64,000 bases of DNA. It comes from Stegostoma tigrinum (taxonomy: Eukaryota). Below the pieces are notes generated by a model. It was not told the origin of the DNA. It worked only from the letters and a program-made list of their open reading frames with translations, and ran no database searches. The stretch spans positions 41,162,182 to 41,226,181 of the forward strand of contig NC_081376.1 of assembly GCF_030684315.1 (NCBI RefSeq), written 5' to 3'. Each line of letters starts with the position of its first letter. Within the stretch, counting starts at the first letter, position 1. Below, piece by piece: positions 1 through 64,000 of this stretch. The position numbers were made by a program, and so were the translations under genes.

Positions 1-640
1 AAAGATAAATGTACAAGTCCTGACCCGATTTAATCGTAAGACCTTGGGAAGTGTCGCTGAACAGAGAGATTTTGGAGCACAGGTTCATAGTTCCTTGCAA
101 GTGAAGTCACAGGTAGATAGGAGTGAAGAACGTATTTGATATCCTTGCCTTTATTGGCCAGTGCATTGAGTTTAGGAGTTGGGAGGTGGTGGCTGTACAG
201 GACATTGGTTCATCCACTTTCAGAATACTGTGTGTAATTCTGGTCTCCCTCCTACAGGAAGGATGTTGTGAAGCTAAAAAAGGTTTCAGAAAGTATTTAC
301 GAGAATATCACCAGGGATGGAGGGTTTGAGCTATAGGCAAAGGCTGAATAGGCTGAGTTATTTTCCGTGGACGTCAAAGGCTGAGAAGTGACCTTATACA
401 GGTTCATAAAATCATGAGGGGCATGGATAGAGTAAACAAACAAGGTCTTTTCCCCAGGATGGAGGAGTCCAAAACTAGAGGGGATAGGTTTAAGGTGAGA
501 GGAAAAAGATTTAAAAGGGACCCAGGGGTGAACTTTTTCATACAGAGGTTGGTGCATGTATGCAATCAGCTGCCAGAAGAAGTGGTAGAGGCTGGTACCA
601 TTGCAACATTTAAAAGGCATCTGGATGGGTATGTGAATAG

Positions 641-864
641 TGATAATGGGAACTGCAGATGCTGGAGAATCCAAGATAATAAAATGTGACGCTGGATGAA
701 CACAGCAGTCCCAGCAGCATCTCAGGAGCACAAAAGCTGACGTTTCGGGCCTAGACCCTTCATCAGAGCCTCTGATGAAGGGTCTAGGCCTGAAACGTCA
801 GCTTTTGTGCTCCTGAGATGCTGCTGGGCCTGCTGTGTTCATCCAGCCTCACATTTTATTATCT
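641..864. mobile_element. Penelope-like terminal-repeat fold-back insertion with two hammerhead-like motifs
   Basis: 15-bp TSD tgggtatgtgaatag at 626-640 and 865-879; inverted arms 671-767 / 771-867; same sequence as the 3' end of the PLE at 47912-49233. Confidence 0.85.
770..802 (+). ncRNA. Minimal type I hammerhead ribozyme-like motif (a mirror copy lies on the minus strand at ~736-768)
   Basis: CUGAUGA-A-GGGUCUAGGCCU-GAAA-CGUC; the minus copy has the better stem II GGGU-CUAG-GCCC. Confidence 0.65.
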
Positions 865-1029
865 TGGGTATGTGAATAGGATGGGTTTACGAGGGATTTG
901 GACCAAATGCTGGCCAATGGAACTAGATTTAATGTAGGATATCTGGTCAGCATGCATGAATCGAACCAAAGGGTTTGTTTCCGTACTGTACATCTCTATG
1001 ACTATAGAACTGTGTCACATCAGCACGGA

Positions 1030-2010
1030 AGATTAGGTCACCACAGAAAGCATGGAGTTTATTCAATAAGAATTTAAACAAGCTGTGCTGAAGGGTTCTT
1101 GCTTGACACAAGTTTACAATTTTAATAGCTTTCATCACGAGAGAAATCCAAAACTTTATCTGTTCATGTTTGTTGCTAGATTATAATGCTAACTGACAAA
1201 AGATGAGAAATCAGGACAATTTCTGCAATACATAACAAAGTCCGCATATGCAACAAGCATGGCTGGTGCGCCTTCTGTTGTGATTGAAATCAGTTTCTTG
1301 TTTGGAATGTTTTTCCCAAGCACATACCTTTGGAAGTATTTCCTCACTCTTATTCTCTTGTTAAGTGGTAAAAGGGTGAGAACGTCATCTTTAGGTGTTA
1401 TGCCCTTAAGAACTATGGGCATAAAATAATCAGTCATGTCAACGTATTCATCATACTACAGTGAGAAGTATGCACAGTTCTTCATTTACTGCTGCAGTTG
1501 ATGAAAGACATCTTTGGACAAAGATTCCACTCATCACAGAAGCACCAAGTGACATGATCTATATTGCTGTTGTTATTTCCTCTTTGTTCTTAAAAACCAT
1601 TGAATAAAGAATCAGCAACCGCAGTCATTGCTTTTTGAATTACTTCACCGTCTGCAAATGACTTTTTGCGTTCTGCCAGAAGATGTCAAATGCAAAATCA
1701 TGCTTCAGCACAAGCCTTACCTTTTGCTGCTGGTTTTGAAAAAAAATGACTGTTGAGCTTTCAAAACAGCCTTCAGCTTGTCAATTTTCTTTGTTCGAAG
1801 CATTCTGCTCAAGAAAAAACTATCCTTAGATTTACTGTGTATTGTTGCGGTGTCATTCCAAATTCCCCCTTCTACTTATCAATATAATTTAATGACATTT
1901 AAGACAAACACTCATCTTTTACAGTTGTGAATAGAAATTCAATTCCCATTCAGCACGGAAGTTCTACATTTTTAGTTTCTTCTCAGATGGTCCAGGTTCA
2001 TCATCCATCG
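1030..2010 (-). mobile_element. Degraded hAT DNA transposase (SPIN/GTF2IRD2-like)
   Basis: Minus-strand fragments MDDEPGPSEKK.., KLISITTEGAPAM (the TTDGAPAM motif) and ARTLQHSLFK, broken by stops and frameshifts. Confidence 0.75.
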
Positions 2011-3299
2011 TTATTGTTTCAACCTGCAGTTTGTGACAAAACTCTGCTGCACATAGGTCTCTGGATCCACGTTTCTAGAACATCCAGAATGTTGCTGGCC
2101 GCTTGAGTGTGAAGGCATAGGAGCTCACGTTTATGGTCATGATTTGTCTCCCCAGCTCTGTCAACAGTTCCCAAACTTCACAGATCTACTAGATAAGCAG
2201 CTGAACAAAGAAAAACTGCAGGTCTACAGAGAATAGACACAGGAGCTAAACTAATTGGGCTGTGCTTGCACTTGTCTGTTTGGACATGTTGGGCTGAACA
2301 GGCTTCTATATTTATAGCTGTGTAATATACTGGCTTCATACATCAGTTTCTAAGTTATTTCTGACTAAATTTGTTTACACCGCCACCGGAAAATTTATTT
2401 CACCCTCCAACAATTGACCATATGGACCAAACTGAAACATAATGCACCAAGCTCGCAGAGCCTGTTAAGAGAGTGTGCAGTTCCAGAAGCAGCACGTAAA
2501 CAGGTGGTGAGATCAACTATCAGACATTGAGTGATTAATGGTCCTAGAAGACAAGAGTAGCAAAAGCAGTGGAACAGCTCCAATTGAAAGTTTCCCTCCA
2601 AAGCCTTGAACCTTTCTGACTTCACCGTTTCTTCACAATCATTGGATCAAACATGAAAATACCCTTCGTAACAGTATAGTGATTATATCTAATCAAGGTG
2701 GACTGCAGCAGTTCATAAAGTGGCTCAAGAGCGCCTTTGAGGGCAATTCAGGATGGGCAATACTGGTTTTGCAACAACACTTACACTCTAGTAACAAATA
2801 AAAAACGTTTAAAAGGACGTTGATAGAACTGAATATTTTAAACTACAAGGTAAAATGAGGAGGGAGCCTGACAGGAATGTGGAACACACTCAGAAACCTT
2901 CAGCACATTTAAAGAGTACTTGGTTTGCATTTGAATTGCAATACCGGGAAGACAATGGACCAACTGCCAGAAAGTGGGATTAGGCTGGATGGTTGTCTTT
3001 TAGTCAGTGTACAGATATGACACAGATGACAGGTTAGACAGAGGATCTTGATCGGCGCAGTCTTGGAGGGCCGAAGGGCCTGTTTCTGTGCTGTGATTTT
3101 CTTTGTTCTTTGTTCTTTGACAGGCTAACACAGACCTCTTTCTCTGCTGTAAATATTTGTGATTTTAAGAAAGGAGATAATAGTACAGTTAAATCCAAGG
3201 AACAAAAAGACAACTTGAAATTCACACCATGTAATCGTGTCCTCAAGCCATTACAGCCATTTTACATTGGATTAGAGAACAATAGCATCATTAGTTATG

Positions 3300-3660
3300 T
3301 TGCAGGACGAGTAATCAAGTGACAAGAGTTCAAATTTCACCACAGCAGCAACAGAATTTAAACACAATTAAATAAATCTGGGATAAAAAATTGTGGCAGT
3401 GGAGTCACCATAGGACTGTTGTGAAAATCCCTCTCATTTAAATCAGCTGTTTAGGAGGAAAATCTGACATCCATATCTGGCATGGCTTATGTGCAACTCC
3501 AAACTTACTTGCAGTTGACTCTCAACTGCCATCCAAAATGGCCTAGCAAACCACTCAGTTGTTGACAGTGCAGTTTGCCATCATTTTCTCAAAGGTATTT
3601 AGGGATGGGCAACAAATACTAGCCTTGCCAATGATGCCCATATCCAATGAAGGAATTAAA
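3300..3660 (+). mobile_element. Deu-SINE-like (SacSINE1-type) element; related pieces at ~2690-2800, 8650-8800, 15070-15320, 47420-47720 (-) and 58255-58545 (-)
   Basis: Shared core gttgactctcaactgcc..aaatggcctagcaa.ccactcagtt and tail tagggatgggcaacaaat.ct.gccttgcca.tgatgccca. Confidence 0.6.
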
Positions 3661-5814
3661 GAACCATTTTCTAAAATCATCGACATGCAAACCATTATGC
3701 ACATAGTTAAATGTTTATTCTCATAATGTACTATATTTAATCATAAAATTGAATTCTGAAGAAGAGTCATAACAAACTCCAAACTGTTTCTCTTTCAACA
3801 GATGCAGCCAGGCTTGTTTTATTTCTCCAGCATTTTCTGTGCTTATTTCAAACTTCCAGCATCTGCAGTATCTTGCTTCAAGTGATAAATTCACTGCCAT
3901 TTATCTCCCAAGCATGCCCACCTTGAAGAAATCCTGTTCTTCTTACCAATTGGATTTCCATTTCAACATTTTGGCTCATTTGCTTTCATTGCTTTTTATC
4001 TCTCTTGCAGTGTTTGACAAAATATTTGCCAAAACTCACTTTCACAGCTACATCTCCTTCCTCAGTGATATCGCCAGCTCCACTTTACCCCACATGGAAT
4101 CCAACTGATGTTCCAACCTTCATGTTTAAAATCCGAAATTATAAGTATCTCCAAGACATATAATGCTCCTCAGACTGCAGCTTCTGCCACAACCTGAGAT
4201 CCATACTTAGTGCCATGTACTGTAGCATGCATGGCCCCTCTCTCCATCCACACTGCCTCATGATGTCTGAAAGCTGTCTTCATCTCCTGCTCCATTTCAT
4301 TCTCCAATTAATTCAACATTTTTAACAACAGACTTCTTTTTATCTTCCTTCCAAATGTTAAGGCATACAAGCTCCAAAACCTCAAGGCCTTCTGAAGAAT
4401 AGCCATATTGGACCCAAAATAACAACCGTTGCTTACTCCACAGATGCTGCCAGACCTGTTGAGTTTGTGCAACATTTTTGTGCTTATTTTTAACTATATT
4501 TATTGTTGTTGTTTGAGGAAGGCATGTTAAACTATAAAGCTTATTTGAAAGACGGCACCTCCAAAAATGCAGCACTCTGAGCAGTGATAAGTATTAAGGT
4601 AGGTTACATAATTACCAGACTGCAGCTTGAACCTTCAATCTTCCAAATCGGAGACAACAGGGCCACGTCAAATCTGATACTTGCTTGCATAAATTTTGGA
4701 ACTGGATTGGTTGCAACCTTGTCTCTAAACTTACTCAGTATTTGGGCCAAGTCTATGAATAGACTTTGGCACAATGTTTATTGTCCAAAATGCCTTCCAT
4801 CATTCCTAATAAAGTAACATTTCACCAGCAAAACCCACAACAGGCATTTCGTTTCAAAATAATTCCCTGTTAGTTTAAATACAATTCATTAAAAATTTTA
4901 AACACCTAGAAATCCACATTAAAATTTTCTGCTCACACCTCAAGTGAATTTACAACACAGCAGACCCCAACCATTATGGCTACTTGACGATGTACTCAGC
5001 AATTCAATTTGACAGCACCCCTCTCCACTGTGACTTCAACCGCCAAGAACAAAGTAACAATGTTGCAAAACACCAAGCCACAAACCCCGTGGCCAGATTT
5101 AGACATATATCACTATTTTCGTACCAGAAACTTGATGTTTCTGACCAATCGCTCATTATTCATGGAGAAGGTCCACCATCACCTTGCCAACACAACAAGG
5201 GATTGACAGTAAAGTAGCTCTGCTTCTTTGCCATGTCCTTGGCTAAATTTTAAGAAGATCTGTAACCTCTCAGCTTCAAAACAAACATTCATTTATATAT
5301 AGAAAACTGTAAGGTAACAGCAGGATCTGACAAAAAATGAACAAAGGTACTTAAAAAAATGTAATAAAATTTCCAGCATCCGCAGTATTTTGCTTTTCTT
5401 GAAGGAGATATTAGAATTGGTAACTAAAAATTTGATCAAAAATGATTAGATTTAAGGGTGTCCTTAAAAGGACATGGGGAGTATTGAACAGCATAAGGCC
5501 TCTATGGTTGAACACACAGTAACTTAGTGGGTACTGAGGTGTGGATATCTATAGGAGGAATACATGGGAGGGCATTACAGAAAGACTAGGGGTGTATCTG
5601 AACATGGGGAGATAAATTTGAAGTAAAGAGTGGTGGAAATCGACATGGGACAGTAATGGGCAAACTGGGCTTAATGCAAGTAAGCCTACTTTAGCACTCT
5701 AAACTTTCAGTCTCAAAGAGAAAAAGAATGGACATATTTATAACTCCCAACCTACTAGTGTAGATCCAGATTGAGCCTGGAAACGAGTCTTGTACAAAAC
5801 CTGGTGATTCCACA

Positions 5815-6030
5815 ACTGCTTAGTTCAACTGGCTAGACAACTGGTTTGCAAATGCTGAGTGTTGACAACAATATGGGTTCAATTCCCTGACAGCTAAGGT
5901 TATTATGAAAGACTCAACCTCTCTCTGCATGAGGCATGGTGACCCTCAGCGTAAACCACCAACTGTCATCTCTCTATAACGACAGAACAGACCTACGGTC
6001 TGGTAAGATTCTGTCGATTTTATCTTTATG
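5815..6030 (+). mobile_element. tRNA-derived SINE; relatives at 24848-25040 (+), 16965-17140 (-) and 38695-38870 (-)
   Basis: A-box-like tagttcaactgg and B-box-like ggttcaattcc, with a body (gtgaccctcag..taaaccac) shared among the copies. Confidence 0.6.
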
Positions 6031-6187
6031 TTTTGGTAAAGCTTATAAGCCTACATAGGTAATAAGTTTAAGAACTAGCCTATAAACTTTCAACATTTGC
6101 TTCTTTAACAGTCATCTATTTAACAAGGGAGAAAAGAAATACTGCTGAAAACGTTAAAAATTGAAAACGAACACACTGGTCGTACTG

Positions 6188-6352
6188 GATAACACAGCAG
6201 GCCAGGCAGCATCAGAGGAGCTGGAAAGTTGACGTTTCGGGTCGGGACCCTTCTTCTTCTTTCCTGCTCCTCTGATGCTACCTGGCCTACTGTGTTCCTC
6301 CAGCTCCGCACTGTGTTATCTCAAACTCCAGCATCGGCAGTTCTTACTATCT
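6188..6352. mobile_element. PLE-derived fold-back insertion with partial hammerhead motif on the minus strand
   Basis: Inverted arms (acacagcaggccaggcagcatcagaggagc / gctcctctgatgctacctggcctactgtgt); minus strand reads gaagaagggtcccgacccgaaacgtc; imperfect TSD ctggtcgtactg / ccggtcgtgctg. Confidence 0.7.
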
Positions 6353-7001
6353 CCGGTCGTGCTGCAGTCTCATTTTCAAGAATGCAACTCAGACCAGCTT
6401 GAGCCATTCTCAAATATTATCGGGTTTTCGTCCTGGTTTACAAAATGAAGAACGAGACGTTTATTTGGATTATACCAGGCACCTCAATAGTATGTTACTG
6501 CCTGAAGAATTGCCTGCCCTTCCATACAACCTTTATGAACGGGACCTGACAGCTGCCTAGGCCCAATATTACCAAGTGGAGTTTTCTGAGCTGGACGTGC
6601 AGGAAGGTCGAGCTGAGTGACGGCCGCGGGAGCCAATCGGCGGCTGAAGGCGAGTGTCAATCATCGCCCGGAGACCAATGGGACCTGGTATAGGCTGGTA
6701 CATCCGGTGTCAGGATGCTCACTTTCGTTGCGGTAAACAGGCCGCGGAACATCCTTCAAATGAAAACAAGGCGAGTAAAAGACCCTTTCCCCTCCAGGTG
6801 TGATGAGAGAGGAAGCAAAGTTGCCGAGTTTTTTTTTAGGGAATCGAAGCTTTCACCATCTGTAGGGTAACAACGCCTGGAGGGAGAGTAAGGGAACCAG
6901 TAGCCTTACCTTCACCACCCCACCCCCCATCCAATCTGAGAAATCGCACTGAGAAGTAACTTTAAAAGCTCCCAACCCCTGTCGGTACCGCAACCCCTTA
7001 C

Positions 7002-7056
7002 CTTGGGAGGATAGTTGCCTCACGCTGTTGACGAACTGCTCCAAGGCGGACGCCAT
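7002..7056 (-). CDS. COPS3: COP9 signalosome subunit 3, coding exon 1 (remaining exons not found in the window)
   Basis: MASALEQFVNSVRQLSSQ-G is nearly identical to the human N-terminus; 55 nt followed by a GTAAGG donor. Confidence 0.95.
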
Positions 7057-7200
7057 TTCTCAAACCGCTTCCGTTGCTCCTCATTCAAACGCCGTGACAC
7101 AGCAGCGAAGCGGCACGGCCGACCGACACCTCTCGCGAGATCTGGGCTGCAAGCCACGTGCCAGGTCTGAGGAGCCTTGGAGGGCAAAGCGTCTTAAAGC
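7057..7200 (-). promoter_or_regulatory. COPS3 CpG-rich promoter/5' UTR with a TCTCGCGAGA (BANP/CGCG) element
   Basis: Perfect palindrome TCTCGCGAGA at 7131-7140 and local CpG enrichment. Confidence 0.7.
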
Positions 7201-7304
7201 GGTGTTACCAGAGGCTGATCTGAAGAAGGGTTACTGGACTTTGACTCTGCTCTTCTTTCACCTAACCCCCTCCCCCCAGGTGCTGCTATGTTCCTCTAGT
7301 GACT

Positions 7305-7845
7305 TATATTTTTGTTACAAGAGCCTCTTGTGGTACAGCCCCCACCTCTGGGCCAAGAAAGCCTAGATTCAGGTCCCATCTGCTTCTGAATGTGTCATAA
7401 CATGTTATAGACAATTTCTAAAGTTATATTACAGTAGGCTCTTGTGGTACCCTGGGTTCAAGTCCCACCCTGCTCCAGAGTTTGTATTAATAGTTTGATT
7501 AGAAAATAAGTTGATTAAAAATATCTAAATGAAAACAGAAGTTTTCTTCCAGGTCTGGTAGCATCTGTAAAGAAAAAAAATAATATTTCAGGTCTGGTGA
7601 CCCTTCCTCAAAAATTGTTTTCAGAGCTTTTGCAGCAACTTCTGTTTTTATTCCTGATTAACAGCATCTGCATTTTTCGTTTTTGGAAAATATCTAAAGC
7701 AATGTTACAAGAGGCTCTTCAAGTGCACTGGTAGTGTCCCCACTTATGATTGAGGAGACCCTGGGTTCCAGTCCCAGCAGTTTGCTGAGTTGTGTCATGA
7801 CACATCTGGATGGATTACTTTAAAAATATGTAAAGCTGTATTGTA
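7305..7845 (+). repeat. Three degenerate tandem tRNA-like SINE heads, with a PLE fold-back (7530-7686) inserted
   Basis: Repeated g.ctcttgtggtac..ggttcaagtccca..tgtcata/tga units; 12-bp TSD aaaatatctaaa at 7518-7529 and 7687-7698. Confidence 0.6.
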
Positions 7846-8147
7846 CTTTTCAGACACACAATCACCAATTTGCTTCCATTTTGTTAACTTGCATTTTTGC
7901 TTATTTGCAAGTGTCCCCTGGGGTAGGGAATCTTCCATCTGTTACTCACAAAGTTTCACACTTGTGTGAAGTCATCGAAAGCTATAAACTAGATTCTGTA
8001 AATCTGGAGTACAAACAGAAAGCACTGTTTAGATAAACATTTGAAAGACCATAATGTACAAACCAAGAGCTGGAAAATGGGATTAGGCTGCTGACCAGTG
8101 CTGAGACAATGGACCATAGGACCTCCCACTGTGCTGTGTTTAAAAAA

Positions 8148-8350
8148 AATTATGCTGGAGAAAGTCAGCAGTCTGGCAGCATCTGTGGAGCGACAAACAG
8201 AGTTAACATTTCAAATTCAATGACCACTTCAGATCTGAAGAAAATTATTCTGAAGAAAAGTTATACCAGACACAATGTTCTCTCAGTTTCTCTCTCCACA
8301 CACACTGCCAGACCTGCTGAGTTTCTCCGGCATCTTCCGTTTTTATTTCT
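8148..8350. mobile_element. Old PLE-derived fold-back remnant; similar remnants at ~55010-55170, 57020-57180, 61283-61360 and 62945-63130
   Basis: gctggagaaagtcagcagtctggcagcatctgtggag is inverted against ctccacacacactgccagacctgctgagtttctccggc; central ctgaaga motifs. Confidence 0.6.
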
Positions 8351-9825
8351 AATGAGCAAAATAAAAGACACTTCACCTGTGTCATGGGGGTGAGGTGGGA
8401 TGGGTTTAGATTCCTTCAGAACATAACAGCAATAGGCAATGAGTAATTTTAAAGGAACTGAAGCTTACAAGTTATCTTTTGGAGTCCCAGTGCTATCATT
8501 CCTTTGCCTAGCTAAGTCACAGCTGCAGTCCCTGCTCAACTGAGACTCCTGGGGTCAGTCTCCCACAGGCTGTCCAATACATTAGGGACAAAAAGCACCC
8601 CTTAAGAGGCACAGAGACAAAATATGGGGCAGTTCCTTAAATTAATGTTCAGATGGTCTCCCTGAGATCCATAGCAATGTGGCTGACTTTTAACTGCCCT
8701 TTGAAGTGGCCCAACAAACCAATCCATTCAAGGGAATTAGGGATGGACAACAAATGCTAGCTCTGTCACTGATGCTCATACTCCATGTAAGAATACAAGA
8801 AGGTAGTTTTAGGCCTTGTTTTAAACAGTCGTGCCAATAATGCAGTCAAAGGATTTTTCTTTCACATTAGAATTATGCTAATTTAACAATTTACTACAAT
8901 ATAGAATTGGAATAAGAACATGAAAACAGGAAATACTGGAAGTGCAGGTCTTGGCAGCAACTGGGGAGTGAAAAATTGAGTCAAGAACAGTTCAGAAAGA
9001 AAAAAAATTTCATGATGCCTTTCATTAACTTACTATACTCCAAAATATTTTACAGTCAATGAAGTATCTTTGAAGATAAGTTACTGTTGTAACACAGCAA
9101 TACAAGAACAAGTCAGTGTGAATGCTGAAAATCTGAAATTAAAAACAGCAAATGCAGAAAGTATTCTGCCAGGTCTGGCTGTATTTATGTAGATAGAAAC
9201 AGAATGAATGTTGAAACTTAGCTCAGTTACTCTGAATGAATTAGAAATGATTGTCATCCAATATCTACCATTTTTTAAATCTATATTTAACACAATGTAA
9301 TGACAATGCAGAACTAATTGTAAATATGATCATCTATACCCATGATTTTCTCATCTTTTTCCCAAATTTTTGTCTCCTCACTTGTATGTGAAAATTTCTC
9401 AATGCTTGGTATTATTTCATAAGTTTAAGAAGCAGCACAGTTCCTTATTACGCAAGAGGGCAAGGTCAGTTGTAAGCAGTCAACAGTCAAATACCTATGG
9501 CAGCACTCTGCATCTAAGATACAAAAATGAAGAATGACCATTTGTTTAATGTTCTGGAAGATAATCAATGGTAAGGGAGCAATTCTCTGGAATTGATAAT
9601 GACTTTGGCAGAATTTGAACAGGCTGTTTTAGCATTCTGGTTGTGTTACTGGATGAACAATTAAGATGCCCAGATAATAGATCCAGAGAATGAGTTTAAA
9701 TTTCACACACAGCAGCTGGGGAATTTCAATTAGTTTTCTTTGTTCATTCACAGAATGAGAGTTCACTGGCTAAGCGAACATTTCTCACCCATTCCAAATT
9801 TCTTTTTGTAAGTAGTGGTGCCTTT

Positions 9826-12800
9826 TAGAACATAGAACATAGAACATTACAGCACAGTACAGGCCCTTCGGCCCTCGATGTTGTGCCGACCTGTCATACC
9901 GATCTCAAGCCCATCTAACCTACACTATTCCATGTACGTCCATATGCTTGTCCAATGACAACTTAAATGTACCTAAAGTTGGCGAATCTACTACCATTGC
10001 AGGCAAAGCGTTCCATTCCCTTACTACTCTCTAGTAAAGAAACTACCTCTGACATCTGTCCTATATCTTTCACCCCTCAATTTAAAGCTATGTCCCTTGT
10101 GCTCGCCGTTAACATCCGAGGAAAAAGGCTCTCCCTATCCACCCTATCTAACTCTCTGATTATCTTATATGTTTCAATTAAGTCACCTCTCAACCTTCTT
10201 CTCTCTAATGAAAACAGCCTCAAGTCCCTCAGCCTTTCCTCGTAAGACCTTCCCTCCATACCAGGCGACATACTAGTAAATCTCCTCTGCACCCTTTCCA
10301 ATGCTTCTACATCCTTCTTATAATGCGGTGACCAGAACTGTACACAATACTCCAAGAGCGGCCACATCAGAGTTTTGTACGGCTTCACCATAACCTCTTG
10401 GTTCCGGAACTCGATCCCTCTATGAATAAAAGCTAAAACACTGTATGCCTTCTTAACAGCCCTGTCAACCTGGGTAGCAACTTTCAAGGATCTGTGTACA
10501 TGGGCACTGAGATCTCTCTGCTCACTTACACTGCTAAGAATCTTACCATTAGCCCTGTACTTTGCCTTCCGGTTACTCCTACCAAAGTGCATTACCTCAC
10601 ACTTGTCTGCATTAAACTCCATTTGCCACCTCTCAGCCCAGCTCTGCAGCTTATCTATGTCTATCTGCAACCTACAGCATCCTTCGTCACTATCCACAAC
10701 TCCACTGACCTTCGTGTCGTCTGCAAATTTACTAACCCATCCATCTACGCCCTCACCCAGGTTCATTTATTAAAATGACAAACAGCAGTGGACCCAACAC
10801 TGACCCTTGCGGTACACCACTAGTAACTGTCTCCAGGATGAACAGTTCCCATCAACTACCACCCTCTGTTTTCTGTCAGCAAGCCAGTTTCCGATCCAAA
10901 CCGCTATATCTCCCACAATTCCATTCCTCCGCATTTTGTACAATAGCCTATTGTGGAGAACCTTATCGAACTCCTTGCTGAAATCCGTATACACCACATC
11001 AACCGGTTTACTCTCATCTACCTGTTTGGTCACCTTCTCAAAGAACTCAATAAGGTTTGTGAGGCACGACCTTCCCTTCACAAAACTGTGCTGGCTATCC
11101 CTAATCAATTTATTCTTTTCTAGATGATTATAAATCCTATCACTTATAACCTTTTCCAACACTTTACCAACAAGTGAGGTAAGGCACACTAGTCTATAAT
11201 TACCAGGGTTGTCTCTACTCCTCTTCTTGAACAGGGGAACCACATTTGCTATCCTCCAGTCATCTGGCACTATTCCTGTAGACAATGACGAGTTAAAGAT
11301 CAATGCAAAAGGCTCGGCAATCTCCTCCCTGGCTTCCCAGAGGATCCGAGGATAAATCCCATCCGGCCCAGGGGACTTATCTATCTTCACCATCTGAAGG
11401 CTTTCTAGTACCTCTTCCTAGTGAACCTCAATCCCACCTAGTCTAGTAGCCTGTATCTCAGTATTCTCCTCGACAACATTGTCGTTTTCTAGAGTGAATA
11501 CTGTTGAAAAATATTCATTTAGCGCCTCCCCTGTCTCATCTGACTCCACACACAACTTACCACTACTATCCTTGATTGGGCCTAATCTTACTTTTGTCAT
11601 TTGTTTATTCCTTAAATGCCTATAGGAAGCCTTAGGGTTTACCCTAATCCTATCCACCAACAACTTCTCAAGTCTCCTCCTGGCTCGTCTGAGCTCTCTC
11701 TTTAGGTCTTTCCTGGCTACCTCATAGCCCTCAAGTGCCCTAACTGAGCCTTCACATCTCATCCTAACATAAGCCTTCTTCTTCGTCTTGACTAGAGATT
11801 CCACCTCCTTCATAAACCACGGCTCCCGCACTCTACAGCTTCCTCCCTGCCTGACAGGTACATACTTACCTAGGACACACACGAAGTTTGCCTTGAATAA
11901 GCTCCACATTTCTACTGTGCCCATCCCCTGCAGTTTCCTTCCCCATCCTATGCTCCCTAAATCTTGCCTAATCGCATCGTAATTGCCTTTCCCCCAGCTA
12001 TAACTCTTGCCCAGTGGTATACACTTATCCCTTTCCATCACTAAAGTAAACATAACAGAATTGTGATCGCTATCACCAAAGTGCTCACCTACTTCCAAAT
12101 CTAACACCTGGCCAGGCTCATTACCCAGTACCAAACCTAATATTGCTTCGCCCCTTGTTGGCCTATCTACATACTGCGTCAGGAAGCCCTCCTGCACACA
12201 CTGGACAAAAACTGACCCATCTATAGTACTCAAACTATAGTGTTCCCAGTCAATATTTGGAAAGTTGAAGTCCCCCATGACAACTACCCTGTCTCTCTCA
12301 CTCCTATCGAGAATCATCTTTGCTATCCTTTCCTCTACATCTCTGGCACTATTGGGAGGCCTATAGAAAACTCCCAAAAGGGTGACCTCTCCTTTCCTGT
12401 TTCTAATCTCAGCCCATACTACCTCGGTTGACGAGTCCCCAAACATCCTTTCTGCAACTGTCCTTGACCAACAGTGCCACACCTCCGCCCCTTTTACCAT
12501 CTTCTCTGTTCTTACTGAAACATCTAAATCCCGGAACCTGCAACAACCATTCCTGTCCCTGCTCTATCCATGTCTCCGAAATGGCCACAACATCGAAGTC
12601 CCAGGTACTAACCCATGCTGCAAGTTCACCCACCTTATTCTGGACGCTCCTGGCATTGAAGTAGACACATTTCAAACCAACTTCTTGCTTGCCGGTGCCA
12701 TCTTGCTTCCCTGGAACTTTATTCTGGACCACCCTACTCTCAACCTTTTCTATAGTCGAACTACAATTTTGGTGCCCATCCCCCTGCTGAATTAGTTTAA

Positions 12801-13250
12801 ACCCACCCAAATAGCCTTAGCAAATTTCCCCCCGAGGATATCGGTACCCCTCTGGTTCCGGTGAAGACCATCTTGCTTGTAGAGGTCCCACCTACCCCAG
12901 AAAGAGCCCCAATTATCCAAGAATCCAAAACCCTCCCTCCTGCACCATCCCTGTAGCCAAGTGTTCAACTCCTCTCTCTCCCTATTCCTCACCTCACTAG
13001 CACGTGGCATGGGCAACAAACCAGAGACAACAACTCTGTTCGTCCTAGCTCTCAGCTTCCACCCTAGCTCCCTGAATTTCTGCCTTAAATCCCGCTCTCT
13101 CTTCCTACCTATGTCGCTGGTGCCAATGTGGACCACGACTTGGGGCTGCTCTCCCTCCCCCTTAAGAATCCCAAAAACACGATCAGAGACATCACGCACC
13201 CTGGCACCTGAGAGGCAACACACCAACCGCGAGTCCCTCTCGTCCCCACG
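9826..13250 (-). mobile_element. Near full-length, relatively young CR1 LINE (partial ORF1 esterase; ORF2 APE endonuclease + RT) with a few frameshifts and stops
   Basis: SGNH-type ORF1 (12792-13226), APE motifs YFNARS/ISETW/MGDFN/SDHN, RT motifs KSPGPDGI and KFADDTK; (atgttct)n 3' tail at 9826-9847. Confidence 0.95.
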
Positions 13251-13339
13251 AGAGAGATATCAAAGATCAAAAAACGCAAATTTCTGTCTCTTGTACCAAC
13301 TCCTCAGACACGCATTCATCTGCTTTATCCTGCTATTCC

Positions 13340-14000
13340 TTCTATCACTAGCAAGTGGCAACAGGAGTAATCCAGGTATTATTACCCTTGAAGGCCTACT
13401 TCTTAACCTCCTGCCTAGCTTTTCATATTCTCCCCTCAGAATTTAGTCCTTTTCTCATCCTATGCCAAGTTGTACAAAGACCTCTTGTGGGTCACTCTCC
13501 CCTGTGAGAATATTCTTCACCCTCACCAAGACAATCTTGATCCTGGCATCAGGGAGGTTACAAACCATTTTGGTGTCTTGGTGTCATCAGTAGAAACGTC
13601 TATCTGACTGGGCAGTCCCCTATCAGAATCAATCACTTGCAACCTGACGTACCCTTCATTATATCAGAGTCAGTCTCAGTACCAGAAACTTGGCTGTCAG
13701 TACAACAATCCCCTGAGAGTTCATTATACCCTACATTTTCATTACAGCATACTTATTTGAGGAATGATAGTCACAGGAGATTTTTGCTATTCCTGCCTAC
13801 TACTCATTTCATTCTTAGAGGTAACCCATCTACCCAACTGGATCTGCTGTTTTTCTACCTTCTGGAAACTGCCATCCATCACACACCCTGGTTTCTGTAA
13901 ATTTCTCATGCCTCTAACTGCCATTCCAACTGATCAATGCAATCTGATAAGATTCACAACCAAAAATACATCAGGAGCATTGAATTTTTGTTTAATCTCC
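13340..14000 (-). mobile_element. Older CR1 ORF1 fragment
   Basis: Degenerate similarity to the ORF1 region of the adjacent CR1 (cctggcatcagggagg..caaacca). Confidence 0.5.
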
Positions 14001-15559
14001 CACATTCAACAGGTAATACACATCACTCTACTCAGGCCATCTTTGCACATTAATTTACATAACCAGAAAACAGCAGTTTTACTGCTCTAAAAACACCATT
14101 CTAGGATAATTTAACAACAACGCTCTGGATTTTTAAAAAATTAAGCAAGAGACAAATATCTCAATAAAACAAAATACAAATACAAATTTATAAGAAAAAC
14201 ACATCAAGGCTAATAAGGCTTACAAATGTAAAAGACAAACACTTAGCTGATCCTTAGAAATCCTGACAATCTCAGCTGTTAGTAATTCTGACAATGAAGT
14301 CTCACCAAGGTTATCTGTGAATTGTGCGGCTGGAGTACAATTTTGAATCACTAGTGTCTATTTTGTATAGGTGGACTTACAGTGCTGTTCCAGGAGGTTC
14401 CAGGATTTTGATCCAGTGATAACAAAGGAGATAGCTCCAAGTGAGGGTGTTGTGTGTGGCTGAGACCGGAACATACAAGTGATATTCTCTTGGGTCAGCA
14501 ACCTTTGTCAGTCTGGTTGGTAGGGATCAGGGTTTGGCAGGTGCTATTGAAGGACGACCCCAAGGTGTTGATGTAGTGGATCCAGTGATGGTAATATGAT
14601 GTGATGTCAAAGCAAACTTGTCACATTGTCACATGTTGGAGACTGGCATTGCCTGGCCGTTGTGTGCCACAAACAGTATTTATGTAACATTACCAAGCTT
14701 GAAAATTGTTCTGCTCTTGCTGGAGACAAACAAAAACTCTTTTTGTATTTGAGGGGTCACAAATGATGTTAAACAATCATAGAAGACTTACAGTGCAGAA
14801 TCAGGCCATTTGGCGAGTCTGCACCTACCCTCTGAAGAGCATCCCACCCAGACCCATTCTCCCCAATTTGCATTTTCCATGACTAATCAACCTAGCCTGC
14901 ACATCCCTGGACACTGCAGGGCAATTTAGCATGGCCAAACCATGGAGGAACGGTCATTAATGAAACAACTGAACATCGGTGGTGCTTGAATGCCCTCCTA
15001 AGAAACGCCTGCAAAGATGATCTGGAGCTGAGATGATTGACTTCCTATTAAAATCTGCCAGAACACACAAGTACCAACAACGGTGACCATCCAAATACCA
15101 GGTTGTAGTGAAATCCCCATCTGGTTTACTAACGTCCTCAAGGAAAGGAAATTTCTCGTCCTCAGCTCCGACCCCGATGTAACTGCCGAATGCAGCTATG
15201 CAGTTGACTCTTAAGGGTCACTGAAATGTCCTGACAACCCACTCAGTTTAAGTGGCTCGCCAACACTATAAGGGAAATTTGAGCTGGGCAGTAAACGGTG
15301 CCCTTATCAGCAACATCTGCGTCTGTGATTTGTTTTTGAAAGAATGTCATAAATTTAGAGTATTTTGAAAAGTGACCTTTATTCACGTTTACGAGTTGTC
15401 GCTTTGTGGTTTGGCAGTCCATTTACTGCAAGTTTTTTTTTAATTTGAAGTGTGAATATTTTTCCTACAATACTTCGGTGAAAAGGCAGGTTGTAAATCG
15501 CTGCCTTGTCTTGATTTTGTTTGTGACATCCGCTCAAATTTCCTTGGGGAAAATTATTA

Positions 15560-15800
15560 ACATGATCCCTCCCGAGGATTTGCAGACATTGCCTCGATTG
15601 GACGAGAACGCTGCAAAACCCCGGGTGCCTTTATAGCTTTAAGAGGAGGGGGCGTAATTTCCGGAGATTAAATGAGCGGTCACTTACAGTTGTTGCATTT
15701 GGAAAGAAGCTTGTCCGTTTTGGAGGCGCCGGAAGGTGTGACTTTAATCATTGCAGAATACTGAAGTATTTTGATCTCTCGCTTAAATGCAAATCCATTT
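15560..15800 (+). promoter_or_regulatory. Probable NT5M promoter
   Basis: CpG-enriched; GC box ggggcg at ~15650 and ETS-like ccggaag at ~15729, just upstream of exon 1. Confidence 0.5.
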
Positions 15801-16011
15801 TATTTGGTCACTGTACAAGTAAACAGTACAGAATTACCACTCCGATGTAAACTACCCGCAAACCAAGGGAATGCAGGAATATACCGACGGCTACCTCCAT
15901 TGAATGCATATGACTATATGACACTGTGCTTCCTCTTTCCTATGAATGCAAAAACAAAAACGAATTCGGCTGTCGGAGGATTGCTTTGCATTTTGCCCTC
16001 TGTACCCGAGC

Positions 16012-16278
16012 ATGATCTTCCTAGCTCGACTGGCAAATCTCCGGAGATCCGGGTACAAAGTGCTCGGCGCAATGACCAAGTGTGTTTGTGCAGGGCATCA
16101 CACCGCTGGAACTAGGCTGCGGGTGCTGGTCGACATGGACGGGGTGTTGGCTGATTTCGAAGGCGGATTCTTGAAAAAGTTCAGGGACACGTATCCCAAA
16201 GATCCCTATATCGAGCTGCAAGATCGCAGAGGTTTCTGGGTTTCAACACAGTATGGAGAATTGCATCCTGATCTCTGT
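16012..16278 (+). CDS. NT5M: Mitochondrial 5'(3')-deoxyribonucleotidase, exon 1
   Basis: Arg-rich presequence followed by RVLVDMDGVLADFEGGFL (HAD DxDxV motif); 267 nt; GTAAGT donor. Confidence 0.95.
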
Positions 16279-19200
16279 GTAAGTGAAAGGCGACTGCTGC
16301 AGGAATTTGATCTTATCTTTGCACATGCAATATCACAGCAAGAGTGTCACTCCCACACTACTGGTGCTCCCCACTCCCACGCTTTACACCTGCAATAAAA
16401 TAACTGTTTCTTGTAAGAAAGTGCATGCCAGTCATTAGCAATTGACAGTGTTAATTAGCAGATTAAAATAAAAACAATGAATGCCTGAAATGTGATATAT
16501 ATAAAGCTCCTGACGCACACAGCTGGTCGTCCATCAATGGAATGAGAAATACACAAGCTTCAGTTGTATTACTTTTCACTAATCATGACCAAGGCCAGCA
16601 AGTATTGAGAGGCCCTAAGCTGTGTCAAGCTTAAGAGGGTCCTTTGCATTTCCAAAAATAGCATTAATTAAAAAGGACAATGAAGATAGAATGTTAAACC
16701 TTTGAATATGCTGAGGTTAAGGTGCATCAAAAAAACTAATTAGAACATATCTTGTTAGATTACTACCTGCATTATGAAATACTTTTGAGTAAAAATACTT
16801 TAGGATTTCTTAGCCTGGAGTGATTATCTACTGTGCCAAAATGGGCCGCATGCATGTAAGGCCTAAGACATCATCTGGCTGCAAAAAGCAACACAAATCA
16901 CATGAGCCACTGACACCGCCATATTTAATATGCAGTGATATCAGCATCATGAATTAAAAATCACTATTGGAGAGAGAGGTGGTTGTGAGTTTAAACTGAG
17001 AGTCACCATGCCCCAAGTAAGCAGCCAAGTTGCAAAAGTGAGACCTTCATGAAGACCTCATCTGGTACTGGAATCGACATTGTGCAACTGGCATTACTCT
17101 GCATTGCAAACCAGTCATTCTGCCAACAGAACTGCCAACCCCCACATCATCAGTACGTGCGCTGCTGAGGGTCTGGAGAGGGTGAGGGTAAAAGGGAAAT
17201 GGAGGCTGGGTGTGACAATGTGGAGCTTCCCCTTCCCCAGCAGGATCAGGGACAAAGGCCAACACCAGGATTGAAACAGGGAGAGGCCTTCACTAGGAGC
17301 AGGATGGGAGGCCTGCACTGGGAGAGGGAGGGGGAAAAGGCTGGCCTCGAGAGGCAGTTTCCATTACCAGCATGGGTGGTGAATGCAGTTTTTTGGTTAA
17401 TGAGCAGGATGACCTGGAGTGAAATTAAGCTGTTTTTTATTTAATAATCTGAAGAACATTTCTAAATGCACAGTTCGGGCTGCACTATCTCTGAGACAGG
17501 CTACTGCTCTCCATCACTAACCACTCTCATCGGCTTTCCCTTGGCACATATTATCTGCAGGTGGCATTCTGCAAGTCATGTCCTTCTGAATTTATGATGT
17601 TGAAAACTCTCATGTCTGGAGAGATGAGCAATTACTCAGATCAACACCAATGAAATGGGAACAGCACGACAACCAGCAACAAATTTAAAACATTTTCTTA
17701 TTAATTTTTAAACAGCAGTGACACTGATGCTACCCACACATGTATGAAGCTTATCATTTTCGATGCTTGGAAGTGCTTTATTTCTTTAACAAGGTTAATG
17801 TCACCATCTTCAGGATAGTCTTTTCTTAAAAGCTTCATACGTCTCCTTTTTGAAGCCATCAAAATCAATTAAAAACACAAAATTGCTTGTAACATTCTCA
17901 TATATGATTACCCTTTCCTTCATGTCAATTTTAAGTACACCCAATCTAGAAATCAATGATTTCTCTTGAAATCTGTCTCTTGAAGAAAGCACATTGCCAT
18001 CATTGACTTCTATTTCTTTTTTCTTTATTCACTCGCTTACAATTTGCATCAAGCAGTTTTTCTTTTGTTTTGAATTCAATGCCATCGAAACCTTTCAGGT
18101 TTCTTCTGGAAGTGAGTGAGTGACGTGCAAAGTGCAGCGTATGTACTGAAGGCTAACTGTGCATTCTGTAGCAGCATGGTGGGTTTATGAAGGTGATCTG
18201 ACAACCAGTTCCAAAGTTTCTCCTGTAGAATGCCACCTTCTCTCCTTGTTCTTTTTCAATGCTATCAGTATGGAGATGAGTAACAGCATCAAAGAATTGA
18301 GCCATGACTCTCAGCTAGGGTTATGATAGCCTTTGCATGTCTTTCTCACCTAGCTTCAGAGAAATGGTTTGGGTCAAAGGAATCAGCACACCGAAGTGTA
18401 CAATCCAGTGTTTTGCAGAGACAAAGAATAATGTGTAAATTGTTGTGCAACTGCAGAAAAAATACAGCAACTAGATAGCAATCAACTGTAGACAACAAAG
18501 TTCAGGAATGTCCAGCAAAGGAGATACATAACGTGCTTATTTTCCCTAGAACGTTTTGCTGTATTATCATATGATTGCCCTCAGTACTTAGTGAAATAAG
18601 TGTGACAGTAGATTATCCTGCCGAGATAATTCTGCACCTTGCTGGCCATATTCCCTCCACTATGCTCTGCTAATTCAAGGAAAGTTCAGAGAGTGTTCGA
18701 TGGGAAACCATCATCAAGTGCCACACATCTTATAGTAACAGTTAATCCACATGTGAAAGATCTGGTGTCGAGTCAACAAACAAACTTAAGAAACCTGCTT
18801 CTTCAAGTCATCCAAAATAAATCTTCTTACATTTTGAGACATTGGCTGAGTGATTTCCTCACATTTTGTTTTAGATGATTATGAAAGCTTCCCAGATCCA
18901 TAGTTTCTATAACTTTTTATGTTGTTGGCAAGAAATGGATAAGACTGAGCAATGAGTTCTATCAAGCCAAGAAAGTTCCCATTATGTGCCAAGCCAAGCC
19001 TTTAATTGCCTCCCCTAAAGTCTAGTTCATATCCAGTTATTGTGCCCACAATTGCAATAACACTTTCGAGTTTGTCTGATGAATATTAAGCACAGCCTTC
19101 ATTCAGTTCGAGAGCTGTCTCTGTGTCGAAAGTTTGGGTGTCTAAGCCCTGCCTCAGAGACTTTGACAAAGAACTTAACTGGCAGTAGTCAGAGAGTATA

Positions 19201-20127
19201 CTGCACTAAGAGAGATTTAGGTTTTGTTTACCCTGTGTTTTTGTGAGAATTCAGCAGCCATGGTTGTAAGAAAACTTAACACAACCTCTCCAATCTTATG
19301 AAGGTACTCATTGGACTGAAGAAAAAAGGGCTTGCAGGAATCATGTTTCTCATAATCTTCTCAAAGCAATTGAAATAGTACATTGATTATAATTATGTAG
19401 AGAGTTACAGCAGCTCTCTTGCATACAGGAAGATCCCATACACAGGGAGGTGATTGTCAGTTTTTGGTGATGATGTTGAGAGAGGAATGTTAGCCAAGAC
19501 ACCAGGAAAATGGTGTGTCCCCTGATAGTTTCTTAGAACGCTCAACATTCATTTGAACACATAATTAGAAGCTAAGTTTCATAATTCACACAGCTCCAAT
19601 GAATACAACACCCTCCCTAGGCTGATGTTCAAACGCAGATTACATGCTCGTCTTTTGGAATGAGCTTTGAACCAACAACCTTCTGCTTCAACACCACAAT
19701 GGCGACACACTGAGTCAGGCAGGTATTAGGCACTTCACATACTTATAATATTTTGTCATGCAAACTTTTTCTTTCATCTTTGAAAATTTATTTGCATAAT
19801 TTACCCTTCACATAAATGGACATCACCTTTGACACACAGGATCTGCAGGATTCAAGTATTTAGTTTATAACACATACTTTAAATGAGGAGCAGGAATCAT
19901 ATCAACACTGGACAGAAAATGGTCCAATTTTGCTTTAACCATGGATCACTTCCAGTGCCCCCTGATATTTTTGCCTTGCATCTGACTGTACTTTAAAATC
20001 AATTGAGTCATTCAACTGTTAACATAAGGAAGCAAATCATTTGAGAAAAACTTTGTGTAAGTGAAAACTATTTAAATATACTTTCTTTTGAACATAACAT
20101 TCATGCATTTCTTCAAAACAAATATAG

Positions 20128-20228
20128 GAGAAAGCAATAAGTATATGGGAGTCAAAGAACTTTTTCATTGAACTTGAACCTATTCCTGGTGCGGTGGAGG
20201 CTGTGAAAGAGATGGCCAACGTGAAAGA
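20128..20228 (+). CDS. NT5M: NT5M exon 2
   Basis: EKAISIWESKNFFIELEPIPGAVEAVKEMA; AG/GT boundaries; 101 nt. Confidence 0.95.
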
Positions 20229-20314
20229 GTGAGTCCGAATTGCAAAAATATTCAAACTCTTGCTTAACCTAACAAAATTTCTGTACTGATGTTATTCCTG
20301 CATCTTTTCCATAG

Positions 20315-20375
20315 CACTGATGTGTTCATTTGCACCAGTCCAATTAAGAAGTATAAATACTGCCCTTACGAAAAA
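20315..20375 (+). CDS. NT5M: NT5M exon 3
   Basis: TDVFICTSPIKKYKYCPYEK; AG/GTAAGT boundaries; 61 nt; phase-consistent. Confidence 0.95.
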
Positions 20376-20759
20376 GTAAGTTATTTTACAATATTGACCA
20401 AAAAAGTCGCTGATGCATATTAAGGTTTATAATGTTTATTTGAAAATTTGAACTTTTATCTCGCATGAGTAACCAACTGCTGTAATGATCTCTAAAATGG
20501 AAAGTCATTATGTGATACCCCAAGGACACTGGATAAAACCATCTCACCAACTATCTTCAATGACAACCCAAACTGTAACTAAAATACATTAAATAATAAC
20601 TAAGAACATTTATGAACATTGGATTCGCAATTTTTCTACACTGGATGTGAATAAAATGTTTGCCATTGATAGCCACCTGGAATTGGGAAAGAAAATTAAC
20701 ATTACATTACATTTGGTCAGAAGGAATTGAACAAAGGACTATGCACTAAGAAAAAAGTA

Positions 20760-21540
20760 ATCCGCAAAAAGTAACATTCCAATGCTCTTTTACTATATTT
20801 TCTGTAATTTAAAGCAGATAAATCTAATGTACATTTTAGTAGGAAGAAAAAGATGGCCTCATATTAATTGGAAAACAATCTAAATGGCATAGAGGAGTAA
20901 AGACTCTTGGGAAGTATAGATATTACAAAGTATTAAAAATAGGAATGTTAGTTAAGGCCACAAGGAAGCAAAGCGCTAGGGTTTGTATTCAAATGGATAT
21001 AACTGGAAAAAGAGAAATCGTCTTGAAGTTATATCATTCTTGGACTGCTGTGAACAGTTTTCTTCTCTAATGTAAAAAGAACATAGAGGCAGAAGAAGAG
21101 GTTCAAAATATATTTGAATAGTATTAAAACAGCAATTGTACAAAATGGGAACAATTGAACAAATTGGGACTCTTCTGAGTAACATTGAAGACTAAGGGAT
21201 GACCTGATTGAAATGTTTAAGATTATGGAAGAGTCTGTTAGAGTAGATATAAAAGAAGACACAGGACCCAAGAGCCATCCATGTTAAGATAGTGACTAAT
21301 AAATCCATTAGGGAATTTAAATAGAGTTACTTTGTCCAGACAGTGGTTAGACTGTGCAACTCTACCCACAGAGTTTTTGAGGTGAATTCCATAGATGTAT
21401 TTAGGGAGCAGCTAGCCAAATACATAAAGAGGAAGGAATAGAAGAATGCCTTCTAGGGTTTGATGAAGAAAGAGGGGAAGAGGTTCATGTGAACACAAAC
21501 ACCTTTTATGGGCTAAATGGTCTATTTCTGTGATGTACAC
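20760..21540 (+). mobile_element. Old CR1 3' fragment in NT5M intron 3
   Basis: Degenerate CR1 RT tail (agactaaggga-tgacctgattgaaatgtttaagattatg; tgggctaaatggtctatttctgtg). Confidence 0.6.
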
Positions 21541-21660
21541 ACTGACAACTGCAAATAATTAAGAAGATAATACTACAATAAAAAGGGAAATTTGCAATTC
21601 TTTTCATCTTTCTAATATTACTGTAACAGTATTTGGACTTCATTTTCACTCTGTTCACAG

Positions 21661-21775
21661 TATGCCTGGGTAGAGAAACATTTTGGTAAAGAGTTTCTGG
21701 AGCTAATGGTACTAACTCAGGACAAAACACTGGTATCAGGCAATTTGCTGATAGACGACAAACCAGATATATCAG
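21661..21775 (+). CDS. NT5M: NT5M exon 4
   Basis: YAWVEKHFGKEFLELMVLTQDKTLVSGNLLIDDKPDIS; 115 nt; AG/GT boundaries. Confidence 0.95.
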
Positions 21776-23328
21776 GTAAAATAAGTGATCAAAGTGTTTT
21801 CAATTTAAGTGTTTGCATCGATAAAAATGCCATTGGATGTTAACCAATTTATACAAAAATGTCTGTATATTTTGAAATGGAAACCTTGAAGCAATTCCAA
21901 CCAATCCTATGATTTAACAAATAAGATTGCAATTTAGTGTAGTATCAATATTTGTTCCTGGTTCACTAAGTAAAAACCAACATTAGAAGGGAATACTGTA
22001 TTTGTTACAATCAAAACTATATCCATAAACATTTAATGTATGGATATAGCCATGGGGCACTTATGGTGTAGTGGTAGTGTCCCTACCTCTGAGGCCTGGG
22101 TTCAAGTCGCACCAACACCAGATGTGTGTAATAACATTTCAAAACAGGTTGATTAGGAAAATATAGCATGCTGAAAAATGTAGCTTGTTGATCCCATTCC
22201 ACTATTCATAAGATCATAGCTGAACTGATTTGTGGCCTTAACTCCAGTTTTCTCCTTGTCCTTGGCAACTTCGCTGACTAGGAGATCTTTTACTGCCCAT
22301 TCTTAATAATCCAGATAGACAGTTAGGAGTCAACTTGGGTCTGGAGTTTTATTAGGTCATATGGTTTTTAAGTTACTGTTTTATTCCAGATTTATATTGA
22401 ATTCAAATTTCATTATTTGCAGTTGTGGAATTTAAACCCACATCCTCAAAACATTAACCTGGGGTTGTATGTTGCTAGTCCTGTGACATTACCACTATGA
22501 GTGCAGCTCCCCCAATGACCCAGTATCCAGTGCTCACTGGGTAGAGAATTGCAAAGGTTATCAACTTTAAAACAAAAGAAATTCATCATAATTTTTGCTT
22601 GTGACCTATCATACCATTTATTACAAAATTAATGCAGAAAGCGCATGGGATTCTTTGGAATGATAGGAATATGTCTCATTATCACATCAGAGGGAACATA
22701 ATATCGAACATAACATACTTTTTGCACAGGCTAAACAAGTTTGTTCACAAATTACTTCCAAATAAAAGAGGAATAGGTGTGATATTGAATTATTCAAAAC
22801 AGAAACAGTGCAGAAAGGTGTAAATGAATGGGCCAGAGGACTTACATTTCTTAAGCGAATTGTATCATGAAGGTTACTTGTGAGAAGAACCTCTACCAGC
22901 TGTACACATAAGAAGCCTCAAGCCTACGATCATTGATTGCCTGACAGTAATCCTGCTAGTCGGGGTGTTTTGGTTTGGAGCAGGATACGCAATGTGCAGT
23001 CAGGGAAAATAAAAGGGATTTTCACTAAAAATCAATGATCATTGATGCAGCCAATTCAGTTTTAGAATGGATCTCTAGTGCACTGCTCCAGTTGTAGAAC
23101 TCCACACTTTTCATTTATTAATGGGCCAGGTTCTTTAATGCAGTTTGGAGGTTCAAGCTTATCTACACCAGTGCCCCACTCCACTAGCCAATAAATTCTG
23201 ACTCTAGTTCTCAGAGGAGTTTAGTATTTCACAGTGCAGTTTTTTTTGTACCATCTGATCTGTGTTCAAAATGATTTTGAAAACAATGCCTCTCATTTAC
23301 AGCGCCAATTGCCAATTGTATTTTGTAG

Positions 23329-23465
23329 GTGTGGAACCTTGTCCTAAATGGGAGCATGTACTTTTCTCAGCCTGTCACAATATGCATATACAATTGCGAC
23401 CCCCAAAAAGGCGGCTGCATTCTTGGGATGATTGGAAACCACTACTTCACAGCAGACGACAATGA
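23329..23465 (+). CDS. NT5M: NT5M exon 5 (to stop codon)
   Basis: VEPCPKWEHVLFSACHNMHIQLRPPKRRLHSWDDWK..TGA; total CDS 681 nt = 226 aa. Confidence 0.95.
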
Positions 23466-26400
23466 TGACCTGAATGGAGCCTGAAATGTCTCAACGACAT
23501 GGAACAGTGAAAAGTAATTGTCTGATGCAGAACTCAAGGAATGGCATGTGATGTTAGTTGATAACTGCTGGTTATTTTGCATGCAAACAATTTATCGCCT
23601 TGTGTGAGGGATTCTGGTTTTTTTTGTGTTTTCATTGGTTTGGTACTTTTCAATCAAAGTACATTATTTAGGAGATGATACAGGTTTGGTTAGAATTCAA
23701 TAACATGCTAGTAATTGCACCAATTTTCTATCCCTTGCAAACATTGTGTAGCATGGTGTAGTTGTCAAAGCTGCCAAAATAAAGAATCAAACATAATCCC
23801 ATTCTGAAGAAGGGTCACATGACCTAAACTGTTGGCTCTGCATTCTCTCTACAGATGCTGCCAGACCTGCTAAGTTTCTCCAGCAATTTCTGTTTTTGTT
23901 TCATAACATTCAGCTGTTCTGTGGTATTTAATATTTTGTAAGTTAGAGCTTCAACCATGTCCAGAAATACTTGACAAAAGGTTCATCGTCAAATAACAAA
24001 CCCACCCAATTTACTTATTCACCAATGTGTTGATTTTATTTTTTTGTACCTGTTGCTTTTCAATTTTATATAAAATTTGTTGCAGCGATTATCAGCTGTA
24101 TTACTGTGATATACAGTGAGTACTGCCACTGTTGCTCATCAGAAAATACTGTACAGTAATCTGTCGCTGTTGTAAACTTGACATCCCTGGTAGTGCAGTG
24201 GCATCGTTACTGTCAATTACATTTAGTTCATTTGATGATGACGCACACCAAATAACGATCCCCTACTCTCCCTACTACCAAATAGACATAATAACTGGGA
24301 TATCTGAATCCAACTCAACCTTTGGATGTTCTGTAAGGTAGGGTTGTGGTTACATGCACAAAGATTATGCAAAATTATTTTCAAGGACTTTGTGCAGCAT
24401 TACATTGGAAATCCAACCAATCCAATAATTTGAACACAATCTGGTATTAACTTCTTAACTGGCTCATCCAATTAATTAGTAGTTAAACTGCCTTTTTGAT
24501 TACTCTGTGGCTGACAGTTGAAAGGATAGAAATGCACTGCATATTCAGATAAATTCAAACCAAGGATTATCATTTACTTTTAAAACTAGCACAGTACAAA
24601 ATGTAATTTTCTTAGCTCATACTTCGCTTGTAAGTAACCAGTAATGCCAGTGCGTGTGCACAACAAAAAGAAACTACTTTTCACCCAAAATGATTGGCAA
24701 AGATGGCAGCTAAAAAAAAGCCTATATATATATGTAAAACCTCTATAAAGTCAGTTAAAAATTATAGAGTTGAAATATATTTTAATTTTGTATGGTATTT
24801 AAATTTATATGGCACTGTAACTCATTGCATATATTGTAAATAGAGGAATGGTTAGCTCAGTGGTTGGATGGCTGGTTTACAATACAAAGTGACGCAAATA
24901 GTATGAACTCAGTTCCCGTACCACCTGAGGTCACCACGAAGATCCTGCCTTCTCAGCCTTCTCAATCTTCTCACACTCACCACCAGTTATCTCTTCCTAA
25001 TAAGACAGCAGCCCTCTAGGACTATGGCAACTTCACTTTTGTTGTCAATCAGGTTACCATTAACCCCCATGGACTTCTAGGATAGATGAGGATCCTGCTT
25101 GGTGTATTATCAATGGTAGTAAAGCCAACAAAAACTTACTGATTCTGGTGCTTTCTAGAAAACGGTTGATGCTAGTGCCTTATTTTCAAATGTATATAAA
25201 ATGCTTGTAAAGATATAAACGTTTGAGCCACTAAAGGTTTAAAACAGTGCATTGAAAGAACGTGTGGAAATATACTTAATAATATGTCTAAGTTTAAAAT
25301 TGATTCCAACTTTTTGCATCAAATGGGATCAGCAAGCTCAAACGTTCGCAATTGCCTTGAAAGTTTTAGAAAGAGCCTTTGGAATGAATTTTCTTGTGTC
25401 CTGTTCTCCAGAGTTCAAAGAGATGTGCCAGTTTTTATGTGTCAAGCGGGAAATGATAGAAATAACACTACAGAACAAGCTGTTCACTTGACCACATTAA
25501 GAGTGCAACCTGGTGACCTACCCATCTCCATTAGCATTCTAATGGTATTTTATATATACATAAAATTTGCACCATAGAAATGGGGCCACTCAGGCAGTGG
25601 GTCCAAGTTGGTATTTATGCTGCGCAAGCCTTTCCCCCACTTTATTTCATCTCAACATATCTCTCTTGCTTTTTTCCTCATATTTATCAAGCTTTCCTTC
25701 AAATACGTCTGTTATCAATCTCTGTCACCAAATTATCACCTGAATTCTATATTGGATTTATTTTTGAATATATTTATGGCTCACAATTTTGGACTCCCAT
25801 CACAAGTGGAAATATTTTCATGATGTCATCATGTAAGAACTGATCTTTCTTTAAATCAAACTAAAAATAGCATCAAAATTCAAGAAAACTTTATTGATTT
25901 ATGCGCATAGCACATTGTTAGCAACTAAGATTTCTCATTACATTTGAAGAAACTTTAAACAAATATCTATCTATTATTTGTACAATAGTCAAGAATTTAT
26001 TCATGTACAGATCAAAGCAAACAGATGCATTCTTACTGTGTAATCCATACAGAACAAATTCTATAATTAATACAATGATGGCATTGTCAAAACTCAAATA
26101 GTTTATACTCTTCCAGTTATTTACAAAGTTATTGAGGGGAATAATAGTAAAGCAAATACAAACTATTGAGGCCATTATGGAAAGCAGACAGAACATGCTT
26201 GAAACTTCTTGTTGTTATTAATACAGTATTAAAATTTTACACAAGTTTCCTGTCACTACTAAACACTGGGAGAACTATATTGCAGTGAAGCAGACCTGTA
26301 AGATTAGGTGGGAATGAACGGAAATGTAAAAGTTGGCATAGTGTACCTATTGACCTAGCATAGCTGAATAATATTTTGTCTCAAAAGCCTTTGTTGAGAA

Positions 26401-28349
26401 TTGTCAGGGGTGGGGGGGGAGTTTCCTTAAAACTCTGTGAACTCAGCATTGCATTATTTGCTATTTTCTGCATGGCATGAGACCTCATCTAACTGTGCCC
26501 TCTCAGTAACCAGCCTTCTGAAAATGTATACAAATCCTAACAGAAGAGGTCATAAGAATAATCAAGGTTCTGACTCATATCAGAGATTTATCAGGTGTCA
26601 TTCAATCCCATTGTCAACATAGTATACCAGAAATAAGGTTTTTGGTCCCAGAAAGAATGAAAACTAACCCTCAGGTAGAAGTGGGCAAAAGGACAACAAT
26701 CATTTGACAAATGAGAACTTGTCCCATGGCCTTTGGCTAAGATGGGTTATACAGGAGAATGAAATACTATTGATGGCCAGCCCCAAAATAAGACATATTA
26801 ACAGGTTGGGAAGGGAGGAAGGAGCAAGAAAATCCAGGGAGATGAGCCAACCACTTCCCTGCGAGAATACTAGGATTTCCCCTCCATCAGCCTGAGGGAG
26901 GAGCAAAGACTATTGTTACCGAGACCATCCAAGATTTATCAGAGACCACCACAGAAAGCTGGAGGACCACTGGGATGTGGGAGCATGCCGCCTCTCCTCT
27001 CCCATTCTACAGAAAAGCTCTGAGATCAGAAAAGCATCCTCAACTGTCACAGGATGTATATTTCCCTTCCTAATTAATTAATGTACCATATTCAAACTGC
27101 TGCTTCTCAATGCAAATCAGAAAGTTGTAATAAATCACCGACTGACTATTTTAGGTAAGTATGATCATGAACCTCGCAGAATCAACACTCTTATCTGGAA
27201 CTCTGGACTCAGCATGTTATAGCTACTGTAATCTGGACTAAAAACCAGCCACAACCTGCAGCTCACACAATGACACTGCATAGTTTTTGTGCATTTTTAC
27301 GTCAATACTTTCTGTAGACAACATCAAAGCACCTGTTAGTTTTAAAGTATTTTAACGTGCAAAAGTCCAGTTTACATTTAATAAGTCTAGACATTTGTAT
27401 CGACATTGCACTATGTTCTTTTGTAACTTTTAATACAAATGTTACATTTTCAAATTCTTAAGAAATATAACCTCTTTCTGTTTAAAACCTGTTGAATGCA
27501 CTTTCAATGCACACGTAACTTAAGACTTACTATAAAATAACAAAGTACTTATAGAAGTGTTTATTTTTGTTTCTCCCGTCTCATGATTGGTCCCAACAGA
27601 ATTACTGATAAAGTGCCATGCTTTCTTACGGTTCAAGTTTCAGTTTGTACATCCAGTATTATGGTTAACAACAAAAAGGATTAGACTAGGTGCAGGGAAT
27701 GACCTAGCGACTTTTTCAGTTTGCACTAATAGCTGGAAAACCCAACCTTTGTAGTCGTAGTCAGCATACTCCTGAGACTTGAAACTTATCAACACTTATT
27801 CCACCTGAACGGCAACATCCATAAACATAACTTGTGGAAGTCCTAAATATCCGCCAAGTGAGATCAATGCATACTAGAGCTTTTGGCAAGAGTGGAATCC
27901 GCTATAATAGGTTAAGGCACAGAAGACTTTTTGGAGCCAACTTCACAAAGTAGTCTTTGATTTTGCATTTTTGATGATATATATTGACAGTCGATGCCTA
28001 TCTCATTGATGTAAATGTTGAATGTGCTGGTGTAACATGATGTGCATTTAGAAGTGTGAAACTCTTCTGATAAACTGACAATAATGCTTATATCACTGTA
28101 GGAGTGATGGTGAGAATACAGTCAATTTTTAAGCTTCTGCTGTGTGTTTTGTCATACCCAAACCAGTGGTTGCATGGGTAATGTGCACCATCAAGAGATC
28201 TGTCTACTAGTTCAGTCTGGATATGTGTCTTGTACAGGAACCTAGTTGTCAGCAAAATTTTTAAAAAAGTATTTTGCTGATATGGTAAGTTTGTTAATAC
28301 ACATTGAAATAAGAGACTGACACTTTGAAAAAGAATTGTCTACATGGCT

Positions 28350-28670
28350 TACAAATAAGTGTAATAGGAGCTGAAGTAGACTATTCAGCCCCTCGAGACT
28401 GCTCCTTAATTCAATAAGATCATGGTTGATCTGTTTGTGTTCCAAATTACCATCTTCTGCTGATAATTCATGGTTCCTCTGCCCAAGAATACATCTTCCT
28501 CTGTCTGAAATATATTCAGTGAAGCTCCCTCCACTGTCTTCTGAGGCAGCGTTCCAAAGTTGCACAGCCCTTTGAAAGAAAACAATTTCCATTTCTGCCC
28601 TGAAAAGAAAGTGCTTCATAGCTCGACTCTGACCCACAAGAGGAACATCCTTTCCACATCGAACTGGCCA
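28350..28670 (-). mobile_element. CR1 3' end fragment
   Basis: aataggagctgaagtagactattcagccc.. is the reverse complement of a CR1 tail; FFQRAVQLWN motif. Confidence 0.65.
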
Positions 28671-28684
28671 ACTGCCTAATCTTT

Positions 28685-30225
28685 ACTATAGTCATGGAGA
28701 GGGTTAGGGGCAGATGGTATGGGAAAGTATTTAATTGGGGCCGGGGGAATTACAATGCTATTGGGCAAGAACTGTGGAGCATAAATTGGGGTAAGATATT
28801 CTCAGGGAAATGCACAACAGAAATGTGGAAATGTTTAGGGAGCACTTGCTACGAGTGCTGGATAGGTTTGTCCCACTGAGGCACGGAAGGGATGGCAAGG
28901 TGAAGGAATTTTGTATGACAAGACGTGGAGCATCTATTCAAGAGGAAAAAGGAAGTTTTCTTAATGTTGAAGAAATAAGGACCGGTCAGGGCTGTAGAGG
29001 GTTATAAGGTAGCCAGGAAGGAACTGAAGAATGCACTTAGGATAGCTAGAAGGGAGCATGAAAAAACCTTGGCAGGTAGGAGTAAGGAAAACCCTAAAGT
29101 GTTCTATACTTATATAAGGAACAAGGGGATGGCAAAATGAGAGTAGGGCTGATCAGGGACAGTGGAGAGAACTTGTGTGTGGAGTTGGGCGAGGAAGGGG
29201 AAGTCCTGAATGAATACTTTCCTTCAGTATTCACTGGTGAGAGGGAGCTTGTAGTTTGTGAGGACAGCGTGAAACAGGCTGATATGCTCGAACAGGTTGA
29301 TGTTAGCAGGGAGGATATGCTGAGAATTTCAGAAACATGAGAATAGATCAGGCCCCTGGGCCATATGTGATCAACCCACGGTTGCTACGGGACGTGAGGG
29401 AAGAGATTGCTGCACCTTTGGCAATGAACTTTGTGTCTTCACTGTCCACTGGAGTAGTATCAGAACATTGGGGGGATGGTAAATATCATTACCTTGTTCA
29501 AGAAAGGGAATAGGAATAATCTTGGGAATTACAGACCAGTCAGTCTTACTTCTGTGGGGGGCAAATTATTGGAGAGGATTCTGAGAGATAGAATTTATGA
29601 TTATTTGGAAAAGCACAGTTTGATTAGACATATAGTCAGCATGGCTTTGTGAGGGACAGGTCATGTCTCACAAGCCTTATTGAATACTTTGAGGATGTGA
29701 CAAAATACATTGATAAAGGTAGAGCAGTGGATGTGGTATATATGGAGTTTAGCAAGGTATTTGATAAGGTTCCCCATGGTAGTCATGGGTTCCAGGGAAA
29801 TTTGGCTATCTGGTAACAGAATTGCTGTCCAATAGAAGATAGAGGCTGGTAATAGACGGAAAGCATTCAGCCTCGAGCTCGGTGACCAGTGGTGTTCTAC
29901 AGGGATCTGTTCTGGGACCCTGTTCTTTGTGATCTTTATAAATGACTTGGATAAGAAAGTGGGAGGGTGGGTAAGTTTGCTGACGACACAAAAATTGGTG
30001 GAGTTGTGGATAGTGTGGAGGCCTCTTGTAGGTTACAATGGGACATTGACAGGATGCAGAACTGGGCAAAGAAGTGGCAGATAGAATTCAGCCCAGAAAT
30101 TTGTGGTGATTCATTTTGGAAGGTCGAATTTGTATGCAGAATTCAGGGTTAATGGCAGTGTGGAAGAACAAGGAGATCTTGGGATCCGCACCTATATTTC
30201 CCACAGCTAGCACCCAAGTTGATAA
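28685..30225 (+). mobile_element. Degraded CR1 ORF2 fragment
   Basis: WGRGNYNAI, VLNEYFPSVFT, GNYRPVSLTS and KFADDTKIGGVVDS. Confidence 0.9.
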
Positions 30226-30980
30226 GTGTATTCTACTTTCCAGTCTGATGAAACCTTTCCTGAATCTAGGGAACTTTGGAATATGACACCAACTCATTTA
30301 CTACTTCATTATCAATTAAAGATCCCCTTGGATGGAATCTTTCTGAACCTGAGCCTCCTTGTCCATTTGTTTAGTACCATTTCACTCATGATTGTAATTT
30401 CATCAAGTTCCTCTTCCCCGCTGTAAGGCTGGTTTCCAATCCAAATAACATTCTACGATAGCAAACTTTTCACATTTCCTGAAATGTTTCCTGGCTTTGG
30501 TATTTATTTTATCAGTTAATATGACATTAACTTACAGTTTCAGTGGACAATGAAAACAAATAATTTCATTTGAAAAGCAGGGTATGTAATCTTTGCCCTT
30601 CCAGCTCTTAAAAGTCCCCTAGTTTAATTCCACGTCACATCTTTACTGCATGCAGCAGAGCTATGCAAAGTTAGCTGTGTACAGGTCTTCCAGATAACCA
30701 ATTTATTAGTGGCATATCCCTTAAACTTGCCTCAAATCAGCAAAGCCAGATGATTAATTAGCAATAGTAACAAATTGCAACAACACTTGAATATGACGGA
30801 CACGGTTTCTGACCTTTCTTATTGTAGACCAATCTATTCCACAGAACATGAATCATAATGAAAGAAACACATTTCTTTGGAATATAGGAACATAAGGCTG
30901 CCTCTTGAATCTGTTCTCCCATTCAGTTAGATCATAGCCTCGTCAATGATGCGCTCAGTATACCCACTTTTACTTCATAT

Positions 30981-31320
30981 GTGGCACAGTAGCTCAGTGG
31001 TTAGCACTGCTGCCTCACAGTGTCAGGGACCCAGGTTTGATTCCACCCTTAGGCGACTATCTATGGAGTTTGCACATTCTCCCCCTGTCTGCATGGGTTT
31101 CCTCTGGGTACTCTGGTTTCCTCCCTCAGTCCAAAGATGTGCAGGTTGGGTCGATTGGCCATGCTAAATTGCCCGTATTGTCCAGGGATGTTTAGGTTAG
31201 GTGGGTTAGACATGGGGAAATTCAAGGGTAGGGGAATGCGTTGTGGTGGGATGCTCTTCAGAGGAGCAGTGTGGACTTGTTGGGCCAAATGGCCTGTTTC
31301 CACATTGTAGGGAATCTATG
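30981..31320 (+). mobile_element. Full-length HE1-like V-SINE; partial copies at 14780-14940 (-) and 39417-39555 (+)
   Basis: tRNA head ggcacagtagctcagtggttagcactgctgcctcacag, V-domain tggagtttgcacattctcccc and CR1-like tail. Confidence 0.85.
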
Positions 31321-31722
31321 ATTTCTCAATATCTTTGGTTGACAAAAATCTAACAAAATAACAGGGTTCTTGTGGTATAGTGATAATGTTCCTGCCTCTG
31401 AGCTAGGAGGCTTGGGGTCTCATCTGCTCCAGAGCTATGTAATAACATCTCTGAGCAGGCTGATTAGGAAAATAGAGCATGCTACAAAATTTAGCTCATT
31501 GATCCTATACCACTATTTGTAAGTTCATGGCTGAACTGATTTATGGCCTTAACTCCAGTTTTCTCCATGTCCTTGGCAGCGTCATTGACTAGGCCAACTT
31601 TTATTGCTCATCCTTAATTATCCAGATAGACAGTTATGAGATACAACTGAAGATTCCCCAACTCTGAGAGAAATAATACAAGACATTTGTGCCTTTAAAG
31701 TTCACATAAGCTGAGCTTTATA

Positions 31723-34700
31723 GGGCAATACAGAGGCTCAGTGTTTAGCACCACTGTCTCACAGCACCAGGGAGCCAGGTGCAATTCTAGCCTTGGATGA
31801 CTATGTGGAGTTTGCACATTCTCCCTACATCTGCATGGGTTTCTCGTCTGTGCTTGGTCTCCTCCCAGTGTAAATGTGCAGGTTATGAGCATTGACTATG
31901 CCCGTTTATCCAGCCAATCATCAATAGCCACAGGTGAGATGCCAAAACACTTGGTGCTACTATTTAGGAAAGATGGTAAGGAAAAACCAGGGAACAATAG
32001 ACTGGTGAGCCTGACATTGGTGGTGAGCCAGTTGTTGGAGGAAATCCTGAGGGAGAGGATTTACATGTATGTGGAAAGGCAACGACTGATTAGGGATAGT
32101 CAACATGGCTGTGGGAAATCATGTCTCACTAACTTGATTGAGTTTTTTTGAAGAAGTCATGAAAACGATTGATGAAGGCAAAGTGGTTCAAGGACTTCAA
32201 TAGGGCATTCGAGAGGGTTCCTCATGTTTGAGTGGTTAGCAAGGTTAGATCACATGGAATACAAGCAGAACGAGCCATCTGGATACAGAACTGGCTCAAA
32301 GGTAGAACACAGATGGTGGTAAGTGGAGGTTTGATTTTCAGATTTGAGCCCTGTGACCAGTGACATGCCACATGGCTTGGCGTTGGATCCACTGCTTTCA
32401 ATCATTTATATAAATGATTCAGATGTGAACATAGGAGTTATGGTTAGTAAATGTGTAGATGACACTAAAATTGGAGGCATAGAGGACAGGGAAGAAGGTA
32501 ACCTCCTCAGAGCATGATGGAATCTTGACCATGGGCCAATGGGTGGCAGGTGGAGTTTAGATAAATGTGCAGTGCTGCATTTTGGGAATGTAAATCAGTG
32601 CAGGATTTATACACTTAATGATAACATCTTGGGGAGTGTTACTGAATGAAGAGACCTTGGAGTGCGGGTTCATAGTTTGTTGAATGTAACAGTACAGGGC
32701 CATCAGCCCATGATATTGTGTCGACCTATTATCAAACACAGATAAAACTACCCTGCATACCCTACATTTTGCTATCTTCCATGTGCCGATCCAAGAGTCG
32801 CTTAAACGTCCCTAATGTATCTATTTGACCCCACTACCATCGCCGACAGGGCATTCCATGCACCCACCACTCTGCGTTAAGAACCTATCTCTGACATATC
32901 CCCTATACCTTCCTCCAAAATTATGCCCCCTTGTAACAGTCATTACTGGCCTGGAAACAAGTCTCTGGCTATCCAATCTATGCCTCATCACCTTGTAAAC
33001 ATTTATCAAGTCACCTCTCATCCTTCTCACTCCAAAGAGAAAAGCCCTAGCTCCCTTAACCTCTCCTCGTAAGACCTGCTCTCCATTCCAGGCAGCATCC
33101 TGGTAAATCTCCTCTACACTCTCTCTAATGCTTCCACATCCTTTCTATAATGAGGTGACCAGAACTGAACACAATATTCCAAGTGTGATCTAACCAAGGT
33201 TTTATAGAGCTGCAGCATTAGCTCACAGCTCTAAAAGTCAATTCCCCTGCCAATGAAAGCCAACACGCCATATGCCTTCTTAACAACTCTTTCAACTTGG
33301 GTGGTAACTTTGAGGGATCTATGGACGTAGACCCCACGATCCCTATATTCCTCCACACTGCTAAGAACCCTGCCATCAACCCTGTATTCTGCATTCAAAT
33401 TCAACCTTCCAAAGTGAATCACTTCACAATTTTCCAGGTTGAATTTCATCTGCCACTTCTTTGCCCAGCTCTGCAACCTTGTCAATGTCCTGTTGCAACC
33501 TACAACAGCCCTCCACACTATCCACAGCTTCATCAACCTTTGTGTCATCAGCCAACTTACGAGTCTAGTCTATAAACAGACAACATGGTGAGCAAGTCAA
33601 CAACCTCAACCACAACACGAGCTACAATTAGATGTCAGGGTAGAACGAATGACGAATGAAGAATTCCAAACCACAGTAAACAGGAAGGCAACCCACAGTG
33701 ACGTCACCCCAACGTCCACAAAAAAAGCTGTGTTAGGTCACTATTCAAATGGGCTGCAACCTACTGCAACACACCTGAACTTCGCAAGGAGGTAGAGCAC
33801 CTATACAAGGTTTTTGCTATCAATGGATACCCCACCAACTTCATCCGCAGGTGCCTACTAGATAGACAACACCAAGAGGACACAATATACCCTAATACAC
33901 CAGCCACACTACCGTATGTCGAGAACATATTAGAACTGACAAGAAGACTCCTACAACCACGAGGAATCGGGATAGCACATAAATCCACTGCCACACTATG
34001 ACAAACACTCACAAGGACCAAAAACCCTATACCCATGACATTCAGAACCAACACAGTGTAGAAAAATACAGTGCAAGGACTGCCAAAAACATTACATCAG
34101 CCAGAAAGGAAGGAAACTAGCCATCAGGATATATGAACACTTGTAGCAAACGACACAATGAACTTTTCTTCACTTCAGTGCACTTGGACAATGAAGGCCA
34201 TCGATTTAACCGGAACGACGTGACCATCCTAGCTCAAGCCAACCATGAATACGCATGGGAATTCCTAGAGGCCTGGTTCTCCACCCATTATGCAATCAAC
34301 AGACATGCGGAATTAGACCCCTTGTACAAACCCTTGCCAAAAAGAACTATAAAAGACACAAGACATCTCAACAGACCACATCATATAAATACTAAGCAGA
34401 GTATAACAACATCGCTTCATTGGAGGCTACACTGATGATGTTACCTCACATGGTTACATAACGTCTGAACTATAACTAGCCAGCTTGGCGAGCAAGTCAA
34501 CAACATTACCCACAACACAAGCTACAAATCTTTGCAAGAACCTAATGGGTGTAGGTTTAAGGAGAGAGGGGATTTAAAAAGGACCTAAGGGGGACCATGC
34601 AGATTGTGGCGCAAATATGGAATGAGCTGCCAGATGAAGTAGTGAAAGCTGGTACAATTATATTCAAAAGGCATTTGGATGGGTATATAAGTAGGAAGGG

Positions 34701-34957
34701 TTTAGAGAGATGTGGGCCAAATGCTGGCAAACGAGACTAGATTTATTTAGCATATCTGGTCAGCATGGACAAGTTGGACCAAAGAGTCTGTTTCTGTGCT
34801 GTACATCTGCATGACTCTACATGTAGGCTAGGTAGGTGAACCATGGTAAATGTGGGGTTGTCAGGATAGCACAGGGCTGAATCTGGGTGGGGTGCTCCTC
34901 AGAGGGTCAGTGCAGACTTGATTGACAGAACAGCCTTTCTGCACTATAGGATTCTAC
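31723..34957 (+). mobile_element. Nested cluster: V-SINE halves (31723-31900, 34821-34957) enclosing CR1(+) (31900-32688, 34544-34820), CR1(-) (32689-33562) and a PLE
   Basis: SINE head and V-domain on the left, SINE 3' half on the right; CR1 RT motifs in both orientations between them. Confidence 0.75.
33565..34543 (+). mobile_element. Penelope-like element (Poseidon-type), 5'-truncated: RT thumb + GIY-YIG remnants with a direct terminal repeat
   Basis: KVFAINGYP, TLPYVENI, CKDCQKHYI and EFLEAWFS; gagcaagtcaacaac..cacaacac.agctacaa at both ~33590 and ~34490; decayed hammerhead at 34432-34470. Confidence 0.85.
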
Positions 34958-35769
34958 AAAACTCAAACTTAAAATTAACAATCAACTGCTGTTCAGAAAG
35001 AAGTTCCAAACTTCCACTACCTGGGTATAGACCTAATTTCAGTACCTCCATCTGCTTCTAACATTTGGATTACATCCTCTAATGCGAGACTCTCCAACCA
35101 CATCATTCATTTCAGTGATGTTTTCTGAGGGATCAGTATTGGCCATTGCCCCTCTTTTTACTTAAATAGTGCAGTGGGATTGTTCATGTCTTTCTGAGAA
35201 AGCAGGCAGGAGTTTGAGCCTCAGACTTTGGAGTCAGACTTCAACCCATAGTATCCGAGTCAGAGATGAGAATACTGTCTGCCAGCTTTAAGTGACAGGA
35301 GGTATGGATTAATCACGGCTTTGTATAGTTGTAGTATATCATGCGAACTTATGAAGTTGGGCCATCAGCCTCTTGAAACTGCTCTGCCGCATCATAAAGT
35401 CATAGCAGATCATGTTGTGGTCTTAACTCCACTTATCTCCTTGTTCACTATACCCTTCTTTCAGTCATAATCTAATTCTGTTAATATAAAGCCCATCATT
35501 CCATTTACTTTTGAATTACTTCCTATACCTGTCCATATTTACCAAGTACGTGATCTACTTTTCCATTACATAGAAAGTATCTGGTTCTATATTTAGATCC
35601 CACATGATGGCTTCACACTTATTGAAAAATGTTTAGAGTTTTCTACATTCCCTTAACACAAGAAATATCTTTTTACAATTTAAGGGGAAATCCTGTCAGA
35701 TCAATCTAATGGACAGTAAATGCTGGTCCAGCTAACCGTGCCCACACCCTGAAAAAAGTCTGAAAGGTT

Positions 35770-37410
35770 TTACAGAAGCAACACAATTGCTGAACGAAGA
35801 CGATGCAGGTACAGAATTCAGGGAGAGGGGCTGAGAGGACTTTGAGCACATTGCCTTTGGAAGTGAAGAGTTAGAGATTTTAGCAGGCTTAAAAGTCGAC
35901 AAATCCCAGGTCTAAAATGAGTTGCAGCCCAGGCTGAAGTGGAAGGAAATGACAGAAGCTTTAACCCCTACTTTAACTTTAAATCCTCCTGGCCCCAAGG
36001 GAGCTGCCAGAGGGTTGGAGCAGTTAACGTGGATCCACTTTCCAAGAAAGGCAGTAGTGATAAATCAAGGAATGACAGACTAAATGAGTCTCACATCACT
36101 AGAAGGGAAACCATTGGAGAAAATTCTGACGGAGAGAAGTTATTTATTTCCACATGAAGAGGTAATGTTTGATCAGGGATAGTCAGCATAGCTTTGTCAG
36201 GGGGAAGATAAGAAAACTGTGGAGGAGGACAGTGCAGTTGATGTAGTTTATATGGATGTCAGCAAAGCCTTTTCCATATGAGAGACTGGAAAATAAAAGC
36301 ACATGGGATCCAGAGTCACCTAGATCCAAAACTGGCTTTAGTGGTAGGAGACGGATGGCAGTGTTAGAAGTTTACCAGTGATCAGTCAAGTGTACAGTAG
36401 CATACTACTGGGATCACTGCTACATTCCAATATGTACTATACCTAATGATAGAGAAGTATCTGAGCCCGCAGGGGAAGAGGGCGACGAAGAGAGCAAAAA
36501 CATACGAGAGGGCAAGCGTACGCGCAGATAAGTTTATGGATGACAGATTGTTTGAATTCAAACAAACACCTGATCACAGGATGACAACATTGCTAGCCTG
36601 ACCAACATTTATTGCCCATCCCTAATTACTCAGAGGGCAATTACAAATCAACCACATAAATGTGACTCCAGACACACTAAGGCCATCCTTTAGGACATGA
36701 TTGACAGTGAAGAAGGAGGTCTTCAGTTACAAGATGGTATCAATGGATTGATCAGATGGACAAATCAGTGGCAGATGCAATTTAATAGGAATCTTGGAGT
36801 GTTTATCCACAGATCACTAAAAGGCAGTCAGACAGGTAAATATGTTAGTCAAAGGTAAGCGTCCTGTATGCCTCTCATCAGTGGATTATAAAAGCAGGCA
36901 GGTTATATACAATACTCTGGTTAGGGCACAGCTGGAGTATCACGTGCAGTTCTAGTCACCACGTTATGGGAAGGCTGTGACTGCACTGGCAGAATTGTTA
37001 AAAGAGACTCACCAAGACGTCACCTAGTGTGGATTATTTTAGCTACGAACTAAAAGTTGAATAAGCTTAGGTTGTTTTCTTCAGAGTTGAGAGGTATAGG
37101 ATTGAGATGTATAGGAACATGGACAGGGTGGACAGAAATCAGCTAACCACCTTAATTGAAGGGTCAATAACAAAGGGGTAAAATTTTGAAAGGTGAAAGG
37201 CAGGAGGTTTAGAGGTTATTCTTGGAAACATTTTCAGCCCCAGAGGACAGTGGGAATCTAGAAGACACAGTGTGGGACGATAGTGGAAAGGGAGCCAGGA
37301 AGCCCACAGCCTTTAAAAGTACTTGAATGTTATGCTCATCCAAGGGAATGGTCCAAATGCTGGAAAGTGGACTAGTGTAGAATTATAGCCTCCTCTTCTA
37401 CCATGAGATT
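35770..37410 (+). mobile_element. Highly degraded CR1 ORF2 with internal insertions
   Basis: Remnants of DKSPG, RDSQHSFV, VDVVYMD-SKAF and QLEYHVQF motifs. Confidence 0.7.
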
Positions 37411-38373
37411 TTATGATTTGGTACATTTCACCTATAAAAAAGGTTTAAATACTTGAACATAAAACAGAAAATGTTGGAAATAAAAATAAAACCCCTAACA
37501 GTCTTTGAAACATCAAACAAACCTTTTGAAATACTAGACATGCTGCGCATTTCCTTTTTAATGAGACAGATGCAAGTGACAAGCAACAATTTTAATCTTA
37601 CGTAAAAAGTCAAATTGACGAATTTAAAAAAAAACTAAATTACTTTTCTGAAATTGATCATTTCAATGATACAAAACAAGATTGTGGGTTAGCATTCACA
37701 TTCAACCAGCTTTACCACTTGAACAATGTAGTATTCCAGTATGATTAACCATAAAAGAAATGCAAAAATAGAGTATTCAGCAAATTGATTACAAAAATTT
37801 AGATTTCATATTCAACTTCAAAATTTCAGTTAAATAAATTATAAGACAGATGTTTAATACAAGAGTTGAAACTTTGTCTTCTCTCCACAATTTACATTAT
37901 GATACATGATGTACTTTGTTTCCTTGTGTGTCAAGGGCTAAAGGTGACTTGTGTACACAGTTTGCAGAACTGCAAGTATTAGTGAATTATATAAGATGAC
38001 CTCCCCCAGATGGAAAAGCAAAAGGTTCTCCTGGGTGAAGTTTGGAAGGAGGAAACACGTTCAGGCAAGGGAGAAATTTAAAAAAGTTATAACTGGAAGG
38101 AAAATCAGTTGCTTGCAGTAATTTTTACTGAATAATATTCTGACAATGAGAAATCAGTCCACACAGTCATAATAGATTGCATTCTGCAGTCGAAATAGAA
38201 ATAGATTTAAAATTTCAGTTCTTTAAACCTGAATTATACAATTTCTGAATATGTGCTTCAATCTGTATGCAAATACAGTACCTAGACACCATGAATGTGT
38301 ATTTACAAAGATGTACACCATTAATAGTTTTTTTTAATACAAGCTGCTCTGAGGCACCATTCCAGTCACAAGC

Positions 38374-38566
38374 TCATGGGACTTCAGTTTCTAAACGTCG
38401 GATTTCCTTGACTAGCAGGTCAATATTTATGATTGGATTGAAGTACAAAGCCCAGTAAAATAAACAGTCACAAACAAATTGAGGAATTATTGGCCATAAA
38501 ATAGCAACAAGGATTCCTTGGCTTGATACCTTCCAGAAGTGACTCCACATTTTCTGAGGAATAGCC
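38374..38566 (-). CDS. BFAR: Bifunctional apoptosis regulator, last coding exon
   Basis: AIPQKMWSHFWKVSSQG..FYWALYFNPIINIDLLVKEIRRLETEVP*; 193 nt; total CDS 1359 nt = 452 aa. Confidence 0.95.
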
Positions 38567-39843
38567 CTAGATGAGAACGCATAATTGCATTATTTGCATA
38601 ATTCATGGTTCACAAATTCAGAACAGGTGTAAAAGCTACAAAATTAATAGCATGTGGGACATTGAAAAGATAAAAGTTGCCGAGGCTGTTCTTTCAAAAG
38701 AGAGACAATTAAGTGTGGTTTAACCCAAGGGTCACCTTGCTTCAGGGCAGGAGACAGATCAAGGAGAGTCCTTCAAGATACCCTCAACAAGTGCAATAAA
38801 TAAACTCATGCTGTTGGCATCACTCTGCATTGCAAACCAGCCATCTAGCCAAATGAGTTAACCTCAGCTCAGCTGAAAACAGAACAAGATAAATAGTCCA
38901 AGACAGTGGCCACAGAAGAGAATGGAATAAAATCAGTTTGCAAGGTTGCAGACTTTGTGGTTGAGAGCAAATTGGCAACTTTTAAGTTGTGAACTACTCC
39001 AAATTTGAGATGAAACAACCAGTCTAAAAGCACAAATGGTGAAACAGTCAATAGCATTTGTTAGCATACATGGTGAAAGCTGATCCTGTGTCATAGGAGG
39101 ACATCATCATTGTTGCAGATGCAGAGAATGCAGCAATGGATATTTCTGTCGATCAGAAAGTATTGTGCCAGAGAATAAAGTCAAGCCAATGACGGACCTG
39201 CACTGGTTGTATCTGGATAAGCAAGCATGTAATGGTAGTCCCCTACAACTAGGCAAAGGAGGATGATTTTGTAGCTAATTCCATCAATGCTGAAGGATCA
39301 AGGACGGCAAGGACTAATTAAGTAACAAATTCATCATGTCTTTTTCTAGGGTGAAATAAAGAAAGAGAGTTGAAAAGCCATAAATGAAATTATACGTTTT
39401 ACAATAATTAAAAGTGCCCAGAGATGGGTAGGCTAGATGAATTAGCCATGCAGGGTTACAGAGATGGAATAGGAGAGTCTGGTGGGATGATTTTCAGAGT
39501 GTCAGTGTGGACTCATTGAGCCAAATGGTCTGCTTCCACACTGCATGGATTCTATAAATGAATGGATATCTGCAAATAAAAATGGTAGTAAGATTCACAA
39601 CTGATTAATACAAAGACTGGCTTAAATCATTTTTTTAAAATTAAGAGTTTAAGTTTTTTTTAAAAATACTTAAAATATATATTCCTTACAGAATACTATT
39701 CACCCCTCGATTATTTTTCTGTACCTGCTACCAGTTAAGATGTTATCTTTTGACATTTTGGGACAGAAAAGGCTCAACAGCTATCATAACACTTTCAGTT
39801 ACTCATTACCACCACAAAAGCAGCAGTCTCAACTTGTACATAC

Positions 39844-40043
39844 CTGAATCCTCCTCTCATCCAAAGTCTCCAGAATGCAAAACCTTCCAGGACTGATAGA
39901 AGCACTGCGTTCACAATTATAAAACGTGACGTCCAGTAGTGCATATCCAACCAATCCCAGGCAAATTCAGCAATTAACTGATATGGAATTAGGGAGTATT
40001 TCACAAGGAACTCAACCCATTGCTTCAAACTGATATCTTCAGA
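39844..40043 (-). CDS. BFAR: BFAR coding exon 6
   Basis: KQWVEFLVKYSLIPYQLIAEFAWDWLDMHYWTSRF; AAG acceptor and GTATGT donor. Confidence 0.9.
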
Positions 40044-41766
40044 CTTTTTAGGAAAGAAAAATGGACAAATGAACTGTACAAATTGATCAAAATCCATAAA
40101 CAGCTTTCATAAGTGAAACCTCACAACATAATTTGGAGAATAATTCAGTAAACAAAGTCAAACTACTTACATTTGTAAATAAAAGACAACTATACATGGT
40201 TATTGGTCCCAGCATCTTAAGTTGCTTAAAGTCAAAAAGCAGCACCTTGGGACATCATGATGTGAGCTGCAACCTGTTCTAAAATGTATTAGAGACTCAA
40301 AACACACAAATAGCATTCAAGCAGGCTTCTGAGATGGTTACTCATAGGGGCACATGATGTCTTTTTTACAGAGGCCAACAGAGTACTAGTCAACTCCATC
40401 TTTCCGTGCAATACTGATATCAGGGAATATATATTCAAAAATGCCTCACACCCTGGAGATGTCCTGGCTTACCTGTCAAGGAGTTTTATGAAACGATCTC
40501 TGGTAAGAGCAACATCAAAAGAAGGAAGGCAGGCCCAAGTATGTTACCCTACTAAAAATAATTTTAAGAACTCTCTTTTTGAGTGAATATTGCATAAAAG
40601 GGTGCATATCCAATTGTTCAAAAGGTCCCCTTAAAAGTTTTACTTCAGTACGCTCATTGTCAGGTTCTACAAGCAGTATCCAGCAGCTGGTTCTTAAATC
40701 TGCTGTTCAAAGAGTACACGAGTGGCAAAAAGCACATTCATGCATGCAAAGGAAGAACAAGTAGAATGTTTTGGTGAACCAACCACCAAAAAAAGGGCAG
40801 AATATGAAACAGCAATTAATTTCCTGACTGACACCCTGGATCCAATGGATGATTAAGCTTTTGTAGTATCATAAAGCTAAAATGTTAAGTCAAGATCTCT
40901 GAATAAGAGTAGACCAACAAAATAGCACTCAAATCTCACAGCACAGCAATTGCCAATAAAACCAGGTACTGAAGTACTAATTTCATGTCATAATTTACAT
41001 TTGTGGCTCAGACTGGTGAGTAATGAAATGACCTGAATTTGGTTCTAGATTACCATCCAGTGACCTAACAAGCAGCAATATTTACTTTGTATTTTTGATG
41101 CCAATCAAGGGGTGGAGCATTTCAGACAGAATCTGGCAGTGACATTCAAAGAAAGAATGAAATGACGTATGGTGAACTTAAGGATAATAAGGGAGAGAGA
41201 ACTGAGCAAGGGCAATGAGTATAGACAAGTCATATGAAAAAAATTTAGATGACATTGAGCTTTCACTGTTGAATAAAGGTTGTTATTTTTGCTCTATAGC
41301 TAACACAAGACAGCCAACTTGGTCAAGTATCAGAGTTGCCTAGACTTGCAAAACAAACCCAAAAGTAATTTATGAAAAATCTCCAAGACATTCCCCAGTA
41401 AAAATGAAAAGTTAACCCAGTTTAGAGGAAATTAAAACTCAGAAGTTGACAAATGATGCTGTGGTATGGGTTAGGTAATCAGAAAGGTGATAATCCTACA
41501 AATTTTGAAGGATTAAATCTAAAAATCTTGAACAAGTTAATCCTCATCTCCCCACATATGCAAATACAATGTCACGTGCAAAGGTGAAGAGTAAGGGTAT
41601 ACAAATGTTTGGAAAATGATCAACTGAATTAACTTCTATGCCTTTTGGTTGCTTAAGGTTATAGTATTGCAGAAAAAACATTAATAATGAAGCAAATTCA
41701 TTACTATAAATAGGTTATTTCCTTAAAAGGATTGCTTCATTTAAGCAAATTGCGTGTACTCCTTAC

Positions 41767-41943
41767 CCAGTATTTGCGAAAAATATCTGCATCCTCAGTT
41801 GTCGCGGTTTTCTCAGGGGAAATGGTGTGAATAAGTGGCAGAAATATTTCCGAGTAATCAAACAGGTAGAGATACAGCATGGTCAACCGTGGCGAGCTCT
41901 TCAGTGCATACAGCAGAAACAGTGACTTGCCTACATGCATTGC
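41767..41943 (-). CDS. BFAR: BFAR coding exon 5
   Basis: GKSLFLLYALKSSPRLTMLYLYLFDY; 177 nt; CAG/GTAAGG boundaries. Confidence 0.95.
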
Positions 41944-42279
41944 CTGAAAAAAAAATTTGGATTCAACGGCAGTTACAAAAACTGAATTTAGTTATTTCTA
42001 GGTAATTAAAACCATAAAAGAGGCCAATAAATCTGTCAGAATATAATCAGAGTCAAAAACTGTAACCCAAATGTTACTTTATTTGTAATCAATTTAAAGA
42101 AAACCACAGTACCTCATATGATGAGTTGCAAAATGCACTTCACATTGCACAATTACCTCTTTAGGTGCCAACATCAGATTAGCATATTTATATCACCCAT
42201 CATCAAAATCTTCATTCATTGCATACTAGGAGAGAAAAAAAAAAATCACTAACAGACTCTAAATTTCAAAAACAGTTAC

Positions 42280-42424
42280 CTTGTATTCCCATAAATTCTG
42301 AGGGGGTTTCACTCCAAGGGCTTTCACATTGTCCAATTCCATCAGTATGGCTTTTCTATGAAGCTCTCTCTCAATGTTGAAAGGAGGCTTTGAAAACTCT
42401 TCTTCACCTAGGGTCAATAATAGC
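42280..42424 (-). CDS. BFAR: BFAR coding exon 4 (SAM domain C-terminal part)
   Basis: LLLTLGEEEFSKPPF..ALGVKPPQNLWEYK; 145 nt. Confidence 0.95.
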
Positions 42425-43036
42425 CTGAAATATATTCAAAGGAAGAACAGAAAGTATTTGAATAATCTAGACAAGAGATTTTCAACAACATAATTGGCTA
42501 AATCTTGTCAAATTGGCTTCAATATTTTAACTATACTACACTGCTCTGGTGTAACTTTGTCTGAAAAGATTAAAAATCGGTTGCTTTTTTATAGATGAGA
42601 GTTAAATCTTAATTATTCAGAATCTTGCTACTTTGGATCCCCTTAATCCCCTAAATTCTAGATAAAAATGACCTGCTGAAAACCACTCACACTGGATGTG
42701 AATTGAATTCCAGACACCTAGGACTTTGATAGGGAAGACTTTGGCACAAAACACTTTTGGTGAGCAATGGAGATGGCTTCAGTGGGAAAGCAAATTTCCT
42801 GCATGAGTCTTCTATGACCAATAGTGCAAGACAAGTAGCTCAACAATCTAGACAGTTTAAGAGCTTACAGTTTGGATCAGAGATATATACTGCTTAGCTT
42901 CATGTATGATATAAAATTATAGGACAGAAACATCCTGAAGCTCCTCTCAATGCGATTAGAATTGCCAAAGGCCAGAGTCCATAACTGCACTAGGGGCAAT
43001 GAGCTTGCATCGCTGGATTTATCAGGTAAGCCTCAC

Positions 43037-43203
43037 CTTCCATTAACTTCTTCCTGTAAAAACCTTTCCTTGTAAACAGTAGCCCATTGGCCCAACTGCT
43101 CTAACCAGAGAGTCACTTCCTTTGCAGTCCATTTAGTCACAGGTTTGTGTACTAAAAGATCTTGTTCAGTTTCTCTGCTCCAGAGATAAACTAGAAACAC
43201 CAC
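43037..43203 (-). CDS. BFAR: BFAR coding exon 3 (SAM domain)
   Basis: DLLVHKPVTKWTAKEVTLWLEQLGQWA..VNG; TAG/GTGAGG boundaries. Confidence 0.95.
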
Positions 43204-43679
43204 CTAGAACAAGAAGCAGCCAAAAAACTTCAGTGCTAATGTCCCTGTAATAGCAATTTAAATAACATCACTATTTAAATGTCCTACCTCTAAGCATTCA
43301 TAACTTTGAACGCCCAGTAAGGTTTTGTTAAATATGTTACCACAAACTTAAAGGATTTATTGTTTAAAGCTGAAGAATACAGGAATTAGGTACACATGAA
43401 ACAGATAGTAATACAGTTCATAAAAAAAAAATCAAAGAGAGTCACTTTAAGCAGGGATTTTACCCGTGCGCTGATTTACCTATCATTTCCTTCCTCCCAT
43501 TCAAACACACTACAGAAAAATTCTGAGCTGAGCGCACAGATCCCTAGCCATCATTTACAAACTTTGTTAATTCACATTTGGAAATTTATCAGCGTTTGTG
43601 CAGAATCAAAAAGAACCAAAAGCAGAACATCAAATTCCACTGCAGTCAAGCCCACTTAATTGAAAATTAAATGTTCGGG

Positions 43680-45470
43680 AATAAAATCTTCAATGATAAA
43701 CCCCTTTCCTATGTTACTCAGAATGCAGTGGCAGGAATTTAAAGGGATAATTCAGAATGCTCAGAATAAGAAGAAAACTGTCAAAGGAGTGACCCACCAC
43801 CCATGGTTAAAGTAATTAGGAGTAAACTTGAAGAAAAAGCAGAAGTGTGCAAAGTGGCAGGTCACATGACCAGTCAGAATATAAAGAATGGCTGAAAATG
43901 ACTAAAATGTTAACCAGGACCAAAAAAATTAAAACACGAGAAAAACAAATGAGAAATGCAAAACCAGATAGCAAAAAAATGTCAACAAGGAAAACAGCAA
44001 ATGCAGGGTAGGTTCTCTGGAGGATAAGAATGGAGTGTCAACTGTAGATAAAGAAAAAGCCGTGAAATGAATAAGTATTTTGGTTTTTCTTCTTAGAATA
44101 GAATACCCATAAATTAGGAAGTTGAAGGAAGAGCGGAGCTTGGCAAAATTAGAACCACCAGGAAAATGGTAGAGTAAACTGAATGAGTGGAGAATAATTT
44201 CCAATGGTCTTAAAAGAGGTAGCTAATGAGATGGTTGATCTGTTGGTGTTAAATCTCCTAAAATTCATTTCACGGAGGACATATTTCATGAGACTAGAAA
44301 GCAGTAAATATAACCCTTTAACAAGAAGGGAGGCAGGAAACAGGAAACTAAAGACCGATTATCTCGATGTCTGAAACGGGGAAGGTTTTAGAATCAATCA
44401 ACACGGTTCTAACTGTGCACGTGGGATAGTCAGGATCATTTTCTGAAAGCGAGACTGATCTATTGCAATCCTTTGAATGAGTAAAGTGTGCTGTGAAGAA
44501 AGGGAATTCCATTGATGTGACATACTTGAATTTCTAGGTGATGATGCGAAAGGAAAAGTAGGACCTCGTGGTATAGAAGTAAAATGCTAAACATGGATAG
44601 AAGTTTTGGCTTGCAGAAAAGACAGTATGCACAGAACAGTCATATTTTGATTGACAGGATGTGACAAGCAAGTCCTACAGACAGCCTGGGCTGGGCCCTC
44701 TTTTTACAATTTATATAATGATTCAGCTGCAGGAAACAAAGGCATAGTGGTTAAATTTGTACATAACAAACATACGTGGGCAATTATGTTGAGAAGATCA
44801 TATAATCTCTCCATTATTGATGCGCATCCTTTTTAATTGATTGGGCAAAGATCTAATAGATGAGGGAATATGGAAAAATGTGAAGTTGTTCACTTTGGCA
44901 GGAAGAATAAAAAAACAGAGTTTATTTAATTTGAAAACAACTGCAGAATTCAGGAGGTGCAACGGGATCTAGGTGCTCTACTGCATAACCACAAAACATT
45001 GGGACGCAAATGCCTTGGAGGTGGCTTTCTAGATTGATTGAACAAGTCAGCCTAGGATGAAAGATTGGACAGGCTGGGTTTAGTTTCACCGGAGTTTAGA
45101 AGAGTGAGGGATGATTTGCTTAGAGTTATAAGCATGGTTAAGACAAAAGTAGATGTGGAAAGCAGGTTTCCTATTGTGAACAAGTCTGAAACCTGGGAAT
45201 GCAGTTTAAAACTAGGGGGTCAATATTTTAATGCAGAGACAAAGACAAATGTTTTCACTCAAAGAAATGCATGACTTTGGAATACAGCCCCAAATGAAAG
45301 TAGAAACAAGGCCATCGAATATTTTTAAGACAGATGTGGCTAGACTCTTATTAGGCAAGGGAATTAAAGACAATTTCAGGGCAGATGGAAATTTGGAATT
45401 TAGAACAGACAGTGACCTAATTGGATGGCTAAGGAGACTTGAAGGGTCGAATGGCCTTGTTCTTTTGAGC
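43680..45470 (+). mobile_element. Ancient CR1 ORF2 fossil in a BFAR intron
   Basis: Decayed motifs KCEVVHFGRKN, LGLVSPEFRRVRDDL and IFKTDVARLL. Confidence 0.7.
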
Positions 45471-46106
45471 TAGCTAACCAATTCAATGACATTTCATCTT
45501 ATCAAGTGCCATGGTCCTGAAACTTGACAACTGATGTGGCAGGTGCTTATATGTGGATAAGCTAGGTCAGATATTGTGCAAATAAGGAAAACACTGCTTT
45601 TAAAATGAGGCTCTCTTTACATTTAACAATATCAATGCCAAATGAGCAAAAAAAGTTGCTAACCTCAGTTAAGTTTGGTGTTTAACAGCCTTTTAAAAAT
45701 TTGTACTGAACCCTAATTTATATATTGTAGTTGCAATTAAATTTCCATACTACTGATGCAGTTTAAAAACAGATGAAAGATTAGTTTTTTTTTAAATTAA
45801 CAAAATTACATGGAAAAAAATCATTACTCCTTGAACAATTCTCCAAAGCAGAATCGGTTTGTTTACTTAGTAGAGGACACCCAAAGTGGAAAGGGGTACT
45901 AACATTTTTCTACCAATTAAAGAAACTTATAAAAACAGATTTACTGCAGCATGTACACTTTAGCAATCAAATCAAGAGAGTGGCACGTGTCATTGATTTA
46001 GAGTACCTTCAGAGTACAAACCAAAGGTGATTTAACTAGTTAACCGCAGCATAAGATGATACAAACACCACAAACCAGTATAACAGAACCATGAATAGAT
46101 ACTTAC

Positions 46107-46305
46107 TGCCACACAAGTTAGAGAAGTTAGTACTCCTGAGAAAAAGCCACCTCCTTGTCGCCATTGCCCCGAGTTGTTGATAGCTTTTGATTGTTCATTA
46201 CCATATTTCTGGAAAGCCAAAATGCTACTTGAGATTTTTATGTTGTTCTGCATCTCCTTTTGTCGTCGTTTAACATCATTAGGGAACAATTTCTCAACAG
46301 CATCC
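46107..46305 (-). CDS. BFAR: BFAR coding exon 2
   Basis: DAVEKLFP..AFQKYGN..GGGFFSGVLTSLTCVA; CAG/GTAAGT boundaries. Confidence 0.95.
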
Positions 46306-47911
46306 CTGGAAAGTCGTGGTGGGATGGGGATTAGGAAAACAGGACAAGACAAATATACACATGACCCCGAGACACCTGAATATTTAATGTTGTTCCTCCC
46401 CATCATTTAAAAACAAACAGAAGTCCCAGCTAAAGGGGGAAAACAGGCAAAGTTGAGGTCTTCACAAAGGCTGAAAGTAGTAAGTCAAGTAGTAACTAGT
46501 ATGAGTAAGAATAAATATTGAAAAACCTGTTGGGTGATTAGTTGTAAAATAGGTAAGAATTAGTTAGCGTGCAACCTAGAAAGGGGCAATTTTAATTTTA
46601 ACAAGTTCCTCATCTTCTAAATGGCTCACTGGTAAACTTACTCTTATGAAATTGAGTCAAATAGATTTCAATTCTTGGCCTGAGCCGCATTCAAAATTTA
46701 AGCTAAGGCTCCAACAATCGGCTGCAGATCATTATCTGAACACTTCCCCCAACAGGAAAATTCCAAGCTTTATCACAGATTAGAGGTAAAAGGCTCAGTT
46801 GTTACATCTTTGACAGTTTAAAAAGAGTCTGTTGAAGCTCACTGCTTAGGCTTAAAATTTCAATAGTGGTCAATTAGACCAAGACCTGGAGGGAACCTGG
46901 TGCCCATGCAACTTTGGCCCAGCTGCAATCAACATTATCAGGAGACGACAGGTGAAAAGTAATTGAAGGAAAGAGTCCTCAATGTAAAATTACAAAACTT
47001 GTAAGTAATCAAATAATCTAACATTTATACATTTCTGAATTAGTCCACCATTCAACTTTTTACCAAAATAAAAATAAATTAAAATAGTTAGCCCAAGAAG
47101 AAAACTTAAAAATTGTTAGAAAGATTACGTTGCATACACTTAGAACAATATCTATTTTTCTACGGATGCTTTTTTGAAATGAAACGGAAAAAGCCTGTTA
47201 CACTACCCCCCACCAGTCTGAAAGACAGATCAAGGAAAAGCTGGTACAAAATCAAATTAAGCAGGGGAAAACGTCAAGAACAGTGAAGAGGAGACTCGTT
47301 CATGAGACTAATAATTTCAATGTCCAACTTCAACATTTCACTCCATTCGAATTCCCTGCAAGGAAATAACAGCAATGTACCTCACAATTGCAGATACTGC
47401 AAACAAGATGGTTCTTCTCATTTTATTTTTGCACATGATTCTGGCATTGCTGGCGAGCCCAACATTTGTTGCCCATACCCAAATGCCCTTGATTTAAATA
47501 GGCATTTTAGAGTTAATTATGAGCAATTATGAGTGAAGCACATTACTGGAAGGAGCAGTGAACCAGATGGTTTTTATTTAAAAATGCCAACTGATGGTCA
47601 TTTCATGGCTCGGACCTTGACAGTAGCCTTATAATCCAAATTATCCAATTTTACTAGCTGCGGCAGAATGTGAACGTCTCCAAGTCATTCAATTTGGCTT
47701 GTGGATATTACCACTATCCCACCACTTCCTACCCGAGAGTTCGCAGGTGGGATTTTAGTTAAAGAAAGCACTTGAAAAAAGTGCAAAGAATCGGATCAAG
47801 ACTTGCAAAAGTTACCTAAGAGTATAACAATAATAATAAAAAATTGAAGATGGTGTAACAGCTAGAGCTTTGTTAATTATATACTATATGTGAAAGAAAC
47901 GAACTTACTTT

Positions 47912-49233
47912 TTACCATACCTCACCTTCCTGGACCCCTCAGTCTCCATCTCAGGTAACCAGCTAGAAAGTGATTTCCATTTCAAGCCCACTGATTCCCA
48001 CAGCTACCTAGAATACACCTCCTCCCACCCACCCTCCTGCAAAAATTCCATCCCCTATTCCCAATTCCTCCGCCTCTGCCGCATCTGCTCCCACGATAAG
48101 GCATTCCACTCCCGCACATCCCAGATGTCCACGTTCTTCAAGGAGCGCAACTTTCCCCCCCGCAGTGGTCAAGAACGCCCTTGACCGCGTCTCCCGCATT
48201 TCCCGCAACACATCCCTCACACCCGGCCCCCGCCACAACCGCCCCCAGAGGATCCCCCTCGTTCTCACATACAACCCCAATCTCTGGATTCAACGTATCA
48301 TCCTCCGACAGTTCCGCCATCTACAATCCGACCCCACCACCCAAGCCATTTTTCCATCCCCACCCTTGTCTGCCTTCCAGAGAGACCACTCTCTCCGCAA
48401 CTCCCTTGCCCGCTCCACACTCCCCTCCAACCCCCGCGCACCCAGCACCTTCCCCTGCAACCACAGGAAGTGCTACACTTGCCACCACACCACCTCCCTC
48501 ACCCCCATCCCAGGCCCCAAGATGACCTTGCATATCAAGCAGATGTTCACCTACACATCTGCCAATGTGGAATCCTGTATCCATTGTACCCAGTGTGGCT
48601 TCCTCTACATTGGGGAAATCAAGCAGAGGCTTGGGGACCGCTTTGCAGAACACCTCCGCTCAGTTCGCAACAAACTGCACCTCCCAGTCGCGAACCATTT
48701 CAACTCCCCCCTCCCATTCCTCAGACGACATGTCCATCATGGGCCTCCTGCAGTGCCACAATGATGCCACCTGAAGGTTGCAGGAACAGCAACTCATATT
48801 CCGCTTGGGAACCCTGCAGCCCAATGGTATCAATGTGGACTTCACAAGCTTCAAAATCTCCCCTTCCCCCACTGCATCCCAAAGACAGCCCAGCCTGTCT
48901 CTGCTTCCCTAACCTGTTCTTCCTCTCACCCATCCCTTCCGCCCACCTCAAGCCGCACTTCTATTTCCTACCTACCACCTCATCCCGCCTCCTCGACCTG
49001 TCCGTCTTCCTTGGACTGACCTATTCCCTCCCTACCTCCTCACCTATACTCTCCTCTCCACCTATCTTGTTTTCTCTCCATCTTTGGTCCGCCTCCCCGT
49101 CTCCCTATTTATTCCAGTTCCCGCTCCGCATCCCCCTCTTTGAAGAAGGGTCTAGGCCCGAAACGTCAGCTTTTGTGCTCCTGAGATGCTGCTTGGCCTG
49201 CTGTGTTCATCCAGCTACACACTTTGTTATCTT
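47912..49233 (+). mobile_element. Penelope-like element (Neptune-type), 5'-truncated: RT C-terminus, Cys linker, GIY-YIG endonuclease and terminal repeat
   Basis: IPYSQFLRLCRICS, CNHRKCYTC and CIHCTQCGFLYIGEIKQRLGDRFAEH; hammerhead-like motif at 49140-49170; candidate TSD gaa(c/t)ttacttt. Confidence 0.9.
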
Positions 49234-49389
49234 GAATTTACTTTGGTAATGTTCATGTACAATTTGTAAAAGAAAAGCACTTGCATATATTGAATATAAA
49301 AGTAGTTTTTTTTAAAAAGCAATTTCATGACCAGTACCATCACAGGATCATTAAGATTAGTACAAAGACAACTATTTTCAATTGATATT

Positions 49390-49555
49390 GAGTTTTGAGA
49401 AGATTTGTAGCTCAGGTTGAGGTTCTGGATGGGAGTTTTCTCGCTGAGCTGGAAGGTTAGTTTTCAGACCTTTCGTTGGAGGCTCACTGATGTTACCTAG
49501 AATGGTGACGAAACATCTGAAAACTAACCTTCCAGCTCAGTGAGCAAACTCACAT
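49390..49555. mobile_element. Short PLE (Poseidon-type) fold-back insertion
   Basis: 11-bp TSD caattgatatt at 49379-49389 and 49556-49566; inverted terminal-repeat halves. Confidence 0.8.
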
Positions 49556-49584
49556 CAATTGATATTTTTGAAAGATCTTTCTTT

Positions 49585-50324
49585 ACGAGTTTTGAGAAGA
49601 TTTGTAGCTCAGGTTGAGGTTCCGGATGTGAGTTTGCTCGCTGACTTGAAGGTTAGTTTTCAGACCTTTCGTCACCATTCTAGGTAACATCAGTGAGCCT
49701 CCGAAGCGCTGGTGTTATGTCCCGCTTTCTATTTATCTGGTTAGGTTTCCTTGGGTTGGTGATGTCATTTCCTGTTCTTTTTCTCAGGGGATGGTAAATT
49801 GGCTCCAAGTCAATGTGTTTGTTGATGGAATTCCGGTTGGAATGCCATGCTTCTCGGAATTCTCGTGCATGTCTGTTTGGCTTGTCCTAGGATGGATGTG
49901 TTGTCCTAATCAACGTGGTGTCCTTCCTTATCCGTACGTAAGGATACGAGTGATAGTGGGTCAATGAACATCGACATGACCCACTATCACTCGTATCTTT
50001 ACATACAGATAAAGGAAGGACACCACTTTGATTGGGACAACACATCCATCCTAGGACAAGCCAAACAGACATGCACGAGAATTCCTAGAAGCATGGCATT
50101 CCAACCGGAATTCCATCAACAAACACATTGACTTGGAGCCAACTTACCATCCCCTGAGAAAAAGAACAGGAAATGACATCACCAACCCAAGGAAACCTAA
50201 CCAGATAAATAGAAAGCGGGACATAACACCAGCGCTTCGTCAGAGGCTCACTGATGATGTTACCTAGAATGGTGACGAAACGTCTGAAAACTAACCTTCC
50301 AGTTCAGCGAGCAAACTCACATCC
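49585..50324. mobile_element. Palindromic PLE insertion (two inverted 3' ends)
   Basis: 12-bp TSD agatctttcttt at 49573-49584 and 50325-50336; arms 49624-49963 / 49977-50324; 13-nt spacer; EFLEAWHS endonuclease tail. Confidence 0.9.
50248..50287 (+). ncRNA. Intact-looking minimal type I hammerhead ribozyme motif
   Basis: UCA-CUGAUGA-U-GUUACC-uagaau-GGUGAC-GAAA-CGUC|UGA: 6-bp stem II, 3-bp stem I and palindromic ACGU stem III. Confidence 0.7.
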
Positions 50325-50910
50325 AGATCTTTCTTTGTATTTCTAAGACTGTTTCCAGGGTAATTAGTGGACAAAAAAAATTGTACAAAATTCAGAACTT
50401 TGCAATACAGACAGTATACATAGTAACGAGCAGAACATTGTGTTTTGAACTTTTTATCCACAGAGCTAGGAGAATAAAACATTTTACCCGTGGTCATTAA
50501 TGATAATTAGCCAAGGCAAGAAGGTGACCATAATATATAGTGACAGCAGCACCACAACAATTTGGCTGTGGTTTTGGCTACCAATAAATGTGTAGGAGTT
50601 TTATATTGACAAAATCCAAATATGTCACTGCAACAGTCAACATTTCACTAACCAGCTAAAACTAAGCTAAGTAAACACCACTGTGAACTGTGTTGAGAAA
50701 TACCAGTCCTGCAAGCAAACACAAACACTTGGAAAAACTTAAATGATTGCACATTCCCACTTAAAATCCAAAAGTAAAAATAATTATTTTTGAAATTAAT
50801 TATGTAATTATACATAACCTTTTGTTACGTTCAATAAGAGTTCATTTCTTTTTATTCTTAGCATCTGAAAGACATTTCAAAGACAAGGTGCATTCAAAGT
50901 TTGATAGTAC

Positions 50911-51188
50911 CTTAAGACAATGTTAACTTTAGGAAATCCTTCCCATTTTTCTCTGCATTCTGGACATTCTGTTTTCCTGGAAGCGTCCCACCATAGTGCC
51001 AAACAATGTCGACAGAAACTATGTCCACAGTTTAGAGTGGTTGGGTTTACTAATATTTCGTAACAGCAATGGCAGGAAAATTCGTTGGCAGACAGCTGAC
51101 AGGACGGTTCCGGTAATGAACTATTCTCCAGCAGCTCCCACTGTTGCTTGTACTTTTGCCTATTAAGGAATCCCACGTCACCCTCCAT
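50911..51188 (-). CDS. BFAR: BFAR first coding exon (RING finger)
   Basis: EFSCHCCYEILVNPTTLNCGHSFCRHCLALWW..CPECREKWEGFPKV; acceptor at ~51243 implies a separate non-coding exon 1. Confidence 0.95.
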
Positions 51189-51314
51189 TTGATCACAAGA
51201 GAAGCTCCATAGGCTTGATTTTCATAGCACAGCATCTAGAAACTGTATTGAAAAGTGTACATTACAAAACATATTTTCATTATCAACTACAGGAAACGAC
51301 ATCACTTGTTTCAA

Positions 51315-52900
51315 CATCAACTTGCATTTATAGAGAAGACCTTTAAAGTAATAAAACATCCAAAGACACTATGACTGGGGGATTATCAAACAAAACTGGG
51401 GACTTTGCCACATACTAAGGCAACCAAAATTTTGGTGAAAGATGCAGGTTTTAATGACCATCTCCAAAGGAGAAAAGTTGGGCAATGAAGATGGAAGGAG
51501 GAAAATTCCATATCTTAACAGCATGAGTACCAATAACAGTGATAAAAATCAGGGGTGCACAAGAACCTCAAATGGCAAAGCAGAGGGGTGACAGGTGGGT
51601 AATACATAGCTGGAGAAGACCACAACAACAGGGAGAAGTGAGACCAATCAGGGTACTGAAAACAAAGATGAGAATTTTCAAATGCAATTTCTACTTACCC
51701 AAGAGCCAGTGTAAGTCAGCAAACCCAAAGAAGATGGCAGTGCAATTTGTTTACAGTTGGAACACAGCAGCAGAGTTTTGGATGATCTCAAGCTTATGGA
51801 GGGTAGAAAGTGGGAAGCTGGCCATGAATGCATTGGAATAGTCACGTCTGGACTAAAAGGCACAGATAGAAAGATGAGCTGGTCAAAGATGAAATCAGGC
51901 AATGTTAAAAATGTACAGATAAGCAAACTTATTGGTGACACAGAAGGTGATGACCAAAATTTCATCTTTGGGTTAAAATGCAATACTAGGGCTCTGAACA
52001 GACTGCTTTATGCTCAGAAAATTGCCAGGGAGAGGGATGATGTTAGTGAAAAGGGAACAGCTTTCACGAAGGCAGCGGAAGACAATGGCTTTCATCAACA
52101 GTTAGTTGAGCAAAATATCTTCATACCCCATAATGGATGCCAGACAAAGTAGACACTTCACAGACAGCAGGGGAATCAATAAGTGAGCTACAGCTGGATA
52201 TTGGCAGTCTAATTGTGGAAACCAGACTTTGCTGATTTAGTCATGAGCAGTATGTTGACAGGCAGAGGAAGAGAAACCATTGTAGGTGATTTCCTGACTC
52301 AGTGGACAAATGACAAACAGGTTCAAGTACGGTCTTAGACAGACAGATGGTAGTGGAGACACATCGACTAGTCTGCAGATTTTATGTCAAAGTATAATTT
52401 ACCTTAGTGAAAATGATGTAGAATGTGCTTTTGATGGGAGTTATTTCAGTTCAGCGACAGAGACAGAAATCCAAGTAGAGAAATTTTGACATCAGGTTTT
52501 GCAAAAACACGGGCACAGACTTGGGACAACTAAAGAAAACCAGGTTAAAGCTTGGTTACCTTGCAAAGATGGAGTGATTAAGGGTTTTTTAAAAAATGGA
52601 GAGGGTAATGACTGCCAATTTGAAGGCGAAGGGAACAATACTGTATTGAGGAGACAGAACTATTAATAAACTTGCCTTCTTGGGTCCCATTTTAGCTGCT
52701 ACGTAGTCAGAAGTTTCCCAAGAACAGGATCGAGAACAAGTGCTACACAAGAATTTGAGGGAAAGTGGGAGAGATACGAACCTTGCACAAACCTCGAACC
52801 AGAGTGGGAGGTAACAGTGTAGGTAGCTGATTGGATGATCTTGATCTTTGCAAGAAAAAAATCCACATACTCCTCATTTTTTTTTGGAATGAGTAAAACA
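51315..52900 (-). mobile_element. Ancient L2-like LINE fossil
   Basis: Starts caacttgcatttata..cctttaa..aaaacatccaaag, resembling the reverse complement of an L2 3' end; purine-rich decayed body. Confidence 0.5.
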
Positions 52901-55900
52901 AACGAGTTGCTCACTCTTTCCACATTTGGCGGGGAGTACAGTACTTCTGAGCATTTGTTAACTATGACACATTCTACCTAACTACCTGAACTTAACGAAA
53001 CACTAATCCACTGCCTCAAACCCAACATAAATATGTAGACTGGATAATTACATCTCTTTTCCCTTACTGAAACTTATTTACTCCCCAGTCATACATGGAT
53101 CCAGTTAATGCAAGGCAATGCTCCTCTACCTATACTGTTCACCTCACTCCTAAGTAGTGCAATTATGTATTGGAACAGGAAGTTGCGTCATGAATTCAAG
53201 TCAGACCACAAAGATGCGAAACTGAATTCATTAATATGTGCTTATATCTGCGAGCCAACACGAGTAAACAAAATGCTTTAATGCTGTCTAACAATTTACT
53301 TCCGTATGTTGTTGACTACTAATGACCTCTGAAAAAAAAACTGCAAAACTCAGTTTTGAATTGGATAAAAAAAATGCAGTCTTACTAATGTCACCTTTTC
53401 TACATGTCCCGATTACAAAAAAAAATTGTTCTCGTTTTTCCCAGTCATTATCCACAAGAACCATTCTAATGGAATGAATTTAAACATTTTTTTATTTTGA
53501 ATTATGGACAGGTTTTTCCACTGGGAATCAGGACCAGTGAGAATATGCTTTAAATAAGACACCCAGTTATCAATTAAACCCATCTGTAGACCATTTGGAT
53601 TATATTTATAATAAAAAGGTACCAAATGTAAAATGACAAAGATTGCAACTGTGTATGACTTTTTAAAAAAATAAATGTACCAACTGGATGACGATAAACA
53701 TTAAGTTGTTCATTTTACTTAGAGATATAAGACAGTGACCTATTGCTTTGAAAGCAAGACTTCAAATCATTTTAAGCATATAGAAACTTAAACAAGCAAC
53801 AGTAGAGGTCAAAGTTCCAAAGGTGCAAAAAAAATCCTCATTTTTAGAAGAACAAATTCAAAAGCTGAGAAGTTACGTTAAACTCTGAGCCTTGGGTAGC
53901 TCAAACCCTCAAACAGAAAAGGGTGCCTGCAATTCAGAATAAAATTTTTCATTGCTGGAGGACATTTATTCTGAACATAATCAAGAACGTAAAGACAAGC
54001 TTTGCGAAAGTCTAAACCAAATAGGTCCCTTTGTATAACTATTCAGTTTCTCAGTTGTCACTTTCATGGCCTTCAAATGAGTTTCACTTTTTGGCACATA
54101 ATGGCTGTGTGCTGTGGACACATCCAACAAGAACATAGTTATGATTACACTCAGCATAAGCAAAACTGGCTGGGTTCAGACAGCAGTTTTCAACACAAGA
54201 CAACTGAATACAAATCCACAATGGCCATCAATTTTTACACATAAAATTACCCACATAATGACAAAACTTTATTCAACTGGCTGACATGTTGCCACTATAC
54301 TCTGTCTGGCCGACAAAATTCAAAACAAATGTATCAATTGCCCCTGAAATGACCAAGCAAGCCACTCATGTAGAACGAATTGCAATTGTAAACAGGAAAT
54401 ATTAGCTTGACGCTGCAATTCACTTTACAAGAACAAATAAAAGCCATTACTTTCAATGGCAGCATTTATGCTTAAATAAATCTTAGCATATTATTTAGAG
54501 TACTTCAAAAAGAAATCCATTAATAATAAATATTTCATTTCATATATTTCCCTAATGCACTGAAATATCAATACATTATGCAACAAGTTACATTGAAATG
54601 TAATCTAACTAAATCATTCTGGACTAGGAACATGCTAAAATAGCAATGAGGTTGCTAAGTCTTTTTTTGTGTGATTACTTGTAGAAGGAACATTGGACAG
54701 GACACCAGAAAAATCTCCTATCCTTCCTTGAACAATGCCAATCAACGTGAATTACCCAAAATAGACAGTTGTGATCTTCATTCTATTTCTTCAGGGAAAA
54801 AATAATTATACAGTTCATTGCCATTCAGTACAATGGCGTATGCCATTGGAGACTAAGTATCAATATCAATTTGGGACCTGATCATACAAACTATCGATCC
54901 AACTAATAATTGCCTGCATAATTTTTTAATTACACTCAAGTTATCCTGCTACCTTTACAAATAAATTTGGGTCAGATTGTCACTACCAAAACAGGTAATT
55001 CTAATCAGGAGGTCTGGTGCACCTGTGGAGAGAGAACAACATTAATATTTCAAGTCCGACATGGCTCCTCTTAACTCTCTCTCTCTCCCCCACAGATGCA
55101 GCCAAATCCATTGAATTTCTTCAACATTTTCTCCCCAACAAGATTTCTAGCATCTGTACTATTTTGCTTTTACTATAGCATAAAGTGGGGGGGGGGGCGC
55201 GCGCGCGCTCACATTGGAAATTTCTGGACTCAACAGAAAATGCCACATCAGATCAAGCGAGTGAACGAGGGAGTGTGCACACATGCTGGAGTTTGGCCCA
55301 CTTCTCTGAAAATAACTGAATCAGACAGGAGTAGCCAGGTGCTGAGGTGAGCTATTTAAAAAGGTCTACGTCTGTTCTCTGGCATTTGTCCCAATTATTC
55401 GCGCTCTTGATCCCTCAGTGCTCCACACTCAATCCCCATGTCATGTTCATGCCAACTCGTGACCTCACTCATTCCCATGGCTCTTATACCTTCTATGCCA
55501 AATCATACTTTCCTTGCCAATTCATAATGCTCCCATGTACTGTATAGAGACCATGAGCTGATAGTAACAATGCCACATGAGGAAGTGCTTAAGAAACATC
55601 AATTTATCATTCTCAATAAAATAGTGCTGCTGCTAAAACCTTATAGCAGTATCGAGAACTTTACAGCATTAATAACAGAAGCACTTGACATCGCTAACTT
55701 GGGCAAATAATCAAGCTGACAAAAATTGATCACAATAGAATTAAAACTCAAGTCTTTCAAAATGTTTGTGTTTATTCAGTTTGTTCACTTGTTAGTTAGA
55801 GTTAGATAAATACTTGTTGATTATAAAAAGTGAATATCAGGGGTTTATTTTCTTAACTACTAAAAGTTGTTGGGAAGCATGTTACACCACTTTTCACATT

Positions 55901-56602
55901 TCCTTTACAGATTTATAGTGCAAAGTTTATAGTCTCCTCTCTGGGTCTGCTTAGCTAACAGATAGGGACACAAACTCCGCTTTATAACAACATTGATTTG
56001 CCTTTGTAATATTGTGGTTAGTGTAACAAAGTTAAACAAAAGTATAACGATAAGAGGTCAATACCTCCACCAGAGCCCCCCTTTTAAGTGAAATTCAGAA
56101 GCATTTAACACCGTTTTAAATCATCCGCCAAGACATCGCGATTTTAACTTTAGACGTTGTTTTTGACTCCAGCGTCACATGACAATTATTCCATTCACCC
56201 GCAGACTCTCCACTGGGATAAACGACGAAATAAGTAAAGCGCACAAGTGACCTGCAGACATTTAAAGCTTCGCAACAGGAACCACACCTCATCGATAGCA
56301 ACCAGTGACTTAGGACAGACAATACAACCAAGATCGACCCTCCTTAACTAATCAACGGCCACTTCATCAGGAAGTGTAGAAGGACGGTTTCGCTTGCGGA
56401 TTATCCCATAATATAGATTCCGTGGCATTTGCAGATCGCGAGATTCGTGGGGGCTTGGCCTGTGAATAACTCCTGATGGAGTGTCATATGAGAAAACAGC
56501 TTCAAGCTATTTAATCAGAAATGTACATGAGTGAAAGGGCTCAACGAGTTAAAAAAAAAACCTTTCATCTGCTCTAACCGAAAATTACGAAATCACAGAT
56601 AC

Positions 56603-56960
56603 CTTTCGAAATCAATTGCCTTTCTGCTACCATAACTCAATCTCCCATCGACTACATCTTCCCACTAAGGCCGCCATTAATGCTTCAGGTGAAGCCCTGG
56701 TCGCGAGCCCCTCCCATAACAAAAGGTCACGCACGTCAACAGGCACCGCCCTCCCAGCTCATTGGAGGGCCGCCTTCCATCAGCCAACAAATCGCACACC
56801 AGCCATCGCACGCGGTCCCCGCAGCGAGTGGCTGTGGCCAACGCCAATCAAAACAGAAGCCGATGATTGGCTCGTTCGTTGACGCCGCGACGGCAGAAGT
56901 TCGTGCACTCCAGTCCGGGACTTCCCTGGCGCTGCTGGGTGGAGAGAAACAAGACACGAC
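56603..56960 (-). promoter_or_regulatory. Probable BFAR CpG promoter and non-coding exon 1
   Basis: CpG-rich; CCAAT boxes at 56761, 56844 and 56866; YY1-like gccgccatt at ~56670; candidate donor AAG|GTATCT at 56603. Confidence 0.6.
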
Positions 56961-58086
56961 CCGGATTTCCCGAAAGATCTGGAATCAAAACAGAAAGACT
57001 GCTGCCTTATTTCAAAAACAAAGAAAAGACCTGAAGATGCTGGAAATCTCAACAGAGGTTGAAAAACTGAGCAGGCCTGGCATCATCTGCGGAGAAAAAG
57101 CAAAATTTCGAATTTCCAGTCAGCCTGCTGGCACTCGAATGGAAACAGAAAATTCTGGAATTATTCAGCAGCACCTATTGAGAGTCAAATAGAGTTAACA
57201 TCTCAGTCTTTATGACCTTTCATGAGAAGGGAACGTTAGAAATGCCTCATCATTGTCATTTAATGTCTCCTACATCCCATCTGAGCTACAGGTCACAACA
57301 ATCTTTTGGTTTCCATCTTTCCCTATTTTACTTTTATAAAACCTATACATGTATATATAAATCTTTCCAGTTGTGAGGAAAGGCCGTGATCTTAAACATC
57401 ACCTCTCCCTCCATATATGCTGTCAGACATGCTGGGTTTTCCAGTATTTTGTTTGTATTTTGGATTTGTGGCATTTGCAGTATTTTGGTGTGGTCTTTAT
57501 AATGACATCTTCCATGGACAAAAGCCTTGCTAGTCAGTGGAGTACTTTTGAACTGTAATGATTGTTGAAATGCCATATGGTAACCATTTTAAGAAGGGCA
57601 GGTGGCAGCATTAATTTGAACACAAACAACAATAAGCTAATTATCAAAAAGTTTTATTTATTGTTGCTTGAGGGATAATAATTGGGCAGTATAAGAGGAA
57701 TATAGCTCTCTCCTTCTCACATTCCTTTTTAAGATTGTACCAAGGGATTTTGCCTAAAAAAAGCGCATCCAATAAGCACTCACAGCAATCTTTCGCCAGA
57801 AGTGCTGAGTTGATAACTTGTCTCAGCATCCTCCCACATTACGGATGCCAGTCTTCAACCAATTCAATTCACTCCACGTGGTATCAAGAAATGGTTGGAG
57901 GCACTGGATGCTGAAAAAGCTATGGGCCCCAACAACATTTTAGCAAGAGTACTGAAAACTTGCATTTTGGAACTTGCCACTCCCCTCATCAAGTTGTTCC
58001 AGTGCAGCTACAACACTGGCATCTATCCAACAATGTAGAAATAGCACAGGTATGTCCGGTACACAACAGAAGGACAAATCCAACCT

Positions 58087-58189
58087 AAGATAACAAAGTG
58101 TGGAGCTGGATGAACACAACAGGCCAAACAGCATCTCAGGAGCACAAAAGCTGACGTTTCAGGCCTAGACCCTTCATCAGAGAGGTCTG
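58087..58189 (-). mobile_element. Solo PLE terminal-repeat fragment with hammerhead motif, inserted in a LINE fragment (57815-58230)
   Basis: 11-bp TSD aaatccaacct at 58076-58086 and 58190-58200; minus strand reads ctgatgaagggtctaggcctgaaacgtc. Confidence 0.8.
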
Positions 58190-59049
58190 AAATCCAACCT
58201 GGTTAATTATCATCCCATCTATCTACTCTCAATCATCAGTAAAGTGATGGGCAGTTTTTTTTTATTCATTCACAGGATGAGAATGTCACTGGCCAGGCCA
58301 GCATTTAATGCCCATGAGTCAACCACTTTGCAGTAGATCTGAAGTCACATTTCGGCCAGACCAGGTAAGGATGCCAGTTTCCTTCCCTAAAGGACATTAG
58401 AGAACCTAGCAATCAGCAATCGATTGACGGTCATCATCAGACTCCTAATTCTGGATATTATTTGAATTTAAATTCCACCATCTACCATGGCAGGATTTGA
58501 ACTCAGATCCCTAGAACACTGCCTGGTTCTCTGGATTAACAACCCCAAAGCTGAAATTTACCAGAACCAATCAGGCATTACTTTTTTACCGTTGTTGGGT
58601 GTGGATATGTGGCAAAAAAAATAAGATCAGGAATCACACAGCATTTTTTTCTCAAAAATATAAGAATCATATGAAATAGGAGCAGAAGTTGTGCATTAAG
58701 CTCAGTGAGCTTGCTCCAATATTCAATAATACCATGGTGAATTTGACTGGCCTAACTACACTTTCCTGCCTGACCTCCCATAACTTGCAACACCCTTGTC
58801 ACTTAAAAACATTTCAAGTCAGCCTTGAGTAACTTTTAATATGGAGGTTTTTATGCTTTCTCATTCTAAACTGTAAAACTTACAATCAAGGTCAACTGAC
58901 TATGGTAAGGCATACTTTAATATGTATTTCCAAATGCATATTTCTAAGCACCTTCCTTTTGATAAAAGAAACAAAAATTGCATGCAGTCACTGACAAAAA
59001 GGGTAAATTAATTAAGTTGTTCTTACTGTACTCCTATCATACATGTCCA

Positions 59050-60960
59050 TATTCTGTCCATATTTCTTTAGCCTTCTTAACAAAAGGCAGTGACATGTTT
59101 CCCCATACCCTGTTGTGAAGTCCAATTATAAGTGACCCACAGCAAAGTCTTTGGGATTAAACAAAGTGGGGTTTGTTACTGCATTCAAAACATTGACGGG
59201 AATGATTTAGGACAAACATTCATACACATGCATCCATGATTTTGTCACACACTGCTGTCACTACTTCTGGCCTCTTTGCTTTTACTTATTGGAAGAGTAG
59301 TTTGAGCGCAGTGTGACATTAGTCATTGGACTGGACTACTTTCCATGCCTTCAGTGAATGAGTTTCTCCACTCAAGGTTTATCTTGTACGCAATTGTGTC
59401 AAAATAGCTCAAACTTTTGGAAACCTTCACTGCCACCGTGGCTTTTCCATTTGACTGGGGACACATAAGACATGGTGTTGAATTTCTCAAGTATTTATGA
59501 AGCGTCTGAATTCTTCACTTGTCAGTTGTGAGCCATTGTTGCTGATTTAAATGTCTAGAATATTGTAACAACTGAAATGTACTTTCAGCATTCCACAATG
59601 TCACTGGTAGAGGTTGCTGTCAGCTGGTCTAATTCCTAGTACACAGATAAGTAGCCATGATGGTGTAGTCATGTAGGTGATGCGAAATGAGCTCCTGCAA
59701 AAGTAATGTGGGCTCCTCTTCATCTTCATCTAATCTTCATCCATGGTCCTTTGACAATGTAATGAGTCATGAGTGGCACTTTAGCTTGCTAAGCTTGGTA
59801 TTTCTTTCAATGCTCTACTGTGGCTGATGTGGTTGTTCATCTCATTGCTCATACTTGGTCAGTAGAGTACTTCCCTTGCCTTTCAGGGTAGACATCAGCT
59901 GGTTGATGGTTTGCATGGATGTTCTTCAGCATGTCTTTTCCCATCTCCTTAGAATTATTTAGTTTTGTTTCCTCTGCAGAAGATAATATTTTGGGCTATT
60001 CCCTCACTGCTACATACACTCTTCAAAAAAACAGATATGTCCTAGATGGCTTCAGGCCATCTTTTCATCACCACGTTGTCACATAGTTTGCTTGACCAAG
60101 ATGCTTATCTTTCAGATTCAATATCTCCATAAATACAAGTTGGGTAATCACTCAAACTTCAAACTTCCTTCAGCTGTGGTGAGAGGATTTTTTCTTAATC
60201 TCTACTATTTGTGTTATTTTGTTCTTTATTTTCTCAGTTTCATTTGTCTGCTTGGGGTATCGTTCCATCATACATTCTCAGTTTTAGCCACAACCACTTC
60301 ATTTTCAGATCACCATCTTGCGCAACTTCAAACAGGCCTGCAAATCATATTGTACATAGCAGTAATACCTATTTGAAACTTGATGCACTCCTTTTGTAGT
60401 CATCATTCTAACAGTCACAGATCTTCAGACTTTACAATGCAAACTTGTTATCAGAAACATCATTTGCCATCTCTTTAGCAGCCATCTTTATAGGCTTCTT
60501 TTGCTTCTTTCCAGTTAAACGCTCATGTGCAAAGTGATTTGGCTTCTTTCAGTTAGAGCAATACTTTTCCTATGCTGGACATGCTTACTTTTCTTTCGTT
60601 TAGTGTCTTCTGCAGTATTTACATTGCTACTTTGGCAATTTCGTTCAAAGTTGCCTGTGTGATTCTGCTGGCCCTTATATAAATGTTTCTTCTTTTATTT
60701 CCTTTAGATTGTTCCAGTTAGGTCTGGACTGTTTCTCAGCATAATTCAAAGCCTTATCCATTCTCCCATTGATGACTCTCCAGCTGATGATTGACAACGT
60801 CAGAGCTTATGCACAACAGAGTAACTTTGTTGAGTGTTTCCGCTCTCTGGGCTGAGATGCAATCAGAGCAGGATCTCTTAGGCCTAAGACAATGCTATCT
60901 GATTTGATAATTTTCAGCATACTGGGGTACTAAAGTTTTGCGAGAGTATATTTACACTGT
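59050..60960 (-). mobile_element. Degraded Gypsy-type LTR retrotransposon gag-pol
   Basis: Minus-strand remnants: gag IVLGLRD and a CKYC..H knuckle; integrase SNNGSQ (SDNGPQ) and PQSNGKA; no LTRs identified. Confidence 0.65.
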
Positions 60961-61559
60961 GAGGTGTTTACTTAGACAGTTTCTTTAGAAACTTAGGTGT
61001 AAGGTTCTAGATTACAGAGCTGCCATTTGCCAGGTGAGATAAATCAAGGATGAACACTTTGAACATGTAATGACATCAGATTTGAAAGTTATGGAGAACA
61101 GTACCCGAGGGGTGGGAGAAAAAGATTGTTTGCAATACGCTAGCAAAGGGAAGGTGAGGAGCCATTTAGTGCGGATAAGGTCACATGAGCAGGATATTTA
61201 TATGGCTTTTTAATTCTTTAGAAGAAGCATAAGAGCACAATATGGTGCCTTAATGTCAATTGACAAACAGTAAAAATAAGAACAAAAACAAATTTGCTGG
61301 AAAAGCTCAGCAGGTCTGGCAGCATTTGTTTCTGATTTACAGCATCCGCAGTTCTTTTGGTTCTTAAAAGTACCTCCTTTTGGAAGGACACAGCTAAGGG
61401 CGAACTAAACCACAAACAAAGAAAGCTTATAAAATTAAATAATATTGCATTTAGAATTTAAGTGTAATGATATTGTACGTTCGTTTTTAAACACATATAT
61501 AGATGCATATTAACTTTGAACTTAGAATGTCTTACGGTGAGTGTTCTACCATGAGTGCC

Positions 61560-61695
61560 CTTAACCACGTGCTCATTGTGTTCACCGGAAGTGACTGCAG
61601 AGTGAAGATTAAAGGGCAAAGGTTGAAGGTGGCGGTGTTGTTCCTGTGTGTTGTGTGAGTGAGTGAGTGAGAGGAGGAGGTTTGTTTGGGTAGCT
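61560..61695 (+). promoter_or_regulatory. PARN promoter/5' UTR
   Basis: E-box CACGTG at 61566-61571, ETS/GABPA ACCGGAAGTG at 61584-61593, and a downstream GC-rich island. Confidence 0.65.
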
Positions 61696-61714
61696 ATGGA
61701 GATCACCAGGCAGA
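61696..61714 (+). CDS. PARN: Poly(A)-specific ribonuclease, 19-nt coding exon 1
   Basis: ATGGAGATCACCAGGCAGA|GTAAGT gives MEITRQ (human MEIIRS, also 19 coding nt as recalled); head-to-head with BFAR as in human; not in the ORF track. Confidence 0.8.
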
Positions 61715-64000
61715 GTAAGTTCGAGAGGGACAAGTCTTTGGGCTCTGGGTTAGCGGATTAACGGGGGAGTCGGGACAGGAGTGTGTAGGATGCGGATGCG
61801 GTGAAACCCAAGCGGTTGGGGCCGCTTTGGAGGCAACGTTTCATTTTTGGGCCCAGGCCGGAGTGTTCGGCTGAATGCAGAGCCCCGCGTGGGTCGGGGT
61901 CAGGGGGAAAGGGCTGGGCTTTTAAGGACTTATCGATAGGGTTCGGTGCAAGGAGGGGGAGGGGGGGATGGTTTGTGTGGCGGTACCTGTTGACAGGGTT
62001 CAGTGTAAAGGAAAAGTGATAACCTGCGGCACATCCGCTCCTTCCACGTGAGAACAAGCTGTTCTTCCCGCCCCCCACTCCGTGTAGTCAATATTTGCGA
62101 AGTGCACGTTACACTTTTGCCTCTATCCTCTTGACCTCCTCTGGGCAGCCGCTGTAAAGTCCCTGGTCGCATTGATGTTTCCACGCCTCTTTGCATTTGA
62201 CTGTACGAAGGCGTAAAGCTTCATGGTACCTACTGTAAACGAAATACATGCTTTTATTTAATGCCTTTCATAGTCTCAGGATATCGCAAGGTGCTTTACA
62301 GCCTGTTAAGTATTTATTGATGTGTAATCTTTGATCTAATGTTGCTAAGAGTTATGTGAAATTCCTCTGATTTATAATTTGTGTGAAGCTGTTTTTTAAT
62401 TTGTAAGTAATATGTATAACGTTCAGCTGTCAGTAATGGTTCCCAAATTATTTTCTGCAAATAATAAATAAATCTGGGCCAGCAGTGCTGCTGCACCAGC
62501 TTTTCTGACTCTTATTCTGCTGTAGTGAATCTCCCCTTTTGATCAGTTCCTATGAAAAGTTTAATGTTCAAACAGTCTGCTTGCTCCCTCATTTGTATGC
62601 ATTGGTTGGATAATGAAGGAAGGAATTGGCTTGATCTGAAAAATGCAAAGTAGTGAATGGATTACAGTTATTTTTAAAATGTATATCTACACAAGACCTC
62701 TCATGATCTTGATGTCTTGAAGTGCTTTAAAGTAACTTAATTAAATGTTGAGATGTGTAGTATAGAAAAGGTGACAATCAAGTTTGTTCATTGTTCTACA
62801 AACAGTAAGATGATTGTGACCTGAAAACAACCACATTATTACTGAGTGCTGTAATGTTCAGGGCACTGTGAGGACTGCCCTGCTCTTTGATTTATGCACT
62901 GAGATCTTTCTCATTCACATAAGGCTGACAGTCTATCTGGTTTGCAAAACCAAAACTGAGGATCCTGAAGTTCTGAAAGAAAGAGGAGTTGCTAGAAAAT
63001 CTCTGCATCTGTGGAGAGAGATCAGTTAACATTTTGCGTTCAATTCTGAGGAAAGATCACTGAACCCAAAATATTAATTAATTTCTCTCCACAGATTTGC
63101 TGATATTTTCTGGCAATTTCTGTTTTTGTCTCCATTTTGTGTTTTATGTAAATATGACATTTCTGACCATGGCATACTCTCTCAGCACAATACTGAAGTT
63201 TCAACAGTCTTGTACTCTAGTGTCTATCGTAGGACACGCCAATAATCTCTCTGACTCAAGTGAGCATATTACAATTTGTGCTGCAGCCGATAACTGAGTC
63301 TATTTCAGTTGGCTTTTCTTTCCTCCAGGAATAATAATATGGTAGAAGTGAGTGGACCAGCACTATTCTGGTATTTGGACTGAAGCATTATTTTTGTTTC
63401 CTTGACACACAAGAAAAGCAGGAATTTGACCTGCATTTTACTGAATTAATTGCTGTAATATTTGAGTCTCTACTTGAATAGTGACTTGACAAAATGCCAC
63501 TGAGCCATTCCTGTGCTGTTGAGCATATTGAAATATTTTTAAGGATCTTTATGTACCTCTAACAATTAGAGCTGACAGTCAATCTGACTTCATTTGTTTG
63601 GCTTGAATTCTTACTGTACAAACTGGCAAAGCTATTACATGTAACAGTAACAACTTGTATAATGTCTGCAACATAATAAAAGGCACAGATATGCTCATAG
63701 GTGCATTATAATGTAAAAGTCACACCTAGACTAAATTTATTCAAAATGCAGCGAATATTGCTAAACTAATTTCTGGGATTGTCCTGTGAGGGAAGTTTTA
63801 AGCATAGGGTGATCAAATAAGTTTTTAGAGTCAGCAAAAGCCTGGAATGGTTATTGTAGAGAAAATAAAACAAAAACCAAGAATTAGTTTAGGAAAAATA
63901 GAAAAGCTGTAAATGAAAGTTGAAAGCAGCAAAAATGCCAAAGTCCTCCAATACCAAAATCAAATTAGAGTAGTTTTTTAAATTAAGAGCATTGTACCTA

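Follow-up and report, generated by a model that had tools for sequence, protein, structure and literature searches.

A stretch of 64,000 nt from the zebra shark Stegostoma tigrinum (contig NC_081376.1; hereafter, the window) is scattered with short units built around a hammerhead ribozyme motif. The question raised by this locus is whether these units form a transposable system of their own or are parts of larger elements. The reading favored here, with a probability of roughly three in four, is that the short pieces are the hammerhead-bearing 3′ ends (pseudo-LTRs, pLTRs) of Penelope-like elements (PLEs) and represent likely dead-end insertions made by the elements' own enzymes from their own RNA. 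It is drawn from the match of the units to the tail ends of PLEs that have coding copies in the same window.

The pieces listed in an initial annotation were searched again across the whole window with profiles built from the window copies. All 13 cited coordinates were matched, and further matches appeared at 8920, 9137, 49390–49557, 57143, and 57372; a reversed window gave one match at E = 1.0 and none below. Seventeen short units were obtained, comprising 2442 bases (3.8% of the window), of which 13 belong to family C and the others to families A and B (TSD, target-site duplication):

641–864: family A fold-back; left arm 641–768 (−), right arm 770–864 (+)
3752–3872 (+): single family C unit with tail; core decayed, no TSD
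4388–4492 (+): single family C unit; core decayed, no TSD
6188–6354: asymmetric fold-back related to family A (A′), from profile matches and self-BLAST
7214–7312 (+): strongly decayed family C unit; profile E 0.009; 11-bp TSD with 1 mismatch
7530–7686: probable family C fold-back; left arm 7532–7612 (−), truncated right arm (+) from 7624
8145–8352: family C fold-back, both arms extending to the hammerhead 5′ edge; 82% over 60 nt
8920–8982 (−): family C fragment, not cited initially; E 0.0013
9110–9238 (−): strongly decayed family C unit with tail, not cited initially; E 2e-5
23800–23925 (+): best preserved single family C unit; G12 lost; family A profile match E 3e-6
49390–49554: short family B fold-back; tail on left arm only, cores broken
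55000–55172: probable asymmetric family C fold-back; opposite-facing matches E 9e-5 and 3e-5
57020–57232 (−): two decayed family C arms in one orientation, 57024–57120 and 57143–57229
57370–57482 (+): family C unit with tail, pointing away from the 57143–57229 arm; E 7e-8
58087–58189 (−): single family A unit; intact core at 58180, no tail
61275–61362 (−): family C 3′ half without hammerhead; E 1.5e-10
62950–63135: family C fold-back with left-arm tail; 75% over 150 nt, no TSD

The proposed gradient from pristine to decayed copies is borne out, with family A copies 89–95% alike and 12 family C arms 61–80% identical to their majority line. Five of the seven proposed short fold-backs show clear inverted arms by self-BLAST; those at 7530 (self-match of just 12 nt) and 55010 (no self-BLAST match and no TSD at 55000–55172) stand as opposite-facing profile matches only. 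The motif gatgctg..gacctgctg, initially taken for the unit ends, sits within the unit, ~45 to 60 nt 3′ of the base at which the core starts (the window has three exact copies of GACCTGCTG), and the 5′ ends cluster within ~5 nt of that base. The ATG of GATGCTG was also tried as an ORF start; support was not found.

The fold-back at 641 sits within a CR1 3′ fragment. Its left arm carries a tail of ~32 nt (641–672) and its right arm none, and each arm begins 2 nt upstream of C3; both hammerhead cores, at 766 (−) and 772 (+), are intact. At 6188, the left arm (−) lacks C3–U4, and the right arm (+) begins just past the cleavage site and bears the tail.

The population had been described as noncoding. 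This does not hold, as three coding PLE remnants, overlooked initially and totaling 3031 bases, carry the same units, each ending in a hammerhead unit as in the short copies:

33570–34538 (+): old coding PLE remnant; no TSD
47912–49233 (+): 5′-truncated Neptune-type PLE; 3′ end of the no-tail type
49585–50324: long coding family B fold-back; two inverted 3′ ends with the endonuclease C terminus

The element at 47912 consists, in order, of the RT thumb, a CxxxxCxxC linker, a frameshifted GIY-YIG endonuclease, a 3′ UTR, and a family A hammerhead at 49140, in which C3 is changed to U. It is 81% identical to zebra shark protein P0002 and 77% to P0003, with the window frames 47921–48716 matching these proteins at 77–90% (the 90% over 77 aa). 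Searches of Pfam with the window pieces alone returned zero matches; P0003 scores above cut-off for GIY-YIG and below for RVT_1, and the full-length relative P0049 is above cut-off for RVT_1. The linker reads CNHRKCYTC in the window translation and fits the CX2-5CxxC motif between RT and EN, which was defined in PMC8557442 and is shared with Nematis. Judged by its motifs, namely RT followed by GIY-YIG in one ORF together with this linker, family A is assigned to the Neptune clade of EN+ PLEs. The C terminus of P0002 is a read-through of a family A hammerhead unit. Short A arms are 89.7–93.8% identical to the end of the coding copy and 88.7–94.8% to each other (four arms), and they are colinear with the coding pLTR over their whole length; among these four arms only, no separate lineage is visible, a sample so small that a short-only subfamily may exist.

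Family B repeats this arrangement. The remnant at 33570, likely Poseidon-type by its motifs, contains a partial upstream pLTR/tail (33570–33627), broken RT-thumb and endonuclease frames, a decayed family B hammerhead at 34432, and a tail. The coding copy at 49585, likely Poseidon-type, has arms 94% identical over 716 nt, a tail confined to its left arm, and an intact hammerhead at 50251 (+). Hence, the hammerheads at 49140, 50251, and 34432 all stand downstream of endonuclease-coding frames. The 165-bp and 740-bp family B fold-backs adjoin each other and share one anatomy, in which the arms are head-to-head, only one of them is tailed, and the TSD is 12 bp long; a one-sided tail with an inverted 5′-truncated copy occurs at 641, 6188, 49390, and 49585.

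TSDs were determined for 19 units with boundaries set by eye ±12, against a null of 400 random intervals (single-test p). The TSDs of 11 to 15 bp claimed for several units are confirmed, being exact in five of the 19 (p about 0.002): 15 bp at 641 (626–640/865–879), 12 bp at 7530 (7518–7529/7687–7698), 49390 (49378–49389/49555–49566), and 49585 (49573–49584/50325–50336), and 11 bp at 58087 (58076–58086/58190–58200). With 11-bp TSDs of one mismatch at 7218 and 47912 (p 0.027) and a borderline 10-bp TSD at 6188 (1 mismatch, p 0.06), TSDs of 10 to 15 bp occur in eight units; none was found at the other 11, including, at significance, 8145–8352. A CR1 paralogue at 34539–34819 holds the 641 target once, like an empty site. 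Short and coding copies are alike in where they end on the 3′ side, in the one-sided tail (~32 to 37 nt) that some of them carry, and in their TSDs of 11 to 15 bp. The PLE origin proposed earlier is upheld by families A and B ending coding PLE remnants, and the shared TSD class and 3′ ends support mobilization by PLE RT/GIY-YIG.

A strict minimal-hammerhead descriptor finds four intact cores in the window (772+, 766−, 58180−, and 50251+); 100 shuffles gave 0.01 on average. The features of a minimal type I hammerhead are present: the conserved core, an extra base after A9, a palindromic 15.2–16.2, and helices I and II. Families A and B have the same 15-nt core, followed by unrelated sequence downstream (20% vs 33% shuffled), and at three positions both sides of helix II differ between them; the two tests named initially, core conservation and stem II covariation, therefore do not refute the putative minimal type I hammerheads. 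A covariance model built from 35 nonshark metagenome hammerheads recovers the five family A arms at E < 2e-4 and the remaining arms only at E of at least 0.6; in an Rfam search of the window, no hammerhead was matched at E values up to 5. The claim that most pieces keep the ctga..gaaacgtc core is not sustained, as both boxes are kept in four of 19 arms and in none of ten old family C arms. Decay of old copies falls on CpG, catalytic G12 included: G12 is kept in four of 12 family C arms and the CpG containing it in none of the 12. Helix I is only 2 to 3 bp long, and loop III is absent. Helix II is missing from the predicted MFE structure of three of four monomers tested, and the 641 fold-back is predicted to fold into a single extended hairpin (−188 kcal/mol, z −29), with both cores buried.

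In all four sequencing runs, contigs extend over the endonuclease ORF and UTR as well, with depth giving no copy number. Among the top loose ends listed, those behind 49231–49232 are found in 1582, 3136 + 999, 783, and 217 contigs (flank agreement about 0.4), and one behind 49238 runs on into the tail (342 contigs, run X1), resulting in two 3′ end classes. On the other side, 5′ ends are concentrated on the upstream border of the hammerhead, ~49136–49141 (loose ends before 49141 in 788, 1157, and 72 contigs; none among the X11 ends listed), not at the cleavage site 49167/49168, which has no loose end among the top ones listed in any DNA run. The three opposite-strand joints among those listed all differ, with 1 to 3 contigs per run; perfect palindromes may be hidden in contigs, which limits this comparison of junctions. 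Among 119 nonshark metagenome loci, head-to-head arms reach the hammerhead in 20, in 14 of these 20 within 68 nt.

A dead-end insertion would proceed as follows. Judging by the biochemistry of Anolis Poseidon as reported in PMC11167929, the GIY-YIG domain would nick both target strands, and RT would begin at one of two internal RNA sites flanking the tail. The copies described here suggest that RT would then copy ~100 to 130 nt of uncleaved RNA, often halting at the upstream edge of the hammerhead. One cDNA alone would leave a single-unit insertion; if each strand gave rise to a cDNA, end joining of the two would create a head-to-head fold-back in which only one arm has the tail, and a longer RT run would leave coding remnants. 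Self-cleavage would, herein, not set the element ends. Family C probably stems from an earlier wave of a Neptune-type element related to A; the family A profile matches C units at E 3e-6 to 0.4. The 5′ pile-up is less well explained by dead-end insertion: a sharp 5′ boundary would also be expected of a discrete small element and would not be predicted by random 5′ truncation.

This boundary leads to the strongest alternative, in which the 100–130-nt unit is an independent nonautonomous retroposon, SINE-like or a dispersed monomer of a non-LTR retrozyme, with short or tandem masters and PLE proteins acting in trans. Its 5′ and 3′ ends are fixed across hundreds of contigs, and head-to-tail joints from 49232/3 back to 49136/41 occur in 33 contigs of run X4, a retrozyme-like minority. 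pLTR sequences are reported to suffice for mobilization in trans (PMC3846280), and vertebrate retrozymes are described as derived from pLTRs, with one chondrichthyan positive (bioRxiv 10.64898/2026.07.22.740005). Family C, moreover, has neither an ORF beside its units nor a coding partner in the window, so C may still be of nonautonomous origin. However, short and coding copies show no divergence among the four A arms, self-cleaved monomers would begin at the cleavage site whereas the units begin ~30 nt upstream with the whole core kept, and the hammerheads are minimal, with a short helix I and no loop III, and three of the four monomers tested have no predicted helix II. No SINE head was found either: ARAGORN reported 0 tRNAs, the 17 Rfam matches include no tRNA-, 7SL-, or 5S-derived family, and none of the 17 units has A and B boxes together. 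By TRF, the window is free of tandem arrays of the unit, and the same-strand pair 57024–57229, whose decayed arms lack an intact hammerhead per unit, was not picked up either. The separate SINE/MITE-like or retrozyme-like system of the initial annotation finds no support: the short A and B units are the 3′ ends of the window's coding PLEs, and the window units exhibit no Pol III head, asymmetric ends, variable junctions, and no array. An independent retroposon is, on balance, unlikely.

A second alternative, that the units are remains of longer PLE insertions trimmed by hairpin-center deletion or by recombination between direct pLTRs, would account for the asymmetric fold-backs at 6188, 7530, 49390, and 55010, which have microhomology at their junctions. 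Long palindromes do exist (49585–50324), and for certain solo pLTRs, PMC3846280 put forward recombination or deletion. Yet the 641 unit is symmetric in the start of its arms, each 2 nt before C3, and the pile-up at 49136–49141 is too sharp for scattered deletions, which makes trimming very improbable. MITE-like DNA transposons moving as hairpin units, suggested by small size, inverted structure, TSDs, and high density, are already largely refuted and hardly credible, as TSD length varies from 10 to 15 bp, a tail confined to one arm keeps the fold-back ends from mirroring each other, junctions vary among window fold-backs and among the opposite-strand contig joints listed, and single-arm copies bear the same TSD class.

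The PLE 3′-end reading places the window among known systems. EN+ PLEs of the Neptune and Penelope/Poseidon clades, as described by Arkhipova et al. 2013 (PMC3846280) and Craig et al. 2021 (PMC8557442), likewise show 5′ truncation, head-to-head pLTRs, a one-end tail of 30 to 40 bp, short variable TSDs, solo pLTRs, RT followed by GIY-YIG, and the Neptune linker motif. Insertions with an inverted pLTR, a one-sided 31-bp tail, an 8–10-bp TSD, and solo pLTRs are in print there, and the hairpin form, initially suggested as possibly under-described in sharks, is described there for PLEs. The apparent difference is that many window insertions consist of the last 100 to 130 nt alone, with 5′ ends piled up at the hammerhead edge. 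Reported PLE hammerheads share with the window the CUGANGA/GAAA core, the extra base between 9 and 10.1, G10.1–C11.1, and the palindromic 15.2–16.2 without loop III; they also number in the thousands, mostly as single copies that were put down to truncated PLEs, and form opposite-strand pairs 100 to 700 bp apart. Their helix I is given as 4 to 5 bp in Schistosoma motifs and 2 bp in D. virilis, compared with 2 to 3 bp here. For Poseidon of Anolis carolinensis (Frangieh et al. 2024, PMC11167929), two 3′ ends flanking the tail were described as in the window, with uncleaved RNA as the dominant template and cleavage-site ends absent from public RNA reads; that work was performed in vitro on a Poseidon, whereas the shark families are known here from sequence alone. 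Non-LTR retrozymes (Cervera and De la Pena 2020, PMC7229834; Li et al. 2026, bioRxiv 10.64898/2026.07.22.740005) are similarly noncoding, pLTR-derived, dispersed as monomers, and equipped with a type I hammerhead. They are defined in these reports by head-to-tail tandems with an intact hammerhead per unit and by circular RNAs, unlike the single or head-to-head window units, for which tandems are a minority in one sequencing run.

As a class, the system is ordinary, since the literature already covers the hammerheads of PLE pseudo-LTRs as well as inverted copies, tails, and TSDs. Unless recognized, such stubs, about 4% of the window, will be miscalled as miRNA hairpins, MITEs, or SINEs. The abrupt 5′ limit of the units at the edge of the hammerhead provides a cheap genome-scale handle on how PLEs end reverse transcription and bears on the purpose of their weak hammerheads. 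A speculative and rather doubtful extension is that the hammerhead serves as a pairing and stop signal more than as a knife: two RNAs, paired via the palindromic ACGU of helix III within the grip of a dimeric PLE protein, would be copied from both nicked target strands, and each cDNA would halt at the upstream border of helix I. If true, this would account together for the fixed 5′ boundary, the hammerhead-joined fold-backs of sharks and of unrelated loci from metagenomes, and the conservation of a barely active ribozyme, and the shark genome would hold very many datable records of that step.

The short hammerhead-bearing units of the window are probably by-products of the insertion of Penelope-like retroelements (PLEs), a reading to which we give a probability of about 0.75. 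All pieces cited by the initial annotation were recovered by profiles built from window copies, together with five more; the reversed window gave one match (E = 1.0). The units number 17 and occupy 2442 bases (3.8% of the window). Three families can be told apart: A comprises 641, 58087, and, more diverged, 6188; B is represented by 49390; and C, with the remaining 13 units, is old. Each unit copy is herein called an arm, and two head-to-head arms form a fold-back; clear inverted arms are present in five of the seven short fold-backs proposed. Among 19 units examined for target-site duplications (TSDs), five have an exact one of 11–15 bp (p about 0.002) and two have a single-mismatch TSD of 11 bp (p 0.027), while one is borderline and 11 have none. 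A CR1 paralogue carries the target of the 641 insertion once. The gatgctg motif, initially described as terminal, is internal to the unit, and the hammerhead core attributed to most pieces is found in only 4 of 19 arms. Nor is the population purely non-coding, since coding PLE partners lie in the same window.

Coding PLE copies, gene exons, and CR1 elements of the window
47912–49233, 5′-truncated PLE with RT thumb, CNHRKCYTC linker, GIY-YIG domain, pyrimidine-rich UTR, and family A unit
49585–50324, two endonuclease C-termini in inverted orientation, accompanied by family B units
33570–34538, older coding PLE copy with an upstream partial pseudo-LTR (pLTR, the hammerhead-bearing 3′ end of a PLE)
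about 6997–7056, minus strand, COPS3 exon 1
about 16069–16278, plus strand, NT5M-like first coding exon
10077–13446, minus strand, near-complete CR1-type LINE with GDSL-esterase ORF1, AP endonuclease, and RT, its frames broken by stops and frameshifts
28679–30222 and 32833–33560, further CR1 pieces

The COPS3 and NT5M-like exons point away from each other, and the family C units 7214, 7530, and 8145 lie just upstream of the COPS3 start.

The retroelement protein of the window is 81% identical to a gene model of Stegostoma tigrinum and 77% identical to one of Rhincodon typus. By their motifs, the copies at 49585–50324 and 33570–34538 are likely Poseidon-type. Short A arms are 89.7–93.8% identical to the 3′ end of the copy at 47912–49233 and 88.7–94.8% identical among themselves, and the zebra-shark gene model P0002 reads through the family A unit of that copy. 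Its linker motif, common to Neptune and Nematis, suggests a Neptune-type element; the CNHRKCYTC type is a mark of Neptune/Nematis according to PMC8557442. A polypyrimidine tract at 49105–49117 that closes with CAG, some 25 nt 5′ of the family A hammerhead, resembles a splice acceptor. For Penelope of D. virilis, a transcript start inside the pLTR and an intron end at helix I are described (PMC2377424; PMC4209133). A role of the ATG within GATGCTG as a PLE start codon is not supported, as an N-terminus profile of 19 long relatives had no match to the window arms.

Three PLE insertions, one Neptune-type and two of family B, form a local cluster within 2.4 kb (47901–50336), each with its own TSD and at spacings of about 150 and 30 bp. 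The short fold-back of family B sits 30 bp from the long one; the two have in common a left-arm-only tail and a TSD of 12 bp, and their arm lengths differ. The neighboring family B insertions at 49424–49557 and 49621–49705 have different TSDs and core-breaking variants in common. The CUGAUGA box lacks the same three nucleotides in arms 49485+ and 49696−, and each left arm has GAAAG in place of GAAAC. Two mobilizations of one source whose hammerhead was already dead would account for this, as would conversion between the neighbors.

On sequence grounds, the hammerhead motif is to be regarded as conserved between the source elements, given the core identity of families A and B with pair changes on both sides, the pairing in metagenome motifs, and the match to the minimal PLE hammerhead. 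With a strict descriptor, the window yields four intact minimal hammerheads versus 0.01 by chance, and a model from non-shark motifs matches all five A arms (E<2e-4). The Rfam search of the window returned no hammerhead family, its matches being miRNA-type hairpins below the gathering score. Fifteen nucleotides are identical in families A and B (CTGATGA and GAAACGTC), and the downstream sequence is 20% alike versus 33% in shuffles, i.e., no more than shuffles. Counted by motif anchoring, as a comparison of two families with no statistical test, helix II pairs 2–4 differ on both sides between A and B (GC/UA, GC/UG, UG/AU), and helix I pair 1 is flipped. The shark units share the extra base after A9, G10.1–C11.1, and the palindromic helix III ACGU with the minimal PLE hammerhead as Cervera and De la Pena describe it (2014, PMC4209133).

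The core pattern occurs at 119 loci in metagenome contigs, and the viral contigs have 0 matches to it. Only one locus, L089, is matched by the window in blastn, over the core alone; hence, the metagenome adds no shark copies. Helix I pairs 1–3 can form in 49, 58, and 56 of 68 distinct metagenome motif types versus 36, 39, and 32 in shuffles, a count in which relatedness among types is uncontrolled and for which the search pattern fixed the outer helix II pairs, not helix I pairs 1–3. A head-to-head arrangement with an inverted arm reaching the hammerhead is present at 20 of the 119 loci, within 68 nt in 14 of them, and thus this geometry is not shark-specific. At L015:2001–2087, L054:2001–2100, L061, L111, and L115, two minimal hammerheads stand head-to-head, 23–42 nt apart, in a geometry like that of the shark fold-backs.

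Within inserted copies, the hammerhead motif is not conserved. The CpG containing G12 is kept in 0 of 12 family C arms, with TpG or CpA in its place in eight, and G12 itself is kept in four of the 12. The fold-back at 641 is predicted to form a single long hairpin that traps both cores. Biased by the choice of arms, the figure of 88% for CUGANGA-box conservation in family C was discarded as a sign of selection. In two asymmetric fold-backs (6256–6262 and 55072–55085), the start of one arm is no more than about 2 nt away from the predicted cleavage site; a reading of these arms (6188, 55010) as cleavage products was dropped because microhomology deletion accounts for them equally well.

The shark units behave like insertion products of endonuclease-bearing (EN+) PLEs and show the features tested for these, apart from the linkage of family C to a coding element; on this account they belong to an already known class. 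For an Anolis Poseidon, Frangieh et al. 2024 (PMC11167929) show nicking and extension of the two target strands and initiation of reverse transcription at two internal sites of the RNA, on either side of the tail. Hammerhead cleavage there requires protein and can be dispensed with during insertion in vitro, and the cleavage site is not an end point of any RNA reads. By analogy, one short cDNA would give a single unit, two short cDNAs a fold-back whose tail (a 3′ extension of about 32–37 nt) sits on one side, and longer cDNA runs the coding remnants. Synthesis would often end at the upstream border of helix I, which could reflect the 5′ end of the RNA, a stop imposed by structure, or antisense-templated self-priming—the last proposed for head-to-head copies by Arkhipova et al. 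2013 (PMC3846280).

An independent non-autonomous retroposon is unlikely, least so for family C, which has no adjoining ORF in the window; this family is matched by the family A profile, and the tail motif is common to both. The Pol III head that marks SINEs was not found in the shark units. That longer PLE insertions were later shortened by deletion is more doubtful still. A MITE is very improbable, as the tested MITE features are absent from the units. The tested features of tandem retrozymes, to which the units had been likened, are absent within the window, although retrozymes arise from the same type of pLTR (bioRxiv 10.64898/2026.07.22.740005). No shark-specific description was found by title or abstract in a search lying outside Repbase, Dfam, most subscription journals, and the supplements of that preprint.

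Beyond the window, contigs of four sequencing runs were aligned to 48400–49300 (X1 and X4 under one organism label, X11 and X15 under two others), with contig depth not taken as copy number. ORF, UTR, and unit are covered in all four runs. Among the loose ends listed, the best supported lie behind 49231–49232 (all four runs, mixed flanks), behind 49238, leading into the tail (X1), and before 49141 (X1 788, X4 1157, X15 72). Core position C3, at 49140, is privately changed in the 47912–49233 copy, which places the 5′ boundary at about 49136–49141. The cleavage site 49167/49168 is absent among the listed DNA loose ends, besides which there are 3281 further rows. In X15, a putative RNA run, a loose end at 49168 (13 contigs) was rejected as a cleavage end, since it continues as variant hammerhead sequence. 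In X4, 33 contigs run from the 3′ end to the 5′ boundary (joints 49232/49233 to 49136/49141) versus >4000 loose 3′ ends. These joint contigs carry the short family A unit repeated head to tail and are candidates for true non-LTR retrozymes elsewhere in the species.

Follow-up and report, generated by a model that had tools for sequence, protein, structure and literature searches.

The long palindrome within an intron of BFAR in Stegostoma tigrinum is most probably a pair of 3' ends, mirror images of each other, from a Penelope/Poseidon-type element of sharks, likely placed there by one insertion event and without host function, a reading to which we give a probability of roughly 0.88. The head-to-head arrangement is already well described for Penelope elements and the insertion itself is ordinary; as it stands, it is one more dead Penelope copy with little wider weight. 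A Penelope origin accounts jointly for the palindrome, its ribozyme and its spacer. An earlier, sequence-only reading of this DNA had missed that origin; its expectation of long dsRNA holds at the level of prediction, and its proposal of selection on the ribozyme finds no support below. Throughout, the window is the whole 64,000-nucleotide stretch that was analysed, insertion B is the long palindrome (arms 49624-49963 and 49977-50324) and insertion A is a short neighbouring palindrome (49390-49555).

BFAR lies on the minus strand, where tblastn with the BFAR proteins of sharks recovers 6-7 exons between 51221 and 38377. Its RING-finger exon (50911-51221, the 5' limit being the limit of homology rather than a mapped splice site) is 95% identical to BFAR of Carcharodon (white shark), matches the Pfam RING profile and is followed by an intron donor GT at 50910, with the acceptor AG ending at 46305. 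Insertion B begins 586 nt inside this 4.6-kb intron, close to the 600 nt past the splice donor near the RING exon that had been estimated from the letters. The closest relatives of both the gene and the palindrome's repeat are sharks. A CpG-rich island at 56251-57250 is likely the BFAR promoter, and further islands of this kind lie at 6251-7500, 15751-16500 and 61501-62250.

When aligned, the arms of insertion B agree in 331 of 348 columns and differ by 9 substitutions and 4 indels; between them lies a 13-nt spacer (49964-49976), in keeping with the arms of about 340 bp and the 13-nt spacer first described. The spacer, on the plus strand, is likely extra sense Penelope sequence belonging to the right arm. 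Its region reads in frame as N-E-H-R-H-D-P-L-S, the counterpart in the Stegostoma protein P0122 being I-H-E-H-Q-L-A-T-K-R-H-D-P-L-S, and on the basis of this protein comparison and one older copy the spacer probably represents Penelope sequence that has lost 5 codons (15 nt) in frame. Thus, the arms would have been joined almost directly. A foreign loop as spacer was rejected on the same in-frame reading as Penelope protein, being the less likely account.

Both arms of B are Penelope ORF and pLTR sequence. The tail-bearing arm (49587-49963, minus strand, sense to BFAR) is a 5'-truncated Penelope/Poseidon end holding the last part of the GIY-YIG ORF, the pLTR and the tail, and it matches P0122 residues 261-375 at 74-82% identity and the shark protein P0121 at 95% (tblastn). 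The tail-less arm (49977-50324, plus strand, antisense to BFAR) is the same end, matching P0122 residues 259-382 at 83-89% by tblastn. Both arms, across one frameshift, translate into the end of the GIY-YIG endonuclease (the last ~120 residues of P0122, at 74-89%). The palindrome region is matched by 60 of 153 PLE-like proteins at E<=1e-3; a Pfam scan of the arm peptides themselves gave 0 matches. P0122 itself has weak Pfam RVT_1 and GIY-YIG matches, below cut-off, and a profile-free search with it of a representative library returned 694 proteins at E<=1e-30, the named relatives coming from Stegostoma, Chiloscyllium and Rhincodon. Both Pfam domains were found in 3 of the 6 long relatives scanned, with GIY-YIG below cut-off, and it is through P0122 and these long relatives that the domain order of EN+ PLEs, RT followed by a C-terminal GIY-YIG, can be recognised.

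Read by eye, P0122 and its relatives have no cysteine-rich (Zn-finger-like) linker before the endonuclease, the feature that separates Neptune/Nematis from Penelope/Poseidon (PMC8557442). This would fit Penelope/Poseidon over Neptune, and the clade call rests on P0122-type relatives, the RT being truncated away in both arms of B. In the literature searched, we found no published description of the palindrome's shark Penelope family; shark ribozyme families may be listed in the supplementary material to PMC4209133 and to the retrozyme preprint cited below. Two annotated shark proteins, P0121 and P0123, end in the family's endonuclease fragment, from which we predict exonisation of the repeat in Stegostoma and Chiloscyllium genes.

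The ends of the insertion carry a further signature. Only the tail-bearing arm of B has the tail, 34-37 nt long (49587-49623, minus strand) and extending past the point where the right arm ends, and the same extension is found in the left arm of insertion A and in an older copy at 34 kb. Insertion B is flanked by a 12-bp target-site duplication (left copy 49573-49584, right copy 50325-50336); among 20,000 random flank pairs, 7 shared a word of at least 12. Insertion A, which belongs to the same family, is a palindrome of 166 nt that ends about 20 nt short of B on its left side. Its tail-bearing arm (49390-49476, minus strand) comprises the 3' half of the hammerhead, with a C->G change, the end of the pLTR and the tail, and is 94% identical to 49587-49672; the tail-less arm (49478-49555, plus strand) is joined to it over 4-5 nt of microhomology at the centre. 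A has its own 11-bp duplication (left 49379-49389, right 49556-49566), the tail is again on the left side only, the outer ends are as in B, and tail and end positions agree between the two insertions to 1-4 nt. Across the window, flank duplications of 11-15 nt were seen for 4 of 8 elements examined (chance of at least 11: 11 of 20,000) and were not found for the other four, whose ends were guessed (6170-6320, 62980-63125, 33565-34545 and 47800-49235). The duplications of A and B were read from the filled site alone.

These features are those of EN+ PLE insertions, for which the published anatomy is a head-to-head inverted pLTR with an optional 31-bp tail and an 8-10-bp TSD (Arkhipova et al. 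2013, PMC3846280), and a tail of 30-40 bp carried by one of the two ends (Craig et al. 2021, PMC8557442). As in those accounts, B is a 5'-truncated inverted copy joined head to head, B and A each have a tail of 30-40 nt at one end only and a short duplication, and the C-terminal GIY-YIG end lies inside the repeat of B. Unlike the insertions described there, both copies in B are cut to about 350 nt and the whole insertion is palindromic, and the shark duplications are 11-12 bp against the published 8-10 (PMC3846280).

The mechanism that we prefer is inferred from work on the Anolis Poseidon element PAc (Frangieh et al. 2024, PMC11167929), which describes a protein able to cut AT-rich DNA on both strands and extend each of them, with two RT start sites bounding the tail. 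At the BFAR locus, the element's GIY-YIG endonuclease would have nicked the two strands of the AT-rich intron at positions staggered by 12 bp, and reverse transcription would have started from two internal sites about 35 nt apart, giving one arm with a tail and one without. Both cDNA copies would then have stopped early and been joined head to head, and gap filling would yield the 12-bp duplication. Like PAc, B has a pLTR hammerhead and two end positions a tail apart, and the AT-rich PAc target with ATT (PMC11167929) has its parallel in the ATT within A's 11-bp duplication; unlike PAc, the shark locus holds dead fragments only, and the likeness is one of description rather than of sequence alignment. 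A's duplication sits just past B's tail, a position that would fit re-insertion beside an existing tail in this one case.

Self-priming has been proposed for Penelope inverted ends (PMC3846280), the formation of which is still described as undefined (PMC8557442), and it is possible as the origin of the inverted arms here. It predicts, however, that the arms were identical at insertion, and one ribozyme position differs between the arms in A and B alike, with G in the arm that has the tail and C in the arm that lacks it, which counts against self-priming. A more specific scheme, in which the arms of each insertion were copied from two RNA templates primed at two nicks, without cDNA fold-back, and in which the tail of the first insertion directed the second to a site just beyond it, is one that we put forward tentatively and consider doubtful. 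Arm discordance, if true across many shark copies, would separate self-priming from two-template priming.

The ribozyme sequences bear on when the two arms came to differ. The right arm of B contains a complete minimal type-I hammerhead core on the plus strand (50251-50284), with a 6-bp helix II that forms in the MFE fold, a G10.1-C11.1 pair, palindromic 15/16 and a predicted cut after 50284. In the left arm, sense to BFAR, the corresponding minimal hammerhead (49663-49693, minus strand) is broken, having lost 3 nt from the CUGAUGA box and acquired a C->G change at 49666, which removes the self-complementary helix III word. The sequence-only reading was therefore right that the plus-strand core is intact and that the BFAR-sense copy lacks three core nucleotides and carries a substitution. 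A minimal hammerhead in the pLTR is itself a feature of EN+ PLEs, and the core at 50251-50284 shares with the minimal PLE hammerheads of Cervera and De la Pena 2014 (PMC4209133) the extra unpaired nucleotide before helix II, between 9 and 10.1, the G10.1-C11.1 pair and palindromic 15/16 without a loop 3. Pairs of such ribozymes on opposite strands 100-700 bp apart are also described there, as in B; what differs is that helix II is 6 bp in the shark core, which is known here from sequence alone.

On the comparison with relatives, the intact core is the ancestral state, because P0122 reads through both hammerhead boxes in their intact form and P0121 and the older copy at 34432 read through the 5' box. 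Searches of other kinds returned little: no Rfam family reached its gathering score anywhere in the 64-kb window, the 23-nt ribozyme-stem pattern had 0 matches in each of three collections (metagenomes, prokaryote genomes and viruses), which is no surprise for DNA from a shark, and the left-arm peptide had no short homologue among protein records, and thus none with the deleted allele, which is weak evidence either way.

Both lesions recur in insertion A. Its plus-strand hammerhead (49487-49517), antisense to BFAR, has the same 3-nt loss as the left arm of B together with a private CpG change, and its minus-strand arm has the C->G. Because each lesion is thus found again in a separately duplicated insertion, the lesions most likely pre-date the insertions, having been variants of the source copies, a reading that rests on the four arms of A and B. 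The three allele pairs that could be resolved (intact-C, deleted-C and deleted-G) form a nested series in which no change needs to have arisen twice, as would fit variation among the source copies. In vitro, the Poseidon protein still inserted RNA with a dead ribozyme (PMC11167929). The lesions may alternatively be shared through gene conversion at the locus, or through copying from B to A there.

A wider form of that last possibility is that one Penelope end was inserted and that the mirror arm, or insertion A, arose later by local rearrangement or by gene conversion templated on B. Both of A's lesions are present in the left arm of B, A resembles B with its centre deleted at the microhomology, and A's right arm and B's left arm are inverted and 109 nt apart. 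Nevertheless, we consider this unlikely, given that A and B have separate flanking duplications, that A's right arm has C where B's left arm has G, that A lacks the private changes of B's left arm near the pLTR end, and that the tail asymmetry agrees with the known insertion signature.

The sequence-only reading had suggested that the broken core reflects selection against cleaving the host transcript, that is, that the ribozyme in the BFAR sense was damaged once it had inserted, or that only insertions broken in sense were tolerated, since the pre-mRNA would be cleaved by an intact copy. The cores counted within BFAR are intact in 0 of 2 sense and 1 of 3 antisense copies, a difference in the direction proposed and far too small a sample to test; the counts come from motif scans, which miss more diverged copies, and leave out the minus-strand core at 58180, which is intact but lies past the CpG island (56251-57250). 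The idea also gains from the depletion of tandem retrozymes in Xenopus introns (bioRxiv 10.64898/2026.07.22.740005) and from the anole PLE ribozyme, which cleaves with its protein present and needed that protein (PMC11167929). Against it, both lesions are common to insertion A, 2 of 3 antisense copies are broken too, the 3-nt loss is a trinucleotide-repeat contraction of a kind that arises easily by slippage, and monomeric minimal hammerheads were reported inactive, cleavage by a single one being undetectable in vitro and dimers cleaving little (PMC4209133). Moreover, the hairpin is predicted to bury the core whether broken or intact. We therefore find selection for this purpose improbable, and the broken copy more likely arrived broken than was selected by the host.

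Folding was predicted for both strands. In BFAR pre-mRNA the complementary arm is transcribed ahead of the BFAR-sense core, and the broken core is predicted to be paired to that arm with P=0.97. On the plus strand the intact core is sequestered with P=0.90 when the long palindrome is folded by itself, and partly so once the fold includes insertion A (P=0.42 outside, 0.26 in its own stems). We predict that the ribozyme at 50251-50284 would need a dimer partner; its sole nearby same-family partner on the plus strand is broken. Self-dimer energies of the 10-nt core words, at about -3 kcal/mol for both arms of B, are uninformative. In the literature searched, part of it covered by listing alone, we found no published comparison of sense and antisense intact hammerhead cores in introns, and the main text of the retrozyme preprint (bioRxiv 10.64898/2026.07.22.740005) contains no orientation analysis. 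Such a comparison would show whether minimal ribozymes cut in vivo.

Movement of the whole palindrome as a non-autonomous unit, MITE-like or retrozyme-like, would explain why A and B have outer ends and a left-arm allele in common. We judge it very improbable, however, since the centres of A and B differ by about 570 nt of truncation, the ends are asymmetric with a tail on one side, tandem intact ribozymes are absent, and a second family in the window (645-868) has the same build with a different centre. A MITE or DNA transposon was rejected specifically because the tail makes the ends asymmetric, where symmetric terminal inverted repeats are expected, and the arms are retroelement ORF. Non-LTR retrozymes (bioRxiv 10.64898/2026.07.22.740005) are, like B, PLE-derived, hammerhead-bearing and non-coding, but their units are repeated in tandem, head to tail, and include two or more complete ribozymes, whereas B is head-to-head with one, and B was rejected as a retrozyme on that ground. 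Finally, although palindromes are a known class of assembly artefact, an assembly or fold-back read error is almost certainly not the explanation, as fold-back would give identical arms and those of B differ by 9 substitutions and 4 indels and come with a target duplication and a one-sided tail.

B illustrates how Penelope insertions in sharks place ready-made hairpins of ~350 bp in introns. The BFAR-strand RNA of 49587-50327 folds at -646.8 kcal/mol, a value reached by 0 of 20 shuffled sequences (-206.9 +/- 7.3), and the central 141 nt of B fold as DNA at -56.4 against -14 +/- 2.6, with 0 of 200 shuffles as good. As fold predictions, these agree with the long dsRNA that had been proposed for the pre-mRNA and, where a cruciform had been suggested for the DNA, with a DNA hairpin. 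The predicted intronic hairpin of ~345 bp would bury the ribozyme and leave with the intron. An excised nuclear intron would limit the access of Dicer or sensors. Inverted Alu pairs, said to be ADAR substrates of the inverted-repeat type, are two independent insertions, while the arms of B come from one. Like the inverted-repeat ADAR substrates described across animals, B is a young intronic inverted repeat with predicted long dsRNA, and, young repeats being the main A-to-I targets in that survey (PMC9989829; shark not among its animals), A-to-I editing of the hairpin is by analogy likely, and would be ordinary. The 9 substitutions between the arms of B show no clear A-to-G signature.

At the DNA level, mismatches between the arms lie 21-35 bp from the palindrome centre and both arms survive, which suggests that the palindrome is tolerated. 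Spacer length and divergence reportedly reduce the instability of inverted repeats, according to one study.

Several other elements lie in the window. The second Penelope-like palindrome (645-868) is head-to-head with ~97-nt arms that are 96% alike, both of its hammerhead cores are intact, its tail is on the left arm only and its flank duplication is 11-15 nt. Whichever strand were transcribed, the RNA would include an intact core in the sense orientation. No host gene was found in its surroundings when 208 stop-free frames were scanned with Pfam, and this palindrome is therefore unusable as an orientation control. The same second family has a solo pLTR end at 58088-58189 (minus strand), cut off a few bases upstream of the core; its hammerhead is intact and it has a duplication of 11 bp. 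Two more decayed palindromes lie at 6191-6296 (80% self-complementary, matching the second family) and 62980-63125 (75%).

An unrelated Neptune-like PLE occupies the same BFAR intron (47894-49234, plus strand, antisense to BFAR); it is 5'-truncated, has a cysteine-rich linker before its GIY-YIG and a hammerhead core altered at 49140. The older relative of the palindrome's own family (33565-34545, plus strand) is about 70% alike and retains remains of the RT thumb and GIY-YIG and a partial upstream pLTR, with a decayed hammerhead at 34432 and an ORF broken by stops and frameshifts. A LINE at 10080-13259 (minus strand) has Pfam matches to an esterase-type ORF1, an apurinic endonuclease and an RT, and a diverged inverted relative of it lies at 28679-30155. 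A second host gene is indicated by an exon at 21616-21840 (plus strand) with a 5'-nucleotidase (NT5C) Pfam match.
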